This document shows, one piece after another, positions 1 to 64,000 of a stretch of DNA of 64,000 nt. The stretch is from positions 1 through 64,000 of IMG/VR virus record IMGVR_UViG_3300028654_000001. One strand, written 5' to 3'. The notes under the pieces are model-generated. The model was given only the letters and a program-made list of their open reading frames with translations. It was not told where the DNA came from and did no database searches. The translations under genes were made by a program, and so were the position numbers. How positions within the stretch are numbered: the stretch's first letter is position 1; each line of letters begins with the position of its first letter.

Positions 1-330
1 TTCCTTGAGATCCTTGAGTACCTTGAGTTCCAGATCCTACGTTTCCTTGAGCTCCTTGATTACCCTGAGTTCCAGATCCTACGTTCCCTTGAGCTCCTTG
101 ATTACCCTGAGTTCCAGATCCTACGTTCCCTTGAGCTCCTTGAGCTCCTTGAGTTCCAGATCCTACGTTCCCTTGAGCTCCTTGAGTTCCAGATCCTACG
201 TTCCCTTGGTTACCCTGAGTTCCGGATCCTGTTGACCCTTGAAACCCTTGTTTACCTTGAGGGCCTTGAGTACCGCCGCCACCGCCACCGCCACCGCCTT
301 GAAAGCCTTGGAACCCCTGTGTACCGGCAC
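1..330. repeat. Imperfect tandem coding repeats of the collagen-like gene
   Basis: Recurring units TGAGTTCCAGATCCTACGTT and CCTTGAG encode GTQGAQGNVGS on the minus strand. Confidence 0.9.
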
Positions 331-640
331 CACCGGAGGAGGTTGGGTCTAATCCAACCCTCAATTGTTCAAACAGAGTGTTAATTGCTGATGCAACGGT
401 AGAGTAGTTCGGATCAAGTGAGGGTATCATCGGGTTGGTTGAAAACAACCCACCGACTATTGACTGAAGAAGCTCTGCCTCAGCATCTACATTACTACTA
501 GCTGTGCTAATAGCCCCATAGATTATCCCAGCAATGTGTGCTACGTAGCTACTACTAAGGGATCCGGTGCCCCAGTGATCCTGACTACTACTGATACCAG
601 CCACGATAGCATCGTAGAAGTTTGGGTTACTGTGTGGCAT
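1..640 (-). CDS. Collagen-like (Gly-X-Gln) fibre protein, 3' end beyond window
   Basis: Not in ORF track. ATG at 640 after AGAAGGA; translates MPHSNPNFYDAIVAG...GAGTQGFQGFQGGGGGGGGTQGPQGKQGFQG...(GSGTQGAQGNV)n and stays open to position 2. Confidence 0.85.
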   Translation of the reverse strand, partial: MPHSNPNFYDAIVAGISSSQDHWGTGSLSSSYVAHIAGIIYGAISTASSNVDAEAELLQSIVGGLFSTNPMIPSLDPNYSTVASAINTLFEQLRVGLDPTSSGGAGTQGFQGFQGGGGGGGGGTQGPQGKQGFQGSTGSGTQGNQGNVGSGTQGAQGNVGSGTQGAQGAQGNVGSGTQGNQGAQGNVGSGTQGNQGAQGNVGSGTQGTQGSQG

Positions 641-684
641 AGAGGTAGTTCCTTCTCTATGCTGGGTGTTATAGACAGATAACC

Positions 685-873
685 TCAAGCACCCAAGGAT
701 TCTTGCCCCCATTGGATTTGGTGAGAATCCTCAAACTCAGCCGCTGGGTATTCCAAACGAACCCTATCTTTCAGGGTTTCAATGAACGAACCCTTGTATG
801 TGCGTCCATCTCCGCGAATGAGATATTTCACAACTTGAGTTCCCGATACAACCTCGTGACAAGTAAACAACAT
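685..873 (-). CDS. Hypothetical protein
   Basis: ORF with GGTGTA motif 10 nt upstream of ATG. Confidence 0.55.
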   Translation of the reverse strand: MLFTCHEVVSGTQVVKYLIRGDGRTYKGSFIETLKDRVRLEYPAAEFEDSHQIQWGQESLGA

Positions 874-912
874 AGGTTACCTGTACACCCCCAAGGATAA
901 GGAATAACTCGT

Positions 913-1377
913 TTACACAGATTTACGGTTCTGCGCTAGCTGATACCCCCCACGGAACCCAGACCGGGAGATGAGTACCCCACGGTTGACTTTAGAGTTC
1001 ATTACCTTCCGAACTTGATCTCGAAACACTTCCCAGTGTTCACGCCTAATGACACCCACGGATACGGCCTCCTCTGCAAGGGTAGTAGCATTTACCCAAG
1101 GGAATTCTCCTAGTATCGACTTTCTGACCAAGTCGGATACGGTCTTGCGAGCCTTATCCTCCGCCAGTATTCGCACATCTTTGATGGACATCACTGGGGG
1201 CTCAACCACAAGTGGTTTTGCTTTAGTTACGAATTCTTCTGTTGGGCCGGTTAACAGGTGGTGCTTCCGGATCAGGGTCAGGGCATTGACCGCCGCTGTT
1301 CGGGACTCCTCGGTTCCCGTCTGCTTATCCAGAGCCAAGGACATTAAGTCCAATACCTTGTCAATAGGCGATATCAT
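913..1377 (-). CDS. DUF2786-like N-terminal domain protein with possible C-terminal winged helix
   Basis: KVLDLMSLA...EESRTAAVNALTLIRKHHL fits the DUF2786 pattern; ends SRSGFRGGYQLA (wing-like); CGGTGTA upstream. Confidence 0.55.
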   Translation of the reverse strand: MISPIDKVLDLMSLALDKQTGTEESRTAAVNALTLIRKHHLLTGPTEEFVTKAKPLVVEPPVMSIKDVRILAEDKARKTVSDLVRKSILGEFPWVNATTLAEEAVSVGVIRREHWEVFRDQVRKVMNSKVNRGVLISRSGFRGGYQLAQNRKSV

Positions 1378-1427
1378 TACTTAATCTGGTACACCGTGTC
1401 TAGGGGTTTGGTGTAGCTACCCTAGGA

Positions 1428-1622
1428 ATGGATCGTAAGAGATTATTCGACGAGCACAGAAGCCTCGCTGGAAAGTTGGTCGAAGGTGGGTTGACCCCTA
1501 ATGAGGCTCAACGGCTATCCATGGTAAGAGCTGAAATAGATAAGTTACAGGTTGAGGAGATCAGGCAGGGGCAGGGCTCTCTAGGGAAAGAACTTAGAAA
1601 AAACCCTAGGGTGAAACTTTGA
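1428..1622 (+). CDS. Hypothetical protein
   Basis: GGTGTA at 1410-1415, 12 nt before ATG. Confidence 0.55.
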   Translation: MDRKRLFDEHRSLAGKLVEGGLTPNEAQRLSMVRAEIDKLQVEEIRQGQGSLGKELRKNPRVKL

Positions 1623-1672
1623 GTGGTGTACTTGAACAATGCTGCGCAGCCGAGCAGGGGGTACTTGAGTGC

Positions 1673-2569
1673 ATGAACCTAGTATTTGACTTAGAGACCA
1701 GTGACCCGGACGATATATTCGCCCTGGCCCTTCTTGCCACCCATCCCAGATCGAATCTTGTAGCGGCAACCGTGTACCCAGGAGGAAAGGATCAAGTCGG
1801 CTTAGTCAAGCACGTCCTTGATATGCTTGGGAAGGGTTCAATCCCAGTTGGCTCAGGTCAACCTAAAGGAGAGAAGCTAAGGGTATCGAGGTTCCACACC
1901 GAGTGGCTAGGAGACATCCAACCTCGGGAGGCTGATGGTTCCGCGGTAGAGGTCATCAGAAGTGCCCTGACAGCATTCCCAGACGCTCAGCTTGTCACCG
2001 GGGCTGCCCTGAGTAACATCGCCAAGGCAGCCCTAGAGGTCACACCTTACTTCCAATCCTGGACTTGCCAGGGCGGGTTCGCAGGGGACAATATTGTACC
2101 CCCAGAGCATCGACTCGCTAAGTTTTCAGGTAAGGTTACCTGCCCAACTTTCAACTTAGCTGGGGACAGGCGAGCTGCAGGCGAGCTTCTGTGCAAAAAA
2201 CCCCTTCCAATTCCAGTAGTTAGAATGGTTGCCAAGAATGTGTGCCATGGGATGTTCTACTCACGGGACGTCGATTGGCGAGTACCTTCAGGGGCTCACC
2301 CAGGACTGGATTTCATAAAGAAAGGGATGGGCCACTATTTTCAGAAACATCCCGGAGGTAAGGCTCTTCACGACGTTGTAGCGGCCGTAGTCGCTATGAA
2401 TCCTCATATTGGCACCTGGGCCAGGGTTTTGCCTTATTGCGAGAAAAATGGGGAGTGGGGTTGTCACTCCTATGACGAAGTGTCACACACTGATCAAGAC
2501 CCCGAGAAAACCCCGGTCATCCTAACTTCCATTGATAAAAAAGAATTTGAGCGATATCTAGCAATGTGA
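1673..2569 (+). CDS. Inosine/uridine-preferring nucleoside hydrolase-like protein
   Basis: N-terminal VFDLETSDPDDIFAL Asp cluster, TGAALSN, TFNL and LHDVVAA motifs; start moved to ATG 1673. Confidence 0.75.
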   Translation: MNLVFDLETSDPDDIFALALLATHPRSNLVAATVYPGGKDQVGLVKHVLDMLGKGSIPVGSGQPKGEKLRVSRFHTEWLGDIQPREADGSAVEVIRSALTAFPDAQLVTGAALSNIAKAALEVTPYFQSWTCQGGFAGDNIVPPEHRLAKFSGKVTCPTFNLAGDRRAAGELLCKKPLPIPVVRMVAKNVCHGMFYSRDVDWRVPSGAHPGLDFIKKGMGHYFQKHPGGKALHDVVAAVVAMNPHIGTWARVLPYCEKNGEWGCHSYDEVSHTDQDPEKTPVILTSIDKKEFERYLAM

Positions 2570-2639
2570 AATTCAAGTTGACTCTTGTGTAGAAAGTGAT
2601 TAGGTTTAGCTTACTTATGGTTCCAAGTGGAAGTAAACG

Positions 2640-3455
2640 ATGAGAGTTTCCAGAATTCAGTTCGATGATTCTGAGCCCACCGAAAGTATTGTCAGCCGGA
2701 TAGCTTGTGCGTTCGACCCTGGTAACATCTTGAAAGTACGTGGTAATTTCTTCAAGATGTCCCCTCAACGGGTTATGAATCAGACCATTGCGGACAATGT
2801 AGTAGGGGACAATTATACCCTGATCCTGAACCCAGGTGAGCCTATCCCTGAAGGTCTGGTGAAGGCACCACCACCTCCCCCTCCGGTGGTACAGGATCCA
2901 GAACCTGATGAGGAAGCCGACTGGGATGACGAAGAGCCCGTTGAAGCTGTAGAGGACCCAAATCCGATCATTCAGGAGCCAATCACGGTTCTAGCAGACC
3001 CAGAACCCCTAGCTGTTCCTGAAAGCCCCCAGGGAGATCTTCCTGAATCTTCTGTCTCGGCCCAAGTTAGTATCGATTTCGGCCGCCTTGCCGCATTACC
3101 CCCTGACTTACCCAGTCAGGATCTTGCAGAAGCTGAACCTACTGCAGAGGTACCCGACTCGGTACCGCCACCACCCACTTCCGAAGTGTTCATATCGAAA
3201 CCTTCTCCGTCAATTGACGGGAAACCACTCACCGTTGACGACTCGGATACGCCAACCTCAAAGAGTGGGGAGTACAGGATCGAGATCCCTAGGTCAAGGG
3301 TTAGTGTAGAACCAGGACAAATCTGGCAGAGTAAGGATACTCGAAGAAAAACCCCACCATTTGTTGTAAAGAGTGTAGACAGTGAGTTTGTCTATCAAGA
3401 CAATGGTAGGAAGATTTCCATCGACAGAATGTTTCGTTACAATAGAGTAAGCTGA
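2640..3455 (+). CDS. Pro/Glu-rich protein with small C-terminal SH3/KOW-like beta domain
   Basis: Long acidic Pro-rich linker followed by VEPGQIWQSKDTRR...FVVKSV. Confidence 0.6.
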   Translation: MRVSRIQFDDSEPTESIVSRIACAFDPGNILKVRGNFFKMSPQRVMNQTIADNVVGDNYTLILNPGEPIPEGLVKAPPPPPPVVQDPEPDEEADWDDEEPVEAVEDPNPIIQEPITVLADPEPLAVPESPQGDLPESSVSAQVSIDFGRLAALPPDLPSQDLAEAEPTAEVPDSVPPPPTSEVFISKPSPSIDGKPLTVDDSDTPTSKSGEYRIEIPRSRVSVEPGQIWQSKDTRRKTPPFVVKSVDSEFVYQDNGRKISIDRMFRYNRVS

Positions 3456-3483
3456 CACTAAGCTACTTATAGATCGATCAGAG

Positions 3484-4545
3484 GTGATCGATCCCCTCAT
3501 CCTTCGAGTCGCTGGCCGTTACCGGACAGCTCAAGACGATGACTTTTGGGATAAGGCCGTTGAAGATCTGGCTAGGTTCAACAGCAATTATGCCAAAGTC
3601 CAACGAAAACCGGAGGACACTAAGACCCTACGAAGTACTCTCGTTGGAATAGACAAGTCTATCGGATTCCAAGTCTGGGCTAAGAAGTGCTTGGATTCTA
3701 GGGTATACGACTCAGTGCTTGCAATACTGAGAAGGGTTGTAGCTGCAGTAAAAAGCAAGGTAACCACTGAACCAGAGATGTTAGGTCTCATCAACGAGTT
3801 CAAGGATATAGCTCAAAAAGCGCTATCCACCGCAGCTCCGGGATCCTTTGAGTACAGTGGTTTCAAGGTTCTCAATTCCCAACATATCGATGAGGGTAAG
3901 TGTCTTAGAACACTTGAGGGTATTGATTACCTGAAGGCGCTGTTCAAGAAGCGTTTGGTTGAAGACATCTTGGATCAGAGTCTGTCCAAAGTCATCTTGG
4001 TCTTGGATGCGGGATCCACAGCTTTCCTTCACAGTGGTACTAGAGAACTGACACTATCTGTTGACCAACTGTCTACCGGAAAGAGTGGTAGGTTCATCAA
4101 GTGGGTGAATGAGACACTTCTCCACGAACTTGGGCACTACATCCATAGAAACTACCTCTCGGATGATGCTAGAAGATCTTGGGATACTCCCTGGGATGAT
4201 CAGGGTCTTGAATCTCTTGCCAACCCAAACTATCGAGCTCCAGGTGACAGAGATGAGAAGCTCAAGGATCTCGACATTGTCACCGAATACGGCAAGGTTG
4301 ACAAGTACGAGGACTTTGCTGAAACCTTCCTAGTCTTCATGGTGGCCCCGGAGAAGTTGACTCCAACAGCCAAGTTCAGGATGCAACGAGCCCTGTCTCT
4401 CTCGGGTCTCTACGGTAAACCAGTGATGAGACTTGCGGGAGAAGATCCTATTGTTCGAGCAGTAGTCACTCGCTACTCACTCTCCATCCCTAGCATCATG
4501 TCGAAGGCAGATTCCCCTCCTCTGCGAGATTCCTCTCGCTTGTAA
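3484..4545 (+). CDS. Zincin (HExxH) metallopeptidase-like protein with N-terminal RVAGRY tag
   Basis: LLHELGHYIH plus downstream EYGKVDKYEDFAETF; paralogous to 22318..23595. Confidence 0.75.
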   Translation: MIDPLILRVAGRYRTAQDDDFWDKAVEDLARFNSNYAKVQRKPEDTKTLRSTLVGIDKSIGFQVWAKKCLDSRVYDSVLAILRRVVAAVKSKVTTEPEMLGLINEFKDIAQKALSTAAPGSFEYSGFKVLNSQHIDEGKCLRTLEGIDYLKALFKKRLVEDILDQSLSKVILVLDAGSTAFLHSGTRELTLSVDQLSTGKSGRFIKWVNETLLHELGHYIHRNYLSDDARRSWDTPWDDQGLESLANPNYRAPGDRDEKLKDLDIVTEYGKVDKYEDFAETFLVFMVAPEKLTPTAKFRMQRALSLSGLYGKPVMRLAGEDPIVRAVVTRYSLSIPSIMSKADSPPLRDSSRL

Positions 4546-5765
4546 GCATTCTCAACCCGATTCTGCAAGATGGATAGGGACTCAGGATCATTCTCAATCC
4601 CAATGCAATCGAAGTCCTCTTCTACGGCAGCTACGAGGGTTGTTCCGGAGCCGGCGAATGGATCGATCAACACACCACCAGACGGGGTCACAAGCTTCAC
4701 GAAGTAGCGCATGAGCTTCAAGGATTTTACGGTTGGGTGCTCATTGACGAGACCGTCATCGAGACCGTCATTCTTCTCTTTCGTGGAGGGTTTAGATTGG
4801 TAGAGAAATGAATCTTCATAGTCTGGTTCGAAGACTTTGAAGAACCTAGAAGCCCCTGGTTCTTGTCTCTCTAGGATCCCTATAGGGCACCTTGGGGCGC
4901 ACTCGTAGATGGGGAGATTCTCGTTCCCATAGACATGGGCATTTGGTTTCCCATCTCCAGCATCAGAGCCAGTGTTGTAAAAACCTCCTGGACGTTTCCC
5001 TCCTGGGTTCCCACGCTGGTCTCCCTTGATCACCTTGAAACCAACTCTCTTGCAACACAAGTTGTGGGAAAGAACAATGTTTGCAGGCCATCTTCCTAAT
5101 GGATGGCACTCAATCCCAGTACCTGGAGGGGCAGCCACTTTAGCCGCTTCGGGCTTAGCCGTATGCCCACTTTTCTTCCAGGACTCTGGTCTGTCCGGCT
5201 CATCCCAATCTGTGTAGACTCTGGCTGAATCAATATTGAGCGCCCCAGTACCGTACTTGAGGAGATTTTCGATCACTCTCCCACTGATTGGCTTTCGAAT
5301 AAGCCACCAGTCCTCTACCGCCGGCTTTAGTCCGGTATGGTGACCTGACCACCTCTCAGCTTCTTCAGGGAAACCTTCCGCTAAGAGGGCCTTTCTGATA
5401 TCCAGTCCCTTCTTGTAACCTTGCGAAAACACGTGAGTTACGCGATCACGTATCTCGAATCCGGATCTTTCAAGGGCCATTCCTGTATGATGACTCGTAC
5501 GGGGAAGCGCCCAGACCAATCCAAAAGCCCCGGGCTTGAGGATTCGGTAGACCTCGACGAACACCTCTACAAGGAAGTTCTGGAAGGCCATGAGTTCAGC
5601 ACGCTCAGCGGCTAACTCATCCTCAGTATCTGGTTTGAAGTGATCCCACTTTCGGCCCATCATCCGAATCCCACTTGGTGGATCAGTAACCAATGAGTCG
5701 ACAGAGGATTCTTGGATTGACTTGAGAACCTCCCGACAATCCCCAGGGATGATCTCGAACTTCAT
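4473..5765 (-). CDS. DNA N6A/N4C methyltransferase, beta class
   Basis: GDCREVL, VTDPPS (motif IV variant), HPTVKS and DPFAGSGTT (motif I). Confidence 0.9.
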   Translation of the reverse strand: MKFEIIPGDCREVLKSIQESSVDSLVTDPPSGIRMMGRKWDHFKPDTEDELAAERAELMAFQNFLVEVFVEVYRILKPGAFGLVWALPRTSHHTGMALERSGFEIRDRVTHVFSQGYKKGLDIRKALLAEGFPEEAERWSGHHTGLKPAVEDWWLIRKPISGRVIENLLKYGTGALNIDSARVYTDWDEPDRPESWKKSGHTAKPEAAKVAAPPGTGIECHPLGRWPANIVLSHNLCCKRVGFKVIKGDQRGNPGGKRPGGFYNTGSDAGDGKPNAHVYGNENLPIYECAPRCPIGILERQEPGASRFFKVFEPDYEDSFLYQSKPSTKEKNDGLDDGLVNEHPTVKSLKLMRYFVKLVTPSGGVLIDPFAGSGTTLVAAVEEDFDCIGIENDPESLSILQNRVENAYKREESRRGGESAFDMMLGMESE

Positions 5766-6022
5766 CAGCCTGCCCGAGGGGGGAGACTCGAGTTCCTCCC
5801 AGTTGGCTCATATTGGGCCAGCAATTCCGGTATTGTGAGTCTCAAGGTATCCCCGAGCCCTATCCTGAGAACCCTCACAATAGTATCCTCTTCTCCATCT
5901 CCATCTTCGATGGACTTCACCCAGTAACCTTTACCTTGGTTTGAGTTTGGTGACCGATCTCTAAGATAGATCCCAGCACGAAGCCAGTTAGGATAGGTGT
6001 AAACTATTGGATCTTCAGACAT
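5765..6022 (-). CDS. Hypothetical protein
   Basis: Coupled to the MTase start; CGGTGTA 13 nt upstream. Confidence 0.65.
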   Translation of the reverse strand: MSEDPIVYTYPNWLRAGIYLRDRSPNSNQGKGYWVKSIEDGDGEEDTIVRVLRIGLGDTLRLTIPELLAQYEPTGRNSSLPPRAG

Positions 6023-6035
6023 ATTGTCACTCTAC

Positions 6036-6061
6036 TACACCGGATACCTAACCCCGGTGTA
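6036..6061. promoter_or_regulatory. Back-to-back CGGTGTA promoter-like elements
   Basis: TACACCG at 6036-6042 and CGGTGTA at 6055-6061 between divergent genes; same arrangement at 1390-1415 and 32619-32645. Confidence 0.65.
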
Positions 6062-6120
6062 GTATAATATGAACTTTTTTGTTGAGATCCAGGTCCCTCA
6101 AACGTAGTAAAGAGAAAGCT

Positions 6121-7338
6121 ATGACGTTTCTGTTATTTCTCATATGTCCGCTAGTAGTAGCTGTAGGGGGTTTTCTACTCTTCAAGGAAATTACATGGAA
6201 GGAGATGGGGCTTCTCGTCTTGGCCGAACTCATCGTAGCAGGAGTTTCAGTGGCCATAGTGTACAACCTGAATACGTCGGATGATGAGGTATGGAACGGT
6301 TGGGTCACCAACAAAAAGCAGGAGTGGACTTCTTGCTCTCACTCCTACTCATGCAACTGCCACCAAGTAGAAACCTGTTCTGGATCTGGAAAGAACAAAA
6401 CCTGCTCTTCTTCGGAACACTGTGATACCTGCTACGAACACAGCAACGATTGGAACTGGGTTATTTACACGTCGAACAAGGAGTCGATCGACATAGACCG
6501 AGTTGACCGACAAGGTGTTAGTACCCCTCCTCGATGGGCCTCAATTAGAATTGGGGACCCTACTGCTCAGATCCACAGCTACACGAGCTACATCAAGGCC
6601 GCCCCTGATACTCTATTCAGGCACCAAGGTATTACCGAAAAGTATGCCAACAAGATTCCAAAGTACCCGGGGAGAGTCTACGACTACTACCACATCAATC
6701 GATTGGTCACGCAGGGACTCTCAGCTACAGATCCTCAAACTTGGAACGAAGGGCTCGAGAAGATCAACTCTGATCTAGGAGCAAAGAAGCAAGCGAACAT
6801 GATCGTGGTCCTAACCACCGAAGCTGATTCCTGGTACTACGCCTTGGAACAATCTTGGGTCGGCGGAAAGAAGAACGACGTTATCCTGGTCATCGGCATG
6901 GATGCCACCACAGGCAAAACCCAATGGGCTCAGGTCATGTGCTGGACAACAGCAAAGATCTTCGAGATCAAGCTCCGGGATGCCGTGATGGATCTTCCAT
7001 CAATCACCCCCGAAGCCACTCTCCGAGTTATGCACGACAATGTGGATCAGTTCTTCAAGCGCAAGCCCATGAAGGACTTCGAGTATCTGCAGGCGAGCAT
7101 TACACCTTCAGGAACCGAGTATACCATCTCCATACTCATCAGCCTCATCATTGCTGGACTTCTCATCTGGCTCTTCGAGGTGAGGGATATCTTCGGAGAT
7201 GAAGGAACTGCTAGTGCATTTGGTAGATCCTCTAAGAACCGGTGGGATGTCCCTCCTTGGTCTGATACCAATGATACCGGTGGTTTCAAGGTCCTATCAT
7301 CGAGAAACCAAACTAACCATTTCAAACATCACTTTTAG
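6121..7338 (+). CDS. Membrane protein with Cys-rich extracytoplasmic domain
   Basis: Two N-terminal TM segments, CSHSYSCNC...CDTCYEH, and a C-terminal TM segment; lies upstream of a LemA-like gene. Confidence 0.75.
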   Translation: MTFLLFLICPLVVAVGGFLLFKEITWKEMGLLVLAELIVAGVSVAIVYNLNTSDDEVWNGWVTNKKQEWTSCSHSYSCNCHQVETCSGSGKNKTCSSSEHCDTCYEHSNDWNWVIYTSNKESIDIDRVDRQGVSTPPRWASIRIGDPTAQIHSYTSYIKAAPDTLFRHQGITEKYANKIPKYPGRVYDYYHINRLVTQGLSATDPQTWNEGLEKINSDLGAKKQANMIVVLTTEADSWYYALEQSWVGGKKNDVILVIGMDATTGKTQWAQVMCWTTAKIFEIKLRDAVMDLPSITPEATLRVMHDNVDQFFKRKPMKDFEYLQASITPSGTEYTISILISLIIAGLLIWLFEVRDIFGDEGTASAFGRSSKNRWDVPPWSDTNDTGGFKVLSSRNQTNHFKHHF

Positions 7339-7377
7339 ACAACTACTACAACAACAAAGGAGTGCAATAGCACCAAC

Positions 7378-7938
7378 ATGAGCACCGCCGTCAAAATCAT
7401 CCTAGCCTGTGTAGGAGCCTTGTTCTTAGTTACCCTCATCAGCATCTTCTCTATCATTGGAATCCACAACGATTGCGTGCATCAGGAGAGCGGACTAAAA
7501 GCTCAGTACTCTCAAGACCAAAATAATTACAGCTCGTACTTCGACAAGATCAAGGAGATGGCCCAAGTTCCTGATATGGCCGCTGACAAGCTGAAGGAAC
7601 TCTATGACGGTGCTATGAAGGGCCGCTACGGGGCTGATGGCTCCAAGGCTATGTTCCAGTTCATTCACGAGCAGAACCCTAACTTCGATCAGTCGATGTA
7701 TACCAAGCTGCAGCAAGCCATCGAAGCGGGCCGTAACTCATTTGAAGCTGATCAGAAGACTCTCCTCGACAAGAAACGCGTCTACGAGAACGTCTTGGGG
7801 TCATTCCCCGGTAGCTTCTTCGCCGGCATGATGGGATTCCCGAAGCTTGACCTAGCAAAGATCGATATTGTTATCAACGACGCTACTGCCGAAGCTTTCA
7901 GAACTAAGCGAGCAGGCCCGATCAATCTGAAGAACTAA
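7378..7938 (+). CDS. LemA-like membrane-anchored helical protein
   Basis: AAGGAG SD; N-terminal TM; helical body ending YENVLGSFPGSFFAGMMGF, like the LemA C-terminal motif. Confidence 0.6.
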   Translation: MSTAVKIILACVGALFLVTLISIFSIIGIHNDCVHQESGLKAQYSQDQNNYSSYFDKIKEMAQVPDMAADKLKELYDGAMKGRYGADGSKAMFQFIHEQNPNFDQSMYTKLQQAIEAGRNSFEADQKTLLDKKRVYENVLGSFPGSFFAGMMGFPKLDLAKIDIVINDATAEAFRTKRAGPINLKN

Positions 7939-7956
7939 GCCCCGTTTGAGCCACTA

Positions 7957-7992
7957 AAGAAGGCCACTCGCTGAAAGGCTGGTGGCCTTCTT
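7957..7992. terminator. Hairpin between convergent genes
   Basis: AAGAAGGCCAC / GTGGCCTTCTT 11-bp inverted repeat. Confidence 0.65.
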
Positions 7993-8144
7993 GGTTACAG
8001 CTCTGGGATCTCGTACACGAAGGTGTTGTTCCCCTTCACCGTGATCTTGAGTGAATAGAGATCGATGATCAAGATCCTAGAAGCGTCGGGTCACTTTACT
8101 TTGAAGGCCACCAACAGATGCATACATAAGTACACTACTGATTA

Positions 8145-8975
8145 TCAAGTAGCGACTCTAACGTCTGCCACGTAAATATCGTCAGCAACTGCTACAAATT
8201 CTTCTGTTGCTAACCAGAATCCTTGATCTCCCCATCTAGTAGTCCAACTATTAGGACCACCGAAGATAGTGCTACCATTTGAGAGGGTATCATACGAGGT
8301 TATGTAAATATAGTGACCACCCAGCAGATTATTTGGATCTGGGGCTCCGAGAGGATTCTTACCATCCCAATTCTCGAAGGCACTATCAACTTGAATAGCA
8401 ATGGCGATGGGAAACCCATTTGCCAGAGCCGTCTTCATGGCAGCAATCCTAGATGTCCCTACACTATCAATGCGGAACGCTCCTGTCAGGATGAGCTCAG
8501 AGGCGCTTTCAACAAGCCCTAGCTTAGGTTCATCATTGGCAGTCGAGTTGCTTGTAGGACGATCCTCGTAAGCTGCAACACCCCATTTGGCGATACCAGT
8601 CCAAGCATCTGAAGGCATCGAACCAGTGTCCTCCAGAGGAGGGAGAGATTGGTTGGGGATCCCCATATTGACCCGAGCACGCTCGATACAGCGAGCTACG
8701 TCGTAGATCCACACAGGAGATCGATGAGAGATTGGGGTACCTGCGATGACTAGCCGAGTCTCACAAGCCCCACCGGCCGAATGGCCAACACAAGAACCTA
8801 CTTGTCCCTGATCCATAATCCCAGGTCCTGCCAAGACTTGCTCTCGGTAGTCCACAGCACTTGGGATAGTCACAAGCTTGAACTTGTGGGATAGCCCTTT
8901 GATGTCTGGCATTCCGTGGTCAGCACGGTCTTTTTTGTATCCGTAATTTGCAAACCCACCAAATTGTCGAGCCAT
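8145..8975 (-). CDS. Papain-like (C1A) cysteine peptidase
   Basis: DQGQVGSCVGH (Gln and catalytic Cys), GGHYI (His), NSWTTRWGDQG (Asn); start moved to ATG 8975 after GGGAGA. Confidence 0.9.
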   Translation of the reverse strand: MARQFGGFANYGYKKDRADHGMPDIKGLSHKFKLVTIPSAVDYREQVLAGPGIMDQGQVGSCVGHSAGGACETRLVIAGTPISHRSPVWIYDVARCIERARVNMGIPNQSLPPLEDTGSMPSDAWTGIAKWGVAAYEDRPTSNSTANDEPKLGLVESASELILTGAFRIDSVGTSRIAAMKTALANGFPIAIAIQVDSAFENWDGKNPLGAPDPNNLLGGHYIYITSYDTLSNGSTIFGGPNSWTTRWGDQGFWLATEEFVAVADDIYVADVRVAT

Positions 8976-8985
8976 AGCTATCTCC

Positions 8986-9312
8986 CTAATTACAAGTAGC
9001 CCCACATTTGTCGGCCGCTTTTTTGGTAGATGCACCTAAGACACAATTGACCGGGAGCCTAATTAGATTTGACTGAATGACTTCCTTGCAAGTCTCCAGA
9101 CACTTCGGATCCGGAGCACAGGGGATACCTGCTAGGTGGTCACAATACTTGATGCAGGTGTCGGCACCGGCATCAATATCAGGAAGAGGAGGGGGACCAG
9201 CATCAACAACCACTAATGGAACTGGAGGGGTAACCGGGGTTGGCTTATTGCAGCTACCCCCAGTGAGAAGTGTGAAGGTGAACGCTACGAGTATGGATTT
9301 GATGATCTTCAT
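8986..9312 (-). CDS. Cys-rich lipoprotein
   Basis: MKIIKSILVAFTFTLLTGGSC signal with lipobox-like Cys, Pro/DAG linker, 8-Cys C-terminal domain. Confidence 0.7.
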   Translation of the reverse strand: MKIIKSILVAFTFTLLTGGSCNKPTPVTPPVPLVVVDAGPPPLPDIDAGADTCIKYCDHLAGIPCAPDPKCLETCKEVIQSNLIRLPVNCVLGASTKKAADKCGATCN

Positions 9313-9345
9313 GGGGCCACTGCTAATGACCAATAAGGAGATCCG

Positions 9346-9567
9346 TCAGAGCTCCCAGTCTTCAGCTAATAAGTCCTCATCGTTTGGGATCCAACGAAAA
9401 CCATCTTCCGCCCCACCTGACTTTAGTATAAACATCGTTGGAATACTGAGATCTGGTTTGGATACTCGAAAACCAGATTGCTCAACAAGCTTCAGCTTGT
9501 AACTCCAAAAAGGACGCTTAATAGATTTCCCAAGCTTCAACAACTTGAGAGCATTTCCAAAGTCCAT
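9346..9567 (-). CDS. DUF2829-family protein
   Basis: MDFGNALKLLKLGKSIKRPFW...WIPNDEDLLAEDWE. Confidence 0.8.
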   Translation of the reverse strand: MDFGNALKLLKLGKSIKRPFWSYKLKLVEQSGFRVSKPDLSIPTMFILKSGGAEDGFRWIPNDEDLLAEDWEL

Positions 9568-9619
9568 ACCCGAGGGGGACCACAAGTAGTAATTCCATTA
9601 TGACTCCTTTATTGTAGGT

Positions 9620-9883
9620 ATGTCCCCTACCAAACAAGGACTCAGCGAGTTCCCAGACGAAGAAGTCTTGACTGGAAAGCAAGAGGTTCTTACCAAGGTT
9701 TTGGTACTTATCTCTGAGCTTGGGTCAGAGTCTGAGAAACTGTTCGCACTTCTTCAGACCGGTGGACTAACCCAAGGTATTAGTGGAAAGGTCACAGATC
9801 ACTTGTTCAACATCAATCAGATCGTCCAGAGCATTGAGGGTTTCTTGGGGGTTTACCACCAAGTCTACTCAAGAGACGAATAG
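9620..9883 (+). CDS. Hypothetical helical protein
   Basis: Plausible ORF; overlaps the 3' end of a convergent gene. Confidence 0.5.
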   Translation: MSPTKQGLSEFPDEEVLTGKQEVLTKVLVLISELGSESEKLFALLQTGGLTQGISGKVTDHLFNINQIVQSIEGFLGVYHQVYSRDE

Positions 9884-10112
9884 GATTCACGCTAAGATCA
9901 ACCTCACCTGTCACTGGATGCTCATACCCGACTATCTCTTTACATGTAGAACATATGAGTGTGCAATAAGGTCTAATCTCTAACCTAAGTAAAGACCACC
10001 TCCACCTCTGAACTTGTCCACGTAAGAATGGGTCAAAAGGAGAGGCACCGCAATGAGGACAGCTCTCGATTGGTGAGGGTTTGTCTAGAAGAACAGCGCA
10101 TTCAATCGGCAT
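9813..10112 (-). CDS. Small Zn-ribbon protein
   Basis: CPHCG...CSTC; ATG 10112 lies inside the tag region of the upstream gene. Confidence 0.55.
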   Translation of the reverse strand: MPIECAVLLDKPSPIESCPHCGASPFDPFLRGQVQRWRWSLLRLEIRPYCTLICSTCKEIVGYEHPVTGEVDLSVNPIRLLSRLGGKPPRNPQCSGRSD

Positions 10113-10578
10113 CGTCAAGAACCCTCTCGAATCGAGTTCGGGGTTCAACAATAATCCCGTCAGCGATCAACTCAGCTTTGAATGGAGATCCATAGGGGGT
10201 ACTGATAAGAAACTCCTTCAAGGCCTTCAAGATCCGTACATCATTGTCGATCAAGTTCCCTCGAACGAACACATCACCATTGCCCCTAAACCTCAATACC
10301 TCAATACCCTCGGTGACACAGAAGATGAGATCACCGGGGGCACTGAAAGCTTCTTGTGACTGAATTAGTAAACCCTCTGGAGCAGCTAGTGCCTCCACTT
10401 CCCAGGTATCTGCCAACAAGGCCTCTGCTGTTGGAAACCACCTCTCATTTCGAGAGGCTGAAGCTTCCCATATGAAGTCAGGAGGTTCACTCCGCGTGAG
10501 GCTTATCCAGAACTTATTCGGATCTTGCCGCATGCGGCGCCCAGCTTTTAGATATCCTAGAGCTTGAGAGAAGTTCAT
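10102..10578 (-). CDS. DUF2829 domain protein with C-terminal TRFERVL tag
   Basis: MNFSQALGYLKAGRRMR...WFPTAEALLADTWE; ends EPRTRFERVLDDAD. Confidence 0.8.
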   Translation of the reverse strand: MNFSQALGYLKAGRRMRQDPNKFWISLTRSEPPDFIWEASASRNERWFPTAEALLADTWEVEALAAPEGLLIQSQEAFSAPGDLIFCVTEGIEVLRFRGNGDVFVRGNLIDNDVRILKALKEFLISTPYGSPFKAELIADGIIVEPRTRFERVLDDAD

Positions 10579-11099
10579 GAAGCTAACCTTGAGTACAATG
10601 CATGAAAGAGAGTCTCTATGTACAACCTCTGGTCTTCTGTTACAGCTGGGTACCCGTGCAAATTAACATGCAACCGTACCGCCCGGACCATCTCTAAATC
10701 GGCCCCCCCATTAGGCAATGGCCCAATTTCATCATTTAGTACATTTAGTAATCTCTCACAACCTTCAAGCATCTCTCTGAAGGTTGCTTTCCCACTCGAG
10801 TACTCTTGCCCATACTCCGAACAAGTTCTGCATCTGTGGGGGACTGGTCCGTAGGGCCCCTGACACTGAGGGGCATCTTTAATACAACCTACCTGCAAGG
10901 TTCGTTGTTCTGAAACCTCCCTTGCCTTTGGACCCTCGATTGGACGTCTCCAAAGAACCGTAACACCTATTGTGGTAAGCGTTATCTTGGACTTGTAGAT
11001 CCTCCAATCACCTCCAAGAGGGGGCTCTAACTTCCCCGTTGCTGAATAATACAGGAGATGGTATTCGTAAATGGGCTCTGGCATGGAATCATCAATCAT
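10575..11099 (-). CDS. Hypothetical protein
   Basis: Overlap-coupled within the minus-strand run. Confidence 0.65.
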   Translation of the reverse strand: MIDDSMPEPIYEYHLLYYSATGKLEPPLGGDWRIYKSKITLTTIGVTVLWRRPIEGPKAREVSEQRTLQVGCIKDAPQCQGPYGPVPHRCRTCSEYGQEYSSGKATFREMLEGCERLLNVLNDEIGPLPNGGADLEMVRAVRLHVNLHGYPAVTEDQRLYIETLFHALYSRLAS

Positions 11100-11847
11100 T
11101 CAGGTCACTTAGGTCAAGTTTCAGATCTTCGTTTAGTGGGTTTGGAGGTGGGGTAGTAGGGCGAGGGACTTCCTCAAATGGGTTCGTTGGGAGTTGCCAA
11201 TCAATTGGGGCGAGGTCTTTCCGAAGCAATGCTTGATTGGTTCTTGAGAAGTGTCTGCAGCCATAGAATCCTTGATAGGCTCCTAGGGGTGATGGGTGGG
11301 ATGATGCTAGCACTACATGGTGTTCTGTACTGATCATCTCGGCTTTTGACTTTGCATCGTTTCCCCACAACAGAAATACGATCCTCTTCTCTCGAGCGGC
11401 CAAGACCTTGATCACCCTACTAGTAAAGGTCTCCCACCCTAACTTGCGATGAGATCCAGGCTCTCCTTGACGGACAGTTAGTACGGTGTTCAACAAGAAC
11501 ACCCCTTGTTTAGCCCAAGCCATCAAGTACCCGTGGTCGACTGGCTTCACTCCGAGGTCGTCTCGAAGCTCCTTGTAGATCCCGCGCAGTGATGGTGGGG
11601 GGTTTACCTTGGGGAGGACTGAGAACGCCAACCCATGAGCTTGACCTGGACCGTGATATGGATCCTGACCCAAGATCACTACAGAAACCTCGTCGAGTGG
11701 AGTCATATCAAAAGCTGTGAACACCTTCCCAACAGGCGGGTAAATGACAGACTTTTCTCGTTCAGCTTTGATGAAGGAAGTCAACTCAATGAAGTATGAC
11801 TTCCTCATCTCATCAGAGAGAGCTTCAATCCAGGACTCGTGCATCAC
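11092..11847 (-). CDS. ung: Uracil-DNA glycosylase, family 1
   Basis: ILGQDPYH, GLAFSV, LLNTVLTV and HPSPL motifs. Confidence 0.97.
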   Translation of the reverse strand: MMHESWIEALSDEMRKSYFIELTSFIKAEREKSVIYPPVGKVFTAFDMTPLDEVSVVILGQDPYHGPGQAHGLAFSVLPKVNPPPSLRGIYKELRDDLGVKPVDHGYLMAWAKQGVFLLNTVLTVRQGEPGSHRKLGWETFTSRVIKVLAAREKRIVFLLWGNDAKSKAEMISTEHHVVLASSHPSPLGAYQGFYGCRHFSRTNQALLRKDLAPIDWQLPTNPFEEVPRPTTPPPNPLNEDLKLDLSDLND

Positions 11848-12125
11848 TAATTCAATCGAGTGTCAGTTGGATTTTCGGGTATGTCAAGAAGCCCTATAGC
11901 GAACTTGTTGAATCGATCACGCTCTTCTTGACCCCTAGTTTGGAGGTGTTGAATGTACTCTTCTTTTATTTTCAGGATGTTTTTGGCAAGACGGGCCTCA
12001 GAGCGGTAGAGCTCTATCTTCTGCCAGATGAACAGTACTGGTACTAATCCGAATAAAACCCCGCATCCTACGAGGAAGACTTGGGCTATACCTGGGGTGA
12101 CCCTCAAGGCCTCATCAAAGTTCAT
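11847..12125 (-). CDS. Small membrane protein
   Basis: Single hydrophobic segment; coupled to ung. Confidence 0.6.
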   Translation of the reverse strand: MNFDEALRVTPGIAQVFLVGCGVLFGLVPVLFIWQKIELYRSEARLAKNILKIKEEYIQHLQTRGQEERDRFNKFAIGLLDIPENPTDTRLN

Positions 12126-12391
12126 CGGTCACCAGCGGCGAAGTCTGAGTAGAGCATTTTGGTGTCAGCCTCGAAAATGTCATAGTAGTCGATATTCGCG
12201 AATCGAGTCTTGCAGGTACCGCCTTCAGTACTCTCTTCCCACACTCGACGAGCAACTTCGTAAGAAACGTTAGCTTCGATGTCGATCCAATTGTTGTCGA
12301 ACCCGTCGTAAAGTCGTACAGTGTAGAGCTTTCCAGGCAAACCAGCAGCACAGGTCTTTGGCTTATTGACTGGCTTCTCAGGTTCAGACAT
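12122..12391 (-). CDS. Hypothetical protein
   Basis: Start moved to ATG 12391; CGGTGTA 15 nt upstream; YTVRLYDGFDNNWIDI...IDYYDIF. Confidence 0.7.
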   Translation of the reverse strand: MSEPEKPVNKPKTCAAGLPGKLYTVRLYDGFDNNWIDIEANVSYEVARRVWEESTEGGTCKTRFANIDYYDIFEADTKMLYSDFAAGDR

Positions 12392-12417
12392 AGCCTGAGT
12401 ATAGACTACACCGGGTA

Positions 12418-12810
12418 CTAACGGCAAATGCTTTCAACAAGCCGAGATCTCAGGAAGTTCTGATACGAAGCACGATCGGTCAGGCGCTCATCAAGTACCC
12501 GCTCTGGATGATCTAAGTGAGCACAATCAAGTACTTCCAGATACAAACCAAACTCCTTAATGAACCTCAAATTGATCTTGGTTAGGGCCCCTCCTACCTC
12601 TAACTCAAGAAACTCGTTGAAGTCACCGGTGTTTTTTGGGTGTTCCTGAAAGGACATCTTTGCTATTACCGGTTTCTCACCTGAAAGCGACTCAACCTCT
12701 CTCAGCGACTGCAGCATAAATTCCCAGGCTTCTTTATGAGTAAGTGAGTCAACTTTAGGCCGGGTAGGTGGTACAGTAAGAGCTCGTAGGGATTGCATCT
12801 GATTGCCCAT
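12418..12810 (-). CDS. Hypothetical protein
   Basis: 130-aa ORF in the co-oriented run. Confidence 0.6.
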   Translation of the reverse strand: MGNQMQSLRALTVPPTRPKVDSLTHKEAWEFMLQSLREVESLSGEKPVIAKMSFQEHPKNTGDFNEFLELEVGGALTKINLRFIKEFGLYLEVLDCAHLDHPERVLDERLTDRASYQNFLRSRLVESICR

Positions 12811-13137
12811 TACGGTCTAACAAGGAATTCCTCCTTTAGTACCAACTTCAAGTATTCGGCAAGTTAGGTTGAAGATCTATGTGGCACTCACACAACACCC
12901 GGATCTATTATGGATGATTCTTAAGGTGTGAGTTCGAACAGGTAGAGGGTACTCCAAACCCTAAACTTGATTTCAGCATAAGTCTCTGGCTCAACGTCGT
13001 ATCGGTTGTGTGGATTTGGGTGCCAATGGCGCAGTTGCCAAACAAGTCTCACACTTTCCTAATAATTAACCGGCTATACTAAAACCCACTAGACCTAATA
13101 CACTTTGAGAAAGACCTTATGAGCCATTCCTAAAAAC

Positions 13138-14634
13138 ATGACGGTCGAGAGATTCTCCAATCAAGCCTCAACCACATTATTTACCTCTGTAGGTACTGGA
13201 GATCTTAGTATCTCAGTTCAGGCTACAACCAACTTCCCAGGCTCACCCGAGTTCAGGATCAGAATCGGTCAAGAACTCATGTTGGTGACCGGAGTCTCTG
13301 GTACCACTTGGACGGTAACCAGGGGGATTGAAGGAACAACCCCAGCTTCACATGCACCAGGTTCGATCGTCGTAGCGGTACTGACCTCGGGTGCACTTAC
13401 TGAGATGAGGGCTGAGATCGAAGCTGAGATCCCTTCGGGTACAATTCAGACCACTGATCCTCGCCTGGCCGATGATCGAACAGCTTCAGGAATCCGAACA
13501 GAAACAACCGTTGTAGCTATCTCTTCAGCAACAGCACCTACTCCTGGACAAGTCCTGACTGCTACGAGTGGAACTGCTGCTGACTGGAAGACCGTACCGA
13601 CACCACCAACCATCACTAGCCATGGTTCTGCAGCAGCCGGTGATGTTGTTCGACTCGTCTCTGCCGAAGTCCTTGCTCAGGCCCTGGCTGACTCTACTAG
13701 TCATGCTTCCTCGCTAATTGGTGTGTGGAATGGTGTTACTCCAGTTTCATTCTCTACTCAGCCTGTTGTAAATTTTGATTCTTCCCCAATCGTTGGAGCC
13801 CCATGTTATGTTTCAGCATCCGTTGCAGGAGCATTAACCTGCACAATCCCTGGCGTAGGCTACGTTAGTGTACCGCAGGACTTGTTGGTACTCGAAGATA
13901 AGTCTGTTGGGACAGCTTACGCAGCCAGGGTTGGGATCAATAAAGCTATGACAGGATCTCTGTCGGCTCGTGATGATTTCAAGCGCTATGCAGCACAACT
14001 AACTGGAATGAACCTAGCCAAGGCTGAGTTTTTTGGAAGTGACTTTACCGCAAGTGAACTACAAGATACTGGTACTGGTCCGATGCTCCCTCTTACATTT
14101 GGAACGTGGACTCAGCCGTGCCTACCCAGTTCTCAATATTCTAGTATTTATACGAACACAGCTGGAACAGTATTGTCCGTCAAAAAAGTTCTACCTGCTG
14201 CAAATCTAGCAACACAGAAGTGGGCAATGAGTGTGCGCTTTAGACAAGATGTTGCTGGCTACGAATTGATCCTTGCTCTTCGCCGAGCGAATGTCGATGG
14301 GGTAACTTTCACGGAGACTGCCCAAGTTGGCTTCAGTGCGTACGTAGGACATTCAACTCAACTCCTCTTTGGTGCTGGTAACTTTGACCCAGCCGACGGG
14401 GTATGGGATGTTAGGACTCCGACTGCTGCATACGGTACAATTGGCGTAACTTGGCATCAAGGCGTGATGTACTCGAAGGGTGATGGCAACATTTATTGTA
14501 ATTTAGATAATGCTGGGGTACTGTCTTTGCCGATAGCTCCATCGGCGGCTACAGGAATGGTGGAGCTCTGGTGCAATACCAACAGCCTGCAAATGGATTG
14601 GCTGTACCTGGTCAACGAGAGAGTGGACTACTAA
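13138..14634 (+). CDS. Tail fibre / receptor-binding protein paralogue 1
   Basis: N-terminal ~97 aa shared with 19699 and 61132 (ERFxNQAST...PEFRIRIGQELML...VTRGxEGTT); Thr/Ser/Gly-rich beta C-terminus. Confidence 0.75.
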   Translation: MTVERFSNQASTTLFTSVGTGDLSISVQATTNFPGSPEFRIRIGQELMLVTGVSGTTWTVTRGIEGTTPASHAPGSIVVAVLTSGALTEMRAEIEAEIPSGTIQTTDPRLADDRTASGIRTETTVVAISSATAPTPGQVLTATSGTAADWKTVPTPPTITSHGSAAAGDVVRLVSAEVLAQALADSTSHASSLIGVWNGVTPVSFSTQPVVNFDSSPIVGAPCYVSASVAGALTCTIPGVGYVSVPQDLLVLEDKSVGTAYAARVGINKAMTGSLSARDDFKRYAAQLTGMNLAKAEFFGSDFTASELQDTGTGPMLPLTFGTWTQPCLPSSQYSSIYTNTAGTVLSVKKVLPAANLATQKWAMSVRFRQDVAGYELILALRRANVDGVTFTETAQVGFSAYVGHSTQLLFGAGNFDPADGVWDVRTPTAAYGTIGVTWHQGVMYSKGDGNIYCNLDNAGVLSLPIAPSAATGMVELWCNTNSLQMDWLYLVNERVDY

Positions 14635-15707
14635 TGCAGGTCCTAGCACCAAATCCATCGCATAGTCGTTGGAACCTGACTAGTTCCCAGTGGGCTGCTG
14701 CACAAGCTGCTTGGGTGACCTATCTATACCCTTCGGGTATACCAGCTACTGGGGTGTCAACAATTACGAATAATTATTTGGTCAACCCTCTACCCATAGG
14801 CTGTGCATCCATTACCCAGTATTCGATTGCAAAACCTGGTGGTCGTGTATGCACAGAACCAGGGTTAGCTTATCTGTTGCACCCAATAACTTCACCAACC
14901 GGAACATGCCTATCATTGCAAGCGGGCCATGGGGGTTGGGTCAACTACACACCAGATGCCGGAGTTGAGACAGTCGATAATAGCATCATCTGTAGAGCTC
15001 TAGCACTTGGCTGGCGTGTTCTTGTAATGCCCATGCCAGATTGTGATTACGGTAATGACCTGCTACCTCAGCACATTACAATTGGTGGGGGACTGACCTC
15101 GATATCGATGCACGCCTATGGGGCCCTAGATACAGATGGTGGTCCACCAGCCGCACGGATGTTCATAGAAAGCTCAATATTAGCTGAGAATCAAGTGCAG
15201 GCTGACTATGCTCCAATACATTGGATTCATGCAGGACATTCGGGTGGGTGCTCAAGTCAGGCGATGAAACTTGCATGTCGTGTGATGGGTACCCTAGCTT
15301 ATCAATTTTGTGGCAAGCTGCCGGACTCTTTAGATACCCAACAAGCGTTGTGGGGACCAGGTGACCTTGATAATTACCCTGGAGCTGCCATGTACCTGCA
15401 CAATCTGCCCTGGGCTGGTGATACTCGTGGTTTTGTAGGTTTGGCTGCAGCTAGACCTGGGTTCAGGTATGGGGTGATGAATTCTCGGTTTGATAATACA
15501 TTCCCGGTCAGTGACCATAATTGGGGAGCATGGTTTGAAGAGTACGCAACATTGGATGCATGTGTGAAGAGTGCTGGTGGAACGGTGTTTGCATTTGAGG
15601 ACCTTACCGGTGGAGACCCTGTATCCCGCACAGGTGGGCATGAATTCACAAAGGTTCGGCTAGACTGGATGTTCAACGACATTAATACCCAGCTGGGGGA
15701 AATCTAG
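14634..15707 (+). CDS. Alpha/beta-hydrolase fold protein (esterase-like)
   Basis: GHSGG nucleophile elbow, candidate Asp in SRFDNTF, C-terminal GGHEF; TAATG-coupled to the fibre gene. Confidence 0.65.
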   Translation: MQVLAPNPSHSRWNLTSSQWAAAQAAWVTYLYPSGIPATGVSTITNNYLVNPLPIGCASITQYSIAKPGGRVCTEPGLAYLLHPITSPTGTCLSLQAGHGGWVNYTPDAGVETVDNSIICRALALGWRVLVMPMPDCDYGNDLLPQHITIGGGLTSISMHAYGALDTDGGPPAARMFIESSILAENQVQADYAPIHWIHAGHSGGCSSQAMKLACRVMGTLAYQFCGKLPDSLDTQQALWGPGDLDNYPGAAMYLHNLPWAGDTRGFVGLAAARPGFRYGVMNSRFDNTFPVSDHNWGAWFEEYATLDACVKSAGGTVFAFEDLTGGDPVSRTGGHEFTKVRLDWMFNDINTQLGEI

Positions 15708-15792
15708 CTGAGTACTAAAAATGATAGTGCAGTCAGTATTTTGAACAAGCACAAGTATTGGATATCTCTAGTCCTGTGAGCTAGAGATATCT

Positions 15793-16077
15793 TCACCCTG
15801 TTAGCTTTGGTGATTCCGCTGGAATCAGTTCGTTGATCCACCCACTCAAGATCGGTAGTAGTGCGGTGACTTCCTCGCGTGTGAGACGCTTGGCATCGGA
15901 GTTCCATGCTTTCCCAAGAGCTGAAACCCCATGCCGGCGAAGAGACAGCTTCGGAGGGCCTTGCTTGTAGCTGTAAAGCCCAGCTTTAATTACACTACTT
16001 CCCCCAGTTGATTGGACCTCTCCTAGCTCTCTTACAAGCTTGTCATCGTTCGGATCATAACCTTTTGGACTTGGCAT
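15793..16077 (-). CDS. PC4/YdbC-like ssDNA-binding protein (tentative)
   Basis: ELGEV...[15 protein letters not shown]...KRLTREEV resembles the PC4-like pattern. Confidence 0.45.
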
Positions 16078-16080
16078 TAT

Positions 16081-16656
16081 TCAACCTCGAAGCTTGAAGG
16101 GTCTCAATTCTACATGGAGCTTACAGATCACCTTAAACGGGGTCTCTGGCTCTATAACTCGTTTTTTGTTGTTCGGGTCTGGCCGCCAATGGATCTCTGG
16201 GATTCGATCACCCTGGTAAAACATCCCAACTGGGATAGCTCGAGACACGTAAATTGGAGCTCGTTCTAGGTAGATTCCAACGAGGCCCATCATTAACTCA
16301 TCCCGCCTAGTGCAGGGGTCAAGAAACTCTCGCCCCATATTACGGATCACCGCAAAGTCCTTTACGCTGATCGTAAATGGCCCATCTCGATATTCCCAAG
16401 AAGCCTTGATCTCCTCGGGGAGAGTCTCAAGAGCGTCAGGGTCCTCCGGACAGAGAGCTTGCCACATCGCGATCTCTTCGTCGGTGGCATCTCTCCTCTC
16501 ATCCTCACAACAATGTGAAACTACTGAGAATGATTGAGGAAAGTACCCTGGGATCTTGTGAGCGAAGCCGTTGGACAAGTGGAAGCCCAGGTGATGCCGA
16601 GCTGCAATTCGTTCGAGGTTAGCCTCGTAGAGACCGTCAAACTCTATTGGTTCCAT
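16081..16656 (-). CDS. Hypothetical protein
   Basis: 191-aa ORF in the co-oriented run. Confidence 0.65.
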   Translation of the reverse strand: MEPIEFDGLYEANLERIAARHHLGFHLSNGFAHKIPGYFPQSFSVVSHCCEDERRDATDEEIAMWQALCPEDPDALETLPEEIKASWEYRDGPFTISVKDFAVIRNMGREFLDPCTRRDELMMGLVGIYLERAPIYVSRAIPVGMFYQGDRIPEIHWRPDPNNKKRVIEPETPFKVICKLHVELRPFKLRG

Positions 16657-16660
16657 GATA

Positions 16661-17533
16661 TTACTCGGTGAGCAGATCTAGTTGGTTGGATCTTACACCG
16701 GGTGTCGGATCCAACCTCTTTTGAGCCAAAGAGATGGCAACCGGGTTCTGGTCAATACCCACCCAATCACGTCCTAGGTTCTGTGCTGCCACCAGTGTTG
16801 TACCAGATCCGCACATTGGATCAAGAATACGCCCGCCAGGATTGGTGCCCAGTCGAACAACCCTATCCAGCAACTTCAAAGGCTTTTGAGTTGGGTATCC
16901 GGTGGACTCCGAGTTCAAGGGAGTGTTGGCCTTCATCGCCGAGCAATCAGTCCAAACACTCCCCATCCGGCGCCCCTTGTCTTCGTAGTACCGATAGGCC
17001 TTCCCATTGATGACTCGTTCCCGGTACCGCCTCCCTGACTCGTCGACGGACTTGAAGTGCATGTTCCGGCTGGTCTCGGCATACGGCTCTCGAACCTCTG
17101 GGTCATCCGAGTTGTAGGTGAACTCATCCCCGCGGGAGTAGACCAGGATCGTTTGGTGGGTGACACTCAGGCCCTTCTTGCCTCGAGCCCCATTCCCGGG
17201 AACCCAAATGATCTCCCCTCGAAAGTTTGGCTTGCCAAAGATATCATCCGCCAGAAGTTTGGCTTCGTGAACCCCCCTGAAGTCCAAGTGGAGCCACAAG
17301 CTACCATTGGGGTTGAGGGCAGAGTGAAGAACCCTCAACCGTGGCTCTAGCATCGAGCAGAAGCCCTCGATACCACCCCAGGAGTCTTGGTACATCACAT
17401 CACCATCCACACGTGCCCCAAAGCCACTACGAGCCGAGTGTGAGTATCCAGTATTGAATGGGGGATCAACGTAAATGAGGTCGAACAGACCCACCTTTGG
17501 AACCAGATCCAGGCAGTCACCATGGTACAACAT
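16661..17533 (-). CDS. DNA adenine methyltransferase, beta class
   Basis: IYVDPPF, YPTQKP and DPMCGSGTT motifs. Confidence 0.93.
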   Translation of the reverse strand: MLYHGDCLDLVPKVGLFDLIYVDPPFNTGYSHSARSGFGARVDGDVMYQDSWGGIEGFCSMLEPRLRVLHSALNPNGSLWLHLDFRGVHEAKLLADDIFGKPNFRGEIIWVPGNGARGKKGLSVTHQTILVYSRGDEFTYNSDDPEVREPYAETSRNMHFKSVDESGRRYRERVINGKAYRYYEDKGRRMGSVWTDCSAMKANTPLNSESTGYPTQKPLKLLDRVVRLGTNPGGRILDPMCGSGTTLVAAQNLGRDWVGIDQNPVAISLAQKRLDPTPGVRSNQLDLLTE

Positions 17534-18024
17534 CAGATCACGTCTTTACGTTCGAATCGAGTCGGGACTTTGGCGTGCACTCGAGCCTCATATTCTTCCT
17601 TGTCATGAATCTGTCTTCGAGTCTGCACAGCTATCGCTGTAGTAGCCCCCTCCTCATCCCATAAGCTCTCGAGCTGGGAAACCTCCTCTTCTGGAGAGAG
17701 ATGGTTTGCACGAATAACTTCTCTATCCCAATCATTGAAGGAAACTGGTGGGGGTTGAGGAGCCCCTTTATTCAGTTCATTCACCAGCTGCATCCTACCC
17801 GCCAAACTTCTGAGTGAGTTCCAAAGTGGGTCATCTTGTTCGATAGTGGCTAGGAGTGATCGAAGGGCTATTACCCAAATTGTTTCAGTATTGGTACAAT
17901 CGGAACAAGCAAATCCAATAGTGCGATCCCTCGGATCATCACAACAGTACACAGAATGCCTGGTCTCCTGCACATGTTGGCGGGCTGCTTGGAACAACTC
18001 AGGGAAGTTTGGATACTCTGGCAC
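17533..18024 (-). CDS. CxxC protein with C-terminal PTRFER tag; paralogue of 18032..18454
   Basis: ARQHVQE..H...DD...IGFACSDC core; ends KVPTRFERKDVI. Confidence 0.75.
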   Translation of the reverse strand: MPEYPNFPELFQAARQHVQETRHSVYCCDDPRDRTIGFACSDCTNTETIWVIALRSLLATIEQDDPLWNSLRSLAGRMQLVNELNKGAPQPPPVSFNDWDREVIRANHLSPEEEVSQLESLWDEEGATTAIAVQTRRQIHDKEEYEARVHAKVPTRFERKDVI

Positions 18025-18031
18025 AGGTCAC

Positions 18032-18454
18032 CTAAAGATGCCCATTTTGAAAGAAAAGTAAAAGGGCTCGTCTACCCACCGGGTCTTTCAGGTAGTTCTT
18101 CAGTATCCCTGTTGCTTTATTGTCTGAATCAGAGGCCCTGGTATCTCTAGCCCTAATCTCCCAAGAAAACTCAGGTACGACCTGGATGTCTTCTCCCAGA
18201 GTGCCGCGCCTCTTGATGGTGCCCATGGTCGATGCATGAGCCTCACAACAAGTCTTGCAAGCGAATCCAAATGCAATCCCTACTACATCATCAGCATAAG
18301 TCAGAGTGTGCTCTGGGTTCTCCCGAACGTGACGGTAAGCACTCCTTGCCATTCTCTCGATATCTGAGTAGGGCTCCTTTAGCACGGGCTGGGGAAGTCG
18401 GTTGGGACGTATGTCAGCCCAGAATTCTTCAAGATCCTCAAGGGGCATAGACAC
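18032..18454 (-). CDS. CxxC protein with N-terminal acidic-Trp tag
   Basis: Begins EDLEEFWADIRP; core AYRHVRE..H...DD...FGFACKTC. Confidence 0.75.
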   Translation of the reverse strand: MSMPLEDLEEFWADIRPNRLPQPVLKEPYSDIERMARSAYRHVRENPEHTLTYADDVVGIAFGFACKTCCEAHASTMGTIKRRGTLGEDIQVVPEFSWEIRARDTRASDSDNKATGILKNYLKDPVGRRALLLFFQNGHL

Positions 18455-18716
18455 TCTCCAACTGGGTGCTCTCGGCTATTTGAGCAAAGATGGCGGCATC
18501 CTCGATTGCACAGATTTCCTCCTTGGCCTTCTTGCAGATGGAGTCTACGATACCCCGCTCGGCCATAGCGAAGAGAAGATTCTGGACCAAGAGTGCCCGC
18601 CGGGCCTCCGCCTTGGAGCCCATTTTAACGAGCTCACCGAATTCGTTCTCACGCCAACCCATCAACCTGAGTCTGGCCTTGACAGCTTTTCGGTTATCTC
18701 GATGTTTGCGACCCAT
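18438..18716 (-). CDS. Hypothetical protein
   Basis: CGGTGTA 9 nt upstream of ATG 18716. Confidence 0.6.
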   Translation of the reverse strand: MGRKHRDNRKAVKARLRLMGWRENEFGELVKMGSKAEARRALLVQNLLFAMAERGIVDSICKKAKEEICAIEDAAIFAQIAESTQLESVYAP

Positions 18717-18943
18717 GACCACTAATACACCGGCGGCTCGGAACCAGAGCGGCCCGAAGCCCGAAACACACTGTTACTACAGTGTTCACGTAGGTGTGTT
18801 GTACAGTGTACTAAGCACACAATTAATCAGAACATTCAATGACTGACTGGTCAATCGGATTGTATGGTCAGTAAATGGTTGCCACTGACGGCATTTCTGG
18901 AGTAGTGTGCTGAGAACCAAACCCCTCACGCGTAATATTGAAC

Positions 18944-19264
18944 ATGGCCGCGAGCAAAGCTATTGAAGAGCAAGCAGAACGCTGGGCCAGAAACTACCCT
19001 GACTCGAGAACCCGAATCGAGAAGGCCTTAAACCTCGTTGATGGTTGTACTTACATTGGGGAGGACACTTGGGAGGTCAAAGGATCTTCAGGGACCATCT
19101 ACTTTGTCGGCGCGGATCCAGTCAGAAGGGTCTCCACCTGCACGTGCCCGGATAGCATGAACGGCAACCGGTGTAAGCATCGAATTGCTTGTGCTCTTCT
19201 CTGGGCCACGCGAGGTGCAAATAAGAACTACCCTTTCACCGACGCGAACGGTGTAAGGTACTGA
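18944..19264 (+). CDS. SWIM zinc-finger protein
   Basis: STCTCPD...RCKHRIA. Confidence 0.85.
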   Translation: MAASKAIEEQAERWARNYPDSRTRIEKALNLVDGCTYIGEDTWEVKGSSGTIYFVGADPVRRVSTCTCPDSMNGNRCKHRIACALLWATRGANKNYPFTDANGVRY

Positions 19265-19268
19265 CATC

Positions 19269-19472
19269 ATGCTTCCTAGGCCAGCCCCACCCTCAGAAAC
19301 TCACCAGCTCCTATCAATAATCCGAACCAAAGGTGATAACCTCTGTGCCGATAATTGCACCAACAAGAGGGGTGGTACTTGCACAGCCAGAGAGGTTCCA
19401 GAGAATCTCAGGTTCAATGGTGAGTTCGAACTCCACCACCGAACCAACTTCTGCAAGCTCAACTCACAGTAA
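19269..19472 (+). CDS. Small Cys-rich protein, paralogue of 23748..23978
   Basis: CxxNC...GxCTxR...G[ED]F...RTx[FY]C pattern in both; CGGTGTA upstream. Confidence 0.65.
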   Translation: MLPRPAPPSETHQLLSIIRTKGDNLCADNCTNKRGGTCTAREVPENLRFNGEFELHHRTNFCKLNSQ

Positions 19473-19698
19473 GACTTTCTCACAAGCATAGAGACGAAGC
19501 AACTGGTCGATTGAAGAATCCTGAGTGGTTCCCTATTGACATCTCTGACGTTTTTCGTCAAGAGCTACATCTTCTTTGATTTAGTTGATCCAAGCATCGA
19601 ATTGAATCCGAGATTTTCTGGTGATCTGAGGGGGTCACCGCGATCAAGTTCTTGGGAACTAAACTGGCCAATAGAGTCTCTATGGGCCTGCTTCGGGT

Positions 19699-22167
19699 GT
19701 GACAACTGAACGCTTCGTCAATCAAGCAAGTACAGCTTTGTCCTCATCGGTTGGAGCTGGTGACCTAACCTTCTCAGTCCAGAGTACTACCCATTTTCCG
19801 ACTCAACCTGAGTTCAGGATTCGAATTGGCCAAGAACTCATGTTGGTAACCGGAGTCTCGGGTACCTCTTGGACAGTGACCCGTGGGATCGAAGGGACTA
19901 CCGCGGTTTCACATGCACCAGGTTCGACCGTTGTAGCTGTTCTCACTGGTGGTGGACTCGATGAGATGCGAACGGAGATCGAAGCTGAGAACAAGACTCT
20001 CAACTATGTAGCCATCGATGGTAGTGTAGATGACATGCCAGCATTTACTGCTAAATTAGCTTCAGCAGCAAGTACTGGGTATCGAGTACAACTGAATGCC
20101 GGGAATACAATTCAGTTCAAGACACCCCCTGATGGTAGTGGTACTTATGCTCCACCAAATTCTACTCCAAACCTGAGTAGTGGGGAGTACATGACGTGTG
20201 CTCCAGGTACAAATCTCAGGTTTGACATGACCTATCGCTTCGGGTTGTATGGGAGAGCTAACCTGTCCCCTGGGAGCACCGTTGCTTCTCCTCCTGCAAC
20301 CAGGGCTGCCAACAACAACATAATTATAGTCAACCCCTGGGGTATAACTCCTGCAGTTGGGTACGTTATCTGGGTTGAGCAGTACATGGGAGTTACCCCG
20401 CAAGTGAGCGGGTGTACATATACTATCAAGGAACTTGGTGTTTCCACCATAGGGATCACTGACGTAACGGCCACCACTCTCTATGGGGGTGGCGGGACTC
20501 TCAACGGACTGACCCTCAAGCTCAACATTGATGGGGCTGGAGAGCAGACACTTACGTTATCCGGAGCTGGGAATACAACAACCCTTATCACTCTCATTGC
20601 AGCGATAGTTGTTAAGTGGCCTTCTTTGCTGCAAGTGGGAACTGGTGGTGCATCAGGGAACAACCTACTCATCTCCTCGAAGTCGATTGTGATCGGAGCT
20701 GGTACCGCAAACACAGCTCTAGGTCTCACCGCTGGTGTTCCAACCTATGTTGCTGTTCTGCTCGACCGATCTATTGTGTGGGAGCATTCAATTGGCGACT
20801 CAGTTACCAGTGCCCCCGACTACCCGAAGGACATCTTACTTGACTTCACAGGAGCTAATGTCAGTGGGTACGCAAACCAGCTTATTGAGTTCACGCAGGC
20901 CCAAAGGGCTACAGTCAATGGACTCAACTATCAACTAACGAATGACCAGATCCCGTTCCTCGGTGGGACTGCTACTCTTGCATTTGATGTAGCAAGTCGC
21001 GAATGCACACTATCGAACTCAACGATTGAATTTCCGAATAACCCCTACTACATAGGGAGCAATGGCTTTTACGGTCAGTCAAATGAAGGAACCTTGCTGT
21101 GGAATAATCGAATCCGCAATGCCAGAGCGCAGGGGTACTCCTTCATGGACTGTTATGCCTGCAACGCCATTGGGAACATAACCTCTGACTGTGATTGGGG
21201 TCAAGTTGCACAAGTATTTGTGGATGGTACTTTTGGTTGTTTAGATTGTGCATTCGTTGCATGTGCTGACATTGGAAGTGAAGTAGGGCAGTGGCTTTGG
21301 GGTTCTAAAAGAACAAAAACCCTTGGGTTATCGAGCACTAAGAACCCCCAGTACGGGCTTCTAGTTGATCGCAATAATGAGACCGCAACATTTACAAATT
21401 GCAGCTATACCAAGGCTCCTATTGGTATTTATATCGACGCTACTGCAACTGGAACCTCATTCACCCAGCTGAATACTGACGAGTGTCTTACTGGAATTGT
21501 TATTGCTGGGGCAGCTACCATATCACAGTGGCATCACCACAGCACTCGAACTGATCCTGGTGCAACAGGGGTGTTTGTATCTGGAGTCGGCACTAACATC
21601 ATCCGCGACATAGATCTGAAGATGAGTGGAAGTGGAATCGCGGTTGATGTTGGTACTACGGGTACTCTACTACTGGATGGTGGGAGAATAGAGACGGGAC
21701 CTACAGGTTATTGTTTGCGTGTACAGACAGCAGCTCGTATCAGACTGTCCAACATAACCTTTGCTGGTGGTGTTGGGATCTCTTGCTCAAGTGGTACTAT
21801 TGAGATAGGGCCAAACTGTGACTTTAGTGCTATAACAGAGAATCAACAATTTCTCGTGATTGCCCCGGGTTTGGTTACATTTCAGCAGACCGGTGGGGTT
21901 CTCTCGTATGCTGGCAGCAATCGATTCATACTACTAAGTGAGTGCTACAATACCACCATAGAGATATCGGCCTCAGCCTCAGCGAGTGGTGTTGGCCTAC
22001 CTGGGATACCTGGACTTCAGTTCACGGTAGTAAATAACAACACAAACCCGATGTTCGTTATCTCTAGGGCGGCAGGTGATACCGGAGTTACGATTGCCGG
22101 AGGCAAGACAGCTATTGTTAGGGTAGACTCGACTAACCACTGTAAGCGGGTAACCGCTGATCTATGA
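19699..22167 (+). CDS. Tail fibre / tailspike paralogue 2 with probable parallel beta-helix
   Basis: Shared N-terminal anchor; DGSVDDMPAF start of a pectin-lyase-like region followed by repetitive beta strands. Confidence 0.8.
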   Translation: MTTERFVNQASTALSSSVGAGDLTFSVQSTTHFPTQPEFRIRIGQELMLVTGVSGTSWTVTRGIEGTTAVSHAPGSTVVAVLTGGGLDEMRTEIEAENKTLNYVAIDGSVDDMPAFTAKLASAASTGYRVQLNAGNTIQFKTPPDGSGTYAPPNSTPNLSSGEYMTCAPGTNLRFDMTYRFGLYGRANLSPGSTVASPPATRAANNNIIIVNPWGITPAVGYVIWVEQYMGVTPQVSGCTYTIKELGVSTIGITDVTATTLYGGGGTLNGLTLKLNIDGAGEQTLTLSGAGNTTTLITLIAAIVVKWPSLLQVGTGGASGNNLLISSKSIVIGAGTANTALGLTAGVPTYVAVLLDRSIVWEHSIGDSVTSAPDYPKDILLDFTGANVSGYANQLIEFTQAQRATVNGLNYQLTNDQIPFLGGTATLAFDVASRECTLSNSTIEFPNNPYYIGSNGFYGQSNEGTLLWNNRIRNARAQGYSFMDCYACNAIGNITSDCDWGQVAQVFVDGTFGCLDCAFVACADIGSEVGQWLWGSKRTKTLGLSSTKNPQYGLLVDRNNETATFTNCSYTKAPIGIYIDATATGTSFTQLNTDECLTGIVIAGAATISQWHHHSTRTDPGATGVFVSGVGTNIIRDIDLKMSGSGIAVDVGTTGTLLLDGGRIETGPTGYCLRVQTAARIRLSNITFAGGVGISCSSGTIEIGPNCDFSAITENQQFLVIAPGLVTFQQTGGVLSYAGSNRFILLSECYNTTIEISASASASGVGLPGIPGLQFTVVNNNTNPMFVISRAAGDTGVTIAGGKTAIVRVDSTNHCKRVTADL

Positions 22168-22316
22168 AATTTATGACACCAGCCCAGAGAGACCTAATCA
22201 AACTGTACATTGCTATGGCAAAGAAACATTCACCAGGACCTTTCGAAGGCATTGATGAAGCAATAGCGGCTCTAGAAGAGCTCGTCAACGAACAAGATGA
22301 AGGTGATCATGACTGA
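22164..22316 (+). CDS. 50-aa protein coupled to the tailspike gene
   Basis: Below the ORF-track cutoff; ATGA overlap with the tailspike stop; MKFMTPAQRDLIKLYIAMAKK... Confidence 0.45.
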   Translation: MKFMTPAQRDLIKLYIAMAKKHSPGPFEGIDEAIAALEELVNEQDEGDHD

Positions 22317-22317
22317 A

Positions 22318-23595
22318 CTAAAGATCTACTACCCGACGGATCTGATAGTGTCCACTACTAGAAACCAAAGGATATTCTTGGTTCCGCTCAGAGGATAGAA
22401 CTGATCGGAAAGACTCAAGTTGGTCTCGAGTGAGACCCCCTCCAGACACATAACCCTCAAACACTTCCGCGAAAGCCTCTTCAATGTTGGAGCTAGCGTA
22501 CTCACCCAATGGTGCAACCGGCTTAGGATTACCCTCTTCATCAGTAGGTCCCTGCGGGTAATCCCTGAATCTGTCTGTAGTCTTGGTTTGAACTAAGGCA
22601 TTGAATCGAGCTCGATTCGCTGGGGTCATGAACTTGAACCAGTATCGGTGCCCAAGCTCATGGATCACGATACGGGTAACGAAACCCTCTGGCTTATTCC
22701 TAATATAGACTTGGTCCAGATCGTGGTTATACTCCCCAGCATCCCCAGAACTACTGTAACCCCACTTCTGAGCAAGCTCAATCTCTTCTTGGGTTTTCTT
22801 GTGATTCTTGGCCTCAACAAACATCACCCCGTACCACAACTTTCCGAAACCATTGTTTTTCAACATCTGTTGTGCTCGGTTGATGTACTTGATGTAATCA
22901 CGAACGTCATTCCGACTCACTGAGTCATCAATGACAACAACCTTGGCGCTGTTGAGATCAAATTCCTTAGGAACCGTAGAGTAGAAGTCATCGATTGGAT
23001 CTTCCCCGTGTTCCTTCTTGTACTCAGCGGTAGCCTTGGCATCAGCGTAGAGGTGCTTCATCAAAGCATCGAAGACTCTGGTAGCCGGAGCCCACACCAC
23101 TTCTGGATGCCACCGATACTGATCAACAGCATCCATGGCCTTAGTCCACTTTGCGTGATATGGCTCGTATTCAGGGTATTTGCGAATGAACTCATCAGAT
23201 CCGTGAAGCTTTCGGATGTTGTCCCCAGTTCGCTCTTCGATCTCATCCAGGAACTTCTCGCGCTTCTCACTTACCTCTCTGTAATTACTGGCTATTTTTT
23301 CGTATTCTGTGTACACCTCGAAAACCTGACCTTTGGTCTTTGCCAAAAGGTTCTCGAACTTGATCCGCTCCCTAGAACCGGTGAACACAATGTTCATGCC
23401 ATGCCTTTGGAAGAGTACCTGATCCCCTAGGTTCCTCAGGAACTCAATGAGAGCCTTGTGCTTGTCATCCATCTCATGCGGGGACTTGATGACGGCAGTC
23501 CAGCCCCTCTTGACCCCCATGAGCCATTGCTTGGTCAAGATGTCTGCTTGAATGAAGCGAGCAGCTACTCGGAGAGTTAAGACGTCTTCGCGCAT
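22318..23595 (-). CDS. Zincin (HExxH) metallopeptidase-like protein with N-terminal RVAARF tag
   Basis: IVIHELGHRYW and EYASSNIEEAFAEVF motifs. Confidence 0.8.
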   Translation of the reverse strand: MREDVLTLRVAARFIQADILTKQWLMGVKRGWTAVIKSPHEMDDKHKALIEFLRNLGDQVLFQRHGMNIVFTGSRERIKFENLLAKTKGQVFEVYTEYEKIASNYREVSEKREKFLDEIEERTGDNIRKLHGSDEFIRKYPEYEPYHAKWTKAMDAVDQYRWHPEVVWAPATRVFDALMKHLYADAKATAEYKKEHGEDPIDDFYSTVPKEFDLNSAKVVVIDDSVSRNDVRDYIKYINRAQQMLKNNGFGKLWYGVMFVEAKNHKKTQEEIELAQKWGYSSSGDAGEYNHDLDQVYIRNKPEGFVTRIVIHELGHRYWFKFMTPANRARFNALVQTKTTDRFRDYPQGPTDEEGNPKPVAPLGEYASSNIEEAFAEVFEGYVSGGGLTRDQLESFRSVLSSERNQEYPLVSSSGHYQIRRVVDL

Positions 23596-23747
23596 CTACG
23601 AAGAAAACCCAACAAGAAGATAACTAAGAGCGAGCCATGCCTACGTTGAGGTCTGTAAGCCTCATGTATCAATGAATGAAGACTTGATTAATCGAAGGTT
23701 GCTTAAATGTCATTGAGTTTTATCATCTTATTGAGTAGAGTAATGGC

Positions 23748-23978
23748 ATGCCAGCTCTAAGAGTAATTATCCCGTTTGATACAAGGTGTTGTTCGATAAA
23801 TTGCGAGTTCAACCGAACGTACACTGGAAAGTGCACTGTTCGAGGAGCCACCCCAGATCTTGCGGAGACGATTGCTAGAGACGGTGACTTCTACCTCAGA
23901 ACAAGGTACTGTATTGAGAAGGCCTCGATCGTGAATGAACCTTCTAGGAAGGTCACCTATTTACCAACAGGTGAGTAG
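23748..23978 (+). CDS. Small Cys-rich protein, paralogue of 19269..19472
   Basis: CSINC...GKCTVR...DGDFYLRTRYC. Confidence 0.65.
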   Translation: MPALRVIIPFDTRCCSINCEFNRTYTGKCTVRGATPDLAETIARDGDFYLRTRYCIEKASIVNEPSRKVTYLPTGE

Positions 23979-24019
23979 GAAGATCTAAGACAAAACGGCG
24001 TATTGAAGGTGAGAGTTCT

Positions 24020-24277
24020 ATGCCCTTAGTTTTGGTGAACCCAAGAAAGCCGGCTCAATTCCGAGCAGAGATCGCTAGCATTTGCCTGAATGAGGCGATG
24101 AATGCAGCTGAGCCTCTCAGAACTGAGCTATTGGATTCAGCTAGGTTACACCTTCGAGAGTTTCGCCGCTTGCTAACAGCTCAATGCCCAGAAGAGGCAT
24201 GGATGACATACAATGAGCTGATCGATCTACTCGAGCTATTTGACAACCCGAATCAGGTTCCAGCAACAGGTCTCTAG
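24020..24277 (+). CDS. Hypothetical helical protein
   Basis: ORF preceded by GGCGTA and GAAGGTGAG. Confidence 0.55.
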   Translation: MPLVLVNPRKPAQFRAEIASICLNEAMNAAEPLRTELLDSARLHLREFRRLLTAQCPEEAWMTYNELIDLLELFDNPNQVPATGL

Positions 24278-24318
24278 AGGGGGAGGACAACTGTTCGTCA
24301 AAGTGGTAGTAATTGGTA

Positions 24319-24412
24319 ATGTCCGGTAAGAAGCTAACGTTGCTGAAGTGGTCCACAGCCCACGGAGTCCATTACCGGACGGCGTTGGCCTGGGTTCGGG
24401 AAGGCAAGAAGG
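24319..24412 (+). pseudogene. IS607-type TnpA (MerR-like HTH) N-terminal remnant
   Basis: LTLLKWSTAHGVHYRTALAWVREGK resembles the IS607 resolvase N-terminus; no catalytic domain follows. Confidence 0.45.
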
Positions 24413-24892
24413 ACGGTCTATGCCGTAGACATTGTGGGAAGGAAAATGTGGTTCCTAGGATCTCCCTGCACACCAAACCCCTCGTTTTTACAGTAACCAA
24501 ACTTTTTAGTCGAGTCAACACCCTTCGTAACCACTGCAATTATACAGTATAGATTGAAAATAATTGTTTTTTCGACGTAATTCGCATGTTCAGTGTTTCA
24601 GGGGCCGCCCTTGAAATTGTTGAAAATCGTAATTCAACCTTAGGGCCTATCGTCTAATATCTGAACACCATCGTCGAGCTGGATATAGAAAGTGACACAC
24701 ATTGCGCCACTTCTAAATTACCTCTCCGGAGGAGTCTAGAACTGCTGGAACACCCAGTAGAAGAAAGACCCTACTCCGTATACAATTAGTACGAATACCG
24801 CCAAGAGGCACCTTACAGCGTTCGAAGGTTCCTGTCGGTGAGCCATGCTTTTATACCATAAGTGTAAGAATAATGGACACGACTCACCGTAC

Positions 24893-24910
24893 AGGCCTCG
24901 GGGGAGGCCT
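24893..24910. terminator. Short GC-rich hairpin downstream of the histone-like gene
   Basis: AGGCCTC-GGGG-GAGGCCT. Confidence 0.4.
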
Positions 24911-24915
24911 AGCTA

Positions 24916-25377
24916 TCAGATGTCTGACTGAAACCCCTCCCTCATACCTTTGACGAGAGCATCCGAGTCGAAGAACACTATGGCCACTGGAGGTCGCATG
25001 GCTACGCTCTGAGCTACCAAGGCCTTTACCGATGTCGGTGCTGCTTGGATTCCGAGTTCGACTGGGGGTTGAGTCTTGCGAGGTTTGGGTCCCCTTACCG
25101 CCGCAACCTTAGCCTTCTTCGATACCTTCTTCTTGACTGGAGCCTCCTTGACCTTGACTGGAGCCTCCTTGACCTTGACTGAAGCTTCAACCTTAGCCTT
25201 CTTCGATACCTTCTTCTTGGGGGCGGCGCCGGCAGCTATTCGATCCTTGCTTCGAATGTTGTAGATGTAGTTTTGAGTGATAACTAAGCCCTTTTTTGAG
25301 GCTTCTTGAATCAACTCATCGGTGCCCAGGTCTGGGTGGTTTCGGATGAACTCTGACAAATTCTTTCTTGAACTCAT
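24916..25377 (-). CDS. Lys/Ala-rich histone-H1-like DNA-binding protein
   Basis: HTH-like N-terminus plus repeated KKKVSKKAKV and KVKEAPV; GGAG SD. Confidence 0.65.
   Translation of the reverse strand: MSSRKNLSEFIRNHPDLGTDELIQEASKKGLVITQNYIYNIRSKDRIAAGAAPKKKVSKKAKVEASVKVKEAPVKVKEAPVKKKVSKKAKVAAVRGPKPRKTQPPVELGIQAAPTSVKALVAQSVAMRPPVAIVFFDSDALVKGMREGFQSDI
25106..25218. repeat. Coding direct repeats
   Basis: AACCTTAGCCTTCTTCGATACCTTCTTCTTG twice, flanking tandem CTTGACTGGAGCCTCCTTGAC units. Confidence 0.85.
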
Positions 25378-25507
25378 ATGTTTTCTCCAGTTAGCTTCAA
25401 TCTGAAGCGATTATTAGAACAATGGGAGTACTATGACTAGTACTCCAGGGAATATCAACACAAAATGTTAGTAGGTGATCCTTTTTTCTAATATAAGACT
25501 CCTTTTC

Positions 25508-26032
25508 TCAGACTCGAATCCATGTGAGAGAAGCTAGGATCTTGCGGAGATCCACGTAAGAATACCCGTCAATGACGAAGCTCAGGCCTTGACCTGGAAC
25601 TAGTCGAATGTGGGAGGAGAAATCTGGGAAGTCCCGTTGAAGGAAGGAGGCCGCCATTACAGGGTACATGAGGGCTGTCTCATTATCGCTGTCATCCTGC
25701 TCGACCCTGGCCAGGTAGTGGTACCGCATGGATAGGATGCTTGCCACCTCTCCAATGGAAGATTCGTTAGTACTTTCAATATGTTGGTGCTCAGATGGAG
25801 GGGCCAACACTTGAGACCTGCTCGAGAGGAGCTCGGGAAACTTGAAGTTCAGACTACCGGGTTGCTCAGCATCAGCCTGGATCTCCAGTACGATGGGCCT
25901 ATACAAACCTACGATGAACTCCAATCCGACTAACCTCTGTGGTGTGGCCTGGAGACTTTGAGCTACTATCCCGCGAGCTAGGCCCAAGATGTCTTTTAGA
26001 ACCTTTTCGGCTACTACTTCTAGGGTTGGCAT
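25508..26032 (-). CDS. Hypothetical protein
   Basis: 174-aa ORF. Confidence 0.65.
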   Translation of the reverse strand: MPTLEVVAEKVLKDILGLARGIVAQSLQATPQRLVGLEFIVGLYRPIVLEIQADAEQPGSLNFKFPELLSSRSQVLAPPSEHQHIESTNESSIGEVASILSMRYHYLARVEQDDSDNETALMYPVMAASFLQRDFPDFSSHIRLVPGQGLSFVIDGYSYVDLRKILASLTWIRV

Positions 26033-26195
26033 GGGCTCTCTTTGCTAGGGTTTATAGGTTACGAACGTTTTTGACTGCTTCGGTACCAGTCATTCCATCG
26101 CGGAAGAGCCACGATTCCCAGCTGTCTTTCCAGCCCGTCATGCCCAATATTACGGATGAGGAACTAGGATCTCAGATCTTTTTCTCAAAATAGAT

Positions 26196-26234
26196 GAAGG
26201 CCCCCGAGAGATTATTATCTACTCGAGGGCCTTC
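26196..26234. terminator. Hairpin downstream of 26262..26738
   Basis: GAAGGCCC...GGGCCTTC stem with inner pairing. Confidence 0.55.
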
Positions 26235-26261
26235 AAGATCTGTAACTGTATAAGATCACTA

Positions 26262-26738
26262 CTAAATTTTTGACTTCTTCTCTCTCACCTCAGGCCTAAT
26301 GAAGAGGGTGCGGAGATCATCCGCCCAGTTCTTGAGCTCCTGTTTCCATCCTGGATCGTGGTACATTTTGTCAAAAGCGAAAGCCCACGTAGCCACCCAA
26401 AGAGGATCCTTGGGCCACACTATCGAGGCCTCCTGATCCTTCGAGGGGGCAGTTTGCAGCCAGGTCTCCTTAGCGGAGATAGCTTGAGCCAGGCTCGAGT
26501 CAGCGCCGGCACAGGTCGTGCTGAGAGCTCTACGAGCTGTTAGAAGGATAAACTGGTGGTAGTTTAGATCCTTCGGGTGCCATCGGACTAGGAGCCAAAG
26601 AAGCCACCCTCCGTGTTCGCAGAGATCCCAGGCCTCCTGAAGAGTTGTAGTCTCGGACAGCTCACGAAGCCAGTCCAAGGCCGCATCACAAGCACCAAGT
26701 TTCTCTAATAGTTCTATGATCTTAGGGTTCATGATCAT
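26262..26738 (-). CDS. Hypothetical phage protein
   Basis: LEKLGACDAALDWL...QEAWDLCEHGGWLLWL; overlap-coupled to the upstream gene. Confidence 0.7.
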   Translation of the reverse strand: MIMNPKIIELLEKLGACDAALDWLRELSETTTLQEAWDLCEHGGWLLWLLVRWHPKDLNYHQFILLTARRALSTTCAGADSSLAQAISAKETWLQTAPSKDQEASIVWPKDPLWVATWAFAFDKMYHDPGWKQELKNWADDLRTLFIRPEVREKKSKI

Positions 26739-27300
26739 CAGCTATGATCGGGTGACCACAGGCTCCATCTGGGAACAACTTCGAATCACACGGAACTCTA
26801 CTTAGGCTGCTCCACTTTTGACCCAAGACCTCAAAAGCTGTTTCTCGAGCCGCCGCGTCGGTATACGCGTAGATCACCACGTATCCGTCCCGTAGGGGGT
26901 GAAGTTGACCGAAGGTAACATAGAAGGGTAGCCGTCCTTGGTAGATACTGTGCTCGCCCGCTGGTACCGCTAGGGACTCTTCTTTAAGCCACCGGAAGAC
27001 AGCACTAACCACATCCATTAACAAGCGGATGTCCCCTGGAGGGGGTAGCCCACCGGGCAAAAAAGGTAGCTCCTCACCTCGCGGGTTACTGAAAAGAAGT
27101 CGGAAGTCAACCCGATCAAGGTAGGCTATTTCAACTCCAGTGGCCCTAGAGATCAACCGTTCCCCACCAGAATCAGAGGTTTCGATGTGGTCTATCTTGT
27201 TGCACCCAAGGTCTCTCAACTTGTCAATGATACGCCTCATGACTTGAAAAGCGATGGTCTGTATCTGGTAACTTCCGTAGTAATTCTCGAGTTCTGCCAT
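26722..27300 (-). CDS. Hypothetical protein
   Basis: 192 aa; C-terminal FYVTFGQ.HPLRDGYV module. Confidence 0.65.
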   Translation of the reverse strand: MAELENYYGSYQIQTIAFQVMRRIIDKLRDLGCNKIDHIETSDSGGERLISRATGVEIAYLDRVDFRLLFSNPRGEELPFLPGGLPPPGDIRLLMDVVSAVFRWLKEESLAVPAGEHSIYQGRLPFYVTFGQLHPLRDGYVVIYAYTDAAARETAFEVLGQKWSSLSRVPCDSKLFPDGACGHPIIADDHEP

Positions 27301-27382
27301 GGTCTTACCTAGTAGTACGTTCTGGGTGGCGGGATCTCAACAAAATAGTTGGGAAACTCTCAAACCGGTGTACTCAAGTGGT

Positions 27383-27892
27383 ATGACTCTAGACTTAATC
27401 TCCCGCGCACGTGAGTTATCTGAAGAGAATCGTAGGAAAACCCAAGAGGAGAGGGACCAGAAGTTGCGTGAACAGAAGGCTTTGGATAACCAACTCAAAG
27501 CCCTCTCCAGTCTAGTTTTGGTTGAGTTGGAGAAGATTAGCGGCCAGGAGACCAAACACGGAGTGATACAACTTACGCCCAACAACTCTCGTTCTCATAT
27601 AGTATTTGCCTATCTGGAAGTTGGGGCCAAGAAAATGGCTTGGTTCAAGGCTTACATTGAGAGCGGGACCTGGGACCCTTCGGATGACATCCGGAACGAA
27701 CCCTATACGGTTGTCAAGATTAAGTGCAGGTTTTACCCACCAAGTCCAACTCGAAACTTCGATGATGTCTGGGACGTTGAGGAAGTGAGGGAGAAGCTCA
27801 ACGGGGGTTGGGAGCTTACCTGCACGAATGAACAAGAACGGGTCACTCAATTCTTCGAGAACCTAGCTAAGTGCCTTTCATCCTGGATTTAG
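27383..27892 (+). CDS. Hypothetical protein
   Basis: Start moved to ATG 27383, 10 nt after CGGTGTA (27366-27372). Confidence 0.7.
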   Translation: MTLDLISRARELSEENRRKTQEERDQKLREQKALDNQLKALSSLVLVELEKISGQETKHGVIQLTPNNSRSHIVFAYLEVGAKKMAWFKAYIESGTWDPSDDIRNEPYTVVKIKCRFYPPSPTRNFDDVWDVEEVREKLNGGWELTCTNEQERVTQFFENLAKCLSSWI

Positions 27893-28497
27893 ACGTTTCC
27901 TGAGAGCTCTTGACCACCTACCCGTTGGTGAGCTCTGGTGATCGCATCAGCCACTTGAGGCAAGTTGGTTCCGTCGTATCGAATGAGATTAGGGTGGGTA
28001 ACACCCTTGTTCCAAGGTTGAGCCACGGCTATGACCAAACCCCGAGGCCTTACCTTCAACCATGCGAGAAAGTATGGGGGGTAGTCATCCACAAGAACCT
28101 TTCCGTACGTTCCCGTCTTATCCTCGGTGAGAGTTAGCTGAGCATCAGGAAGGTTTTCAACACACCACTCAACCTTCTCTGTCCAAACCCTAGGGTTCTT
28201 CTTAGGGCACTTGGTCAGAACATTCAGTCTGAACCCGACGTCCCTCAAGATGGACACTACAGCAAAGCCTCGGTCAATTGTAGGGAGCCCTTTCCAGAAG
28301 CCAGGCTGCCTCTTGATGAGGTCTCGGCGAGCTTTGATGTACGCTGGCACGTCATCATAGTTGTCCCCGTAGTCGGGCTCACCGGGGCCACACAGGGGCT
28401 CCAACCGTCGCTTCATCTCTGAATCGAAGTCAGCTACCGTCCCATCAAGATCAACAAGAGCAATGTTGTCGTCGATTGATGCTTCGTAGTCAAACAT
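27889..28497 (-). CDS. 5'(3')-deoxyribonucleotidase, NT5C-type HAD
   Basis: LVDLDGTVADF, EKVEW, LVDDY and QPWN motifs. Confidence 0.85.
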   Translation of the reverse strand: MFDYEASIDDNIALVDLDGTVADFDSEMKRRLEPLCGPGEPDYGDNYDDVPAYIKARRDLIKRQPGFWKGLPTIDRGFAVVSILRDVGFRLNVLTKCPKKNPRVWTEKVEWCVENLPDAQLTLTEDKTGTYGKVLVDDYPPYFLAWLKVRPRGLVIAVAQPWNKGVTHPNLIRYDGTNLPQVADAITRAHQRVGGQELSGNV

Positions 28498-29108
28498 CAG
28501 AGCTTGATCTCGGGAACCATCTTGTTGGCCGTCCACTGATAAAGACCACTGAGTCGATCAAAGAAGAAGTTGACCAGTCTACGAATCGGACTATCCAGAA
28601 GAGTTCCGACAAGAGACGCTGGCCACCAGAGGCCCCAAGCTACGATCATTGCCTTGTACTCCTTGGCCTGAGGAGTATTCGAGAGATAGCCCCTCTTGTA
28701 ATTAACATTACCTAAGCTTCTGGTTATACTGTCAACAGTCAGGCCATTAGGGTAGTTCTCAGGTCTATCCTCCAGGTTCTTCTTATATTCTGCGATCTTC
28801 TTGTCGCGAGCAGTTCTGAAGTCCCATAGGTAGAACACCCACTTCCCGTATGACCAGACAATGGTTCCGGCCAAGTAGTACCCAACATACCGAAGAACCA
28901 TCCAAAAGTTATCTCGACTGAACAACTCACTGACTTTAGGCCACTTGAAGAAGTGTCCCAATATAGAGTAGCTGATTACGCTAAGGATCACCAAAGTGGT
29001 AGAGTACCCGAACTTTTCCAACTGAATCAAAAAGATCAGGGTTACGAACAAACCAACTTCGGCGGTCAACACCCACGGTAATAGCCAGAACATAAACGGC
29101 TCATACAC
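28497..29108 (-). CDS. Membrane protein
   Basis: Three to four hydrophobic segments; coupled to the NT5C gene. Confidence 0.7.
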   Translation of the reverse strand: MYEPFMFWLLPWVLTAEVGLFVTLIFLIQLEKFGYSTTLVILSVISYSILGHFFKWPKVSELFSRDNFWMVLRYVGYYLAGTIVWSYGKWVFYLWDFRTARDKKIAEYKKNLEDRPENYPNGLTVDSITRSLGNVNYKRGYLSNTPQAKEYKAMIVAWGLWWPASLVGTLLDSPIRRLVNFFFDRLSGLYQWTANKMVPEIKL

Positions 29109-29179
29109 CAGGATTCGAATTACTGGAAGTAAAAAAGAGACCGTCTGTCAAAAGTCATATAACTGTGGTACTAGGTGGC

Positions 29180-29545
29180 ATGGTCTGGGAAATCCCTCCT
29201 CGTATGGATCCTGAGTGCATCAAGATTTGCACCGCCCTCAATGAACTCCCTGGGATTCGAACTTTCGAGTCCTGCTGCGGTCACGGTGAGCATGGGTTCT
29301 GGATTTGGTTCGAGGTTACCGCTCCTATCGAGAAAGGACTGTTAACCCTTTCCCGATGCCTCTACAACAAGCAGGGTAGAGTACCAACTGACCTTACTCA
29401 AGGGTGGAGAGCAGTACTCTATCACTTGGATCGATGTACTAAGATTTGCTTCTTACTTGAGGGCCCAGTTGGTGATTACGCGGGGGCAGATGAGTTGGCA
29501 GAAGAGATCTTCAACCACATTGGTAATCGTAAGCTTGCAAGGTAG
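29180..29545 (+). CDS. Hypothetical protein with TxxSCxGH motif
   Basis: ALNELPGIRTFESCCGHG. Confidence 0.65.
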   Translation: MVWEIPPRMDPECIKICTALNELPGIRTFESCCGHGEHGFWIWFEVTAPIEKGLLTLSRCLYNKQGRVPTDLTQGWRAVLYHLDRCTKICFLLEGPVGDYAGADELAEEIFNHIGNRKLAR

Positions 29546-29553
29546 GGTTAGAA

Positions 29554-30003
29554 GTGCTCCTTCGCATCTATCAACTCCAAGATGACACGGAACCTTGGTT
29601 CCAGAAATCTGCAAAGGTTCCTCTCATAATCATAGCCAAAACCATGAGTGGTACTTTCAGTATTTCGTTACCTGAGCGTGCCAAAGTCCCACGAGACTCT
29701 ATAGGAGTGACTCCCGGGGAGCCCCCTTATGAAACCGCCAAGAGATCTATTCTTGAAAAAGCTCGAGAGATTTGGTCTTGTGTCAAAAAGAAGGGGTATT
29801 CGGATACTGGGTACTTCTATGGTACCTTCAATCCAACACATCAGTTGTCAACTCAAAGTAAGGGTATTGTTGGTAGCATAGGAATTTGCTACTGCCCACA
29901 GGAAGCAACACCTGGCTTCACCAGTGTATCCATAGAGGATATCGAATTTGAGGAGGAACCAAAGTTAGTCCCTACCAGGTTCGAACGTGAGGACGTGATC
30001 TGA
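29554..30003 (+). CDS. Hypothetical protein with C-terminal tag
   Basis: Ends LVPTRFEREDVI. Confidence 0.7.
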   Translation: MLLRIYQLQDDTEPWFQKSAKVPLIIIAKTMSGTFSISLPERAKVPRDSIGVTPGEPPYETAKRSILEKAREIWSCVKKKGYSDTGYFYGTFNPTHQLSTQSKGIVGSIGICYCPQEATPGFTSVSIEDIEFEEEPKLVPTRFEREDVI

Positions 30004-30516
30004 GTGCCCGATGAAGAACTTCCCCAGGCGTACGTCAAAGAGGTCGACGGTCAACTTGTCTTGATTGACCCAGTTGCAGCCGGAGTCCTCCAAGCTATCA
30101 ATCAGTACAACGGTAGTAACTGCAGGCATACCCTAGAGATTCAGTTAGAACGGGTGGTTCACTTCACTCGCAGGATTAGAGAACTTAGGAAGAACCCTGC
30201 CGAGGTTACCATTGTACTCCTCAACGTGAATGACCCCTGGGGAGGCGCCATGGCAGAGATTCTGATGCCTGGCCATGACTGGAAACCCTATCGAGACCGA
30301 GGGGAGGTGCCCTTCGCTCGAGGGTTAGCCGGTCGCGAGGGGTTGCAGGGTGTCTTAGACGAAATAGACCCGAAAGAGGGAGCCAAGCTCCGTGAAGCGG
30401 GTCCAGTGGTTACCGTGGTCGTAATGGATCACGGAGTAGTAGAAGTCTTCAAGAAAGGTGACTGGGAGGACGACTACATTCCAACTCGTTTAGAGAGGGT
30501 TGCTGACTCAGAGTAA
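30004..30516 (+). CDS. Hypothetical protein with C-terminal tag
   Basis: Ends YIPTRLERVADSE. Confidence 0.75.
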   Translation: MPDEELPQAYVKEVDGQLVLIDPVAAGVLQAINQYNGSNCRHTLEIQLERVVHFTRRIRELRKNPAEVTIVLLNVNDPWGGAMAEILMPGHDWKPYRDRGEVPFARGLAGREGLQGVLDEIDPKEGAKLREAGPVVTVVVMDHGVVEVFKKGDWEDDYIPTRLERVADSE

Positions 30517-30528
30517 CTTGAGGTCTCA

Positions 30529-30747
30529 ATGAGAGTATTCTGTAACAACTGCGCGTGTTCCCCACCAATAGGACTATACACTTGCCTTAAGGAGCACCCT
30601 ATTGTCTACGCAGGGTTAATGGATCCGGAGACCAAGAAGTTCAATAGACTAATGATTAGTGCGGATAGTAATGAGTGCCCTGACTTCGTGGACATGGTGA
30701 ATAGGCCAACCAGGTTTGAGAGAATCCTCGACGATGACATCCTGTAA
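30529..30747 (+). CDS. Cys/His Zn-binding family member with tag
   Basis: CNNC...CLKEH...CPD...PTRFERILDDDIL. Confidence 0.75.
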   Translation: MRVFCNNCACSPPIGLYTCLKEHPIVYAGLMDPETKKFNRLMISADSNECPDFVDMVNRPTRFERILDDDIL

Positions 30748-30955
30748 CTACTGCGCCAACATCACTGGAAGAGGGGGAAAACCTAAGTGCCTCAAGGGTC
30801 ATCTCCTAAGGTCCACCCCAGTGTTTGTAGGGGAGTTAAGAACTGAGTTCCTGAACGTGCTAAGGTATGAGCCTGAGCCCTGTCCAGATATGGAATTCCG
30901 CCGTCTCTATCGACCAACACGCTTCGAAAAGATCCTCTATGACCCCGTCTTGTGA
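30734..30955 (+). CDS. Cys/His Zn-binding family member with tag
   Basis: MTSCNYC...CLKGH...CPD...PTRFEKIL; start moved to 30734. Confidence 0.75.
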   Translation: MTSCNYCANITGRGGKPKCLKGHLLRSTPVFVGELRTEFLNVLRYEPEPCPDMEFRRLYRPTRFEKILYDPVL

Positions 30956-31169
30956 TCGATGTACCAAGAAACCTGCACATCCATCGGCAAGAAAACTGGC
31001 AGTTCAGTTCAGGGTACCTACGGTTTGTTCTAGGGGGCACGCGTTAGTGACCAGTAAGTTTACTCATACCTTCCTTCGAGTCATTGGAGAAGATATTGCT
31101 CCCTGTCCAGATTTCGAATTTGATGCCCCAAGACTAACTAGGTTTGAACGAATACTTAGAGAAGAATGA
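30939..31169 (+). CDS. Cys/His Zn-binding family member with tag
   Basis: MTPSCDRC...CSRGH...CPD...LTRFERIL; start moved to 30939. Confidence 0.75.
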   Translation: MTPSCDRCTKKPAHPSARKLAVQFRVPTVCSRGHALVTSKFTHTFLRVIGEDIAPCPDFEFDAPRLTRFERILREE

Positions 31170-31411
31170 GCACCATCTGCAACGATTGTGAGTACTTCCA
31201 TAAGTTAGGATCTGACGTCCTTGGGAGACTAGCACCACGAAAGTGGATCTGCGTGATGGTCCATCCAATAACACCCCTTCAAAAAGTCAGTAGGTCCTCT
31301 GAGGATCCACCGAAGTTCACCTACAAGAACGGTGATACTTGCAAGGAATATCGGTACGGTGGCCCGAGGCCGTCTCGACTCGAGAGGGTGGTTAGGGTTG
31401 ATATTCTGTGA
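31166..31411 (+). CDS. Cys/His Zn-binding family member with tag
   Basis: CNDC...CVMVH...CKE...PSRLERVV. Confidence 0.75.
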   Translation: MSTICNDCEYFHKLGSDVLGRLAPRKWICVMVHPITPLQKVSRSSEDPPKFTYKNGDTCKEYRYGGPRPSRLERVVRVDIL

Positions 31412-31691
31412 TGATTGCCAGCACCACCCGCGCGTGTGGGGAGACTTCAACCCAGAGACAAGGGAGTGGTCTGGGATCTGTATGTGCGGGTGGAGAGTGC
31501 TAACCATCCTGTATATGGGCTCGGAACCCATCAAGAGAACTATAGCAAAGGGGAAGTTCACTAGTCCGACGGTGCGCCAAGACTATGATGACTGCAAGGA
31601 CTATGAGTTTGAGGGCCAGCGACTAACTCGGTTTGAAAGGATTCTGCTCCATAACTCATGCTTTCAAAAGTTCAGTGATTCGAACCACTGA
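31398..31691 (+). CDS. Cys Zn-binding family member with tag
   Basis: Probable TTG start; IFCDDC...CMCG...CKD...LTRFERIL. Confidence 0.7.
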   Translation: MIFCDDCQHHPRVWGDFNPETREWSGICMCGWRVLTILYMGSEPIKRTIAKGKFTSPTVRQDYDDCKDYEFEGQRLTRFERILLHNSCFQKFSDSNH

Positions 31692-31692
31692 A

Positions 31693-31734
31693 TAAGCTTG
31701 TACTTACTACAAGTTAGTAGTAAGTACAAGCTTA
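31693..31734. terminator. Perfect 18-bp inverted repeat between convergent arrays
   Basis: TAAGCTTGTACTTACTAC-AAGTTA-GTAGTAAGTACAAGCTTA. Confidence 0.7.
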
Positions 31735-31792
31735 AATGTAGCATAAAGTTCAAGAAAAAGTTGGTGTTACAGAGTCCGGTCAGTCGGTATTA

Positions 31793-31993
31793 CTAGATCT
31801 CTCGATCAGGACAATCGTCACAGTCCTTGCGAATCAAACCAGGATGCTTTAATTGAGGGACAGATCTCCCGTTCATCCTAAGAGCCCGTACCGAGTGGCC
31901 CTTGTCGCAAGTAATGACTAACTCGTTTCGATAGACTGGTTCAGCATTCTCTTGCGGTGGGAGGTTCTTGCATTCATCACAAAGTTTCAGCAT
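31793..31993 (-). CDS. Cys/His Zn-binding family member lacking the tag
   Basis: MLKLCDEC...CDKGH...CPDREI. Confidence 0.7.
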   Translation of the reverse strand: MLKLCDECKNLPPQENAEPVYRNELVITCDKGHSVRALRMNGRSVPQLKHPGLIRKDCDDCPDREI

Positions 31994-32204
31994 TGAGGAT
32001 CCTCTCAAATCTAGTTGGATGTTCCGTGATATCCCTCTCCAAGCAAACTGAGGCATTTCGAACCAGACGAAGCTTAACTTTATGTCCTCCCGGGTTGATG
32101 TTGGTATACTTTATGAGGTGCCCACGTGAGCACATAGCTTCCCAGTCGCCCACGGTAACATCAGGAGGAGTGGGGCGCCACTTGCAGTTAGAGCAAAAGA
32201 TCAT
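31977..32204 (-). CDS. Cys/His Zn-binding family member with tag
   Basis: CSNC...CSRGH...CLE...PTRFERIL. Confidence 0.75.
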   Translation of the reverse strand: MIFCSNCKWRPTPPDVTVGDWEAMCSRGHLIKYTNINPGGHKVKLRLVRNASVCLERDITEHPTRFERILNAETL

Positions 32205-32607
32205 TCAAAACCCTCTCGAATCTGGTTGGGTGTGTCCCGTTATCATAGTCTGAACAGAAGTCTGAATTCTCGCGAATCAAACTTTTTAGAGGAGCATCAT
32301 AGAAGTAGTCTTGGGCTGCCAATAACTGATGCCCTTTATCACAGGCTAGAGAACGATTTCTGTGGAGTCTTTCAGTCAAAGGCGGCGGGGCCCACTTACA
32401 ATCGGTACAGAGGATCATTCTTGCACCACCCCCTTCAATATCTGGGCAAGGTGCTTGCCCAACAGGGTGTAGCCCAACACCAGAGGAGTTCTTACTAGCC
32501 CAAATTCTATGACGTTTTGCACAATCACCACGCCACTGATCTATATCGTAATCATCTAACCTAGGCCTACATAGAACGTGTTTGCACCCATTACAGATGG
32601 TATACAT
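32188..32607 (-). CDS. Tandem fusion of two Cys/His units with tag
   Basis: MYTICNGC...CAKRH...CPD then MILCTDC...CDKGH...CSD...PTRFERVL; GGTGTA 11 nt before ATG 32607. Confidence 0.75.
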   Translation of the reverse strand: MYTICNGCKHVLCRPRLDDYDIDQWRGDCAKRHRIWASKNSSGVGLHPVGQAPCPDIEGGGARMILCTDCKWAPPPLTERLHRNRSLACDKGHQLLAAQDYFYDAPLKSLIRENSDFCSDYDNGTHPTRFERVLNDLLL

Positions 32608-32688
32608 CAATTTTAGGATACACCAGAACAATGCGAATCGGTGTAACTTACTGATGAACCTGACAATTCAACTAAGAAGTGCAGCCTA

Positions 32689-33177
32689 ATGCCCCCTGAA
32701 GATACCGATAGTATTGAAGAATCTTGGAAGATCTCCCGCCCCGATCGGAACACTGACTACCGTCAAACCGAGGACTCTGCAGAGTCGGAGAAGGTCATGG
32801 ACGAAGAAAGCATGGGCGTCACCAACCTTCTTCCAACCGAACCTTACGAGAGAAGTGTCATCTGGGTTGGTTTTCTATGGCGCGGACAAGAAATCCCTGG
32901 TGGTCGAACTCGAGTTCAGCTTCCAAATCTAACGGTGAGTAACTCAGAGGACCATCCAGAGGGGGAGTTTCAAGTTGAAGGTACCTTCAGACCCCCTCGA
33001 GATTGCTTCATTGACGCTATGAACCTCTACCTATGTGAAATGGGCGGCCCCTCTGTCGACAGGAATCGAAACGCAAACATCGTATTCCAGGTTTCACATG
33101 AGAGGGGGCTTGCATTCTCCTTCATGCTACGTAGAAACATGAGTGCCTCTAACTTAAGAATCTCGGTACTTGGGTAA
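32689..33177 (+). CDS. Hypothetical protein with degenerate N-terminal acidic-Trp tag
   Basis: Begins MPPEDTDSIEESWKISRP. Confidence 0.7.
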   Translation: MPPEDTDSIEESWKISRPDRNTDYRQTEDSAESEKVMDEESMGVTNLLPTEPYERSVIWVGFLWRGQEIPGGRTRVQLPNLTVSNSEDHPEGEFQVEGTFRPPRDCFIDAMNLYLCEMGGPSVDRNRNANIVFQVSHERGLAFSFMLRRNMSASNLRISVLG

Positions 33178-33178
33178 T

Positions 33179-33484
33179 CTACAAGCTAAATCGGTTGGCG
33201 TACCACGCGTCAACAATACTTCTGGATGCTATACCCCAGTAGCCTAGTCTAACAACTTTGCCTTTTTGAGTGATCTCAAAATCTTTGAAGTTTAGACTAC
33301 CATTACCCCCAATCTTCTTTTCGAACCACTCACGGGATACTGGTACTGGCTCACAACCAAGTCGATAAAGAACAACGCCCCCATCTTGATCAACTGTTCC
33401 ACAGAAAAACCGATCTGAGGAGCTCTCCAAACAGGAAAGCTCTTGGATCTCTTCAAGGGTAAGAGCCGAAAATGATTCAATCAT
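33179..33484 (-). CDS. Hypothetical protein
   Basis: ATGA-coupled to the upstream gene. Confidence 0.6.
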   Translation of the reverse strand: MIESFSALTLEEIQELSCLESSSDRFFCGTVDQDGGVVLYRLGCEPVPVSREWFEKKIGGNGSLNFKDFEITQKGKVVRLGYWGIASRSIVDAWYANRFSL

Positions 33485-33819
33485 TTAGAGTCTATGCCCT
33501 TAAAACTCTCGAGGTAAGGTTTCATACTCTGTACACCCTTTTCAGAAGATTCGTCGGCCCAGGCAAGGATCTTAGCCAAATCCCTGAGTGTTACGTCGTC
33601 TTCGTTGACCTCGGTCAGAAGCGAGGGGTGAGACTTGAGCAAACTAGCGAGCAAACTTCGAGCATCCGCCCCTGTGATGAATAAACCCCTAGGACTGAAC
33701 TCAAACTTCATAGGCCCCGTGAACTCAAGTTTCTGGGGCTTCGGTGGGGGTCGTTTACTCGAAGACTTCCTAGGTGGAGGCGGATGGGTTACCTTTGACA
33801 TCATAGAACTATAGCTCAT
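33481..33819 (-). CDS. Hypothetical protein
   Basis: Basic Pro-rich N-terminus; coupled pair with 33179..33484. Confidence 0.55.
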   Translation of the reverse strand: MSYSSMMSKVTHPPPPRKSSSKRPPPKPQKLEFTGPMKFEFSPRGLFITGADARSLLASLLKSHPSLLTEVNEDDVTLRDLAKILAWADESSEKGVQSMKPYLESFKGIDSK

Positions 33820-33974
33820 AGACCTAACCCACGGTAGGTGTTAGTTAACAAGGGTTATGCTCCGTGTATTATGAGCAGGAGCTAGGATGGAAGATCTGTA
33901 CGTTTCCGAGTACTTGCCTAAGAATGAGGTTAAACCCGTTATCCGGTGTACAGTACCGCCGTAGGGACGTACAA

Positions 33975-34169
33975 ATGTATGAATGCAATCGGTGTGGTGA
34001 GAAGTATCAATCAGGTTCCAGATACTCTACTATCGAGTATTGTGGTACCTGCATATTTATCAACGGTAACCCAGATGAGGAAAAGGGTGCCCCTCCAACT
34101 ACCAGAAGCTCATTGACATATCAATCTGAGAGTGTCGATCAAACTGACGTTGGTGAGGTTACCGACTAA
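33975..34169 (+). CDS. Small Zn-ribbon protein
   Basis: MYECNRCG...YCGTC; CGGTGTA at 33944 and AGGGA SD. Confidence 0.55.
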   Translation: MYECNRCGEKYQSGSRYSTIEYCGTCIFINGNPDEEKGAPPTTRSSLTYQSESVDQTDVGEVTD

Positions 34170-34438
34170 CTGCAAGCGGATAGCGCAGCAAGTTCACTAA
34201 ACTCGAGATGCCTACGGGCCTCAGTTAGTTCGGCCATCAACTTGTCGATCTGACCCTTAGTCAGGTTGGTTTGTAACATGCGCAGACTCAGATCCCGAAC
34301 CGTAATCCCAGCAATCCCATTGCCATACCCTACCGATACGGAACCCCTAGCCTGATCTAATTCACGGGTATAGGAGGCTTTCTTCTCAACTTCTTCTCTA
34401 TGAATACGAGCTTGGTAGGTGTCCATGAGATCCCTCAA
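34166..34438 (-). CDS. Hypothetical protein
   Basis: 90-aa ORF; start uncertain. Confidence 0.5.
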   Translation of the reverse strand: MRDLMDTYQARIHREEVEKKASYTRELDQARGSVSVGYGNGIAGITVRDLSLRMLQTNLTKGQIDKLMAELTEARRHLEFSELAALSACS

Positions 34439-34551
34439 TTCATAGATTATTACACGTGAGGGGTTTCAATCTCACCAATAAATCGACATTAGTACTGTTT
34501 TTTGGCCAATGGTTTTGTACTGATTCGGCCAGTTATGGTGTACATTCCACT

Positions 34552-34812
34552 ATGGTCACCAACTGCCTCCATTGTATCCATTGTCCTCAGGTCGATGATT
34601 CTGAGGACTTACGCGGGGGTTGGGCTGTCTGCAAGAAAGGGTTTGATGTTCAATATTGGACTAGACCCAAAATACCATCCGGGGGATCTGGGTTAAAACA
34701 CATGTCTGTCGTAAGGGATGGATCCGACTGCCCACTTTATGATACTGGGGAGTATGAAGGCCCAAGACCCTCCCGCCTCGATAAAATCCTGCAAGATGGC
34801 TACCCTCTGTGA
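34552..34812 (+). CDS. Cys Zn-binding family member with tag
   Basis: MVTNCLHC...CKKG...CPLY...PSRLDKILQDGYPL; GGTGTA 9 nt upstream. Confidence 0.75.
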   Translation: MVTNCLHCIHCPQVDDSEDLRGGWAVCKKGFDVQYWTRPKIPSGGSGLKHMSVVRDGSDCPLYDTGEYEGPRPSRLDKILQDGYPL

Positions 34813-35018
34813 CCAGTGTCCCCCACAGGCCCCCCTTGATCGACGGTAGAGATCGATGCAATAAAGGTCATCCAGTTGTAGTGGTTAGAGTATACGAACC
34901 TGAAGGCTCAAAGTTTTCCAAGAGAGTTCTGCACCGAGATGACACAGATGAGGTCTGTTCTGATTTCCCACACGCGACAAGGTTTGAGAGAATCCTCCGA
35001 GATGGCTACCCTTTGTAG
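34809..35018 (+). CDS. Family member lacking the first CxxC, with tag
   Basis: CNKGH...CSD...ATRFERILRDGYPL. Confidence 0.7.
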   Translation: MTSVPHRPPLIDGRDRCNKGHPVVVVRVYEPEGSKFSKRVLHRDDTDEVCSDFPHATRFERILRDGYPL

Positions 35019-35042
35019 CATTCCGGTGTACTAGAGTATCCC

Positions 35043-35414
35043 ATGTTAATCGGCGGCTACGACCTTACTTTTCCAACACACCTCTCTGCCCAGGCTACCC
35101 TAGAGGCTGCGACTAATACCATCCTGGGGTTCTGGAAAGAGGGTCTGATCGAGGTCGAAATAGGGAAGAACGCCAAGGAATCTTCACTACTAGAACCCTA
35201 TGAGGGGAAACTTCCCGAGGGCTCCACGCACATCTTCATCTACCAAAACAAGAACTCCTACCAATCGTGGGAGGATGAGGGCTGGAGTGAAACTTGGGCT
35301 CACAGCATGATCTACCTATCCATGTATACAGAGGGGCTCAATTGTGTTCTGGAAAATCCAGAAGATCCTAAGCTAAAGCCAATTGTGGAGGCTATTCAAA
35401 AGTGTCTGGAATGA
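35043..35414 (+). CDS. Hypothetical protein
   Basis: CGGTGTA 12 nt upstream. Confidence 0.7.
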   Translation: MLIGGYDLTFPTHLSAQATLEAATNTILGFWKEGLIEVEIGKNAKESSLLEPYEGKLPEGSTHIFIYQNKNSYQSWEDEGWSETWAHSMIYLSMYTEGLNCVLENPEDPKLKPIVEAIQKCLE

Positions 35415-35764
35415 GAAGCAAGAAATTCAAGGAATTGAAAGGTTGGGAGCTATCAGAGCTACTGGAGTTTCTCAGTAAGATCCGACCTTCTCTTAGTAGA
35501 GCTGGGTTCGAGATAGGGGTTACTGGTTCAGTTCTATTTGAGGGTAAGTCAGAACATGATGGGGATGTCATATTATACCCCCGGGATGCCAGCTCATTTG
35601 ATCTAAGCCTCCTCTACACGGTCTTAGGGCAACTTGGCTTGAACCCAGAGTTTTCTCATGCTGACTTACTCAAGATATGGAGGACGCAGAAGTCCAACGA
35701 TGTTAAGCACGTAGAAATATGGTCATATCAAGGTAAGAGGCTAGACCTCTTCATTCTAAGGTAA
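35411..35764 (+). CDS. Minimal Pol-beta-superfamily nucleotidyltransferase-like protein
   Basis: GVTGSVL...HDGDVILY...RLDLF (GS, DxD and third Asp). Confidence 0.55.
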   Translation: MRSKKFKELKGWELSELLEFLSKIRPSLSRAGFEIGVTGSVLFEGKSEHDGDVILYPRDASSFDLSLLYTVLGQLGLNPEFSHADLLKIWRTQKSNDVKHVEIWSYQGKRLDLFILR

Positions 35765-35771
35765 GAAATAG

Positions 35772-36074
35772 ATGCCCTCCAACTTCCCTGAAGTCCTCGT
35801 AGTTCCAGAGTCCACGACTCCCGATCAACTGGCTGATTACGTCACGGGAGGCTCATTCCCTGTTGGTGCAACAATCATGACCCTCGACGAGCTCATGGCA
35901 CGGGAGCGAGTAGAGGACTGCAACTGCGGACTCATTCAATGCATTTGTCAACAAGCACGGCAGCATAAAGAGGATTGCCTGCTGCGGCTTTCAATGACTT
36001 GTGCTATCCCTATTGAGTGTGCCGAACATGACCGAGACGTCTGCCCCATCTGCACCCCCTGCACCTGTACTTGA
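35772..36074 (+). CDS. Cys-rich protein
   Basis: CNCGLIQCIC...HDRDVCPICTPCTC. Confidence 0.6.
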   Translation: MPSNFPEVLVVPESTTPDQLADYVTGGSFPVGATIMTLDELMARERVEDCNCGLIQCICQQARQHKEDCLLRLSMTCAIPIECAEHDRDVCPICTPCTCT

Positions 36075-36242
36075 CCACTGTTGCGCGTGTGGCAAGGAAC
36101 TCTGGGTGCACCCAGAGATTGCTGGGCTCGAACTCTATTGCGATGACTGCCCATTTCCAAAGCCCCCTTGTGAGACCTGTGGCAAGGATGATTGTAACGG
36201 AGAGTGCTGTAACTGCGAAGGTTGTGTGGAGAGACGAGCTAC

Positions 36243-36740
36243 TCAGGGAGCAGGGTGAACTACCCTAAATCCTACATTCTCGCTGTAGTAACCGTTTGAT
36301 TCCCCAAACCATCGAACGGTTACCGTACCACGAACCGTAGAAAATCGGTAGAAAGTCCAAGTATAGCTTTCAGGTTGGTAGTCAAGATATGGATCTGGCT
36401 CAGAAGACAGTTCTTCAGCTTCGACTATCGGGTACCCGATTAGATCACTCAAGTCACCAATGATGTCTTCGATCTTCACGCTCTCACAGCAATCCTGCTG
36501 ATGATAGAGCTCGAAGCGAGTCCCATTTGTGGTAACGAACACCAGGGCCTCCTCACCAACACTTCCGATCACCTCCCTCAGGGTGATCCCAACCATGTCG
36601 CTAAGCTCCTCTGGGAGTCGATCTGGAGTTTGAAGATAGGAAGGGAGTTGAGCTCGCGGTGACTGCGGTTCAGATTCAATCTCTCTCTTAGGTCGCAAAC
36701 CCTCCCAGAATGATTCGATGTCGTCCAGGTCATTTGGCAT
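36243..36740 (-). CDS. Common phage domain (HxQDCCESV, DUF7448-like) with N-terminal acidic-Trp tag
   Basis: MPNDLDDIESFWEGLRP, then HQQDCCESVKIEDIIGDL...TWTFY...WFGESNGYYSE. Confidence 0.8.
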   Translation of the reverse strand: MPNDLDDIESFWEGLRPKREIESEPQSPRAQLPSYLQTPDRLPEELSDMVGITLREVIGSVGEEALVFVTTNGTRFELYHQQDCCESVKIEDIIGDLSDLIGYPIVEAEELSSEPDPYLDYQPESYTWTFYRFSTVRGTVTVRWFGESNGYYSENVGFRVVHPAP

Positions 36741-36774
36741 AACCTGACGAGTACACCGAAATCATTATGAGACA

Positions 36775-37173
36775 TCAGCTCTGAGCTGAGCACAGCTCCT
36801 GAGAATAAGGCCCACTAGTAGCAAAGTAGCTGCAGGCAAAGTTCTGAGGCAGGCAAAAAAAGGCCGCAGATTTTCCATTGCAATCGACTATATCAAAGAC
36901 ACTATCCCCATCAACACAGGAGATACTGGACCTAGATACTCCATTGCCTGCTTGGTAGATACTCAAGGATTCGAAAGTACCGTCTGACATGAGGGCCGTA
37001 CCCGACGGTATCTGCCGAGTATCACAATCGAGCGAGATTGACGCATTGACAATGGTTGGCGGAGGTGTTGGATCGTCTTTAGGTTGTGGGTCTTTAGTGC
37101 CACCACCACTACAGCAAACCAGAAGGGGAAATAGGAGGTAGATCTTTTTCATTATCAGAGGTCGGTATCGCAT
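36775..37173 (-). CDS. Putative lipoprotein
   Basis: MKKIYLLFPLLVCC signal, Pro linker and Cys-containing domain; start may be the second Met. Confidence 0.6.
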   Translation of the reverse strand: MRYRPLIMKKIYLLFPLLVCCSGGGTKDPQPKDDPTPPPTIVNASISLDCDTRQIPSGTALMSDGTFESLSIYQAGNGVSRSSISCVDGDSVFDIVDCNGKSAAFFCLPQNFACSYFATSGPYSQELCSAQS

Positions 37174-37232
37174 GATCCATACTACGCTTCAGTTAGGTAA
37201 ATCTCGCGCAAATAAGTAGTACCCCCTACTAC

Positions 37233-37493
37233 TTACAGCACCAACCGAGGATTGTCCCCAGTTCCATTACAGATAGGGCATACCGCCGAGTACTCGTCGA
37301 AGTAGTACCCCAGTGCTGGCATAGGGAACCCCTTGTAACCCCAGCGGGGACGTACCCTTACTACATACCGCTTACCATCCCGAACAACCTCTGGTTGGAA
37401 TACAACGCCCCACCCCAAGCAATAGGAGCAAGCGATACTAGACCGAAGAAGCTGAAGAAGTTGCTGTCTAGGATTTACCCTGGAACCCATCAT
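37233..37493 (-). CDS. DnaJ-type CxxCxGxG zinc-finger protein
   Basis: CSYCLGWG and CPICNGTG. Confidence 0.6.
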   Translation of the reverse strand: MMGSRVNPRQQLLQLLRSSIACSYCLGWGVVFQPEVVRDGKRYVVRVRPRWGYKGFPMPALGYYFDEYSAVCPICNGTGDNPRLVL

Positions 37494-37729
37494 GCTGGGC
37501 CACCAGCATCCTCGCTCATCTCAGGGGTCTTGAGTAGCGTATTGAAGTCCTCCCTCGTGAGTTGAGCTCGAACCACATCCCCTGACGAGAGTCTAAGTTT
37601 GAGGAAGTACCTTTCGCTGCCGGGCCATGGTTTCAAGTCGGATAGGAATCCAGGCCTATTCGGATCTGGGATATGGTCAATATCCCTTGTTTCCTCATAG
37701 CTAACAACAGTGACTGGGAACTCTTGCAT
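37490..37729 (-). CDS. Hypothetical protein
   Basis: GGTGTA upstream; ATGA-coupled to the next gene. Confidence 0.6.
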   Translation of the reverse strand: MQEFPVTVVSYEETRDIDHIPDPNRPGFLSDLKPWPGSERYFLKLRLSSGDVVRAQLTREDFNTLLKTPEMSEDAGGPA

Positions 37730-38072
37730 GGTCGGTACCTATTAAATCTCTACACCTCCTAATGGGTTGCACCCTCTTCAGTCATTGGTCGGTGTACACC
37801 AAAGGGTAGGTTCACTTTTTTGTTAGCAAGACAACGATGGTTGAAGTCATCAATAGCGACAACATTACGTAGAGGAATTTCAGTGTTGACCGAAGTTTTC
37901 TGTCAACCTCTGCATCTTCTGACGGGCCAGTCACTCGTTTCACCATGTGGGTATACTACACCATTGCTGAGTACTGAACAATCAATCGATCTATTGGATA
38001 CCAATTGACAAAAGTACTGAACCTGAAGTAACCAGAGAATTTCGCTACTGAATGCATGAGGATTAGATTTAG

Positions 38073-38924
38073 ATGGCTATCCATTTTTACCCGAAAGTCG
38101 GCGGACGCGTAGACTTTGACACCCCAGAAGAAGCAGCCAGGTTTTTTGAGATAACAGGTGGAGGTACCATCGAGGCCCCTAAGCCTGAAGCTCAAGTAGC
38201 CACGGTTAGCGCCCAAGCATCTGATATTGTTCCTCTAACCCCGAAGGTAAGGGCTAAGAGGAAGACCTCAAACCTCAAGCAGCGGTTGGAGGATTCGATA
38301 CAGATTGTCATGGGTAATCAGGAAGTTACTTCCCCTCAACTATACGGTAAGCTCAGTGAAAAAGGGTGGTTACCTGATAACAGCAAAGACCCTCTGAATT
38401 ACATTCGGTCTATTCTGTCCTCCAACAAAGGCATTTTCAAAAGCGAGAAACGGGGCTACTACCACTTAGACCCTAGCAACCCCTATACCAGTGGTGACCA
38501 TGAGGCGCCTATCGAGGGTCATGTGAACCCAAAGACAGCCAAGGCTCCTAAGGCCGAGCCTGTCGAGGCCCCTCCTGTAGTTGAAGAAGTGATCGAACCT
38601 CCAGAGTTCGTCGAAACCCCTGAACTTGAAGGGGTGACTACCCAGCCAGTGATTCAGCCTTCTATCGTCGAGCCCCCACCGGAGGTCGTCGAAACCCCTG
38701 TGTCAGATGACACCGAAACCTTGGTGGCTCAGCTCTCGCAAGATCCCGTTGAACCTCCACCGGTTGTCAAAGCCCCTCCTGTGGTTGTCAAACCTCCACC
38801 AGTGATTGTGGCAGCCCCACCCCAACCATCGGTCAAGATCGTGACCGAGTTCCCGAGAGTTCCTGAATCAGATGACCCAGTACTTGATATCCTGAATGAA
38901 TTTGCAGAAGTATTGGACGTCTGA
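38073..38924 (+). CDS. Winged-helix DNA-binding protein with Pro-rich tail
   Basis: IQIVMG...LYGKLSEKGW...YIRSILS...KRGYYHL. Confidence 0.6.
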   Translation: MAIHFYPKVGGRVDFDTPEEAARFFEITGGGTIEAPKPEAQVATVSAQASDIVPLTPKVRAKRKTSNLKQRLEDSIQIVMGNQEVTSPQLYGKLSEKGWLPDNSKDPLNYIRSILSSNKGIFKSEKRGYYHLDPSNPYTSGDHEAPIEGHVNPKTAKAPKAEPVEAPPVVEEVIEPPEFVETPELEGVTTQPVIQPSIVEPPPEVVETPVSDDTETLVAQLSQDPVEPPPVVKAPPVVVKPPPVIVAAPPQPSVKIVTEFPRVPESDDPVLDILNEFAEVLDV

Positions 38925-38926
38925 CC

Positions 38927-39139
38927 TCATACAAGGTCGTCTTTGAGAACTCTCTCTAATCGGGTAAGTCTCTGCCCAGTATCATGATCTGGGCAGGACT
39001 CATCATCGGCTCTCGCCGCTATCCCTTTCTCACCGGTCTTACGATTCACCGGTTGAATAAGAGTGTACCCACGATTACAGGCTAATCCAAGCTTGGTGTG
39101 CTCGGAGCTCCACTTGCACTCGCTACACGATAATCTCAC
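38927..39139 (-). CDS. Cys Zn-binding family member with tag
   Basis: GTG 39139; SCSEC...CNRG...CPD...LTRLERVL. Confidence 0.7.
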   Translation of the reverse strand: MRLSCSECKWSSEHTKLGLACNRGYTLIQPVNRKTGEKGIAARADDESCPDHDTGQRLTRLERVLKDDLV

Positions 39140-39500
39140 CCTGAAGGATCCTTTCAAATCGAGTTGGATACAGGGTCTCAGCCTCTTCCTCGCGCTCAAC
39201 AAAACCTGGACGGCAGTAGGATAACTGAAGGAAGCCACCCTCTGGCGTAGTATATATGATCTTCCAATCATACAAGTTAAGGTGATCTATATTTACAATC
39301 CACTCAAGGCAGTACTTCATCAGGAAGTAGGGATCTTCTCTGACCCAAGCCAACCTAGGCCACTTAACAACGGCGCTCGTAAGCTCATTCTTCAGAGCAT
39401 GAACGAACTCAGAGATCCCAGCCCCAAGCCCGTTAACCTTGAATAGAGGGTGACCCGAATCGTCTTCCGAGACTGCTACGAGAAGTTCCTTGTAACTCAC
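39123..39500 (-). CDS. Hypothetical protein with C-terminal tag
   Basis: Ends LYPTRFERILQGEIIV. Confidence 0.7.
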   Translation of the reverse strand: MSYKELLVAVSEDDSGHPLFKVNGLGAGISEFVHALKNELTSAVVKWPRLAWVREDPYFLMKYCLEWIVNIDHLNLYDWKIIYTTPEGGFLQLSYCRPGFVEREEEAETLYPTRFERILQGEIIV

Positions 39501-39745
39501 AGGACAACCCCACTCAAGATCCTATCAAACCTCGTGGGCCTAATATCTAGTTTGTCACCACAAATCTCGCTGTGGGTCATGCTGAGCACCCTTGGAACCT
39601 CTTGTGTTGCCTTATCGGGAATCCATATGTAGAACACATAATGCCCCTTGCAACAGGGGGCATACCCGGAGTAGTAAGTTGGGTCATCCTCCACGTGAAA
39701 CTTATGTGAACAATCCATGCAGTTGGTCAGAGCCATAGGCATCAC
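39497..39745 (-). CDS. Cys/His Zn-binding family member with tag
   Basis: CMDC...CCKGH...CGD...PTRFDRIL. Confidence 0.75.
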   Translation of the reverse strand: MMPMALTNCMDCSHKFHVEDDPTYYSGYAPCCKGHYVFYIWIPDKATQEVPRVLSMTHSEICGDKLDIRPTRFDRILSGVVL

Positions 39746-39795
39746 TCATGCACGAGATTATCACGAACCATGCTGATCCGGTGTATGGATCAACA

Positions 39796-40284
39796 ATGGC
39801 CGACGAGATCGAAGACTACTGGGAGGGGATTAGGCCCCAGAGACCAAATGACACCGTTCCAGCTCCGAAGATCGAGGAGTATCAAGAGCCATTTAGTTAC
39901 ACCCATGAAGACTTAGGAATTGGGCTCCGAGCTATTAGTCGTCTTCGAACGGAGTTGTCAACACGAGAAGATGCGGAACAGTTAGAAAGAACCCTGCGTC
40001 TGGGCCTTGGAATACCCGATAGTATCCCCTCTCTGACCCCCCTCAACTCTCTTCAATCTTGGATGGACACTTCTGAAGTCAGAGCGGCGCTTGGTCTACA
40101 ACAGTCACAGAATCAAGCCATAACGAACCTCATTAGGGCTTTCGAAGCCCTAGGGTATCGCTGTGAAGCGTCATTTAGCAACTTCAGGCTCTACGTGGCC
40201 CTACCTGCCATCACCCCAGATAATTGGTCAGCTCATCAATTAACTGAGGGTGGGGTTCAGTTGATCTTGAATTTACCAAGATAG
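39796..40284 (+). CDS. N-tagged protein with ALGYxCE domain
   Basis: MADEIEDYWEGIRP; CGGTGTA 10 nt upstream of ATG 39796. Confidence 0.75.
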   Translation: MADEIEDYWEGIRPQRPNDTVPAPKIEEYQEPFSYTHEDLGIGLRAISRLRTELSTREDAEQLERTLRLGLGIPDSIPSLTPLNSLQSWMDTSEVRAALGLQQSQNQAITNLIRAFEALGYRCEASFSNFRLYVALPAITPDNWSAHQLTEGGVQLILNLPR

Positions 40285-40548
40285 GGGTTTCTTGGTATAG
40301 GCCACCTTTCTGGTTTTGATACTCCTAAAACCAGAACACACCCCATGAAACCCCATGACAGGGCATGGCGAGTCTGGAAAGTATACCACAAGAACCATCG
40401 GTTCTTAGATTGACCGACCATGTGGATTACTTAGTCAAAACACCACACAAACTGTCTTGACACCCCACTCCACCCCATGAATAACTAGGTACCTGGGTGT
40501 AACCATTTATTTTCGCGAGATTCCCCTAGTTGAAACGTAATCTAGGTC

Positions 40549-40791
40549 ATGAGACATCAACCACTGACAACTGCTCTGTTCTTTGCCGAGCTTTCACTTC
40601 GGATGTACCTGAACAACCAGATGAACGGGATTCGACACAGCGAGCAGGTTCTGAGTAGGGTTGGCCCAGGGGACAGATACCGCCATAATGGCCGGTGTTG
40701 CCGCTTGGACTCGAGAGTTCAACGTTCTATCTCAAACCGGAAGCAGAAGGTTGCCGTGGCTGAGATGAGATTGAACGCTCTTCTTGCATAG
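40549..40791 (+). CDS. Hypothetical protein
   Basis: AACGTA 9 nt before ATG; first gene of a plus-strand run. Confidence 0.55.
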   Translation: MRHQPLTTALFFAELSLRMYLNNQMNGIRHSEQVLSRVGPGDRYRHNGRCCRLDSRVQRSISNRKQKVAVAEMRLNALLA

Positions 40792-40799
40792 GTTAGGTC

Positions 40800-41066
40800 A
40801 TGTCAAAACTAACTATTGAGCCTTCCCAGTACTCTAGAAGTGACGGCATTATCATGAACAAACTCCCTTCCGGGAGCTGGGTTATCTGTCGTGGAGGAGG
40901 TTGCTTCTTCTTCGACAAGACCAAGATGGATGTAGATCCTTGGGTATTCAAGGCAGCCAATAGCATTCAGGAGCTCGAAGTGTTAGGGATGTCATTTGGG
41001 GAGGCTTACCGATTCCTCGAAGTGATCCCACCTAAAGAACAAGTAAAGAGAGTGCCTAACTCATGA
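40800..41066 (+). CDS. Hypothetical protein
   Basis: ATGA-coupled to the next gene. Confidence 0.6.
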   Translation: MSKLTIEPSQYSRSDGIIMNKLPSGSWVICRGGGCFFFDKTKMDVDPWVFKAANSIQELEVLGMSFGEAYRFLEVIPPKEQVKRVPNS

Positions 41067-41647
41067 AGCGGTCACCCTGGGGAAAAGTTGAACTCGAGCA
41101 CAAGATTCGTGAAGGGATGACTTCCGTCAGCACAGCGGGTCATGGTGGGATCAAACTCAGTGCAACCCTCAATGCCAAAATTCCAAAGATCTTCCGCTGC
41201 AAGGGCGGGTGGTACGAGGAAGATTGTGAGTGGGCTATAGTTGCCCTCATCTTCCCGGAAGCCTTCCCAGGTCAGGAGGGGCAAGTTCTCACCATCATCA
41301 AGAACAACTGGCCAGAAAGCTACACGATCTGGTCTGGAAAACCAGTAACCCTTGACGAAAGCTATGAGCTGCGTCGACAGCACTTCCGAGCGGTCACAGC
41401 ATCAAAGTTTGTGGTTAGGGCAGCCTGGGGAGACTGGCACCCCAACGTCCCTTCCGGAATGGTAGGGGTTCTTGCCCGTAAGTTTGAACCAGAAGAGGAG
41501 GCTTACTTCCTCATTAAAGTCGACGAATACGGGGATGCGGACAAGCCGTTCGGATTCGTAATCGACCCCAAACGTCACGCACCATGGGGCGGCCCCAACA
41601 ATAAGTCAACCACCAAGGAGAGTGCCTTAGGGACGCCGACTCGATAG
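41063..41647 (+). CDS. DUF7007-like protein
   Basis: SPWG...STAGHGGIKLS...WYEEDCEWAIV. Confidence 0.7.
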   Translation: MKRSPWGKVELEHKIREGMTSVSTAGHGGIKLSATLNAKIPKIFRCKGGWYEEDCEWAIVALIFPEAFPGQEGQVLTIIKNNWPESYTIWSGKPVTLDESYELRRQHFRAVTASKFVVRAAWGDWHPNVPSGMVGVLARKFEPEEEAYFLIKVDEYGDADKPFGFVIDPKRHAPWGGPNNKSTTKESALGTPTR

Positions 41648-41762
41648 CTGTCAGCTCTGCTCTACAAGCAGCAACTACGATCCTCGCAAGTATAGACGAC
41701 AAGAAGCTTAGCTGATTGGCCGAAGTTAATGTACTTGAAAACAAGCTCAATTTGGAATAATA

Positions 41763-42218
41763 TTGAACCGGATGTTACCTCTAACCCAGTCTCAACTTGA
41801 AGCTTGTGCTCATGCAGGCCATGAAGCTGTAAGAACCTTTTGTGCTCACAACTACAATCACCAGATTTGGCCTTGGAGTAGGGTTCCTATGGTTCTCCGG
41901 CGTGAGGTTATGATTGATGCTGGTAGCTTCATCACCGGCAGATCACCCGAGGAGGTACACAAGGCGTTCTTTGAAAGACTTTCTGCAGACGGATGGACCT
42001 TTGCACCAGAGATCAATCGAGAAAGTAAGAAGCACCCGAGAATGCTACCCTGGAGCAGGCTGTCAGCTCAACAGAGAGCTCGAGAAGTTGTCTTCGCGGG
42101 AGTTGTTAGGGTCATGGCTAAGGCTTTCGAAGTTGACTCGAAGAAAATTACTTTGAAACCAGGGGAGGAACCTCCTAGGGTTAGCGTATTAGATCACCTC
42201 GAGTGGATGGACTTATAG
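41763..42218 (+). CDS. Phage RyR-domain-like protein
   Basis: PEEVH...DGWTF...KKHPRMLPWSRLSAQQR. Confidence 0.7.
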   Translation: MNRMLPLTQSQLEACAHAGHEAVRTFCAHNYNHQIWPWSRVPMVLRREVMIDAGSFITGRSPEEVHKAFFERLSADGWTFAPEINRESKKHPRMLPWSRLSAQQRAREVVFAGVVRVMAKAFEVDSKKITLKPGEEPPRVSVLDHLEWMDL

Positions 42219-42242
42219 AACTCTGGCTCGGGCAACTCTCTT

Positions 42243-42716
42243 TTAATCCTCTGGGAATTCCACTACAATTCCCACTCCACCGTTCTGGGTAACCCGAGTT
42301 CCAATCCTGAAGTGGGGCAGTTCATTGGGGACTGGCTCTATAAGGAACCACACTGCTCGGTTCCCATTTGAGAGTCGCTCTTGTCCAACAGAGCCGGTGA
42401 TCCCAAGAGCCGCAAGAGATGACATGAGACGGTTGAGAGGGCTGTTTCCATTAGGCTCTTCCCTATTACTAAGACCATCCATGTAGGCGTGATTTCTAAT
42501 CCTCTGCTCCCTCGTAGATAGGGGTTCGAACTCAGCCCAAGTGTCAGGAGGCCTCCTCCGAAGAGAGCTGATCGTTCTGAGCCCAGTATCTGGATTATGC
42601 TGGTCAATGAGCCCATGCGGCGGACCAGGTCTCTCAGCAGGCTCAGTAGGGGACCTGGGAGACTCTCTACGAGGTCTGATCCCTTCCCAATAGGAGTCAA
42701 TGTCATCGTCAGGCAT
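42243..42716 (-). CDS. N-tagged hypothetical protein
   Basis: Begins MPDDDIDSYWEGIRP. Confidence 0.75.
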   Translation of the reverse strand: MPDDDIDSYWEGIRPRRESPRSPTEPAERPGPPHGLIDQHNPDTGLRTISSLRRRPPDTWAEFEPLSTREQRIRNHAYMDGLSNREEPNGNSPLNRLMSSLAALGITGSVGQERLSNGNRAVWFLIEPVPNELPHFRIGTRVTQNGGVGIVVEFPED

Positions 42717-43248
42717 GACGATTCCTAATGGTTAGGCGGAGCTCACCACCCACGCAAGGAGAGGCCCAGCTTGGTTCAGTGAGCCCATGGAACTGTATGC
42801 ACAGATTCTCCTCTTCAGTGACCCAGGTCTCGCACGAGTAACCCAGTGTCTGAAGGGCCAGCTGGAGATCCCGCAAGGGGACAGCGTCCTCAAGGTTGTG
42901 AAATGACTGTGGGTTTCTGTTATTTAGGATTCCATCTGCCAAAGCATGACCACCCTCGATGGAGTCAAGATCTGGAACGTGCATAGCACGAAAGTCATCG
43001 TAGGTCTGCTGATTCATGATCAGAGGCCTAACTGCAGGATGGGACTGGAATGCCTCCGAGGAGCGAAAAGTTCGTGCGGTTCTGGCGGTAGAGGCCGGGT
43101 AGAGGCCGAGCTCTTGAGCCCTCCTGAACTGTTCTTCTATTGTGGTTGGACTGACATCGTCCCCACTCAAGATCACCTCGAGAGGTTCACTAACCTCTCT
43201 ACGAGGTCGGCTCACATCCCAATAGGATTCGATGTCTTCAGCCATCAC
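42709..43248 (-). CDS. N-tagged protein with LGYxCE domain
   Basis: MAEDIESYWDVSRP...LQTLGYSCE. Confidence 0.75.
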   Translation of the reverse strand: MMAEDIESYWDVSRPRREVSEPLEVILSGDDVSPTTIEEQFRRAQELGLYPASTARTARTFRSSEAFQSHPAVRPLIMNQQTYDDFRAMHVPDLDSIEGGHALADGILNNRNPQSFHNLEDAVPLRDLQLALQTLGYSCETWVTEEENLCIQFHGLTEPSWASPCVGGELRLTIRNRHA

Positions 43249-43484
43249 GACCTCTTCGGTGGTAGAAACGCGAAGTGGACCGTACCATCAGAGAGGTTGG
43301 CTCCATACCAACTATCCATATGGGGAATATGAAAAACCAGATTCAGCTGGTTGTCCGAATCAAAGTTTACCTCACACTTGTACCCGAAGGCTGCAAAGGC
43401 CTTCTCGAGGTTTCGACTACGGACATTCCACCACTCTACAGGCGGACTTTCTTGCTCCCCCTCGAACGGATCTTCTTTGGCCAC
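43245..43484 (-). CDS. Stand-alone FGYxCE domain protein
   Basis: NLEKAFAAFGYKCE; CGGTGTA 9 nt upstream of GTG. Confidence 0.7.
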   Translation of the reverse strand: MAKEDPFEGEQESPPVEWWNVRSRNLEKAFAAFGYKCEVNFDSDNQLNLVFHIPHMDSWYGANLSDGTVHFAFLPPKRS

Positions 43485-43718
43485 AAGGTAGTATACACCG
43501 ATTAGCGCTGAGTAAACAGCCTAGTGTCAACGAAGAGGACGATATCACCAGGCTCCGAACTTTTTGTAATCATTACATTTAGCCCGAACTCAAACAGCTT
43601 CCAAGCAATGTACTGAGCAGTTCCAGAGGTGCCCTCGACCACCTGCTTATGCTGGTACGGAGCGTCCTTGAGTTGGGAGCCCCCATCCAATCAATGATCA
43701 TAATTTTCATAGAAACCC

Positions 43719-44099
43719 TCAATAAGTTCGTTGCTTTGGCGAAGGGGATCGTTGGCTCGTTCCAAAAAGGTAGAAACTTCTTTCATCGAACGGACTTACT
43801 TTAAACCCGAGCTTACTCACCAACCTCACCGCAAATCTAGGCTCTAGAACGCATTCCACGTAGATCCCCATCTCGGGATACTGAGCTCGTAGCCTTGCCA
43901 CTAGGCGGGTGAAGGTGCCTTTCCCTGGATGCCTAGCAGTGAGATTTGACAGGTCAATCATCAACCGTAGACCCCCTTCAAGAGATCTCTTGGAAAGGCG
44001 GACGTAGAGTTTGGTGAACCCGGGCTCCTTTACCCAGGAGTTCTTAGGCCATGCTTTCTCCCCTTGAACGAGGAACTCATCAAGGGTTGGTTCCTTCAT
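43719..44099 (-). CDS. GNAT-like acetyltransferase (tentative)
   Basis: IDLSNL...PGKGTFTRLV...IYVECV...KLGF. Confidence 0.5.
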   Translation of the reverse strand: MKEPTLDEFLVQGEKAWPKNSWVKEPGFTKLYVRLSKRSLEGGLRLMIDLSNLTARHPGKGTFTRLVARLRAQYPEMGIYVECVLEPRFAVRLVSKLGFKVSPFDERSFYLFGTSQRSPSPKQRTY

Positions 44100-44167
44100 A
44101 GCCTTCGGGTATTTTTAGGGGCATTGATCTTGAACTTACTATTTCTCATGTAATACTACGTTTCAGG

Positions 44168-44422
44168 TCAGGTAATTTCACCAAGCCCAAGATCTAAACA
44201 GAAAGTCGTTGCACTGGCCTCCCTAGTCTCCAGGATCTCCAACTGCTCTTGGGTCAGGGATACCGCCCGGAGATCAACCTTGACGCCAAACGGCGCCAAA
44301 GCATTCTGGGCCGTCCAGATAGCATCCTGTTCGGTACTGTCCCAGCCATGGACAGCCCATCGCTTACCCAAGATCATGTTACCGTCGATGTGGAGGATCT
44401 CTCTGCCGATTGCTGCGAACAT
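44168..44422 (-). CDS. Hypothetical protein
   Basis: AGGA before ATG. Confidence 0.55.
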   Translation of the reverse strand: MFAAIGREILHIDGNMILGKRWAVHGWDSTEQDAIWTAQNALAPFGVKVDLRAVSLTQEQLEILETREASATTFCLDLGLGEIT

Positions 44423-44573
44423 TACATCCTATTGTACTACATATTGGGGGATCTACTCAACTAAGTTAGTCAATCACCAGAGAATAGTCTATCGAGCCGA
44501 GTTTGATCACAGCACCACTGAATATTCTCCTGGTTCTTATTGGACACGGAGCCTGGAAGTATCTAGTTTAGGA

Positions 44574-44972
44574 CTACTCCATGGCCTTATCAATCCACGA
44601 GTAGTCCTCTTCTTGCTTAGGTTCAGGCCCTTCAAGAGTCAACAAGAGGTCTGACTCTACATCTTCTATCGACTTTGGCTTAAGGGACTCTTCAATCCAC
44701 GAGTAGTCATCATACTCATCCTCTGGAAGATCCTTTATGGTTAGGACCTGGATGGCTAACTTAACAGCTATATCAATAGGACTCAGGCCCTCAACTTCTG
44801 CCACTACACGAATATAGTCGAAAAAGTCGAAGTAGAACTCGCTACCCCACCTAAAGCCAGGTTTGTGACCAGCACTTGCTAACCTAACCAGAAGTCGACT
44901 AATCCACTTGGTAACGGTCTCGTTTCCGAACCTCTTAGCAAGTTGAGTCCTTGAAGTTCCTGGTCTAGTCAT
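44574..44972 (-). CDS. Hypothetical protein with duplicated DYSWI motif
   Basis: DDYSWIEES and EDYSWIDKA. Confidence 0.65.
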   Translation of the reverse strand: MTRPGTSRTQLAKRFGNETVTKWISRLLVRLASAGHKPGFRWGSEFYFDFFDYIRVVAEVEGLSPIDIAVKLAIQVLTIKDLPEDEYDDYSWIEESLKPKSIEDVESDLLLTLEGPEPKQEEDYSWIDKAME

Positions 44973-45165
44973 GTAGGATCCGTTCGAATCGAGTCAAGTG
45001 CACAAGTGGTCGGTACCGGGCACACTTGAAAACCTCAGCCGTGGAGGTCCAATGACGAAGACCCTCCAAGCAAACTAATTCCCACCACGGGCGATCCCCC
45101 GAGGGGAATGGCGACGGTGGGTTCACATTACTCAGGCATGATTCGCAGAGGTTGGAGTCAGTCAC
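44965..45165 (-). CDS. Cys Zn-binding family member with tag
   Basis: GTG 45165; CESC...CLEG...C...LTRFERILHD. Confidence 0.7.
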   Translation of the reverse strand: MTDSNLCESCLSNVNPPSPFPSGDRPWWELVCLEGLRHWTSTAEVFKCARYRPLVHLTRFERILHD

Positions 45166-45475
45166 CGGAGAGAATTCGTTCGAATCGAGTTGGGTAGGTC
45201 TCTTCGACTTTAGAGTATTCGTCCCGAAAGTCAACGCAGCGGCCATTCTCTACCGGAACTAAGTGGGCTCGCATCTCATGGTTGCCAACCCTCAGTGTGA
45301 TCTTGGCCACATGGTTAGCCTTGCAGGTAACTCGGTACATCTCAACCGCTGTCTTTGGGCGATGAGTTCTGAGAGTCGGATCAAGTGGCACCATAAACTC
45401 AGTTGATCTAGGAAAAACCCTATCCTTGTACAGATAGTCATCCGGGCAATGGTTGCAGTAGTTACAGATTGGCAT
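45158..45475 (-). CDS. Cys/His Zn-binding family member with tag
   Basis: CNYC...CKANH...CVD...PTRFERILSGD. Confidence 0.75.
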   Translation of the reverse strand: MPICNYCNHCPDDYLYKDRVFPRSTEFMVPLDPTLRTHRPKTAVEMYRVTCKANHVAKITLRVGNHEMRAHLVPVENGRCVDFRDEYSKVEETYPTRFERILSGD

Positions 45476-45748
45476 TCAGATCCAAGATTCAATTGCTGGC
45501 AGATCCTGGGTACTTGGCTCAGCCAGGCATACCCGCCCTGGAGGGATAAGCTTCCTCGCTTCCTCCAAGGTATTAGTCAGTTGGTAGTCTACATGCATAT
45601 ATACCTTCTCATTCAACGCTGTTGACTCACGCACTACATAGTTCTCAGGGAAGTCGAATGGGTGCTTGTAGATCGTGAGGACACTAAGACCTTTAGACAT
45701 ATCCAAGTCTTGAATTATATTGGTGCTTTCTAGAACTACTCTAGTCAT
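45476..45748 (-). CDS. Hypothetical phage protein
   Basis: TIYKHPFDFPENYVVR...TLEEARKLIP...IESWI. Confidence 0.7.
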   Translation of the reverse strand: MTRVVLESTNIIQDLDMSKGLSVLTIYKHPFDFPENYVVRESTALNEKVYMHVDYQLTNTLEEARKLIPPGRVCLAEPSTQDLPAIESWI

Positions 45749-46257
45749 TATGTCCTAGAGGAATCGTCATCGAGAACCCTCTCGAACCGAGTTGGCCGTG
45801 GTCCTCTGTAGGACGCTGGCTTGGCATCAACACCTATCGGACCATGTTCTCGAACCAACTCACCTTCCAAATCAACCTCTCGAATGACCACATATGGTAG
45901 AAGTCGACTCAGGTCCCCCAGACTATTCCTTGCAAGCTCACGAACGTTTTCCGTGAGAAGTGGACTATCAGGACTGAGCAGAGCGAACTCAATCGTGGGG
46001 TTTACCTGGCCGGCACTGGCCTCAATTCGTAAATCTTGAATAAGACTTACTTGGTTTCCATTCGAGTAGACCTTAGTATTCTGAACCGACAAGGGTCTAT
46101 CGCCCTCATCACTCTCGGGGTGTGTCCTTTCAGATGTAATCACCAATGCGTCTTCACTTAGAATGACCACTTGATGAAGTCGGTTTGGCCACGAGGCATC
46201 TGTTCTACGCTGTATAATGAATACCCTATCGAACTCCCCCACTTCGATCGTTGGCAT
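45748..46257 (-). CDS. Hypothetical protein with C-terminal tag
   Basis: Ends GPRPTRFERVLDDDSSRT. Confidence 0.7.
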   Translation of the reverse strand: MPTIEVGEFDRVFIIQRRTDASWPNRLHQVVILSEDALVITSERTHPESDEGDRPLSVQNTKVYSNGNQVSLIQDLRIEASAGQVNPTIEFALLSPDSPLLTENVRELARNSLGDLSRLLPYVVIREVDLEGELVREHGPIGVDAKPASYRGPRPTRFERVLDDDSSRT

Positions 46258-46264
46258 ATACCCC

Positions 46265-46540
46265 TCAACTTAGTCGGCAGATGACTTCATCACAAAAGTC
46301 CTTCCCGAAGGTATCACTAATTGCCTCACTGAGCTTAGATAAAACTCGACCCCTGTCCATTCCAGACTTTACCATCTGGTCACAAAGCAATGTCCAAGCT
46401 GGAATCCACCCTTTTCTAAGGCAAACCTCGAAAATGACATCGAACGGCAAGCCAAAGGTCTCGAAGCATTTCCAGATGCCGTCGACTACCAGCCTACCGT
46501 CCGTTGTCCTTCCAACCACCGTGATTAGAGTTGGCTTCAC
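46265..46540 (-). CDS. Small protein resembling an AlaRS helical subdomain
   Basis: DGIWKCFETFGLPFDV compared with AlaRS G..AFxLYDTYGFPxDL. Confidence 0.45.
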   Translation of the reverse strand: MKPTLITVVGRTTDGRLVVDGIWKCFETFGLPFDVIFEVCLRKGWIPAWTLLCDQMVKSGMDRGRVLSKLSEAISDTFGKDFCDEVICRLS

Positions 46541-46728
46541 TTGTCCTTGGGAGGATCTTTGGGAGGGTCCTTCGGTGCTGTCTTGTGAAGCCAGTACCCA
46601 GTGACAGCCCCAGCAACCAAACCAAGTGGGATTAGAATGGGCACAGCAGCACAGGCTACTGCCCCGACCACAGACCCAACCACGCCTGCTGGTACCGACT
46701 TCTCGTCAACGTCAACGTCAATTTTCAT
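46537..46728 (-). CDS. Small glycine-zipper membrane protein
   Basis: GVVGSVVGAV...GLVAGAVTGYW. Confidence 0.6.
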   Translation of the reverse strand: MKIDVDVDEKSVPAGVVGSVVGAVACAAVPILIPLGLVAGAVTGYWLHKTAPKDPPKDPPKDK

Positions 46729-46740
46729 GGTGACCCCAAT

Positions 46741-47553
46741 CTATGACATGTAATCTTCGATCTCCCGCACACACCTGACGAACTCAGGGCTCCGTTTCAT
46801 AGTCTTGTCACGTACTAGTGGCAGCGGTGAGGTGAAGTCCTTCGTGATATTACCAGGGTTGCGTCCCATCACATAGATGGTATCCCCAAGGTACACCGCC
46901 TCCGGGATGTCATGAGTTACCAAGATGATGGTAGGCTCAACGCTAACCCAGATCTTTGCAATCAATTCCTGCATCTCATTTCGAGTCTGAAGATCCAAGG
47001 CTCCAAAAGGTTCATCCATCAGAAGGACCTTGCTATCGTAAGCCAAGCTTCGAGCAAGAGCCACCCGTTGGAGCTGCCCACCAGAAAGGTTAGGGGCCTT
47101 AGCCCACTTTCGTTCCTGCCCCTCGAGGCCAACCTTGACGATCATCTCCATCGCCCTGGCATCCCGCTCTTTCTTTGACACACCACGGTATCTCAAGCCC
47201 AAACCAACGTTGTCCAACACCGTGTAATGATCGAGAGAGGAGTATGCTTGAAAGATCATTCCAATACGATCAGTGGGGAGCCGAGGGCGGCCACCAATCA
47301 AAACCTGCCCTTCCGTAGGGACCTGCAGCCCGCTGATAAAGCGTAGAATGGTTGATTTACCGCACCCAGAGGCGCCAAGGATTACAACGAACTCACCCTT
47401 CCCTGGCTTGTCTTCAATTAAGAGGTTCACATCCTCAAGGACAACGTGCTCCCCACCATCATCGTCCTTGTAGACTTGCTTGACACTTCGCAGCTCCAGG
47501 ATGTCCGGGAGCTCAGTGTTGATCATCTTCACGGCTTGAACAGCAGCAGGCAT
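46741..47553 (-). CDS. ABC transporter ATPase, NitT/TauT family
   Basis: GASGCGKS, LSGGQLQR, LMDEPFGALD and VTHD motifs. Confidence 0.95.
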   Translation of the reverse strand: MPAAVQAVKMINTELPDILELRSVKQVYKDDDGGEHVVLEDVNLLIEDKPGKGEFVVILGASGCGKSTILRFISGLQVPTEGQVLIGGRPRLPTDRIGMIFQAYSSLDHYTVLDNVGLGLRYRGVSKKERDARAMEMIVKVGLEGQERKWAKAPNLSGGQLQRVALARSLAYDSKVLLMDEPFGALDLQTRNEMQELIAKIWVSVEPTIILVTHDIPEAVYLGDTIYVMGRNPGNITKDFTSPLPLVRDKTMKRSPEFVRCVREIEDYMS

Positions 47554-47556
47554 ATA

Positions 47557-48426
47557 TCACGCGTACTTGTGGGGATTGGCGAGCCAATCGAGTCCAATAA
47601 ACAGCTTGTCTTGGATGAACCCTACCATAAGGATCACAGTCAATATAGCAAAGGTCTTATCAACCATTCCTTGCTTAGCGGTCGAGACCGCCATGGCCCC
47701 GATCCCTCCTGTGTCATGCTGCATCTCAGCAATGGTCACGTAAGTCCAAGATATTGCTACTAGAACCTTGATGTCTAGGATGACTTTGCTCTTAACATAG
47801 GGGAAGAACACCGTAGTGAACATATCCCACTTTGAGGCCCCGAGAGTGAATGCCGTCTGTTGATAGATTACTGGGGTTTCCCGAACCCTCATCACAACCA
47901 CGGGGAGCAGGTAAACTATGATGCCAGCTGCCAAGAACTGGACCTTCATCATATCATCAATCCCGAACCAAACCATGAAGAGCCCGGTTAGAGCCGTCAA
48001 TGGCAGGTATCGGATCGCGTCTACTTGTTTGGAGAACATCCCATCGAACAGAGGGAACATCCCTATTATGAATCCGAGGGGAAGACATACTGCTATGGCT
48101 TCTAGGTACCCCATCCCGTTCAGGTAGCAGGAGTAACCAAGGTTCCTAACCAACGCAAACTGGAAGTGTAGGACCGGATAGGCCTGAAGAACCTTCAGGG
48201 GCGGTGGAAGAAGGTAAGGTGTAACCCACCCAGTCCAACAGATGATTTGCCACAAGAGTAGTAGAAAGAGAATCCCACTCACTTGAAGAATGAGCGAGGC
48301 TCTCCTTCCTATCGACCCACGAATCTCAAGTAGATCAGTGTACCTGGCCAACGCGGCCATCAATGCTGTAGAAACGAATATGGAGATAATTAGGGTTACT
48401 ACTATCGAGATAAGATGTCCCTGCAT
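47557..48426 (-). CDS. ABC transporter permease, NitT/TauT family
   Basis: Multiple TM segments; LLPPP and TAFTLGAS (EAA-like loop); start moved to ATG 48426. Confidence 0.9.
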   Translation of the reverse strand: MQGHLISIVVTLIISIFVSTALMAALARYTDLLEIRGSIGRRASLILQVSGILFLLLLWQIICWTGWVTPYLLPPPLKVLQAYPVLHFQFALVRNLGYSCYLNGMGYLEAIAVCLPLGFIIGMFPLFDGMFSKQVDAIRYLPLTALTGLFMVWFGIDDMMKVQFLAAGIIVYLLPVVVMRVRETPVIYQQTAFTLGASKWDMFTTVFFPYVKSKVILDIKVLVAISWTYVTIAEMQHDTGGIGAMAVSTAKQGMVDKTFAILTVILMVGFIQDKLFIGLDWLANPHKYA

Positions 48427-48427
48427 G

Positions 48428-48706
48428 TTATTTCTCTGATGGCTTTTTCCGGATCCCATGCTTAGTGGCTAGATCATAGAAGTGCTTTCGATCCATCCTA
48501 AGAGCCTTAGCCGCTGCTGAGAGATTACCCGAGTACTTCCCAAGAGCAATCTTGATCAGCTGGGTTTCGAAGGAGGATACAACTTCCTCCTTCAACTCTC
48601 CAAAACTTTTAACTGGATCGACTTGAACTTGAACCTCAATGACTTCGAACTTAAAGTCCCTAGAACCTCTGAGTTTTTGGCTGTGAACAAGGTCGATTTC
48701 ATTCAT
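48428..48706 (-). CDS. Stand-alone Fis-type HTH protein
   Basis: FGELKEEVVSSFETQLIKIALGKYSGNLSAAAKALRMDRKHFYDLATKHGI; ATG 48706 fits between the SBP stop and the permease start. Confidence 0.75.
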   Translation of the reverse strand: MNEIDLVHSQKLRGSRDFKFEVIEVQVQVDPVKSFGELKEEVVSSFETQLIKIALGKYSGNLSAAAKALRMDRKHFYDLATKHGIRKKPSEK

Positions 48707-48707
48707 G

Positions 48708-50285
48708 TCATTTATCCAATAGTACGAAGTCCGTTCGGCGGTTCTTGGCTCGACAGGGTTCAATATCCTCTGAGCAGAGCGGATTATCAGGACCCGCACC
48801 CTCAGGCAGGAACTGGTTGTGATCAAACCCAAGAGTCGCCAGGTAAGAAACCACAGACGTGGCTCGAGCCTGACTGATCCTCTTGTTAGTAGCAGCGTTG
48901 CCAGTGTTGTCGGTATTACCAATGATCTTGAAGTGTTGCCCGGGGAACGCTTTGGCTTGCTCCACGAACATCATATCAATGATCCCCTTGGCATTCTCAT
49001 CCAAAGCAGTGCTGTTGGTAGCAAAGCTCACTCGAATGGCTTTGCTTGCTACCGCCGCCGCTTGTTGGACTTGAGTAGTAGGAGCCGTAAACACAGTCTT
49101 TGGGGCAGCCGCTTGTGCCTTGTCATTATCAAGTTTGAGATCCTTGATGAAGTCCAGATCAACGATTTGGCTATAGGGTAGTGTATTCTGGGCTAGGTTC
49201 AACTTCCCATATACTGTGGTCATCTTCTCGTAGAGCTCTTTTGCAGTCACACCCTTGTAAGCTGGGTCGAGCCCAAAAAATTGAAGGTTGTCCCCATAGG
49301 TAGTGAGTCGAACGTTGTTGATAGCCTTCAGACAGAACTCAGGTTGATACAGAGGACAACCCTCATGTAGGATGTTTGCTGCTTTCGACTTGGCTGCAGA
49401 GGACCCATTGATCTCAGCTGCGCCCTTCAACCAACCCCGGACCAACTTGAGTAAGTCATCCCGACGCCGATCAAATGTCGCTTGCTTAACGAAAAAGCCA
49501 TCAGCGATAATATGACTGGCCTGCTTTGTGCTGATCAAGACATGGGCTCCGGCTACCGCTGTAACAGCCTCGTCATCACCCGGGGACCAGACTACAGCTG
49601 CATCAACATTCCCAGACTTGAAGGTCTCGACAGCCGTAGCCGCGTCCTTCTGTTTGACAATAGTGACATCCATTGGAGAGACCCCAGCCGAGTCCAACAT
49701 CCACAGAAGGAGAGTATGAGAGGGGGTACCCTCTGCAACGGCAATCTTCTTACCTAACAAGTCAGCTGTAGTCTTGATCTTGGCGGTCACTACAATGGCA
49801 TCGCCGCCTTGTGACCAGTCCGTCTGGAAGAACATCTTGACAGTACCACCGTAGTTACCGCTCTCTGTCGGGAATGAGTCAAAGGTTCCCCACATGAGAT
49901 CCATGGCACCATTCCGGAACGCAGCCCTAGAGGCATCGTAGTCGTCCATGACTTCGAAGTTCACGCAGATCCCATCTGTGTGGTACCGGCTGCTCGGGTT
50001 ATCCTTAAACCCACCGTTCCAGTACTCACCGCCGACGTAACCACCCCAGGTCACGACTCCGATCTCAATGCACTTGTGAGGGCCGGCTGCAGCCACGGTA
50101 GCTGCATTCGGAGTGGGGGTGTCGGAAACGGATCCTTCCTTCCCACCAGCCATGAGGCCCTTCACATCCCCCTCTTTCTTACCCTCGGGAGCGACATACT
50201 TTCTAGCGGACCAGAGTCCGGTTAGGACCAACCCTGAGGCTATTATGAATAGACCGGCTTTACCGGCACCTGTGAGCTTTGCCAT
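48708..50285 (-). CDS. NMT1/SsuA-type substrate-binding protein fused to an OmpA-C peptidoglycan-binding domain
   Basis: N-terminal TM; DWSQGGDAIV and KIAVAEGTPSH; C-terminal GNTDNTG...N..ISQARA...KNRRTDF. Confidence 0.88.
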   Translation of the reverse strand: MAKLTGAGKAGLFIIASGLVLTGLWSARKYVAPEGKKEGDVKGLMAGGKEGSVSDTPTPNAATVAAAGPHKCIEIGVVTWGGYVGGEYWNGGFKDNPSSRYHTDGICVNFEVMDDYDASRAAFRNGAMDLMWGTFDSFPTESGNYGGTVKMFFQTDWSQGGDAIVVTAKIKTTADLLGKKIAVAEGTPSHTLLLWMLDSAGVSPMDVTIVKQKDAATAVETFKSGNVDAAVVWSPGDDEAVTAVAGAHVLISTKQASHIIADGFFVKQATFDRRRDDLLKLVRGWLKGAAEINGSSAAKSKAANILHEGCPLYQPEFCLKAINNVRLTTYGDNLQFFGLDPAYKGVTAKELYEKMTTVYGKLNLAQNTLPYSQIVDLDFIKDLKLDNDKAQAAAPKTVFTAPTTQVQQAAAVASKAIRVSFATNSTALDENAKGIIDMMFVEQAKAFPGQHFKIIGNTDNTGNAATNKRISQARATSVVSYLATLGFDHNQFLPEGAGPDNPLCSEDIEPCRAKNRRTDFVLLDK

Positions 50286-50311
50286 TTTTTAGTTCCTGTT
50301 GTGGTTAGTTA

Positions 50312-51349
50312 CTACTTACGTTCGAAAATCTTGGAGAAAGAACTTGGCCGATCCCCGTTTAGGTTTGCTTGTTGTTGCATCTCAGCCAACTCGAGCTCAT
50401 CGGTACCAGGTCGGTCACTGATGCGAACCTTGGTGCTTGGCTTAAGTGACCTACTATTCTCGTAGCTCAGGATTCCGTTCTTCTCCCAAGAGGATAGAAG
50501 TGCAAGGCCATCCTTGTTGAAAATGTCGTTCTGGAGATCCATGTTCGAGAATGTTGAGTGTGAGGCTTCGAAGAACCGATCCATCTCACCTAGCTTGTTG
50601 CCGATATCCGAAGCGATGTACTCACAATCCTGCTCGAAGATCGCCTTCTTGCGGTCACCTTCGATGAGTTCCTTAGCTCCACGCATCGCCTTGTAAGCCG
50701 CCTTAATAGATTCATACTTGGAAATTAGGAGGTCTACTCGATGTTCGGTATCATCTTTGAGTAGGTCGAGATTCCGCTTCATATGCTTGAGGATGGCAGA
50801 TGTTTGCTGCATCTGATCCAAGGTCTCAGCCATCTCCTCAACCCACTCCTTCTCACGTTGAGCCTTGTTCGCATTCAGAGTGGTATTGTCGAGATCCCCG
50901 TTTTTCTGAGCGGCTGCAGCATACTTCAGGAAGGTCTCAACATTCTTCCTCCTAGTGGCAATCTTCTGACTAAGACCTGTGATCTGCCCAGCTAGTTGCT
51001 CGAGATAACCTTCAATCTTCTTGAGCTTCTCTATCATATCGAGGATGTAGTTTCTCAAGATTCCGATAGGATCAATGGTAATCCAGATCCCAGTGAATTT
51101 GCGCATGGCGCTCTGGAACCCTGACTTGATCATCCAACGAAAGTTGTCATTCAACAGAAGTGCTACGACAGCAATTAGAGAACCTGCTAGGAATCCAGCG
51201 TAGAGTACATTCTGTAGAAGCTTGATGATTGCTTCTATGTTGTAGAGGATGACACCCCCAGCGACACAACCGAGTATACTGAGGATAGCAAGGCCCATAG
51301 TGCCTTCTGGCCTCTCGAGAAAACCTTTGATCTTTTGCTGTGTGTCCAT
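50312..51349 (-). CDS. Membrane-anchored coiled-coil protein (PspA-like, tentative)
   Basis: Two TM segments, IDPIGIL, then a long heptad region. Confidence 0.7.
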   Translation of the reverse strand: MDTQQKIKGFLERPEGTMGLAILSILGCVAGGVILYNIEAIIKLLQNVLYAGFLAGSLIAVVALLLNDNFRWMIKSGFQSAMRKFTGIWITIDPIGILRNYILDMIEKLKKIEGYLEQLAGQITGLSQKIATRRKNVETFLKYAAAAQKNGDLDNTTLNANKAQREKEWVEEMAETLDQMQQTSAILKHMKRNLDLLKDDTEHRVDLLISKYESIKAAYKAMRGAKELIEGDRKKAIFEQDCEYIASDIGNKLGEMDRFFEASHSTFSNMDLQNDIFNKDGLALLSSWEKNGILSYENSRSLKPSTKVRISDRPGTDELELAEMQQQANLNGDRPSSFSKIFERK

Positions 51350-51384
51350 TTTCGTCTTTTAGTTGACAGTCAGTGTTCGTCATT

Positions 51385-51432
51385 CATACTAGACAAGTTC
51401 AGTGGTTTGAATCACTGAACTTGTCTAGTATG
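51385..51432. repeat. Perfect 20-bp inverted repeat inside the operon
   Basis: CATACTAGACAAGTTCAGTG-8 nt-CACTGAACTTGTCTAGTATG. Confidence 0.85.
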
Positions 51433-51433
51433 G

Positions 51434-52072
51434 TTAGTGGAGCAGGTATGTTTCGATCTTGGTTCGGTCAGAGGTGAGGTTGTTTGCAATAGCCGCTCGA
51501 GTTGCCTCGAAAGCAGACCTCTTGTTTTGGATATCTTGTTTCGCTTGGACGATCTCCAAGTTGATAGCATCCTGTTGTTTCCGATGTTCTTGGATGGATA
51601 TGGTGAGTCGATTGATCTCTGCAGCCTCACCCTCGATGGTGGTAGTCAGGTCAGCAACAGATTTCTCTTTAGCAGTTACCTGTTGAGTTTCGACTCCACT
51701 CACGAAGGATTCAAACTCTGCAGCCTTACCATCAACCACTTTGAGATAATGATCAACAGCATCAAGTAGGATCTGCTTTGTCACCCCCATCGACTGAGCT
51801 GTAGCAAAAACAGCCTGGAACTTCTGCTCCTCGGTCATAGGAACCCCAGCCATACGCACCAAGGAATCTCGGAACTCGATGTAGTCGAACCCAGGGAGGT
51901 TACTAGCTTCGATGGCATCTTGGATGATCTTGGCCATCTCCTGATCCGGTTGCCCAGGGATGATTGTAACCACTGGCTTTGAAGTAACCGACGGAGGTTC
52001 AGAAGCCTTTGAAGCCGCCTTTGGTTTATCAGACTCTGTATCCACAAATATGCTTGCGAGTTTTCCAAACAC
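51434..52072 (-). CDS. Coiled-coil protein, first gene of the ABC operon
   Basis: GAAGGAG SD; NLPGFDYIEF motif and C-terminal coiled coil. Confidence 0.75.
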   Translation of the reverse strand: MFGKLASIFVDTESDKPKAASKASEPPSVTSKPVVTIIPGQPDQEMAKIIQDAIEASNLPGFDYIEFRDSLVRMAGVPMTEEQKFQAVFATAQSMGVTKQILLDAVDHYLKVVDGKAAEFESFVSGVETQQVTAKEKSVADLTTTIEGEAAEINRLTISIQEHRKQQDAINLEIVQAKQDIQNKRSAFEATRAAIANNLTSDRTKIETYLLH

Positions 52073-52176
52073 AGGCAGTCTCCTTCGAGGTTAGCGCCGT
52101 CCGATGTACTCAAATCTTAGATGAATGTCAATAAATCTTGGTCTTAGTACACCGGAAGACAACTTTTAGTTAAGAT

Positions 52177-52410
52177 TCATAACGGCTCATTGTTCGGATT
52201 CAATTCTGGAACCCTTTCAACTACCCCACGACTCACCATCTCCCTCTTACCCTCTTCGGATAAATACCATGTGTTAGTGATTCGATGAAACATCTCTGGA
52301 CTTGCCTGTAGAAGGAGATTCTGCGCCAACATCTGGTCACATACTGGTAGGAACCCTCTAGTGACAATGCAATACTCAAAGGTTTTTTTACCATCCTCAA
52401 TCCGAAACAC
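52177..52410 (-). CDS. Hypothetical protein
   Basis: Overlaps the 3' end of the MoeB-like gene. Confidence 0.45.
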   Translation of the reverse strand: MFRIEDGKKTFEYCIVTRGFLPVCDQMLAQNLLLQASPEMFHRITNTWYLSEEGKREMVSRGVVERVPELNPNNEPL

Positions 52411-53152
52411 ATTGAGAGCAGACAGGGCAACTCGAATCCCTCGTTACGGGTAGTTCCTGGAACCTCATTTCTAAAGCATTGAAAACTAAGAGCCTTCCTA
52501 CCAAAGGCTCCCCAATCTCGAGGGTGACTTTGAGAGCCTCTGTCGCTTGAAGCATCCCGATGGTGCCAGGCACAACCCCAAGGACGCCTCCGGGGCGGTT
52601 GGGCTTATCCACAGCCACGGACACGTTTGGGTACAGACATTGGTAGCAGGGCCCCTTGCCACGAACAAGGGTCGTCACCTGCCCCTCGAAGCTGGACACA
52701 CTCCCATGAATCAACGGAATCTTGTAGTACATGCAGGCTCGATTCAGAAGATACCGAGTCCTCGCGTTATCACAACAATCCACGACAATATCCCACCCAT
52801 AGGTGAAAATTTCCTCAATATTATCACAGGTTAGCCTCTGAGGTAGGGAGATGACCCTCACATCAGAGTTCAGTTGAGTGATGACTTTCTCGGCACTCTG
52901 GGTCTTGAGGAGCCCAACCTTAGAATGGATAACCTGCCTCTGAAGATTCGACAAGGATACCTTGTCATTATCCAAAATCCCAAGGGTACCGAACCCGGCT
53001 GCAGCCAGGTAGAGAGCCACCGGAGAACCTAACCCTCCCAACCCAACAATCAGGGCTCGACTTTCAAAGAGCCTAGCCTGCCCCTCCTCCCCAACTTCTG
53101 GTAGAAGGAAGTGCCTCCCATACCGTTCTCTATGGTCATCGCTAATGATCAT
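52397..53152 (-). CDS. MoeB/ThiF-family E1-like adenylyltransferase
   Basis: RYGRH, VGLGGLG, DNDKVSLSNLQRQ, CYQCL and CPVC motifs. Confidence 0.92.
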   Translation of the reverse strand: MIISDDHRERYGRHFLLPEVGEEGQARLFESRALIVGLGGLGSPVALYLAAAGFGTLGILDNDKVSLSNLQRQVIHSKVGLLKTQSAEKVITQLNSDVRVISLPQRLTCDNIEEIFTYGWDIVVDCCDNARTRYLLNRACMYYKIPLIHGSVSSFEGQVTTLVRGKGPCYQCLYPNVSVAVDKPNRPGGVLGVVPGTIGMLQATEALKVTLEIGEPLVGRLLVFNALEMRFQELPVTRDSSCPVCSQCVSD

Positions 53153-53391
53153 AGAACATACCCAGCAGCGTGAAACAGCCTATTAATCATGGCTCTTCCC
53201 TCTGGGGTAACCTCAACCCGCTTCCAAGGTCCACCTTCGTCAGTGATCTTAACCCACCCGACAGCTGCTAACCTATCATAGATGTCACCGGGGTCATCTG
53301 AAGAACCACTCTTGTAATCGAGGTGGCCGGGATCCATCCTATCTAGGTTAAACAAGACTGGCAAGTCTTCTACGAACTCTTCTCGATTCAT
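53149..53391 (-). CDS. Hypothetical protein (winged-helix-like)
   Basis: LAAVGWV...VEVTPEGR; ATGA-coupled to the MoeB-like gene. Confidence 0.55.
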   Translation of the reverse strand: MNREEFVEDLPVLFNLDRMDPGHLDYKSGSSDDPGDIYDRLAAVGWVKITDEGGPWKRVEVTPEGRAMINRLFHAAGYVL

Positions 53392-53547
53392 AGCTATAAG
53401 TCTAGCATGGATCTAGCTATGGATTCAAGAAGTAGCTTCATACACGTCTGATTGAAACATCCCATTTTGCTCAGGAGCCTATCACATGAGAGCCAACCTT
53501 GTGCATAACTAATTGCTAAATTGGCCAAGTTTTAGTATAGTAAACCC

Positions 53548-54411
53548 ATGGCCGACAATGAGGACATCGAATCCTACTGGGAAGGACTTCGCCCACCTCG
53601 AGAGCCTGACCCTCCAATGACTGAGGAGCGGAGGCGAGCCATTATGGCGGGCCGCCAACTTGCCCGAACTCAATACTCCGAAGATGAGTTCAATGCCCTC
53701 TTCCGGGACTACGTTGATCCAGGCCGCGGACAATCAACTCTGACCATTGAAGAGCAACAGCAGCTTGAAAGGCACTCGATTCTTAGTTCCCCAGAGGCGT
53801 TGTCCCAAGAGGTGCTTGGTGAGAGTGCTCTCCGGATCCAACGAGAGGTTGAGCATCGACGTGAAAGGGGCCTCTCCCCCATTCCACTCGCTGTGGACGG
53901 GTATTCAATTCAACCGCATGAAACACTTGAACAATTCGCCAACAGAGCTCACCTAGTCTATGAGGTAGATCCTGACGAGGACCCTGATGAATTACGTACC
54001 CGAGCCTGGGAGGATACTCACGTACTCAACTCCCCCTTTGGCACTATGACCAGTGAGCAAATCCAGTTCGTTCAGTGGCTCTTTCAACACTGGGAGGGTA
54101 TGACGGAACCACAGCAAAACTGGTTCCAAGATCAGGTCACCTTAGCTCGAGGGAACCAATCTATCGATCTAACAGCACTGGGGATTGGAACCGAAGTCCA
54201 CAGACGGATTGAAAACTCGGTCAGTAGAGCTATCCAAGGGTATGTAGGGCAACCCAGCGATAGAACTCAACTAAGGCATACCGTTGAAAGAGCTGTGATG
54301 GAAGATCCCGAGTTGTTCAATAACCGAAGAATAGTAAGGGAAGCCTTTGAGCGAATGGCGGATCAAATAGATCTTGGGGAAGCCATTATGGCGGGCCTTC
54401 CCAGAAGATGA
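53548..54411 (+). CDS. N-tagged hypothetical protein
   Basis: Begins MADNEDIESYWEGLRP. Confidence 0.75.
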   Translation: MADNEDIESYWEGLRPPREPDPPMTEERRRAIMAGRQLARTQYSEDEFNALFRDYVDPGRGQSTLTIEEQQQLERHSILSSPEALSQEVLGESALRIQREVEHRRERGLSPIPLAVDGYSIQPHETLEQFANRAHLVYEVDPDEDPDELRTRAWEDTHVLNSPFGTMTSEQIQFVQWLFQHWEGMTEPQQNWFQDQVTLARGNQSIDLTALGIGTEVHRRIENSVSRAIQGYVGQPSDRTQLRHTVERAVMEDPELFNNRRIVREAFERMADQIDLGEAIMAGLPRR

Positions 54412-54420
54412 ATCTATTGA

Positions 54421-54747
54421 CTAGATCACCACTCGGGTCATACAGACCCGGCTCCGGAACTCCTGAGATACCAGATGCTCACCATGAAAGTAGCACCCAT
54501 CGTCCGTGCTGGTTGCTTCGCAGACTTCCTTCCGATAGTGGAGCCGAAACTTACCCTTGGTCACGGAGAAATCTCTACTAATACTCGTTACGTCCCTCAG
54601 GTTAGCAACCTTCTCGCGGGTTGGACTTCGTCCTCTAAAGTTAGTAGGGTTGTGGTTCAGGTGATCATCGTGCCAGTAGATGATCACCTCACCGTCGACA
54701 ACCTTGACTCTGGCCTCCAATGAAGCTGGTTGCTTGAACCTACTCAT
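54421..54747 (-). CDS. Hypothetical protein
   Basis: ATGA-coupled to the upstream gene. Confidence 0.6.
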   Translation of the reverse strand: MSRFKQPASLEARVKVVDGEVIIYWHDDHLNHNPTNFRGRSPTREKVANLRDVTSISRDFSVTKGKFRLHYRKEVCEATSTDDGCYFHGEHLVSQEFRSRVCMTRVVI

Positions 54748-55715
54748 GACTTCGTCTTCTTCTTTGGGGACTTTTTAGACTGTTGAGGTGCTTCATTCTT
54801 CTTGGCACCTCGAACAGAGAGCTTCAACTTATCTAGGGCAGCGGACAACTGAGACTTGATGTTGTCCCCGATGTTAGCCTCATCTTGTTCGAAGTGGCTC
54901 AAGAGCGAGACTGCCGCGTCACTGTCACCAAACCTGACTTGCTCCTCTACGCGCCTGGATACCTCATCAAGAGCAGCAGATCGGTCAATGTGGGACTTGA
55001 TGACCTCCACCACAGCGTCCGAAAGACCGGGGAGCCCAGAATACAATCGCTTGGAGATGATCTCCTCGAGTTCTGAACCTTCACGACCAAGCTCAGCAAG
55101 TTTGGTCAGTAGCTGCTTTCGCTTGGTATCCCTCTCCTTCACCAAAGCCCTGAACTCCCCAATGGACATGCTCTGATCAAGTTCAGCCATCAGAATTGGT
55201 TCAGAGATGGTCTCAACCTCATCTCGAATCTTGTCCCCTTGAACCAGAATGACTTCCTTACGATCGATCATCCTCGCTGTTTCCGGATCGATGATCTGCA
55301 CTGCAGCCTTCAGTGCAGGCAACTCATCGAGAACAGCCTTTGCTCTCTGCTCGGCTATATCATTTAGGGCACTTGGGTCGCGCCCACCTACACTAGGGTT
55401 AGGATAATCGTATTGCCCACTCTCAGTCTTCGCATAGAATCGATGGGGGTTGAAGTCCAAACCATTCCCATATCGACGAGTATCATTGTCATAGAGCTTA
55501 CGAAGATGTTTCTGGCTGATGAACTTCCGACTCTCAGCTGTACGGGAAATTTCATAAGCCGTCTTTTCTAGAAGGTATCGAGCCGCAATGACTCGATTAT
55601 GGAATAACTCAACAAACTCAATCTTCTTCCCCTCCCCCCAGTTCACTATATTTGAGTTCTGTACAGAGGATAGAAAGTCACCTGTCGGGGTATCCAGTAG
55701 CTGGTTGTCGTCCAT
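54744..55715 (-). CDS. Coiled-coil hypothetical protein
   Basis: 323-aa helical ORF. Confidence 0.75.
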   Translation of the reverse strand: MDDNQLLDTPTGDFLSSVQNSNIVNWGEGKKIEFVELFHNRVIAARYLLEKTAYEISRTAESRKFISQKHLRKLYDNDTRRYGNGLDFNPHRFYAKTESGQYDYPNPSVGGRDPSALNDIAEQRAKAVLDELPALKAAVQIIDPETARMIDRKEVILVQGDKIRDEVETISEPILMAELDQSMSIGEFRALVKERDTKRKQLLTKLAELGREGSELEEIISKRLYSGLPGLSDAVVEVIKSHIDRSAALDEVSRRVEEQVRFGDSDAAVSLLSHFEQDEANIGDNIKSQLSAALDKLKLSVRGAKKNEAPQQSKKSPKKKTKS

Positions 55716-55767
55716 GGGCGGGTACCGTATACCTAAAACTGCCTGACTGTAAACAGATAACGGATAC

Positions 55768-56202
55768 TTACGGATAGACCCAATTGGCTTCTACGTTGGC
55801 CCCACGCTTCTTAGCTAGGTGAATTCCACGACTTAGGTGATCTTGTAGCTTACCACTCTGACACAGGCTATCGACAATTTTAGCGATTATCTCTGGAGTT
55901 TGCTCGCCATAGGTGATCGGGTCGAAGTCCAAGTCCTGACTGATATCCACCAACATTCGTAGCTTCACGAGGATATCGTAGGGTTGGGACTCGAGCAGCC
56001 GCCTCAATTGAGTCGAGGTGCGTCCCGTATCCTTGCAACCTGAGTTCTTCAAGATACGATCCACGTCCGCCCACTCCTCATCAGTTCCCTGCAGCACATC
56101 CTCTGCCTCAGCCAACTCAGCAAGTCCAACAATCTTTCTGACTACATCTGAGAAACTGTTAGGGATACATGCTCGTTGTACAACTACTTCAAGGGTTTTC
56201 AT
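55768..56202 (-). CDS. Hypothetical protein (possibly DUF3775-like)
   Basis: AGGAGG SD; helical; ends KLQDHLSRG. Confidence 0.6.
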   Translation of the reverse strand: MKTLEVVVQRACIPNSFSDVVRKIVGLAELAEAEDVLQGTDEEWADVDRILKNSGCKDTGRTSTQLRRLLESQPYDILVKLRMLVDISQDLDFDPITYGEQTPEIIAKIVDSLCQSGKLQDHLSRGIHLAKKRGANVEANWVYP

Positions 56203-56370
56203 AGAACCTCCTAACAGGAGGCTATCCTAACCATGAGCTAATATCAAGGAGATCCTAAGTGGTATAACTTAAGTACCCCTGTACAACCCAGTAACTTCAA
56301 TGATAACAGGATCTTGGTTGAGTTGAAGGGAAATGTAGATCATTCGTCAAGCCCAACCCTGGACTATCAA

Positions 56371-56643
56371 TCACGTGCCTGGGGGCAGATACCCCAGGAA
56401 AGGATCAGGAGCCTTCGGTTCTAGATCCACTTCGGTCATCTCGATCTCAGAAAATTCTTTATTTAGGACATCTTGAATGATCTTTATCAAGTTTTCTCTG
56501 GCCTCTTCAGGAGTATTACCTTCAGTCCGAAAGGGTTCCGTGTTAGACCAAGGAAAAGATCTACATGCAGCAATGTATAGGTTTTTCGACGAATAGGGTG
56601 GCCATTGCTTGGTCCTCCGGTAGGTAATAATCTGAAACTTCAT
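56371..56643 (-). CDS. HicB-like N-terminal domain protein
   Basis: YIAAC...TEGNTPEEARENLIKII; GGTGTA 9 nt upstream. Confidence 0.6.
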   Translation of the reverse strand: MKFQIITYRRTKQWPPYSSKNLYIAACRSFPWSNTEPFRTEGNTPEEARENLIKIIQDVLNKEFSEIEMTEVDLEPKAPDPFLGYLPPGT

Positions 56644-56666
56644 AGAATAAATTACACCAGACTTTA

Positions 56667-57005
56667 GTGAGATCGGAGTTCCTCGTGCGTAGTACTAGTA
56701 TGTCCAGGAAGAATTCCAAGGTTCTCAGTGACCTACTCAGCAAGTTGAACCAAGAACTACTAACTGTAGGCTTGAAGAATGATACTGGAATATCAGGGTG
56801 TTTTCGCTTCCGGCTCCCCTTGGGTCAGTACCCGCTCATCGGTGTACTTCGGGACACTGGGCTCTACCTATGCCGTCAAAGCGTTGACTTCATTGAAGTT
56901 CTAGGTTCCGAGATTATTCCCCTGGACACCCATGTCCAGGACATGGTTTCCAAGATCAAGGATCGATACAACACCCTAGTTCGCTGTTACAGCCCAGAGA
57001 GTTGA
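56667..57005 (+). CDS. Hypothetical protein
   Basis: Directly precedes infA; start may be ATG 56700. Confidence 0.55.
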   Translation: MRSEFLVRSTSMSRKNSKVLSDLLSKLNQELLTVGLKNDTGISGCFRFRLPLGQYPLIGVLRDTGLYLCRQSVDFIEVLGSEIIPLDTHVQDMVSKIKDRYNTLVRCYSPES

Positions 57006-57006
57006 A

Positions 57007-57231
57007 ATGCCAAGAGAAGACCTAATTCAAATTGAAGGAACTGTAACCTCTGCCCTCGGAGGCGGTCAGTATGAGATCAAGCCACTCGACGGATCAGAAA
57101 GTATCAGAGCTCAACTCTGCGGAAAGATGAAGAAACATAACATCCGTCTGATCCTAGGGGACAAGGTGAGGGTCGGGGTACCCCCCTATGATACGAGCCA
57201 CGGCATCGTCACTTGGAAGCTCAGGAGTTAA
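57007..57231 (+). CDS. infA: Translation initiation factor IF-1
   Basis: MPREDLIQIEGTV...AQLCGKMKKHNIRLILGDKVRV...PYD...GIVTW. Confidence 0.92.
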   Translation: MPREDLIQIEGTVTSALGGGQYEIKPLDGSESIRAQLCGKMKKHNIRLILGDKVRVGVPPYDTSHGIVTWKLRS

Positions 57232-57517
57232 CCTTCCGCTCGATACTTGCAACCGCCTGCAGCATCCGGGCTCGAGCTACCGTGTTGGCCGTATGTATTA
57301 GGATCTCCGGAGCTTTGAACTCTGGGTTCCGATAAACCTCAGCCTCGAGATAGGTCAGGACATCATACCCTGTCCCGGCATTTTCGCCCAGGTCGTGGTC
57401 GAGTGAGATCACCTCACAGGGAGCTCTACGAAGCTCCCTGAGTGCGTCCAAAGCAGTCCTGACCCAAACCCATTCACTTGAGGGTGGGAACCTCTCATCA
57501 TCAAGCCAGAGCTTCAC
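57221..57517 (-). CDS. Cyclic-phosphate-processing receiver-domain protein
   Basis: KLWLDDER...ISLDHDLG...TGYD...IHTAN. Confidence 0.8.
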   Translation of the reverse strand: MKLWLDDERFPPSSEWVWVRTALDALRELRRAPCEVISLDHDLGENAGTGYDVLTYLEAEVYRNPEFKAPEILIHTANTVARARMLQAVASIERKVNS

Positions 57518-57771
57518 CTATTAAGAGCCTCATACTCAGCTATCTGCTCCTTACGCTTTCCTCGAGCGGCAAGACTCATCATCTCCAAGATCAGATTCTC
57601 AGTAGCCTCCTGCTCGGTTTCTCCCCAGGACCCAATACTTCCGAACACGGCAATGAACCCATCAGGGGCATTCGGATAAAGCTCCCTCTCCCGCTTGGCA
57701 CCCTTCGAGTCCAAGACATCCATCATGGGCTTCTTCGCAGGGTAGGTATGAAAGTTGTTTTTCGTAGGCAT
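57514..57771 (-). CDS. HicB-like domain protein
   Basis: FIAVF...SWGETEQEATENL; AAGGAG before MPTKNN. Confidence 0.5.
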   Translation of the reverse strand: MPTKNNFHTYPAKKPMMDVLDSKGAKRERELYPNAPDGFIAVFGSIGSWGETEQEATENLILEMMSLAARGKRKEQIAEYEALNR

Positions 57772-57811
57772 CGGTGCAGCTCCTTGAGGGAAAGATACAC
57801 CGATGCTACTC

Positions 57812-58189
57812 TTAGAGAATCTCGAGTGGCCCCCACCAAGCAATGCTGCCAGACTTTGAATTAAGATAAAAACAACTAATTCCAGTTATAACATATAGCC
57901 CATTTGGTTCATTCCTGACAATGGCCAACTCAGGTTCTTGTACGCCACGCTGGACTATATACATCCCGGGCACCGTTGGCGTGCCACAATGGGGAATTGA
58001 GGTCACCACTTCCAGATCGGACACTGGTGCCCCAGAAATTGTTACATCTTTTCCCACGGTTGGAAACTCATCCCACTTCACCGTGGCTATCCTATCCGAA
58101 TCAGAACCCATCAAGGTTCCTTTCCGTCCTTGGTGGACACCCTCTCGTTTAGGCCCGATGTATCGTACTCGTATCGCTTCTTTTGTCAT
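57812..58189 (-). CDS. Hypothetical protein
   Basis: CGCGTA 10 nt upstream; PTVPGMY...WWGPL module. Confidence 0.6.
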   Translation of the reverse strand: MTKEAIRVRYIGPKREGVHQGRKGTLMGSDSDRIATVKWDEFPTVGKDVTISGAPVSDLEVVTSIPHCGTPTVPGMYIVQRGVQEPELAIVRNEPNGLYVITGISCFYLNSKSGSIAWWGPLEIL

Positions 58190-58475
58190 AATATAGGAGT
58201 ACGCGCCAGCTGGGTGAATCTCACCAAATTAAACCAACGAGACTTTGAACCACTGAGGCAAGGCCATTGGTCAGGTTATCCCAACTGATGTTCGTAATAA
58301 CTGTCATCAAACTCCATACACCAGGCGCCTAAAAGTTTGTGTGAACCCGTGATCCAACCTAGGGGTTTGTACTTGTACTCAAATACGTGATAATCATTAC
58401 AAGATAGCACCAATTACTTAAATAGTTGACTAACTTTGTTGAGATCTGAGACCCTCAAACGTAATATGTAACATC

Positions 58476-58703
58476 ATGCCATACAGCAATAAGGAAAAGG
58501 CTTCTGAAGCTGAGGCTAAAGCGAGGGCAACCGCTCATCAACTTTACACTCAGGGGATGAGGCCATTGATAGGAATCAGCCCTGAGGGGAAATACAAGGG
58601 GCACTATCAGGTCAAGAGCAACAACTCCACCAATCTAACTCTGACTGTTGTAGAGACAGCCAATGGGAAACTCACAACACTTTGGGATATTCCGAGGGTA
58701 TGA
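58476..58703 (+). CDS. Hypothetical protein
   Basis: AACGTA 12 nt upstream. Confidence 0.55.
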   Translation: MPYSNKEKASEAEAKARATAHQLYTQGMRPLIGISPEGKYKGHYQVKSNNSTNLTLTVVETANGKLTTLWDIPRV

Positions 58704-59107
58704 TGGAACTCTCAACTCAACCTATTATTAGCACTTGCCTCAGTCACCTACCCAAGGACATCTGGGAAGCTCGCCTTAGTTTGTTCAGTAATTCTTTGGC
58801 TCATGAGTGTGTGGAGCGCCGCGGGTGTCAGTGGTTCATCAGTACGTCTTTTGTGGACTACTCAAATGCCTACCCTAGTGAGGAGCTTGCTTTTGAGGCT
58901 CTTAAGGAGATCATTAGCACTGAGTCACGCATCAGGGCTCTAAAAAACATCAAGGACCTTGCCAGGGCGTCCACTGTCAGTGTTCTCACCAAACGACTAC
59001 CAAACATGACTACAGCTCCCTGTCCACCACCCTGGAAAGAGGAATCCGATCTCAACCCAAAACTCCACAACCTATGGAACTTATACTTCAATGGAATCGG
59101 AAAATAG
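58700..59107 (+). CDS. Hypothetical protein
   Basis: ATGA overlap with the previous stop. Confidence 0.55.
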   Translation: MMELSTQPIISTCLSHLPKDIWEARLSLFSNSLAHECVERRGCQWFISTSFVDYSNAYPSEELAFEALKEIISTESRIRALKNIKDLARASTVSVLTKRLPNMTTAPCPPPWKEESDLNPKLHNLWNLYFNGIGK

Positions 59108-59109
59108 AC

Positions 59110-59295
59110 ATGGACAAGAACACTAAAGACCGGAGTGAGTTAGGATACCTATTAGCTGGGGACTTCATCCTCAACAGCAAAGGGCAAGCTTCTTGGAAAA
59201 CTAACTACCCAGTACTGAAGGAGATCAGAGAGGAGGCGCGTAGGCTAGGGTCATCCCGAATCTTCTACGACTCGATAACTGTCACGATGGCCTAA
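59110..59295 (+). CDS. Hypothetical protein
   Basis: ATG immediately after the previous stop. Confidence 0.5.
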   Translation: MDKNTKDRSELGYLLAGDFILNSKGQASWKTNYPVLKEIREEARRLGSSRIFYDSITVTMA

Positions 59296-59325
59296 GTGAA
59301 CTTCCTTTGATAGCCCTGAGTAGAC

Positions 59326-60663
59326 ATGGTCACCGACATTGTCATAACCCATCGGGTTGCTGAAAGATTCATCCAAGCTTCCTCCCCAATAGTGGTCAAG
59401 GAAGTGCAGGACAGGATTGAAGTTTCGGGACCTTACGACAAGATGAAGGACTTGATCCCGTACTTGAGGGGTAAGTTTGAGTATCGCGGCCAGGATCATA
59501 CTTGGTGGACACCAAGTACCAAGATGACCAACCTTAAGATGAAGAACCTTAAGAAGAAGGTTGATGAGGTCAATGGGAAGTTTGGTCCTGACCCTGTGAA
59601 GGTAGAGGAGTCCGCGGAAGCTAAGGCGGAAAGGCTTGAGGAAGCTAAGAAACTTCTCAGCAAAGCTGTTCACATGCGGGTGCCCGGACTCACCTTCAGT
59701 CCTATCGGGGTCGATGGAGCTCAGTTGACAGGGGCTCTCACTGACTTGAGGGTGGATATTAACAAGTCTGGCGGGAATTACGGACCTGAGTTCTCAAAGT
59801 TTCAAGCTCACCTAATCAAGCCGACGGAATTCGAAAATCTTTTGGAGGCGGTCGCGGATCAAGGGCGGCTTGTGGCCAAAGCCCAAGCTGACTTATCTAG
59901 CCTACTTCCACGCAAGTTCCCGAGTTTGAAGATTGATGTTGGAACCAACAATGGGAGTTACCTGCTAATAGTCTCAGGGAAAACCTACGACTTCAAGGAT
60001 GAAATCAAGAAGCGAGTACCAGTGACCTTCAATGGTCAGGGGAGCTTCTGGTGGGCTCCAATCCATCAAGTAAAGGAGGCTCAAGTAAAGGAATTAATTG
60101 AGTATCTTGAGGGTGAGGAACGGAAACTAGCCGAGAAGTGGAAGGCGGATCGGGAGCCAGCAGTTGAGAGAAAGAGGCCTAACCAAAGGGGTGAACATTG
60201 CATTAATTGTGGTGGTTGGGTAGACGCTGGTGAGGGTTATCTAGTCAACCACTACGATTCTGAAGAGGGTGACTTTGTTTGGAAGGTCAAGCACAAGGAT
60301 CCAGATGACTGCGCTAGGATTCGAAATGAGGTGAAGATTCGAAGTGAGGCAGCTAGGACTAAAGGCCAAGCTCGAAGGAACCTCATGCTCATGTGTGAGA
60401 AGTCCGAGTACTATGTGCAGGGTACTGGCCTCAAACCGCCTGGGGAGCAAGTCTGGATTGACAAGCATTCGCTTGGGTACGGCGGTGGGACCTGGGTAGT
60501 CATTGAACCCGGTGAGAGTTACTTCTGGTACGTCAACAACAATGGTGCCGACGGTGATGATTGGTCACGCAATAACGTCACTACGGGCGGAGCTGGTGCC
60601 ATTGGGTATCGACTCCCCTATACGGATGAAGCCAAAGTCTTGATTGAAGTGGCCAAAGAGTGA
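59326..60663 (+). CDS. Multi-domain protein with N-terminal RVAERF tag
   Basis: THRVAERFIQAS; two VSGxxYDxKD..W repeats; CINCG...H...C zinc site. Confidence 0.75.
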   Translation: MVTDIVITHRVAERFIQASSPIVVKEVQDRIEVSGPYDKMKDLIPYLRGKFEYRGQDHTWWTPSTKMTNLKMKNLKKKVDEVNGKFGPDPVKVEESAEAKAERLEEAKKLLSKAVHMRVPGLTFSPIGVDGAQLTGALTDLRVDINKSGGNYGPEFSKFQAHLIKPTEFENLLEAVADQGRLVAKAQADLSSLLPRKFPSLKIDVGTNNGSYLLIVSGKTYDFKDEIKKRVPVTFNGQGSFWWAPIHQVKEAQVKELIEYLEGEERKLAEKWKADREPAVERKRPNQRGEHCINCGGWVDAGEGYLVNHYDSEEGDFVWKVKHKDPDDCARIRNEVKIRSEAARTKGQARRNLMLMCEKSEYYVQGTGLKPPGEQVWIDKHSLGYGGGTWVVIEPGESYFWYVNNNGADGDDWSRNNVTTGGAGAIGYRLPYTDEAKVLIEVAKE

Positions 60664-60670
60664 GCCCTGC

Positions 60671-61015
60671 TCACTCCCAGTGTACCCCATCTGGGCTCTC
60701 AATTCGAGAAACAGTCAACCTCCCGCACTTACCACAGGGTACAGGCTCAACCTCGACCCCCTCTCGAACCGAGGTTAGGGGTATGTCGGGTACGGGTACC
60801 AATTCGTCAGTCAAGGTCACCGATCCTACACTATTCCGTTCCAAGTGACGAACATGGTGTTTGTTGAGGAGCAACCTTGATAGTTGTACACTAAGGCTAT
60901 TAGGTTGGAATGGGGTTGGAATGGTTGACCAATTAGGAGCAACCTTTGGTTTCTCCGGCTTCCATCCAGGACGAATGGTTTCCCAGTATCCTTCTAGATC
61001 GTATGTATCAGCCAT
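60671..61015 (-). CDS. N-tagged hypothetical protein
   Basis: Begins MADTYDLEGYWETIRP. Confidence 0.7.
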   Translation of the reverse strand: MADTYDLEGYWETIRPGWKPEKPKVAPNWSTIPTPFQPNSLSVQLSRLLLNKHHVRHLERNSVGSVTLTDELVPVPDIPLTSVREGVEVEPVPCGKCGRLTVSRIESPDGVHWE

Positions 61016-61131
61016 CGATCACAAGCTCTTGTGGTAGTTGGTTGGATTCACAATGACTGTGATCGTGTTCTTCATAACTAAAAGCTACACCGAGGGACCA
61101 TCCGAGGATGCACTTATAAGTCCTCTTCAAC

Positions 61132-64000
61132 ATGACGACAGAGCGGTTCTCGAATCAAGCTTCAACCATCCTAGCATCCTCAGTTGGCCCTGGTGATCTG
61201 AGTATTACGGTTCAATGTACTGCTCATTTTCCGACTCAACCTGAGTTCAGGATCCGAATTGGTCAGGAATTGATGTTGATTACCGGGGTTGCCGGAACTA
61301 CTTGGACAGTAACCAGAGGGTTTGAGGGTACCACCGCACTTCACCATGCAACGGGATCCTTAGTAGTGGCAGTTCTTACAGCAGGGGCACTTGATGAACT
61401 GAGAGCTGAGATCGAAGCTGAGATCCCCCAGGGTACCGTTCAAACAAATGACCCACGCCTATCCGATGATAGGACGGCTTCTGGAGTTAGGACAGCCACA
61501 ACTGTAGTCTCACTAGCAGGGTCCTCTGCACCACAAGTCGGTCAAGTCCCTACTGCATTGAGTAGCACCTCAGCTCACTGGGGGAATGCAGACTCCCAAT
61601 CCTATGCCAGTGCAGGGTCAGATATTGACATGTTCGTCTACATCGACGGACTTAACGGTAATGATAACAACCCAGGAACTCAAGCTCAACCGTTCAAGTC
61701 CTACACTGGGTACATGCGGCGTAATCCGTTGTTAGGTGGTAGGACCTATGGGGCACCTTCCATTGTAGCAACCAACGAATTGAGTATCCCAGTATGCCTT
61801 CAGTCAGCCTCAGAGACACTAAGGCTCATCCCAAGCGGGTTCAGTGTCAACGGTGGCAACTATGCTCCTGTAGTCTTGCGAGGTACCGCTATCACTACAC
61901 CGCATGGTCAGGCAAGTTGGCTCAACGGTCCCGCTGCAACCAGTTGGATACTCAGCAATGGAACTGAAGTATGGTCTCATCTCGATGACCCGGAGTCCTT
62001 CCTCATCTGGCAATACCGAGACTTCGTTGCTAACGCCTCTCTTACTGACACAGGCACAACAGGATCCCAACCTGATCACAAGCTCACACTGAGTGTACTC
62101 GGAATTGATAGGAAGTTTGCCCCTTATGTGGAAGGTAAACTCGAGCTAGGAGCACGGGAACCAATCGGGACAGCGTATGTTCACCCATATTTCTGGGTTG
62201 CATGTCACCAAGACGCAACTCTGATAGCGATCAATCCGGTAACTATGAAAATTGAGAAGACAGTCAATATTGACTATCTTCCAACGCGTATCCAGGTTGG
62301 TGATGACGGGTTGTTATACATCATAGCAAGTGACACACCATCTGAAGTTGCTAGTAATGTTATTGATGTAGTAAATCCGGCGACTGGTGTAATTGTGCAT
62401 CGATTCATTGGGTATCGAGCAATTGATGTATTCGTGCATGGGGGGTACATGTACCTATCCACCGATGTGAGCAGCAATCTAGCTAAGCTCAACTCTACTA
62501 CCGGAGCGTTAGTAGCTACTGTTGATATTGGTGAGGGGGCGGGTCAATTTGCTTACGCGCCTGGAGGTCCGCTGTACATATCTACTCATACGGGTTGGGA
62601 AACACAATCATCCGTTCGGATTTATGATCTCGCGACTGATACCGTAACTCATGTGATCCCCAATGTTGGACTGACCACTTACGGCATTGCCATTTGGAAC
62701 ACTACCCTACTCACTGGTAATTATGGTGACGCTGGTGGGAAAGATGTGACCTTTATTGATCTAACTACAAACACCATCAAGAAGGCAGTAGCTATAGGGA
62801 TTGGAGCCAATGTATTCGGGATTACTCCGAATAACCTTGCATTTGTTGGTTGCGCTGACTCATCTGAGGTGGTGGTTCTAGATTGCGTGGAAGAGAGAGC
62901 AGTAGCTCGTTTTGCAGTAGGAACTTACATGATTGGTGGCGTGGCTTATGGTGGGGGTTACATTCTTGCCGTTGCTGATGGGAACTACCCTCCACCAGCA
63001 GGAGCCTATGCTGGTGGTAGAGCGACTGCGATCAAAGTAGCTTCCCGAGAGGATGTTACCATCACTTGGTCTGATCCAACCTACTGGGGGGCGGCTGATG
63101 CTGCTCCAACTACTAGCAATGGTGTGAAAGCTCTCCCCAAGTCAACACTAGGTGATCTACCTTCAGATCTTGTCTTCAATGCAACTGCTCAACACATGGT
63201 TGTAGCCTACCCTCAACGCGAGGGTTTAGTTGTACTATCCCAACCAGTAACAAGAACCTCAGTTGATGTGACCAATGCCAATGGAGTAGTTGAGTCCTAC
63301 GAGGTTTGTGACACTGGAGTTGTCACAGCTTCATTCGGGATTCAACATGTGTTCACGTACATCAGGGACTACGCAGATCTACAAGGCCTACTAGTTGATA
63401 TCGACCCTACAGCATTTAATAGACTGACTGTTGCTGCATCTGGGGGTGTTGCAGGAAGAGTGCAAGGTATCTTGGCAAGGCCAGGCACACTCTCTGGAGC
63501 TGTGTCCTACTCCTATGGTCCTATACTAAAAACCGGAGGTCTTGGAGGGCTACCTTACTTTGAATGCGGGCTTAGTGCAAACCCATTCAACGCTATGAAT
63601 ATCGGCACTTCCTGGGGGGATAACCCGATCTCGACCATAACAGCAGGGTGGGCTATCTTCGTCGGACAGATGAATACCGATCCTCCAACAGCTGGTAATG
63701 GTGCCTTGATGAAAATCGGTGGCGCTCAGGGTAATTGTTCATTCGTTCCGATTAGTACTGAATACGGTGGGCCAGGTATCTTTGATGGTTTTGGCACCAC
63801 AGTCTTTAAGAATACTGGGTATCTTACAGCTGGTGCTTCTGCACAACCGTTTGAGTATCAGGTTATGAGCAAGACAAATTCATGGCAATCACGATACAAC
63901 GACACTGTTACCCATGCTGCATTCACCCCAAACGTAGTGGACTTTGCGAGTACACCCCCGACAATCTTAGGGGATAACGCCAACATCTCTGCGTTTTTCT
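61132..64000 (+). CDS. Tail fibre / RBP paralogue 3 with YVTN-like beta-propeller, 3' end beyond window
   Basis: Not in ORF track. MTTERFSNQAST...PEFRIRIGQELML; VYIDGLNGNDNNPGTQAQPFKS; propeller-like repeats (INPVTMKIEKTV, VNPATGVIV, YDLATDTVT, IDLTTNTIKKAV). Read codon by codon without a stop to about 63060; absence from the track is consistent with no stop before 64000. Confidence 0.85.
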   Translation, partial: MTTERFSNQASTILASSVGPGDLSITVQCTAHFPTQPEFRIRIGQELMLITGVAGTTWTVTRGFEGTTALHHATGSLVVAVLTAGALDELRAEIEAEIPQGTVQTNDPRLSDDRTASGVRTATTVVSLAGSSAPQVGQVPTALSSTSAHWGNADSQSYASAGSDIDMFVYIDGLNGNDNNPGTQAQPFKSYTGYMRRNPLLGGRTYGAPSIVATNELSIPVCLQSASETLRLIPSGFSVNGGNYAPVVLRGTAITTPHGQASWLNGPAATSWILSNGTEVWSHLDDPESFLIWQYRDFVANASLTDTGTTGSQPDHKLTLSVLGIDRKFAPYVEGKLELGAREPIGTAYVHPYFWVACHQDATLIAINPVTMKIEKTVNIDYLPTRIQVGDDGLLYIIASDTPSEVASNVIDVVNPATGVIVHRFIGYRAIDVFVHGGYMYLSTDVSSNLAKLNSTTGALVATVDIGEGAGQFAYAPGGPLYISTHTGWETQSSVRIYDLATDTVTHVIPNVGLTTYGIAIWNTTLLTGNYGDAGGKDVTFIDLTTNTIKKAVAIGIGANVFGITPNNLAFVGCADSSEVVVLDCVEERAVARFAVGTYMIGGVAYGGGYILAVADGNYPPPAGAYAGGRATAIKVASREDVTITWSDPTYWGAADAAPTTSNGVKALPKSTLGDLPSDLVFNATAQHMVVAYPQREGLVVLSQPVTRTSVDVTNANGVVESYEVCDTGVVTASFGIQHVFTYIRDYADLQGLLVDIDPTAFNRLTVAASGGVAGRVQGILARPGTLSGAVSYSYGPILKTGGLGGLPYFECGLSANPFNAMNIGTSWGDNPISTITAGWAIFVGQMNTDPPTAGNGALMKIGGAQGNCSFVPISTEYGGPGIFDGFGTTVFKNTGYLTAGASAQPFEYQVMSKTNSWQSRYNDTVTHAAFTPNVVDFASTPPTILGDNANISAFF

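Follow-up and report, generated by a model that had tools for sequence, protein, structure and literature searches.

Why would a phage encode the same small domain twice in neighbouring genes, once with a conserved peptide at its front end and once with a different conserved peptide at its tail end? The two genes in question, ORF A (18032..18454, minus strand) and ORF B (17533..18024, minus strand), lie in a 64,000-nucleotide window, the whole stretch of DNA analysed here (positions 1 to 64,000 of IMG/VR record IMGVR_UViG_3300028654_000001). The record is a 512,571-bp rhizosphere megaphage genome estimated to be 100% complete, with an HK97-type capsid gene and tail-fibre PHROG hits. A first-pass annotation had proposed that A and B share one core, that A carries only an N-terminal tag and B only a C-terminal tag, and that the tags are modular and exchangeable, either routing one activity to two destinations, serving as alternative ligands of one hub, or binding each other. 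The observation is confirmed and can be extended, whereas the interpretation is only partly supported.

Both ORFs are real, translationally coupled genes. A is 140 aa in the ORF listing, but its orthologues begin at the ATG at 18448, which is likely the true start and gives 138 aa. B is 163 aa. A 94-aa basic protein (18438..18722, minus) without a family match overlaps the start of A, and the order 94-aa protein, A, B is conserved in L002 and L003, two related metagenomic phage contigs. Downstream, an untagged N6/N4 DNA methyltransferase (16661..17533, minus) belongs to the same operon, its start codon overlapping the stop codon of B by 1 nt (TGATG). No tRNAs were found in the window. No near relative was found by DNA among 50,697 phage records, and LR745208.1 shares only a capsid-like piece, with neither the tag nor the core.

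Significant alignment of the two cores had been set beforehand as one condition on which the claim would stand, and it is fulfilled. BLASTP of A against B gives 29% identity over 59 aa (E 7e-6), and hhalign of the two orthologue families gives E 1.1e-5, or E 2.5e-7 for the N-terminal half alone. Against a 44-sequence profile of the family defined in this work, A scores E 1.3e-13 by hhalign (probability 98%, 86 aligned columns) and E 5.8e-11 by HMM, while B scores E 1.8e-34. The profile alignment covers every core element listed in the first-pass annotation, including W-x-I and the GR motif, although the spacing is L-x4-GR rather than L-x3-GR. The structure predictions requested alongside the alignment were less even: AlphaFold2 models the core of B confidently but gives only a poor model of A (pLDDT 45.5).

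The shared domain is a previously undescribed alpha/beta domain about 90 residues long. In B it occupies residues 1-90 (17755..18024, minus), modelled as a helix, three strands, then helices with pLDDT 82-92, and in A residues 29-140 (18035..18370, minus). H, H, D, GFAC and C are invariant across 16 sequences of both families. The putative metal ligands are H42, H49, C66 and C69 in A (18248..18331) and H17, H23, C40 and C43 in B (17896..17976), which makes a structural zinc site likely. These residues are at least 70% conserved across the wider family, but some members lack the Cys pair, and neither ligand geometry nor metal content was examined, so that zinc binding is inferred from conserved residues only and the evidence does not decide it. 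A conserved His/His/Cys-x2-Cys pattern with the Cys pair at a beta-turn is shared with the small zinc-knuckle and zinc-ribbon-like domains of phage accessory proteins. However, neither A nor B matches a Pfam, PHROG or NCBIfam family at E<=0.1, and a sequence search of the PDB returned nothing. Foldseek searches of the PDB, AFDB clusters and the ESM Atlas, and a language-model atlas search, gave no significant match. The best Foldseek hits were sub-threshold alpha-beta-beta-beta-alpha look-alikes such as SRP9/14 (E 0.07-0.2; TM-score about 0.3 by query and 0.5 by hit), too weak to settle whether the fold is of that kind.

Among 1.84 billion proteins, 51 representative metagenomic clusters contain the domain at E<=1e-3. 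In most of them it lies at the N-terminus as in B, and about half carry variants of the C-terminal tag. B therefore shows the typical architecture of the family, with the core domain followed by an acidic linker, an LExLW motif, a long helix and the C-tag, and A is the derived copy. A consists of the N-tag, a Pro-rich linker and the core domain, with nothing following the domain, and contains a 21-22 residue insertion after C-x2-C (residues 73-93; 18176..18238, minus) that is absent from B and from the wider family. In the favoured account, A lost the entire C-terminal arm, gained the insertion and acquired the N-terminal tag with its linker. One detail of the first-pass annotation does not hold, namely that the internal QLESLWDEE of B is a degenerate N-tag. 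This segment has no N-tag HMM hit at E<50. Its Q-L-E-S-L-W motif (residues 117-122; 17659..17676, minus) is invariant among B orthologues and recurs in distant family members as a conserved feature of the B-type architecture, yet among C-tagged proteins it occurs in only 1 of 50.

The tag of A, DLEEFWADIRP, lies at residues 7-17 (18404..18436) within a tag-plus-linker segment (residues 3-23; 18386..18448, minus), and that of B, PTRFERKDVI, is its exact C-terminus (17536..17565, minus). Both are far beyond chance in the phage genome: 59 ORFs end in (P)TRFER… against 1.5 expected, 16 begin with D-[IL]-E-x-[FY]-W-x-x-[ILV]-R-P against 0.28 expected, and none has both. About 20 weaker copies are detected by HMM. 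The tags thus mark about 75-95 otherwise unrelated small proteins, or roughly 10-13% of the genes of this phage, which encodes about 743 proteins. This suggests an undescribed protein-addressing system whose destination is still unknown.

Within the window, further C-tagged ORFs are found at 10102..10578 (minus, RTRFERVL…), 29554..30003 (plus, PTRFEREDVI at the free carboxyl end, the same -VI flavour as B) and 30004..30516 (plus, PTRLERV…). These are followed by three small Cys-containing ORFs at 30529..30747 (plus, PTRFERIL…), 30716..30955 (plus, PTRFEKIL…) and 30867..31169 (plus, LTRFERIL…), and by 31332..31691 (plus, LTRFERIL…), which has the longest tail at 16 aa. Others are the small ORF 31977..32204 (minus, PTRFERIL…), 32188..32631 (minus, PTRFERVL…), the small ORF 34809..35018 (plus, ATRFERIL…), 38927..39271 (minus, LTRLERVL…), 39123..39500 (minus, PTRFERIL…), 39497..39745 (minus, PTRFDRIL…), 44965..45246 (minus, LTRFERIL…), 45158..45475 (minus, PTRFERIL…) and 45748..46257 (minus, PTRFERVL…). 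N-tagged ORFs occur at 36243..36740 (minus, DIESFWEGLRP), whose body is DUF7448 / phrog_2650, at 39748..40284 (plus, EIEDYWEGIRP), a divergent neighbour of the C-tagged 39497..39745 whose true start is probably the internal Met just before the tag, and at 42243..42716 (minus, DIDSYWEGIRP), where the next ORF, 42709..43248, carries a weaker copy of the tag. Two more are 53548..54411 (plus, DIESYWEGLRP, 287 aa) and 60671..61015 (minus, DLEGYWETIRP).

Are these termini merely leftovers of common descent, or of recombination between gene cassettes at conserved DNA ends? Many tagged genes do sit in tandem arrays of small genes, some of which are paralogues. However, codons within the tags vary synonymously between copies and between orthologues while the peptides are invariant, which also rules out a DNA repeat. 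The tags are the most conserved segments of each family, with 98.8% column identity for the N-tag segment of A (against 81-86% elsewhere in the A family) and 91.9% for the C-tag of B. Their terminal position is strict, with the C-tag 4-16 residues from the stop. A functionless origin is therefore considered highly improbable.

The modularity of the tags is supported. With tags stripped, the 75 strictly tagged proteins fall into 60 BLAST clusters, and A/B is the only cluster that mixes N- and C-tagged members. Within this one genome, the same domain occurs with the -VI C-tag (B), the -IL C-tag (246657..247118), the N-tag (A, and marginally 132128..132496) and no tag (469655..470080). A/B is thus indeed the best internal evidence for modular tags, as had been claimed. 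Exchangeability, in contrast, holds only over long evolutionary time, as the tag state is stable among orthologues in related contigs (44 C to C, 6 N to N and no N to C switch).

The suggestion that the two tags bind each other, so that A and B would form one of many N/C pairs, is not supported and appears very unlikely. A and B are adjacent, and 5 of 13 N-tagged genes have a C-tagged neighbour, but this is not significant against about 2.5 expected (p 0.07-0.10). The tags number 59 to 16 rather than 1:1, and distant relatives carry C-tag variants with no sign of an N-tag. Co-folding, which had been proposed as a test of this idea, was run for A with B and scored 0.01, a value that counts neither for nor against binding. 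The notion of alternative ligands of one hub has no sequence support either: although both tags have R-P-x-R next to the body, which could hint at mirror-image peptides, their profiles are not similar in forward (p 0.58) or reversed (p 0.19) order. Routing to two destinations is still open and was not tested.

The tags most likely act, by inference, as docking or address peptides read by one or two shared receptors that co-evolve with them, so that A and B would deliver the same domain through two different addresses. Tag variants are specific to each lineage, as expected under such co-evolution; for example, four consecutive genes in L039 end in xRYxR[PE][WP][VL][IV]. The leading guess for the destination of at least the C-tag is the assembling capsid, with tagged proteins packaged and injected along with the DNA. 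Two C-tagged proteins contain fragments of the phage's own major capsid protein (E 4e-16, 8e-9 and 2e-7), another hits virion-structural and head-decoration PHROGs, and a conventional portal / protease / capsid module is present, at about 400-413 kb, which also includes 210-aa and 479-aa proteins of unknown function. Yet this destination rests on three of about 75 tagged proteins, the capsid-protein fragments could have another meaning, for example as decoys, and there is no experimental or structural evidence for any receptor. As a whole, this explanation is held to be about as likely as not. The paralogy, the domain family, and the reality, modularity, constraint and lineage-specific drift of the tags are established by the sequence analysis, while zinc binding, the docking function and the destination are inferences drawn from it.

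[quoted passage not shown] The tags described here likewise sit on unrelated bodies. The T4 sequence, however, is exclusively N-terminal, marks a handful of proteins and is removed by the prohead protease, whereas here there are two unrelated tags on many more proteins and the commoner one is C-terminal. A head maturation protease gene exists (phrog_18299), but no cleavage motif has been shown, cleavage was not assessed, and no proteomic data were at hand for the virions of this uncultured phage. Neither virion location nor cleavage has been shown for the tagged proteins, and the only indirect hints of a virion location are the capsid-fragment bodies and the virion-protein PHROG hit. Encapsulin cargo-loading peptides and bacterial microcompartment encapsulation peptides are similar in being short terminal peptides on flexible linkers, at the N- or C-terminus of unrelated cargo, that dock to a shell, and encapsulin shells have the same HK97 fold as the capsid protein of this phage. 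The linker criterion is satisfied here, as A has a Pro-rich linker after its N-tag and the tags are modelled with low confidence (A residues 1-29 and B residues 156-163, pLDDT below 50). No sequence resemblance to these peptides was established, binding to the shell protein was not tested, and the number of cargo proteins is far larger here.

A less likely alternative is docking onto a cytoplasmic hub, either a host machine or a phage factor such as polymerase, replisome, ribosome, chaperone or a membrane complex, for which many small accessory proteins would compete or to which they would be recruited during host takeover. All tags lie in the small-gene half of the genome (0-290 kb) and none in the large-gene half encoding structural and replication functions. 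The tagged bodies are very diverse, including a RecA-like P-loop protein, membrane-type proteins, small Cys-rich proteins and the domain described here, and lineage-specific drift also fits co-evolution with such a partner. Two C-tagged proteins begin with membrane-type hydrophobic segments, which fits ejection proteins but equally fits cytoplasmic hubs. However, about 75-95 different ligands would be unusually many for one cytoplasmic site, no candidate hub was identified, and the capsid-fragment proteins point elsewhere.

The tags could also be degrons that hand proteins to a protease for timed removal, though this is thought unlikely. They sit at the extreme termini on flexible linkers and never both on one protein, ClpX-type degrons also occur at either end, and the -VI flavour ends in two hydrophobic residues at the free carboxyl end. 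In contrast to the mostly non-polar C-terminal degrons, however, the motifs are charged and highly specific, with T and R invariant in 59 of 59 C-tags, and Pfam searches detected no Clp, Lon or trypsin-like protease encoded by the phage (searches for S78 proteases and Terminase_6N were likewise negative). Drift of the tag variants between phage lineages is harder to reconcile with a conserved host protease, although the hosts are unknown.

A more far-reaching possibility, compatible with the evidence but doubtful at present, is that large soil phages run their own protein-addressing system. Two unrelated terminal peptides, read by phage-encoded receptors that co-evolve with them, would sort about 90 accessory proteins, among them membrane-type proteins, capsid-protein fragments and a RecA-like ATPase, to defined destinations such as the capsid interior for co-injection and a second site in the infected cell. 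The A/B pair would then be one domain deliberately sent to both.

Most genes of huge phages are unannotatable orphans, and here about a tenth of them carry one of two terminal peptide tags. Literature searches for the motif or for comparable systems returned no description, in the libraries searched, of the tags or of the domain, which defines a new small family, probably zinc-binding. The A/B pair presents the same domain under both addresses, a natural control for tag swaps. If the tags are address labels, they provide a sequence-only way to pick out a functional class of such orphans, possibly the proteins injected with the DNA, and would also offer portable tags for loading foreign proteins into a very large capsid or compartment.

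Two adjacent minus-strand genes, ORF A (18032..18454, 140 aa as listed) and ORF B (17533..18024, 163 aa), exist as described in the first-pass annotation, although orthologues of A begin at the ATG at 18448, so that A is probably 138 aa. The genes are tightly packed. A conserved 94-aa gene (18438..18722) overlaps the start of A, B starts 7 nt after the stop of A, and the stop of B overlaps the start of an N6/N4 DNA methyltransferase gene by one base. Divergently upstream of this operon lies a 108-aa protein (18938..19264, plus strand) with a SWIM zinc-finger hit (E 6e-4, just above the Pfam cut-off), and the operon is flanked by two plus-strand tail-fibre-like genes (13138..14634 and 19699..22167) that share a nearly identical N-terminal region of about 100 residues but have different C-terminal parts, the second with a beta-helix.

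The order 94-aa gene, A, B is kept in a 297-kb JGI contig (L002) and a 303-kb ENA contig (L003), and a B orthologue lies on a 34-kb IMG/VR contig (L018). The relatives nevertheless differ around the pair. In L002, a further N-tagged gene with an unrelated body is inserted just upstream of the A orthologue, and a 360-aa Cys-rich protein with a weak DUF723 hit takes the place of the methyltransferase (L002:5163-5585 and L002:7100-8182). In L003, a 398-aa protein with a long hydrophobic C-terminal part (L003:6978-8174) precedes the methyltransferase.

The pair lies in the first 64 kb of a single 512,571-bp IMG/VR virus record rated 100% complete. The "terminal repeat" of this record is an exact 127-bp overlap that is probably a product of assembly circularisation, so the position of the window at the left end carries no meaning. 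The genome encodes tail-fibre-like proteins and an HK97-type capsid protein, and near 400-413 kb it contains a standard portal, maturation protease and capsid module. Directly next to the capsid gene are two homing-endonuclease-like genes with LAGLIDADG and HNH PHROG hits (6113-8416 and 8520-9485 of the genome segment L044), the larger of which is fused to a DNA methyltransferase-like region. About 743 genes were called, in a two-part layout: from 0 to about 240 kb the genes are small (median about 100-170 aa) and on both strands, whereas from about 240 to 460 kb they are large and almost all on the minus strand. The locus is found in several rhizosphere and soil metagenomes, but no record in a collection of 50,697 phages resembles it at the DNA level.

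A and B share a core domain. Failure of the two cores to align significantly had been named in advance as grounds for rejecting their relationship, yet BLASTP of A against B gives 29% identity over 59 residues (E 7e-6). Each protein has 8-9 metagenomic orthologues, and the two family profiles align at E 1.1e-5, or E 2.5e-7 for the N-terminal halves alone. His, His, Asp, Gly-Phe-Ala-Cys and Cys are invariant across all 16 sequences. A profile of this core found 51 representative clusters at E<=1e-3 among 1.84 billion proteins. Against a 44-sequence alignment of that family, A aligns over 86 columns (residues 29-140) at E 1.3e-13 and probability 98%, carrying a 21-22 residue insertion after C-x2-C, and its W-x-I and GR motifs fall into register. 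The whole core proposed in the first-pass annotation is therefore confirmed, although the C-terminal motifs on their own were not significant in a direct A-to-B comparison (E about 0.1).

Structure prediction, also suggested beforehand as a check on the two cores, gave a B model that is confident over residues 1-90, with a helix, three strands and further helices, while the A model is poor. None of the structure or family libraries searched gives a significant match. The conserved His/His/Cys/Cys is read here as a structural zinc site, an inference tempered by family members that lack the Cys pair. The C-terminal part of the phage's own capsid protein (L044:9574-10440, genome 403571..404440, minus strand) contains, at residues 249-268, DDPKARTIGFSC, close to the core-domain motif DDPxxRTIGF[AS]C, but the family HMM hit is weak (domain E 0.0065) and may be due to chance.

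Most members of the core family resemble B, with the domain at the very N-terminus followed by an acidic linker containing an [LI]-E-x-[LI]-W motif, a helix and a C-terminal tag variant. Only the A family has the N-terminal tag (N-tag), so B keeps the ancestral layout and A is derived. The internal motif of B, which had been taken for a degenerate N-tag, belongs to this ancestral arm. It does not score as an N-tag and is unique among the C-tagged proteins of this phage.

Both tags recur across the genome. In total, 59 ORFs have TR[FL][ED][RK] within 17 residues of the stop (1.5 expected from shuffles) and 16 have [FYW]-W-x-x-[ILVM]-R-P near the start (0.28 expected), while none has both. HMMs add about ten weaker copies of each, a few of them internal. 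The C-terminal tag (C-tag) comes in two flavours: PTRFER-[IV]L followed by a short acidic tail, and PTRFER-[ED][DP]-VI ending exactly at the C-terminus, as in B. Codons differ synonymously between copies and between orthologues, and the tags are the most conserved part of each family, with 98.8% column identity in A and 91.9% in B against 54-86% for the rest, indicating constraint at the peptide level. All strict tags lie between about 10 and 290 kb, or close to the arbitrary end of the record, and none lies in the large-gene half. A dense array of small C-tagged genes on both strands occupies 29554..32631, many with a Cys-x-Asp-[Phe/Tyr] motif about ten residues before the tag. Proteins with the -IL C-tag are richer in Cys than untagged ones (2.5% against 1.4%).

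The tags are modular, as the first-pass annotation had proposed. With tags removed, the 75 strictly tagged proteins form 60 BLAST clusters, and A/B is the only cluster holding both tag types. The family HMM finds the domain in this genome in five contexts: with the -VI C-tag (B), with an internal -IL C-tag (246657..247118), with the N-tag (A), marginally with the N-tag (132128..132496, E 4.5e-4), and with no tag (469655..470080). Among orthologues in 212 kb of related contigs the tag state is stable, with 44 C to C and 6 N to N. Three apparent losses are degenerate N-tags, and there are no N/C switches. The tags are therefore portable over long evolutionary time but fixed over short time.

In IMG/VR, the exact tag sequences occur only in a few contigs from four related samples, where both tag types occur together. 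Distant members of the core family carry drifted C-tags. In the distant 4.7-kb ENA contig L039 (1182-2645), four consecutive genes end in variants of RYxRPWVI, namely SRYRRPWVI, SRYQREPVI, SRYKRPWVI and DRYHRPWLV. Three of these carry the core domain in tandem and one has a different body, revealing a drifted version of the same tag system in another lineage. L041 has both flavours. Such lineage-specific drift is what one expects of a peptide that co-evolves with a receptor.

Few tagged proteins are identifiable. They include a RecA/UvsX-like P-loop protein and a DUF7448 protein. Two adjacent proteins with the -VI C-tag (14805-15554 and 15554-16600 of the genome segment L010, genome 198805..200603) begin with hydrophobic, membrane-type segments, and the second gives partial hits to virion-structural and head-decoration PHROGs. 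Two further C-tagged proteins on the plus strand (16848-17594 and 18714-19751 of the genome segment L011, genome 220848..221597 and 222714..223754) contain fragments of the phage's own major capsid protein (E 4e-16, 8e-9 and 2e-7). The first holds the capsid N-terminal 62 residues at 48% identity, and the second holds capsid residues 245-289 followed by 85-137, in permuted order. These could be capsid-associated proteins or decoys.

The closest described case is the T4 capsid targeting sequence, the only conserved part of a highly diverse set of internal proteins (PMC3012670). The tags are therefore suggested to be docking peptides for shared receptors, with capsid loading as the leading but weakly supported destination and a cytoplasmic hub nearly as likely. 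None of this is demonstrated directly: the two genes, their shared core, the tags and their modularity are established by the sequence analysis, whereas the zinc site, the docking role and its destination are inferred. The alternative that the tags are degrons is weakened by the absence of Clp, Lon or trypsin-like proteases detectable by Pfam in the phage and by the charged, highly specific motif. The proposal that the two tags bind each other has no support, as the counts are 59 to 16 and the adjacency of N- and C-tagged genes is not significant. Co-folding, which had been put forward as a test of this pairing, was run on A with B and returned no answer, which counts as evidence neither way. 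The possibility that the two tags are mirror images binding one groove was also considered, but failed a permutation test.

The observation of adjacent paralogues with one core and opposite tags thus holds. Its interpretation is supported in part, since the tags are modular and A/B is the unique cross-tag family, but mutual binding is unsupported. Although their function was not shown here, the tags constitute a real and apparently undescribed pair of proteome-wide terminal tags in a megaphage, together with a new small domain family.

What the first reader, a model, noticed from the sequence alone, without database searches (positions are those of the whole stretch)
18032..61015. A second, N-terminal acidic-Trp tag (DIESYWEGLRP) on 8 different proteins
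Seen, within the first ~20 aa: DLEEFWADIRP (18454-), DSIEESWKISRP (32689+), DIESFWEGLRP (36740-), EIEDYWEGIRP (39796+), DIDSYWEGIRP (42716-), DIESYWDVSRP (43248-), DIESYWEGLRP (53548+) and DLEGYWETIRP (61015-). Each is followed by a Pro/Glu-rich linker and then a different body, including a common phage HxQDCCESV domain. Codons differ synonymously (TAC TGG GAG GGG ATT AGG CCC; TAC TGG GAA GGA CTT CGC CCA; TAT TGG GAA GGG ATC AGA CCT). No ORF has both terminal tags. Inference: a second, orthogonal docking peptide of the acidic-aromatic type that typically binds a basic/hydrophobic groove.
Basis: partly seen in the sequence, partly recalled or inferred. Interest (0 to 1): 0.85.

Follow-up and report, generated by a model that had tools for sequence, protein, structure and literature searches.

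The report
N-terminal docking tag on lysine-free phage proteins
A 512-kb uncultured soil phage and its relatives put the same short acidic tryptophan peptide at the very start of dozens of otherwise unrelated proteins that have been almost stripped of lysine, which looks like a new address label whose receptor is still unknown.

Summary
Eight ORFs in the window start with M-(A/P)-acidic-D-I-E-S-(Y/F)-W-E-G-(L/I)-R-P-x-R-E, 2-9 residues after the Met. The DNA pattern gives 5 hits where 0.00 are expected.

The window is part of a 512,571-bp IMG/VR phage contig with at least 17 such ORFs. A profile search of 1.84 billion proteins finds 77 clusters. About 65 match from residue 1, 8 more carry the tag behind an over-long gene call, 2 are false and 2 are tag-body duplications.

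The tag is selected as a peptide: the invariant Arg uses all six codons. It is modular. Profile similarity between bodies ends after 20-26 residues, and 110 of the 120 best DUF7448 homologues lack tag and linker. AlphaFold2 gives a short helix, a low-confidence linker, then the fold.

New findings:
- Tagged bodies are purged of lysine (0.7% against 5.4%; a 287-aa protein has none) and of cysteine, while lysine is tolerated in the linker.
- Tag genes sit beside arrays of genes carrying a C-terminal PTRFERIL tag, often divergently 44-58 nt apart.
- About half of the tagged proteins share a C-terminal alpha/beta domain.

Best reading: a docking or targeting peptide that leads to lysine-directed chemistry. 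The closest analogue is the T4 capsid-targeting sequence. The receptor is unknown.

The parts
18404..18448 (-). Tag-coding segment (MPLEDLEEFWADIRP) of ORF 18032-18448. This is the variant 'DLE' class; the body is not lysine-poor (K 4.3%).
32689..32742 (+). Tag-coding segment (MPPEDTDSIEESWKISRP, degenerate) of ORF 32689-33177. Body K 1.2%. A C-tag gene, 32188-32631, lies divergently 57 nt upstream.
36690..36740 (-). Tag-coding segment (MPNDLDDIESFWEGLRP) of ORF 36243-36740: tag, then a roughly 30-aa linker, then the DUF7448 domain (residues 53-156).
39796..39837 (+). Tag-coding segment (MADEIEDYWEGIRP) of ORF 39796-40284. It has 1 Lys in 162 aa and the C-terminal alpha+4-beta domain. A C-tag gene, 39497-39745, lies divergently 50 nt upstream.
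42672..42716 (-). Tag-coding segment (MPDDDIDSYWEGIRP) of ORF 42243-42716. It has 0 Lys in 157 aa and the shared C-terminal domain.
43204..43245 (-). Tag-coding segment (MAEDIESYWDVSRP) of ORF 42709-43245. It has 0 Lys and the shared C-terminal domain, and lies in tandem with 42243-42716.
53548..53595 (+). Tag-coding segment (MADNEDIESYWEGLRP) of ORF 53548-54411. It has 0 Lys in 287 aa and 10.8% Arg.
60968..61015 (-). Tag-coding segment (MADTYDLEGYWETIRP) of ORF 60671-61015. This is the variant 'DLE' class; K 4.4%.
17533..18024 (-). C-terminal-tag gene (ends ...VPTRFERKDVI) directly downstream of the N-tag gene 18032-18448, on the same strand with an 8-nt gap. It is one of at least 17 PTRFERIL-type ORFs in the window.
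39497..39745 (-). C-terminal-tag gene (small Cys-rich protein, ends ...RPTRFDRILSGVVL) divergent from the N-tag gene 39796-40284.
32188..32631 (-). C-terminal-tag gene (ends ...HPTRFERVLNDLLL) divergent from the N-tag gene 32689-33177.
36752..36757 (-). Promoter-like hexamer GGTGTA, 17 nt upstream of the ATG of the tagged DUF7448 gene. The same motif lies at 39780-39785 (+), 16 nt before ATG 39796, and before many untagged genes.

Best explanation
The motif is a modular N-terminal docking or targeting peptide of one clade of huge, uncultured phages.

Shown:
- It is translated and selected as a peptide.
- It sits 2-9 residues after Met1. The second residue is A, P, T, S, G, V or C in 107 of 117, so Met removal is likely.
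- It is predicted to form one short acidic amphipathic helix (I, Y/F, W, L/I on one face), capped by R-P.
- It is tethered by a Pro/Glu/Arg/Lys-rich, low-confidence linker to bodies that fall into about 23 clusters without detectable mutual similarity.
- One body is a Pfam domain (DUF7448) whose hundreds of other homologues lack the tag.
- The bodies of the canonical class are purged of lysine about 7-fold and of cysteine about 2.6-fold, while lysine is tolerated within about 20 residues after the tag.

Inferred:
- The helix docks all these proteins onto one common receptor. The receptor is probably phage-encoded, because the motif is virtually absent from 185,579 bacterial and archaeal genomes.
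- That receptor, or the place it leads to, exposes the docked protein to lysine- or amine-directed chemistry, either cleavage or conjugation. Only lysine-free cargo persists unharmed there.

Favoured concrete version (about 0.3): a cargo-targeting signal in the manner of the T4 capsid-targeting sequence or of microcompartment encapsulation peptides. The tag takes a diversified set of accessory proteins into a phage-built assembly, most likely the prohead, so that they are co-injected. A processing enzyme can cut in the lysine-bearing linker and release the lysine-free cargo.

The C-terminal PTRFERIL tag belongs to the same system, either as a second class of clients or as a partner.
For: - Reality and N-terminal position: (77 clusters among 1.84e9 proteins; about 65 match from residue 1 and 8 more carry the tag behind an over-long gene call).
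- Peptide-level selection.
- Modularity: 23-24 body clusters; profile similarity ends after 20-26 residues; 10 tagged against 110 untagged DUF7448 homologues, the untagged ones starting about 40 residues later.
- Helix, linker, then fold.
- Clade restriction: (huge-phage contigs of 145-512 kb), and (a single hit in genome contigs, which is a phage-like 6.6-kb scaffold).
- Lysine purge, overall: K 1.16% against 5.40% in the window; median 0.93% against 5.12%, p=6e-12.
- Lysine purge, by position: (23 of 86 have no Lys; 56 of 86 have none beyond +20; K per 10-aa bin 0.3, 6.9, 4.9, 1.7, 0.7...).
- Lysine purge is in frame only.
- Lysine purge within DUF7448: (tagged 0.51% against untagged 3.46% K, p=1e-9).
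- Lysine purge across body families: (16 of 23 body clusters at or below 2% K). One search shows the cysteine depletion.
- Coupling to the C-tag.
Against: - No receptor was identified.
- There are no expression or virion-proteome data; no RNA run was listed.
- The genes lie in arrays of small ORFan genes that look like accessory or early regions, not in a recognisable head module.
- No T4-type (L/I)xE cleavage motif follows the tag.
- Linker lysines have no fixed position, and 37% of tagged proteins have no linker lysine, so 'cleavage at a linker Lys' cannot be general.
- T4 internal proteins contact the packaged DNA through their lysines (PMC3012670), the opposite of these acidic, lysine-free proteins.
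- 7 of 23 body clusters, mostly with variant tags (DLExxW, SIESYWEVVRP), are not lysine-poor, so the tag may serve more than one purpose.
- The amphipathicity is only moderate: muH 0.51, and 10% of shuffles do as well.
Confidence: 0.55

Rival explanations
1. The tag is a handle of a lysine- or amine-directed protein-conjugation system (ubiquitin-like, or a sortase/transglutaminase-like ligase). It docks on the conjugating enzyme. The only primary amines of the client (the alpha-amine and the linker lysines) lie next to the tag, so modification is site-specific. Alternatively, the tagged proteins are 'lysine-desert' adaptors that deliver targets while escaping self-modification, as with F-box or SOCS-type receptors. 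C-tag proteins could be the donors.
For: - Primary amines are confined to the tag-proximal 30 residues or so in 56 of 86 proteins, and 23 of 86 have only the alpha-amine.
- Lysine and cysteine, the two strong nucleophiles, are both depleted.
- A ThiF/E1-like gene (52397-53152, E=1.3e-72) lies divergently next to the lysine-free tagged gene 53548.
- C-tag genes are adjacent and co-occur. Many C-tag proteins are 70-80 aa with a conserved C-terminal motif followed by a variable acidic tail.
- Lysine deserts are linked in the literature to escape from lysine-directed tagging, including a hypothesis for Mycobacterium phages (PMC13696103).
Against: - No E2, Ubl, DUB or ligase was recognised.
- The ThiF adjacency is not conserved in relatives.
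- The C-tag motif has no Gly-Gly-type end, and the small C-tag proteins look like Cys-rich zinc ribbons, not beta-grasp folds.
- There is no direct evidence of any conjugate.
Confidence: 0.15
2. The tag docks the proteins on a host hub (RNA polymerase, sliding clamp, ribosome, chaperone or protease) for host takeover, like other viral short linear motifs. The receptor is host-encoded and the lysine bias has an unrelated cause.
For: - The genes lie in arrays of small accessory genes with a shared promoter-like motif.
- Some long members carry HTH-like repeats: PF18780 in 4 of 31 and Sigma70_r3 in 3 of 31.
- The I-x-x-(Y/F)-W core resembles, from memory only, PIP-box or LIR-type and p53/MDM2-type acidic-aromatic motifs.
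Against: - A scan of one genome per species (185,579 species) for the DNA pattern found no bacterial protein with the motif, so there is no host ligand being mimicked.
- This reading does not explain the tag-linked, position-dependent lysine purge.
- The host is unknown.
Confidence: 0.2
3. The N-terminal tag and the C-terminal PTRFERIL tag bind each other: an acidic helix against a basic amphipathic helix. N-tag and C-tag proteins encoded side by side would then form heterodimers.
For: - 16 of 58 N-tag genes have a divergent C-tag gene within 250 nt upstream (typically 44-58 nt), and 28 of 58 have one within 1 kb.
- The two tags occur in the same contigs.
- Their charges are complementary, and the C-tag has a high helical hydrophobic moment: TRFERIL muH 0.87.
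Against: - The numbers are unequal, with at least 17 C-tag against 8 N-tag ORFs in the window, and long arrays contain only one kind.
- One protein has both tags.
- No structural test was possible, because only single-chain prediction is available.
- This reading does not explain the lysine depletion.
Confidence: 0.1
4. The tag is a degron: an N-terminal recognition signal for a protease (host ClpXP/ClpAP/Lon or a phage protease) that times the removal of these proteins.
For: - Its position is strictly terminal, and a terminal tag of the opposite end exists too; ClpX is known, from memory, to read both N- and C-terminal signals.
- An unstructured linker next to the tag would serve as an initiation site.
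Against: - Bacterial AAA+ proteases need no lysine, so the lysine purge is unexplained, unless the system is Pup-like, in which case lysine loss would oppose degradation.
- There is no similarity to known degrons, and no data.
Confidence: 0.07
5. The tag is a translational element rather than a protein signal: a nascent-peptide arrest or regulatory sequence (a W ... R-P pattern, as in TnaC or SecM), or a 5' coding element of leaderless mRNAs.
For: - A promoter-like GGTGTA lies only 15-19 nt before the ATG, and there is no Shine-Dalgarno sequence, which suggests leaderless or near-leaderless mRNAs.
- W, R and P are the invariant residues.
Against: - The same upstream motif precedes many genes without the tag.
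- The codons vary freely, so no RNA element is conserved.
- The acidic and hydrophobic helix residues are conserved too.
- An arrest peptide would not explain the linker or the lysine-free bodies.
Confidence: 0.04
6. There is no separate function: the motif is only the conserved N-terminus of one fast-evolving paralogous family.
For: - About half of the tagged proteins do form one family with a shared C-terminal domain and a hypervariable middle.
- Tandem arrays of tagged paralogues exist.
Against: - DUF7448 is an independent Pfam family that acquired the tag.
- Similarity to four other window bodies ends with the tag.
- The 11-mer is far better conserved than anything after it, despite saturated synonymous change.
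Confidence: 0.04

Closest known systems
T4 capsid targeting sequence (CTS) of the T-even internal proteins
   Same: It is a short N-terminal peptide and the only thing shared by a highly diverse, fast-evolving set of small phage proteins. It is a transferable address label (PMC3012670).
   Different: - There is no sequence similarity, and PHROGs gave no hit for the tagged proteins.
- No (L/I)xE protease site follows the tag.
- A Pro/Glu linker is present here.
- The clients here are acidic and lysine-free, whereas T4 internal proteins contact the packaged DNA through lysines.
- Packaging is not shown here.
Encapsulation peptides of bacterial microcompartments (and encapsulin cargo-loading peptides)
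   Same: A short amphipathic helix at the N- or C-terminus is joined by a poorly conserved, disordered linker to unrelated cargo, and both termini are used within one system (PMC4594438, PMC12339742).
   Different: - No shell gene was recognised in the window.
- The tag is strongly acidic with an invariant Trp and Arg-Pro.
- The context is a phage genome.
- No lysine purge is known for microcompartment cargo (my knowledge).
Lysine deserts of ubiquitin-system receptors, AB-toxin A chains and Mycobacterium-phage proteins
   Same: Long lysine-free stretches with Lys replaced by Arg, interpreted as protection from lysine-directed tagging or degradation (PMC13696103).
   Different: - Here the bias is gene-specific inside a 49% GC genome, so it is not a GC effect.
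- It is tied to one N-terminal peptide.
- It is position-dependent: the linker is exempt.
- The lysine-directed activity is unidentified.
Acidic-aromatic short linear motifs: LIR/AIM [W/F/Y]xx[L/I/V] with upstream acidic residues, the PIP box, the p53 FxxxWxxL helix (recalled from memory, leads only)
   Same: W-x-x-(L/I/V) is preceded by acidic residues (W in 58 of 58, L/I/V at +3 in 55 of 58), and the helix is short and amphipathic.
   Different: Those receptors (Atg8, PCNA, MDM2) are eukaryotic or archaeal, none was found here, and the resemblance could be chance.
Pfam DUF7448 (PF24240), body of ORF 36243-36740 only
   Same: Residues 53-156 match the family (E=2.3e-25), and the AlphaFold2 model has pLDDT above 90.
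   Different: Members outside this clade have no tag or linker (110 of the best 120) and about 7 times more lysine.

Membership tests
T4-type capsid targeting sequence | One short N-terminal peptide shared by otherwise unrelated small phage proteins | tested here: met
   There are 8 ORFs in the window and about 23 body clusters overall. Profile similarity ends after the tag.
T4-type capsid targeting sequence | Sequence relatedness to the T-even internal-protein N-terminus or family | tested here: not met
   PHROGs scan of 10 tagged proteins found 0 families. tblastn of the 53548 protein against 50,697 phage records found no match.
T4-type capsid targeting sequence | A prohead-protease cleavage site directly after the tag ((L/I)xE in T4) | tested here: not met
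   The consensus after the tag is R-P-x-R-E-P-E-P, with no conserved (L/I)xE. A protease of another specificity cannot be excluded.
T4-type capsid targeting sequence | Clients are found inside proheads or virions and the tag suffices for packaging | not testable with these tools
   The phage is uncultured and there are no proteomes. No RNA run was listed.
Microcompartment or encapsulin cargo peptides | A terminal amphipathic helix plus a flexible linker on unrelated cargo | tested here: met
   AlphaFold2 gives a helix at residues 5-15 or 6-10 (pLDDT about 70-78), a linker at pLDDT 47-67 and a fold at pLDDT 85-98.
Microcompartment or encapsulin cargo peptides | A cognate shell protein (BMC-H/T/P or encapsulin) encoded with the cargo | tested here: inconclusive
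   No such Pfam family appeared among about 40 window and locus proteins scanned, or in precomputed neighbour annotations. Most of the 512-kb genome was not seen.
Lysine-desert proteins linked to lysine-directed tagging | A long, continuous lysine-free region not explained by base composition | tested here: met
   The median longest K-free run is 89% of protein length, and 50 proteins have runs of 150 aa or more. The genome is 49% GC, and untagged neighbours have 5.4% K. The depletion is in frame only.
Lysine-desert proteins linked to lysine-directed tagging | A lysine-directed conjugation or degradation machinery acting on or with them | tested here: inconclusive
   A ThiF/E1-like gene lies next to 53548, but the adjacency is not conserved. 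No E2, Ubl or DUB was recognised.
Pfam DUF7448 (ORF 36243-36740 only) | Match to PF24240 above the gathering score | tested here: met
   89.5 bits against a cut-off of 27. 508 homologues were found at E<=1e-5; the 120 best listed all carry PF24240.
Ribosome-arrest peptides (SecM or TnaC type) | A conserved W ... R-x-x-P nascent peptide that regulates a downstream gene or its own translation | not testable with these tools
   Only a loose resemblance (W, R-P). The tag heads long ORFs rather than leader peptides, and the same promoter-like context occurs on untagged genes.

The most novel reading that the evidence does not exclude
The two terminal tags are the handles of a phage-encoded, amine-directed protein-processing system that has not been described. 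The N-tag docks clients whose only primary amines lie beside the tag. A phage enzyme then either ligates a C-tag protein (or another modifier) to that site, or uses the lysine-free clients as self-protected adaptors to mark or destroy host proteins. This would be a ubiquitin- or sortase-like logic invented by huge phages.
Probability: 0.13. Interest if true: 0.93.

Novelty: new variant of a known kind. Interest (0 to 1): 0.74.

Why it matters
Huge phages carry hundreds of ORFan genes with no handle on their function. A shared address label sorts at least 17 genes of this 512-kb genome, and about 75 protein clusters in public data, into one pathway. A second label (PTRFERIL) sorts dozens more.

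The tag-linked purge of lysine is a rare, quantitative clue about what happens to these proteins. It makes the question testable with a peptide pull-down, virion or N-terminal proteomics, or lysine add-back.

If the tag is a packaging or compartment signal, it would be the first sequence-defined one outside the T-even phages, and a ready-made tool for loading cargo. If it feeds a conjugation system, it would be a new kind of phage biochemistry.

Tried and rejected
- **Cultured relatives.** megablast of 9 kb of the window against 50,697 phage records gave no match. tblastn of the 53548 protein gave none.
- **Body function.** Pfam and PHROGs on tagged bodies gave nothing but DUF7448, plus weak HTH-like repeats and a sub-threshold collagen hit. 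A profile against PDB sequences gave nothing below E=0.07.
- **Structure search.** Foldseek of both AlphaFold2 models against PDB gave no hit with E<=0.001.
- **ESM Atlas.** Scores were 0.65 or lower. The first query listed flagellar-secreted, crAss-cargo and T7-gp15 clusters, but the second query did not repeat them, so I treat this as noise.
- **Expression.** No RNA run was listed. Laying DNA contigs of 4 rhizosphere runs showed only that the sequence is identical in all four and that the 45-nt tag segments cross-match paralogues.
- **Ubiquitin-like link through the neighbouring ThiF gene.** The adjacency is absent in two relatives.
- **Neighbourhood look-ups for a conserved partner gene.** Only ORFans were found.
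- **Cluster names.** All were 'hypothetical protein'.
- **A late-promoter comparison with the two tail-fibre genes.** No shared motif was found.
- **Literature strings.** TRFERIL, ESYWEG and DUF7448 each gave 0 papers.
- **Codon or tRNA-Lys explanation of the lysine bias.** Rejected, because 63% of tagged proteins keep Lys codons in the linker. A nucleotide-level explanation is rejected because out-of-frame AAA/AAG are not depleted.

Full report
**1. Observation.**

Six-frame translation finds the motif at the eight stated places, each 3-7 residues after an ATG and each in an ORF of 114-287 codons. A degenerate DNA pattern for [DE]x[DE]x[FY]W[DE]xxRP hits the window 5 times against 0.00 expected from shuffles.

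Some starts need correcting. The 39748 ORF begins at ATG 39796, the 18032 ORF at ATG 18448 and the 42709 ORF at ATG 43245. The copy at 32689 is degenerate.

**2. Source and spread.**

The window is part of IMGVR_UViG_3300028654_000001 (= Ga0265322_10000002), a 512,571-bp viral contig. It has no close relative among 50,697 deposited phage genomes. The window carries tail-fibre-like genes, DNA methyltransferases and many ORFans. The same DNA is present, without a single difference, in contigs of at least four rhizosphere metagenome runs.

- Pattern scans recover the tag in other huge-phage contigs of 145, 229, 235, 350 and 407 kb, and in many short metagenome contigs, nearly always right after a start codon. 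The few mid-ORF hits look like chance.
- The 512-kb genome has at least 17 tagged ORFs: 8 in the window and 9 outside.
- A scan of one genome for each of 185,579 bacterial and archaeal species found one hit only. It is a 6.6-kb scaffold binned with a Candidatus Omnitrophota MAG that carries both tag types and looks like a fragment of a related phage.
- A profile of the first 34 residues (58 sequences) against 1.84 billion representative proteins gives 77 proteins at E<=0.001. Of these, about 65 match from residue 1 and 8 more carry the tag behind an over-long gene call. Two are false positives (FN3 repeats; a repeat protein). Two are tag-body duplications within one ORF.

**3. It is a peptide, and it is modular.**

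Selection acts on the peptide:
- Across 58 distinct tag DNAs, W and R are invariant while R uses all six codons and P all four.
- At identical residues only 42% of codons are identical.

The similarity ends with the tag:
- BLAST clustering of the bodies gives 23-24 clusters.
- hhalign of the largest family against four other window proteins aligns only residues 1-20/26.

The cleanest case is ORF 36243-36740:
- Residues 53-156 are Pfam DUF7448.
- In 160 cultured phages the homologous ORF matches only from about residue 45 of the query onward.
- Of the 120 best of 508 database homologues, 10 carry tag plus linker and 110 do not. The untagged ones start about 40 residues later.

AlphaFold2 places a short helix on the tag (residues 5-15, pLDDT 71-78). 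A linker follows at pLDDT 59-67, then the domain at pLDDT above 90. The 39796 protein gives the same picture: helix at 6-10, residues 27-36 below 50, and a C-terminal domain at 85-92.

**4. Qualification on 'different bodies'.**

About half of all tagged proteins, including 39796, 42243 and 42709, form one family. It has the tag, a hypervariable and mostly helical middle of very different lengths, and a shared C-terminal domain of about 55 aa (one helix plus four strands). Some long members carry HTH-like repeats (PF18780 in 4 of 31). The domain has no detectable relative in the PDB.

**5. New: the clients are purged of lysine.**

Overall depletion:
- In the window, tagged ORFs have 1.16% Lys and 8.8% Arg. 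C-tag ORFs have 3.8% Lys and all other ORFs 5.4% Lys.
- 42243 and 42709 have no lysine and 39796 has one.
- 53548 has no lysine in 287 residues; the chance of that at 5.2% K is about 2e-7.
- Over all fetched loci the median is 0.93% against 5.12% (Mann-Whitney p=6e-12). Most of the remaining lysine-poor 'untagged' ORFs turned out to carry variant tags such as EVESYWDHR.

Position and cause:
- Of 86 tagged proteins of at least 100 aa, 23 have no lysine at all and 56 have none beyond 20 residues after the tag.
- Lysine per 10-residue bin from the tag start runs 0.3, 6.9, 4.9, 1.7, 0.7, 0.5.... The linker is exempt and the body is not.
- The depletion is in frame only, so it is not a nucleotide effect. 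Linker Lys codons are common, so it is not tRNA-Lys avoidance.
- Cysteine is also depleted (0.39x), while Arg, Gln and Glu are enriched.

Independence across families:
- Within DUF7448, tagged members have 0.51% Lys in the domain against 3.46% in 32 untagged homologues (p=1e-9). The tagged ones form one clade, so this is a single evolutionary event.
- Independence comes from the other families: 16 of 23 body clusters have at most 2% Lys.
- The exceptions mostly carry variant tags (DLExxW as in 18032 and 60671, and SIESYWEVVRP).

**6. Link to the second tag and gene organisation.**

At least 17 window ORFs end in (R/Y)-P-T-R-F-E-R-I-L followed by a short acidic tail. Most are 70-120-aa Cys-rich proteins, and a few are larger and unrelated.

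- A DNA scan for this tag hits the same viral contigs.
- Of 58 distinct N-tag genes with enough upstream sequence, 16 have a divergent C-tag gene within 250 nt (typically 44-58 nt).
- Another 15 follow an N-tag gene in tandem, and 28 have a C-tag gene within 1 kb.
- In the window the pairs are 32631/32689, 39745/39796 and 18024/18032.

A promoter-like GGTGTA lies 15-19 nt before the ATG of tagged genes and of many untagged ones. It often occurs back to back (TACACC-N9-10-GGTGTA), and no Shine-Dalgarno sequence is visible. This fits leaderless or near-leaderless mRNAs. Its fixed spacing supports the annotated ATG, and so translation of the tag.

**7. Mechanism.**

Shown: a translated, modular, N-terminal acidic amphipathic helix on a flexible tether. 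It is restricted to one phage clade, attached to many unrelated lysine- and cysteine-poor bodies, and genomically coupled to a C-terminal tag family.

Inferred: the helix docks all clients on one receptor. The receptor is probably phage-encoded, since no bacterial protein carries the motif. The position-dependent lysine purge means that the docked clients meet lysine- or amine-directed chemistry.

I put about 0.55-0.6 on this general statement. My favoured concrete form, at about 0.3, is a cargo-targeting signal like the T4 capsid-targeting sequence. There, too, a short N-terminal peptide is the only thing shared by a diverse set of proteins that are then processed in the prohead (PMC3012670). 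The helix-plus-linker architecture is that of encapsulation peptides (PMC4594438, PMC12339742).

Against the prohead version:
- The genomic context is accessory-gene-like.
- There is no T4-type cleavage motif.
- 37% of tagged proteins have no linker lysine.
- The composition is the opposite of T4 internal proteins, which contact the packaged DNA through lysines.

Rivals:
- a conjugation handle or lysine-desert adaptor (0.15);
- a host hub (0.2);
- direct N-tag/C-tag pairing (0.1);
- a degron (0.07);
- a translational element (0.04);
- a family relic (0.04).

**8. Known or new.**

The motif strings and DUF7448 occur in none of about 8.4 million searched papers. All database names are 'hypothetical protein'.

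The kind of thing, a terminal address peptide on phage or organelle cargo, is known. This tag is not: its sequence, its clade, its pairing with a C-terminal tag, and above all its association with lysine-free clients. I therefore file it as a new variant of a known kind, with a 0.13 chance that it marks a new amine-directed processing system.

**9. Limits.**

No receptor, expression data or proteome is available. Only about 15% of the 512-kb genome was seen. Body clusters rest on BLAST and hhalign, so very remote homology between ORFan bodies cannot be excluded. Resemblances to LIR, PIP, p53, Pup, SecM and TnaC motifs are recalled from memory and were not tested.

Noticed in passing
window 10102-46257, for example 17533-18024(-), 29554-30003(+), 30004-31411(+, five in a row), 31977-32631(-), 34456-35018(+), 38927-39745(-), 44965-46257(-): There is a C-terminal tag (R/Y)-P-T-R-F-E-R-I-L followed by a short acidic tail on at least 17 ORFs. 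Most are 70-120-aa Cys-rich (CxxC ... C-x-[KR]-G-H ... C) proteins, and a few have larger unrelated bodies. It co-occurs with the N-tag in the same contigs.
   Followed up: partly
window, for example 1390-1395(-)/1410-1415(+), 6036-6041(-)/6056-6061(+), 32619-32624(-)/32640-32645(+), 35025(+), 36757(-), 39780(+), 56658(-): A promoter-like hexamer GGTGTA lies 15-19 nt upstream of the ATG of many genes. It is often arranged back to back (TACACC-N9-10-GGTGTA) in divergent intergenic regions only 43-58 nt long, with no Shine-Dalgarno sequence. This suggests leaderless or near-leaderless transcripts.
   Followed up: partly
window 3484-4545(+), 22318-23595(-), 59326-60663(+): A third shared N-terminus, (I/L)-x-(L/H)-R-V-A-x-R-(F/Y)-(I/R)-x-A within the first 20 residues, occurs on three large ORFs (353, 425 and 445 aa) with no Pfam family.
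   Followed up: no
window 52397-53152(-): A ThiF/MoeB-type E1-like adenylyltransferase (PF00899, E=1.3e-72) is flanked by two small ORFs of unknown function (52177-52410, 53149-53391) and lies divergent from the lysine-free tagged gene 53548. The adjacency is not conserved in two relatives.
   Followed up: partly
window 46741-50285(-): The phage encodes ABC-transporter parts: an ATPase (46741-47553), a BPD-type permease (47557-48459), and a 525-aa fusion of an NMT1/phosphonate-type substrate-binding domain with an OmpA-family C-terminal domain (48708-50285; also PHROG 25518).
   Followed up: no
window 3-261: A 42-bp tandem repeat (4.4-5.8 copies) reads on the minus strand as collagen-like Gly-X-Y triplets at the edge of the window. 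Collagen-like stretches also occur in some tagged proteins elsewhere (L002:12338-13000, P0054).
   Followed up: no
window 13138-14634(+) and 19699-22167(+): Two tail-fibre-like genes have homologous N-termini (PHROGs 1101/8469; the second has a beta-helix). They bracket a methyltransferase, a C-tag gene and an N-tag gene on the other strand. All three fibre-region ORFs are also lysine-poor (1.3-1.8%), but with low charge overall.
   Followed up: no
P0004 (L071:385-597), P0002, P0005: P0004 (70 aa) carries both the N-tag and a C-tag (...KTRFEREDVI) and looks like a recombinant of a 53548-type N-terminus with a C-tag end. P0002 (260 aa) is a tandem duplication of tag plus body in one ORF, so it holds an internal tag copy. 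P0005 has two tag copies 24 residues apart.
   Followed up: partly
L025 = JBAYMG010000046.1 (6,610 bp): A scaffold binned in a Candidatus Omnitrophota MAG from a landfill-type sample holds four C-tag genes divergent from two N-tag genes and no cellular marker. It is either a mis-binned phage fragment or a hint at the host.
   Followed up: partly
window 4473-5765(-), 16661-17533(-), 41063-41647(+): 4473-5765 is a DNA methyltransferase (PF01555, E=1.7e-22). 16661-17533 looks like a second one by its N-terminal DPPF motif, read by eye only. 41063-41647 is a DUF7007 protein (E=1.8e-34).
   Followed up: no

What the first reader, a model, noticed from the sequence alone, without database searches (positions are those of the whole stretch)
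30529..32607. Convergent arrays of a hyper-diverged small Cys/His zinc-binding family
Seen: five plus-strand genes (30529-31691) face three minus-strand genes (31793-32607) across a perfect hairpin. All follow CxxC-x(n)-C-x2-[GH]-x(n)-C-x-[DE], with almost no conservation between ligands. More copies lie at 34552, 34809, 38927, 39497, 44965 and 45158, giving about 14 genes. One gene is a two-unit fusion (32188), one has lost the tag (31793) and one has lost the first CxxC (34809). Inference: a fixed metal scaffold with variable loops and a constant docking tail resembles an adaptor library, in which the variable part picks a target and the tail recruits a shared effector, for example against host defence proteins.
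Basis: partly seen in the sequence, partly recalled or inferred. Interest (0 to 1): 0.75.

Follow-up and report, generated by a model that had tools for sequence, protein, structure and literature searches.

The report
Portable C-terminal tag on huge-phage proteins
A 512-kb soil phage carries a real family of about 15 small four-cysteine proteins, but their constant tail (PTRFERIL) is a portable C-terminal peptide on about 60 unrelated phage proteins (7-8% of its genes), so it looks like a sorting or docking signal whose receptor is unknown.

Summary
The window is the left end of a complete 512,571-bp huge phage from rhizosphere soil. It holds 14 genes (15 units) of a homologous small protein family with four conserved cysteines, including the convergent arrays across a perfect 18-bp hairpin. 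The "hyper-divergence" is old. Each paralogue has syntenic orthologues in related phages, under purifying selection (dN/dS 0.06-0.23).

The main correction concerns the tail. It is not a feature of this family. P-T-R-F-E-R, followed by IL-x-D/E-D/E or E-D-V-I-stop, ends about 60 ORFs of at least ten unrelated kinds. Its codons vary freely at synonymous sites (omega 0.045), so selection acts on the peptide. Related phages carry it at similar density. Three more distant relatives lack it, and a search of 1.84 billion representative proteins found it only in this clade.

One gene cluster is made almost entirely of tailed genes. It contains a Cdc48-like AAA+ ATPase and two tailed proteins built from fragments of the phage's own major capsid protein. 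A distant lineage shows the same association.

Best reading: a modular docking or sorting peptide for one clade-specific receptor. The favoured destination is the procapsid, by analogy with the T4 capsid-targeting sequence, and this is only inferred. No fold match and no receptor could be established.

The parts
30529..30747 (+). Zn-family member 1 (72 aa), tail RPTRFERILDDDIL
   Evidence: AF2 model pLDDT 75. Orthologues P0011, L010 and L013.
30734..30955 (+). Zn-family member 2 (73 aa). Its start overlaps the tail codons of member 1.
30939..31169 (+). Zn-family member 3 (76 aa)
31166..31411 (+). Zn-family member 4 (81 aa), tail variant PSRLERVV
31398..31691 (+). Zn-family member 5 (97 aa, TTG start). 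The tail is followed by 14 extra residues.
   Evidence: (P0008, P0014)
31693..31734 (.). Perfect 18-bp-stem hairpin between the convergent arrays. It is A+T-rich with no T-run and is unique in the genome. It is probably a bidirectional transcript end.
   Evidence: The terminator scan did not call it.
31793..31993 (-). Zn-family member without a tail (66 aa). Its orthologues also lack the tail.
   Evidence: E 3.5e-12
31977..32204 (-). Zn-family member (75 aa)
32188..32607 (-). Two-unit fusion (139 aa). The first unit has no tail. The second unit carries the tail.
   Evidence: (P0002-P0006)
34552..34812 (+). Zn-family member (86 aa), tail PSRLDKILQDGYPL
34796..35018 (+). Zn-family member split by a +1 frameshift in a C6 run (34841-34846). 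CxxC lies in one frame and the rest plus the tail in the next.
   Evidence: intact orthologue L010:18728-18946; same sequence in 3 runs
38927..39139 (-). Zn-family member (70 aa, GTG start)
39497..39736 (-). Zn-family member (79 aa)
44965..45165 (-). Zn-family member (66 aa, GTG start)
45158..45475 (-). Zn-family member with a long insert (105 aa). It is the weakest member by body alone.
   Evidence: E 0.14
10102..10578 (-). Unrelated tailed protein (158 aa) with a weak Tad2-like N-terminal domain, tail TRFERVLDDAD
   Evidence: PF11195, E 1.7e-4, below cut-off
17533..18024 (-). Unrelated tailed protein, variant B tail (VPTRFERKDVI-stop)
29554..30003 (+). Unrelated tailed protein, variant B tail (VPTRFEREDVI-stop)
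30004..30516 (+). Unrelated tailed protein (170 aa), tail IPTRLERVADSE. It is conserved upstream of the array in relatives.
39123..39500 (-). Unrelated tailed protein (125 aa), tail YPTRFERILQGEIIV
45748..46257 (-). Unrelated tailed protein (169 aa), tail YRGPRPTRFERVLDDDSSRT

Best explanation
SHOWN
- The window's cysteine-rich genes are a genuine, anciently duplicated family of small proteins of about 60-100 residues. Four conserved cysteines (CxxC, then C, then C) most likely hold one zinc ion around a beta-hairpin.
- Each paralogue is kept under purifying selection.
- The constant tail is a separate, portable module, in two forms: [R/Y]-P-T-R-F-E-R-I-L-x-[D/E]-[D/E], and P-P-T-R-F-E-R-E-D-V-I-stop.
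- The tail is predicted to form a short amphipathic helix. In larger proteins it sits behind a proline-rich linker.
- It ends about 60 otherwise unrelated ORFs, which is 7-8% of the genes of this 512-kb phage.

INFERRED
- The tail is a docking or sorting signal. It brings all these proteins to one receptor specific to this phage clade.
- The variable bodies supply individual activities. The Zn family is the largest class of body.

FAVOURED DESTINATION (inference, about 0.3-0.35 on its own)
- The interior of the assembling head. The tagged proteins would then be packaged and enter the host with the DNA.
- This would work like the N-terminal capsid-targeting sequence shared by the diverse T4 internal proteins, and like the C-terminal cargo peptides of HK97-fold encapsulins.
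- The neighbouring Cdc48-like AAA+ ATPase and the tailed capsid-protein fragments would belong to the same pathway.

The confidence given (0.6) is for the general docking/sorting-tag statement.
For: THE TAIL IS SELECTED AS A PROTEIN
- All six Arg codons and all six Leu codons are used at the invariant positions.
- Tail codons have omega 0.045, against 0.126 for the bodies.

POSITION AND ABUNDANCE
- 66 of 84 occurrences of the core motif lie within 15 residues of a stop codon.
- The DNA pattern for PTRFER occurs 36 times, and its control 0 times.
- 54 of about 747 greedily called genes carry the tail.
- TRFE and RFER are by far the most enriched C-terminal 4-mers in the genome.

MODULARITY
- The tail sits on the Zn family, on a second Cys family (CYCDxCG...LVR), on an 'ERFS' helical family, on a RecA/UvsX-like ATPase, on a Tad2-like protein and on capsid-protein fragments.
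- A tail-less family member and its tail-less orthologues are conserved.

HELIX
- AF2 predicts a helix at residues 62-69 in model 1.
- It predicts a helix at residues 55-61 in model 2, with pLDDT about 80.

CLADE RESTRICTION
- Related contigs have 29 hits in 228 kb and 18 hits in 145 kb, with controls at 0.
- LR745208.1, Tunturi_5 and phage G have none.
- A tail-only profile found 7 hits among 1.84 billion representatives, all from this clade.

LINK TO THE CAPSID AND THE AAA+ ATPase
- Protein 220848-221597 contains major capsid protein (MCP) residues 1-62.
- Protein 222714-223754 contains MCP residues 245-289 followed by 85-137.
- The cluster at 218.7-228.7 kb is almost entirely tailed genes around a Cdc48-like AAA+ ATPase.
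- That ATPase is absent from the three tail-less relatives. It is 76% identical in tailed relatives.
- A distant lineage (L106, AAA 43% identical) again has PTRFER-tailed genes next to the AAA. One of them carries an MCP fragment.

PRECEDENT
Against: - No receptor is identified.
- The co-folding job (MCP + AAA + a Zn protein) gave no verdict, so it counts neither way.
- LR745208.1 has an MCP about 82-84% identical yet no tails. The capsid protein alone is therefore unlikely to be the receptor.
- None of the recognised head-assembly proteins carries the tail. This covers the protease, the portal, the Q-rich putative scaffold and the putative decoration protein.
- Tailed genes lie mostly far from the head module at 400-418 kb.
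- A RecA-like ATPase and a Tad2-like sponge are not obvious virion cargo.
- L105, with a homologous AAA, shows no tails in its 21 kb.
- Zinc binding is inferred from the cysteines only.
- The second fold model is of low confidence.
Confidence: 0.6

Rival explanations
1. The tail is a recognition motif for the phage's own Cdc48/Vps4-like AAA+ ATPase (225639-226838). Tagged proteins are its substrates or adaptors. They would be unfolded, remodelled, disassembled or handed to a translocation step. This would work like the C-terminal MIM helices that bind the Vps4 MIT domain, or the short motifs of p97 cofactors. It may overlap with the capsid model.
For: - The AAA gene sits inside a 10-kb cluster in which nearly every other gene is tailed.
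- It is a classical-clade AAA. Cdc48/p97 D1 is the best PDB match, at 7.6e-19.
- It has an unassigned N-terminal domain of about 190 residues.
- It is absent from the three tail-less relatives and present in tailed relatives.
- In L106, tailed genes lie 4-6 kb from the AAA homologue.
Against: - Hundreds of other genes share the same presence/absence pattern.
- L105 has the AAA but no tail in its 21 kb.
- The AAA family is spread across many huge-phage contigs whose tail status is unknown.
- The N-domain matches no known peptide-binding domain.
- The co-folding job gave no verdict.
Confidence: 0.2
2. The tail docks the tagged proteins onto a host hub such as RNA polymerase, the replisome, a protease or the membrane. 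This is essentially the first reader's adaptor-library idea, with a host rather than a phage partner.
For: - The clade-restricted motif would fit a host-specific target.
- The tagged proteins are small ORFans typical of host-takeover genes.
- A Tad2-like domain suggests anti-defence roles.
- The acidic-then-hydrophobic ending of variant B (EDVI-COOH) recalls the C-terminal tips of SSB-type hub ligands. This comparison is from general knowledge and was not tested.
Against: - The host is unknown, so nothing could be tested.
- The phage has no bacterial-type SSB or beta-clamp of its own.
- The tailed capsid fragments and the AAA linkage point to a phage-internal partner.
- About 60 ligands for a single host hub has no precedent.
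Confidence: 0.12
3. The tail is a degron or timing signal. It marks a cohort of proteins for removal by a protease, or is the cleavage site of the prohead protease, which would cut after the invariant Glu in R-F-E|R.
For: - The position is strictly C-terminal.
- Glu is invariant, and known prohead proteases of T4 and phiKZ cut after Glu (PMC5694885 and PMC7411985 describe such processing in giant phages).
- A prohead protease is encoded at 406716-408386.
Against: - The motif does not match the known L/I-x-E or S/A/G-x-E sites.
- The ends are acidic, unlike typical bacterial C-terminal degrons.
- Strong conservation of 9-12 residues is more than a cleavage site needs.
Confidence: 0.06
4. The tail is not a protein feature. 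It would be a DNA or RNA element at gene ends (a repeat, terminator or ribosome-binding region), a by-product of overlapping starts, or chance.
For: - In the tandem arrays the last tail codons overlap the next gene's start (MTSC..., MTPSC...). This explains some endings such as DDIL and DPVL.
Against: - Synonymous codons vary freely at every conserved residue.
- dS is saturated while omega is 0.045.
- The tail occurs in the same frame on both strands, and on solitary genes.
- The reversed-pattern control gives 0 hits against 36.
Confidence: 0.01

Closest known systems
T4-type internal proteins (IPI, IPII, IPIII, Alt) with the capsid-targeting sequence (PMC3012670; Repoila et al. 1994, cited there)
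   Same: - Small, highly diverse phage proteins share only a short conserved terminal peptide.
- That peptide is a portable address label.
- At least one cargo (IPI*, 76 aa) is a compact injected anti-restriction protein.
   Different: - The T4 tag is N-terminal, about 10 residues long, unrelated in sequence and removed by the prohead protease.
- T4 has only a handful of such proteins per phage. Here the tag is C-terminal and sits on about 60 proteins.
- Packaging is unproven here.
Encapsulin cargo-loading peptides and the C-terminal capsid-targeting tails of HK97-type scaffold and protease proteins
   Same: - A short C-terminal peptide on unrelated cargo binds the inside of an HK97-fold shell.
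- This phage's capsid protein has the HK97 fold. It matches phrog_2522 and is 38% identical to phage G gp27 (6WKK).
   Different: - The sequence motif is unrelated to the Gly/Ser-rich encapsulin peptides.
- Tailed genes are not in an operon with the shell gene.
- No binding has been shown.
Phage G lineage-specific expansion of a zinc ribbon, about 35 copies (Iyer et al. 2021, PMC7824862)
   Same: - The phage is a huge phage of the same capsid lineage.
- It has tandem arrays of dozens of small CxxC proteins.
- Those proteins end in a conserved C-terminal helix, YWKENDRYLAKIL.
   Different: - No homology is detectable (hhalign probability 0.2%).
- The ligand layout differs: CPIC...CxNxC, against CxxC...C...C here.
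- In phage G the C-terminal helix belongs to one family and is not portable.
Short linear motifs that recruit cofactors to AAA+ ATPases (MIM motifs for Vps4 MIT; VIM, VBM and SHP motifs for p97/Cdc48)
   Same: - Many unrelated proteins carry one short, often C-terminal, amphipathic helix.
- A classical-clade AAA+ is encoded among the tagged genes.
   Different: - There is no sequence similarity to those motifs.
- No MIT or p97-N domain is detected.
- The comparison comes from general knowledge and was not tested.

Membership tests
Classical zinc ribbon | Two CxxC (or CxxH) knuckles, each at a beta-hairpin turn, that bind one Zn | tested here: not met
   - Only the first knuckle is a CxxC.
- The other two conserved Cys (C19 and C50 of the 72-aa member) lie 31 residues apart, with a beta-hairpin between them.
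Classical zinc ribbon | Structural similarity to solved zinc ribbons | tested here: not met
   - Foldseek against PDB: best E 2.2, TM under 0.31.
- AFDB clusters: best E 0.86.
- VIA-align against 48,161 chains: no match with Z of 2 or more.
- The model has pLDDT 75, so the absence of a match is weak evidence.
BED zinc finger (PF02892) | Pfam match above the gathering score across members | tested here: not met
   - One member only matches (ORF 30716-30955, the longer TTG-start reading of member 2): 21.3 bits against a cut-off of 20.6, over 28 residues.
- The other nine members scanned have no hit.
Phage G ZnR expansion (Iyer et al. 2021) | Homology to CPIC...CxNxCY...YWKENDRYL proteins | tested here: not met
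   Profile-profile comparison of A2 with A5: probability 0.2%, E 0.27, 11 columns aligned.
T4-type capsid-targeting sequence cargo | Conserved terminal peptide shared by otherwise unrelated small proteins | tested here: met
   About 60 ORFs of at least 10 unrelated kinds share the tail.
T4-type capsid-targeting sequence cargo | N-terminal tag followed by a prohead-protease site (L/I-x-E) | tested here: not met
   - The tag is C-terminal and its sequence is unrelated.
- A separate N-terminal tag, DDIESYWEGIRPxR, exists on 9 proteins. Its cleavage is unknown.
T4-type capsid-targeting sequence cargo | Physical presence of the tagged proteins in proheads or virions | not testable with these tools
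   - No cultured phage and no proteome are available.
- The co-fold with the capsid protein gave no verdict.
Encapsulin cargo-loading peptide | C-terminal peptide of about 10 residues on diverse cargo | tested here: met
   The tail ends 2-9 residues before the stop in most cases.
Encapsulin cargo-loading peptide | Cargo gene adjacent to the shell gene, and binding to the shell interior | tested here: not met
   - The capsid gene lies at 403.6 kb. Tailed genes lie at 10-134, 172-232, 244, 287-289, 318 and 502 kb.
- Binding was not testable.
Substrates or adaptors of a Cdc48/Vps4-like AAA+ | Co-occurrence and co-location of the motif-bearing genes with the ATPase | tested here: inconclusive
   - They are co-located in this genome, in L018/L019 and in L106.
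- The ATPase is absent from three tail-less relatives.
- L105 has the AAA but no tail in its 21 kb.

The most novel reading that the evidence does not exclude
This clade of huge soil phages runs its own protein-sorting system. A C-terminal address peptide (PTRFER...) and a second, N-terminal one (DDIESYWEGIRPxR) are read by phage-encoded machinery. That machinery would include a Cdc48-like AAA+ ATPase and capsid-protein-derived modules. It would deliver about 60 small effectors, including a library of about 15-23 zinc mini-proteins, into the head for co-injection or into another phage-built compartment. This would be the viral equivalent of a signal-peptide system.
Probability: 0.25. Interest if true: 0.9.

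Novelty: new variant of a known kind. Interest (0 to 1): 0.72.

Why it matters
- Most genes of huge phages are small and unannotated.
- One 9-12-residue tag joins 7-8% of this phage's genes into a single functional cohort, so one experiment on one receptor could explain them together.
- If the tag is a packaging signal, it defines a large injected arsenal and gives a ready handle for loading foreign proteins into a very large capsid.
- If the AAA+ ATPase reads it, it is a new kind of virus-encoded adaptor or substrate system.
- The finding also shows that expansions of small zinc proteins recur independently in the phage G capsid lineage.
- The tail is a simple sequence marker for finding members of this phage clade in soil metagenomes.

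Tried and rejected
1. DNA-repeat or chance origin of the tail. Rejected on codon variation, omega and controls.
2. Pfam and PHROGs on 10 Zn members and about 35 other tailed proteins. Results were almost empty.
3. Fold searches of the Zn model against PDB, AFDB clusters and VIA-wide, plus the ESM Atlas. Nothing was significant.
4. Second AF2 model, of the short subfamily. pLDDT was 58, so the common-fold test stays open.
5. Complex prediction with the capsid protein, the AAA and a Zn protein. It returned 'no answer', with partner pLDDT about 38. This is not evidence either way.
6. blastn of the region against INPHARED. No match.
7. Literature search for the motif string. Only artefacts came back.
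8. Word-index search restricted to the tail region. Only 2 candidates were returned, so the method is unsuited to a short motif.
9. Homology with the phage G ZnR family. Rejected.
10. The phage's own SSB or beta-clamp as the hub. Neither is encoded.
11. Capsid protein alone as the receptor. Weakened, because LR745208.1 has an MCP about 82-84% identical and no tails.
12. Assembly error as the cause of the 34809 frameshift. Rejected for the assemblies examined.
13. An alternative genetic code. Not needed, since TAA, TAG and TGA all end tailed genes.
14. Whole-record tail count for L105 and L106. The records are not held.
Full report
CONTEXT

The window is the first 64 kb of a single-contig virus record of 512,571 bp. 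The record has 49% G+C and direct terminal repeats, and CheckV rates it 100% complete. It carries 42 tRNA genes and a tmRNA in one block at 458-480 kb.

- The head module lies at 400-418 kb. It includes the large terminase, the portal, the prohead protease and a 289-aa HK97-type major capsid protein (MCP) matching phrog_2522.
- By MCP identity the relatives are the uncultured phage LR745208.1 (84%), Tunturiibacter phage Tunturi_5 (48%, host in the Acidobacteriota) and Bacillus phage G gp27 (38.5%).
- The same DNA is held by many rhizosphere and soil metagenome runs.

THE OBSERVATION

- Five overlapping plus-strand genes (30529-31691) face three minus-strand genes (31793-32607).
- Between them lies an 18-bp-stem, 6-nt-loop perfect inverted repeat at 31693-31734. 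It occurs once in the genome.
- Six more copies lie at 34552, 34796/34809, 38927, 39497, 44965 and 45158.
- In a 45-sequence alignment of paralogues and metagenomic orthologues, three cysteines are invariant and the fourth is at least 90% conserved. Mean column identity is only 17%.

The family does not rest on the tail. HMMs were built without the tail and without the tested paralogue group. They still recognise 13 of 14 window members at E 1e-12 to 4e-3 for a 5,000-sequence search space. Member 45158 is marginal. About eight shorter Cys-rich tailed proteins at 64-94 kb fit weakly or not at all.

- G at C3+3 occurs in 11 of 15 units.
- An aromatic residue or His at C3+4 occurs in 14 of 15 units.

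Three details need correcting.

1. 34809 has not lost its CxxC. MATLCDQC is encoded in the neighbouring frame (34796-34849). A C6 run at 34841-34846 carries one base too many. The orthologue in a related 303-kb contig is intact (L010:18728-18946). The C6 run is identical in contigs of three separate runs. The gene is therefore truly frameshifted in this population.
2. The tail-less member 31793 has tail-less orthologues at about 70% identity. The fold therefore does not need the tail.
3. The two-unit fusion has at least five orthologues.

NOT HYPER-DIVERGING

A profile search of 5.8 billion proteins found 27 relatives, all unnamed and mostly from soil assemblies. Related contigs keep the five-gene array in the same order.

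- Orthologue pairs have dN/dS of 0.06-0.23 with saturated dS.
- The low similarity between paralogues therefore reflects old duplications. Each copy has since been held in place.

THE TAIL IS THE LARGER FINDING

A six-frame scan of the whole genome shows that the tail is not specific to the Zn family. It has two forms.

- Form A is [R/Y]-P-T-R-F-E-R-I-L-x-[D/E]-[D/E], ending 2-9 residues before the stop. About 41 ORFs have it.
- Form B is P-P-T-R-F-E-R-[E/D]-[D/P/E]-V-I-stop. About 20 ORFs have it.

The statistics are strong.

- 66 of 84 occurrences of the core motif lie within 15 residues of a stop.
- The back-translated PTRFER pattern occurs 36 times, and its reversed control 0 times.
- TRFE and RFER are the most enriched C-terminal 4-mers in the genome.
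- 54 of about 747 crudely called genes are tailed. Their median length is 144 aa.
- Every invariant residue uses its full set of synonymous codons.
- Tail codons have omega 0.045.

The conservation is therefore at the peptide level. In the tandem arrays the residues after IL are partly dictated by the overlapping start of the next gene (MTSC..., MTPSC..., MIFC...). This explains endings such as DDIL and DPVL.

The bodies are unrelated to one another:

- the Zn family;
- a second Cys family (RCxxC...CYCDxCG...LVR) at 92, 102 and 128-129 kb;
- a helical 'ERFS' family at 102-113 kb;
- a RecA/UvsX/Sak4-like P-loop protein at 288.8 kb;
- a protein with a weak Tad2-like domain in the window, at 10102;
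- many ORFans.

AF2 places the tail in a short helix. Confidence reaches about 80 in the second model. In the larger proteins the tail follows Pro/Glu-rich linkers.

A second portable peptide exists as well. M-x-D-D-I-E-S-Y-W-E-G-[I/L]-R-P-x-R heads nine proteins of at least two unrelated kinds. Five of them are in the window.

DISTRIBUTION OF THE TAIL

- Related IMG/VR contigs carry the tail at similar density: 29 in 228 kb, 18 in 145 kb, controls 0.
- LR745208.1, Tunturi_5 and phage G have none.
- LR745208.1 shares only 116 of 944 ORFs of at least 100 aa with this phage, despite its conserved MCP.
- A tail-only profile run against 1.84 billion representative proteins returned seven hits, all from this clade.
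- A more distant lineage also has PTRFER-tailed genes. It is a 454-kb contig of GCA_040384025.1 with 56% G+C.

CLUES TO THE PARTNER

The stretch from 218.7 to 228.7 kb consists almost entirely of tailed genes. In its middle is a 399-aa classical AAA+ ATPase with no tail.

- Its best PDB matches are Cdc48/p97 D1, at E 7.6e-19.
- It has an unassigned N-domain of 190 residues and a poly-acidic C-terminus.

Two tailed proteins in this cluster are built from pieces of the phage's own MCP.

- Protein 220848-221597 holds MCP residues 1-62 (48% identity).
- Protein 222714-223754 holds MCP residues 245-289 joined to residues 85-137. This amounts to a permuted P-domain.

The AAA+ ATPase tracks the tail system only partly.

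- It is missing from the three tail-less relatives.
- It is 76% identical in tailed relatives.
- In the distant lineage L106 (AAA 43% identical), tailed genes sit 4-6 kb upstream of the AAA. One of them again carries an MCP fragment.
- Another AAA-bearing contig (L105) shows no tails in its 21 kb.
- The AAA family is widespread in huge-phage-sized contigs.

The conserved start of the MCP spine helix, KERRFDLIER, resembles the tail in the pattern R-F-[D/E]-x-I. That MCP motif is present in all MCPs of the lineage. The resemblance may be chance.

A co-folding job with the MCP, the AAA and a Zn protein returned no verdict and is not used as evidence.

INTERPRETATION

Shown:

- a real four-Cys family;
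- a portable, peptide-level, C-terminal motif on about 60 unrelated proteins;
- restriction of the motif to one clade;
- association of the motif with an AAA+ ATPase and with MCP-derived modules.

Inferred: the tail is a docking or sorting signal for one common receptor, probably phage-encoded. I put this general statement at about 0.6-0.8.

I favour the assembling head as the destination (about 0.3-0.35), for three reasons.

- HK97-fold shells are known to take cargo through C-terminal peptides.
- The tail recurs on MCP fragments.

Giant phage heads can hold about 50 protein species (PMC7411985, abstract seen). Zinc mini-proteins of about 70 residues could plausibly pass through a tail tube in the folded state, as has been proposed for IPI*.

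Against the head as destination:

- No canonical head protein carries the tail.
- A relative with a nearly identical MCP has none.
- A RecA-like ATPase is odd cargo.

A nucleic-acid-level artefact is refuted.

COMPARISON WITH KNOWN SYSTEMS

- The Zn module is not a classical zinc ribbon, because its second ligand pair is split by 31 residues. It has no structural neighbour.
- Phage G's '~35 copies of a ZnR' (PMC7824862) were located here as about 29 tandem CPIC...CxNxCY...YWKENDRYLAKIL proteins. They are an architectural parallel, with no detectable homology.
- The tail works like a T4 capsid-targeting sequence or an encapsulin cargo peptide, but it fails their defining sequence and position features. 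I file it as a new variant of the terminal address-peptide kind.

LIMITS

- The host is unknown and no isolate exists.
- Zinc binding is inferred.
- Gene calls are crude ORF calls.
- Only two folds were modelled.
- The receptor is unidentified.

Noticed in passing
own genome 113.7-115.8 kb and 124.3-126.0 kb (L003, L004), outside the window: There are two CRISPR-like arrays, each of about 25-30 repeats with a period of about 72 bp. They flank a Cas8c/Csd1-like gene (121597-123258, PF09709, E 1.5e-10) and a ResIII/Cas3-like helicase (118102-120501). This looks like a phage-encoded type I-C-like CRISPR-Cas system.
   Followed up: partly
window 36243-36740(-), 39748-40284(+), 42243-42716(-), 42709-43248(-), 53548-54411(+); also 78.6, 82.9, 172.8 and 175.2 kb: A second portable peptide sits at the N-terminus of nine proteins: M-x-D-D-I-E-S-Y-W-E-G-[I/L]-R-P-x-R. 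The proteins are of at least two unrelated kinds. One is DUF7448, and several share an 'ALGY-CE' C-terminal domain.
   Followed up: partly
own genome 220848-221597 and 222714-223754 (L006:848-1597, 2714-3754): Two tailed proteins are assembled from fragments of the phage's own major capsid protein. One holds the N-arm (residues 1-62). The other holds a permuted P-domain (residues 245-289 followed by 85-137). A similar fragment recurs in a distant lineage (L106:5451-5912).
   Followed up: partly
own genome 225639-226838 (L006:5639-6838): A Cdc48/p97-like single-cassette AAA+ ATPase has an unassigned 190-residue N-domain and a C-terminal tail of about 25 residues made of D and E. It sits inside a cluster of tailed genes. 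Homologues occur on many contigs of 200-480 kb.
   Followed up: partly
own genome 498602-498674(-) and 457935-458281(-): ARAGORN calls a tRNA with anticodon CUA, an amber-suppressor type labelled 'Pyl', and a tmRNA with tag VADLPRDSLGSG. They sit alongside 41 ordinary tRNAs. TAG still ends several tailed genes, so nothing in these genes indicates recoding.
   Followed up: no
window 34841-34846: A C6 homopolymer splits a Zn-family gene. It is identical in contigs of three runs. The contigs of a fourth run break exactly there, which may mean length heterogeneity.
   Followed up: partly
window 4473-5765(-), 19699-22167(+), 41063-41647(+), 48708-50285(-): Other annotated genes in the window are:
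- an N6/N4 DNA methylase;
- an 822-aa beta-helix protein;
- a DUF7007 protein;
- a 525-aa fusion of an NMT1/periplasmic-binding-like domain with an OmpA domain.
   Followed up: no
Bacillus phage G (JN638751.1) 26-33 kb and 352-371 kb (L065, L081, L082): The ZnR expansion reported by Iyer et al. was located here. It consists of about 29 tandem genes that share CPIC...CxNxCY and a C-terminal YWKENDRYLAKIL helix. Four short copies lie next to the capsid genes.
   Followed up: yes
own genome 403571-404440(-) (P0028) and MCPs of LR745208.1, Tunturi_5 and phage G: The start of the capsid-protein spine helix, KERRF[D/N][L/V][I/V]xR, is conserved across the lineage. It resembles the tail core in the pattern R-F-[D/E]-x-I. 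This could be mimicry or chance.
   Followed up: partly
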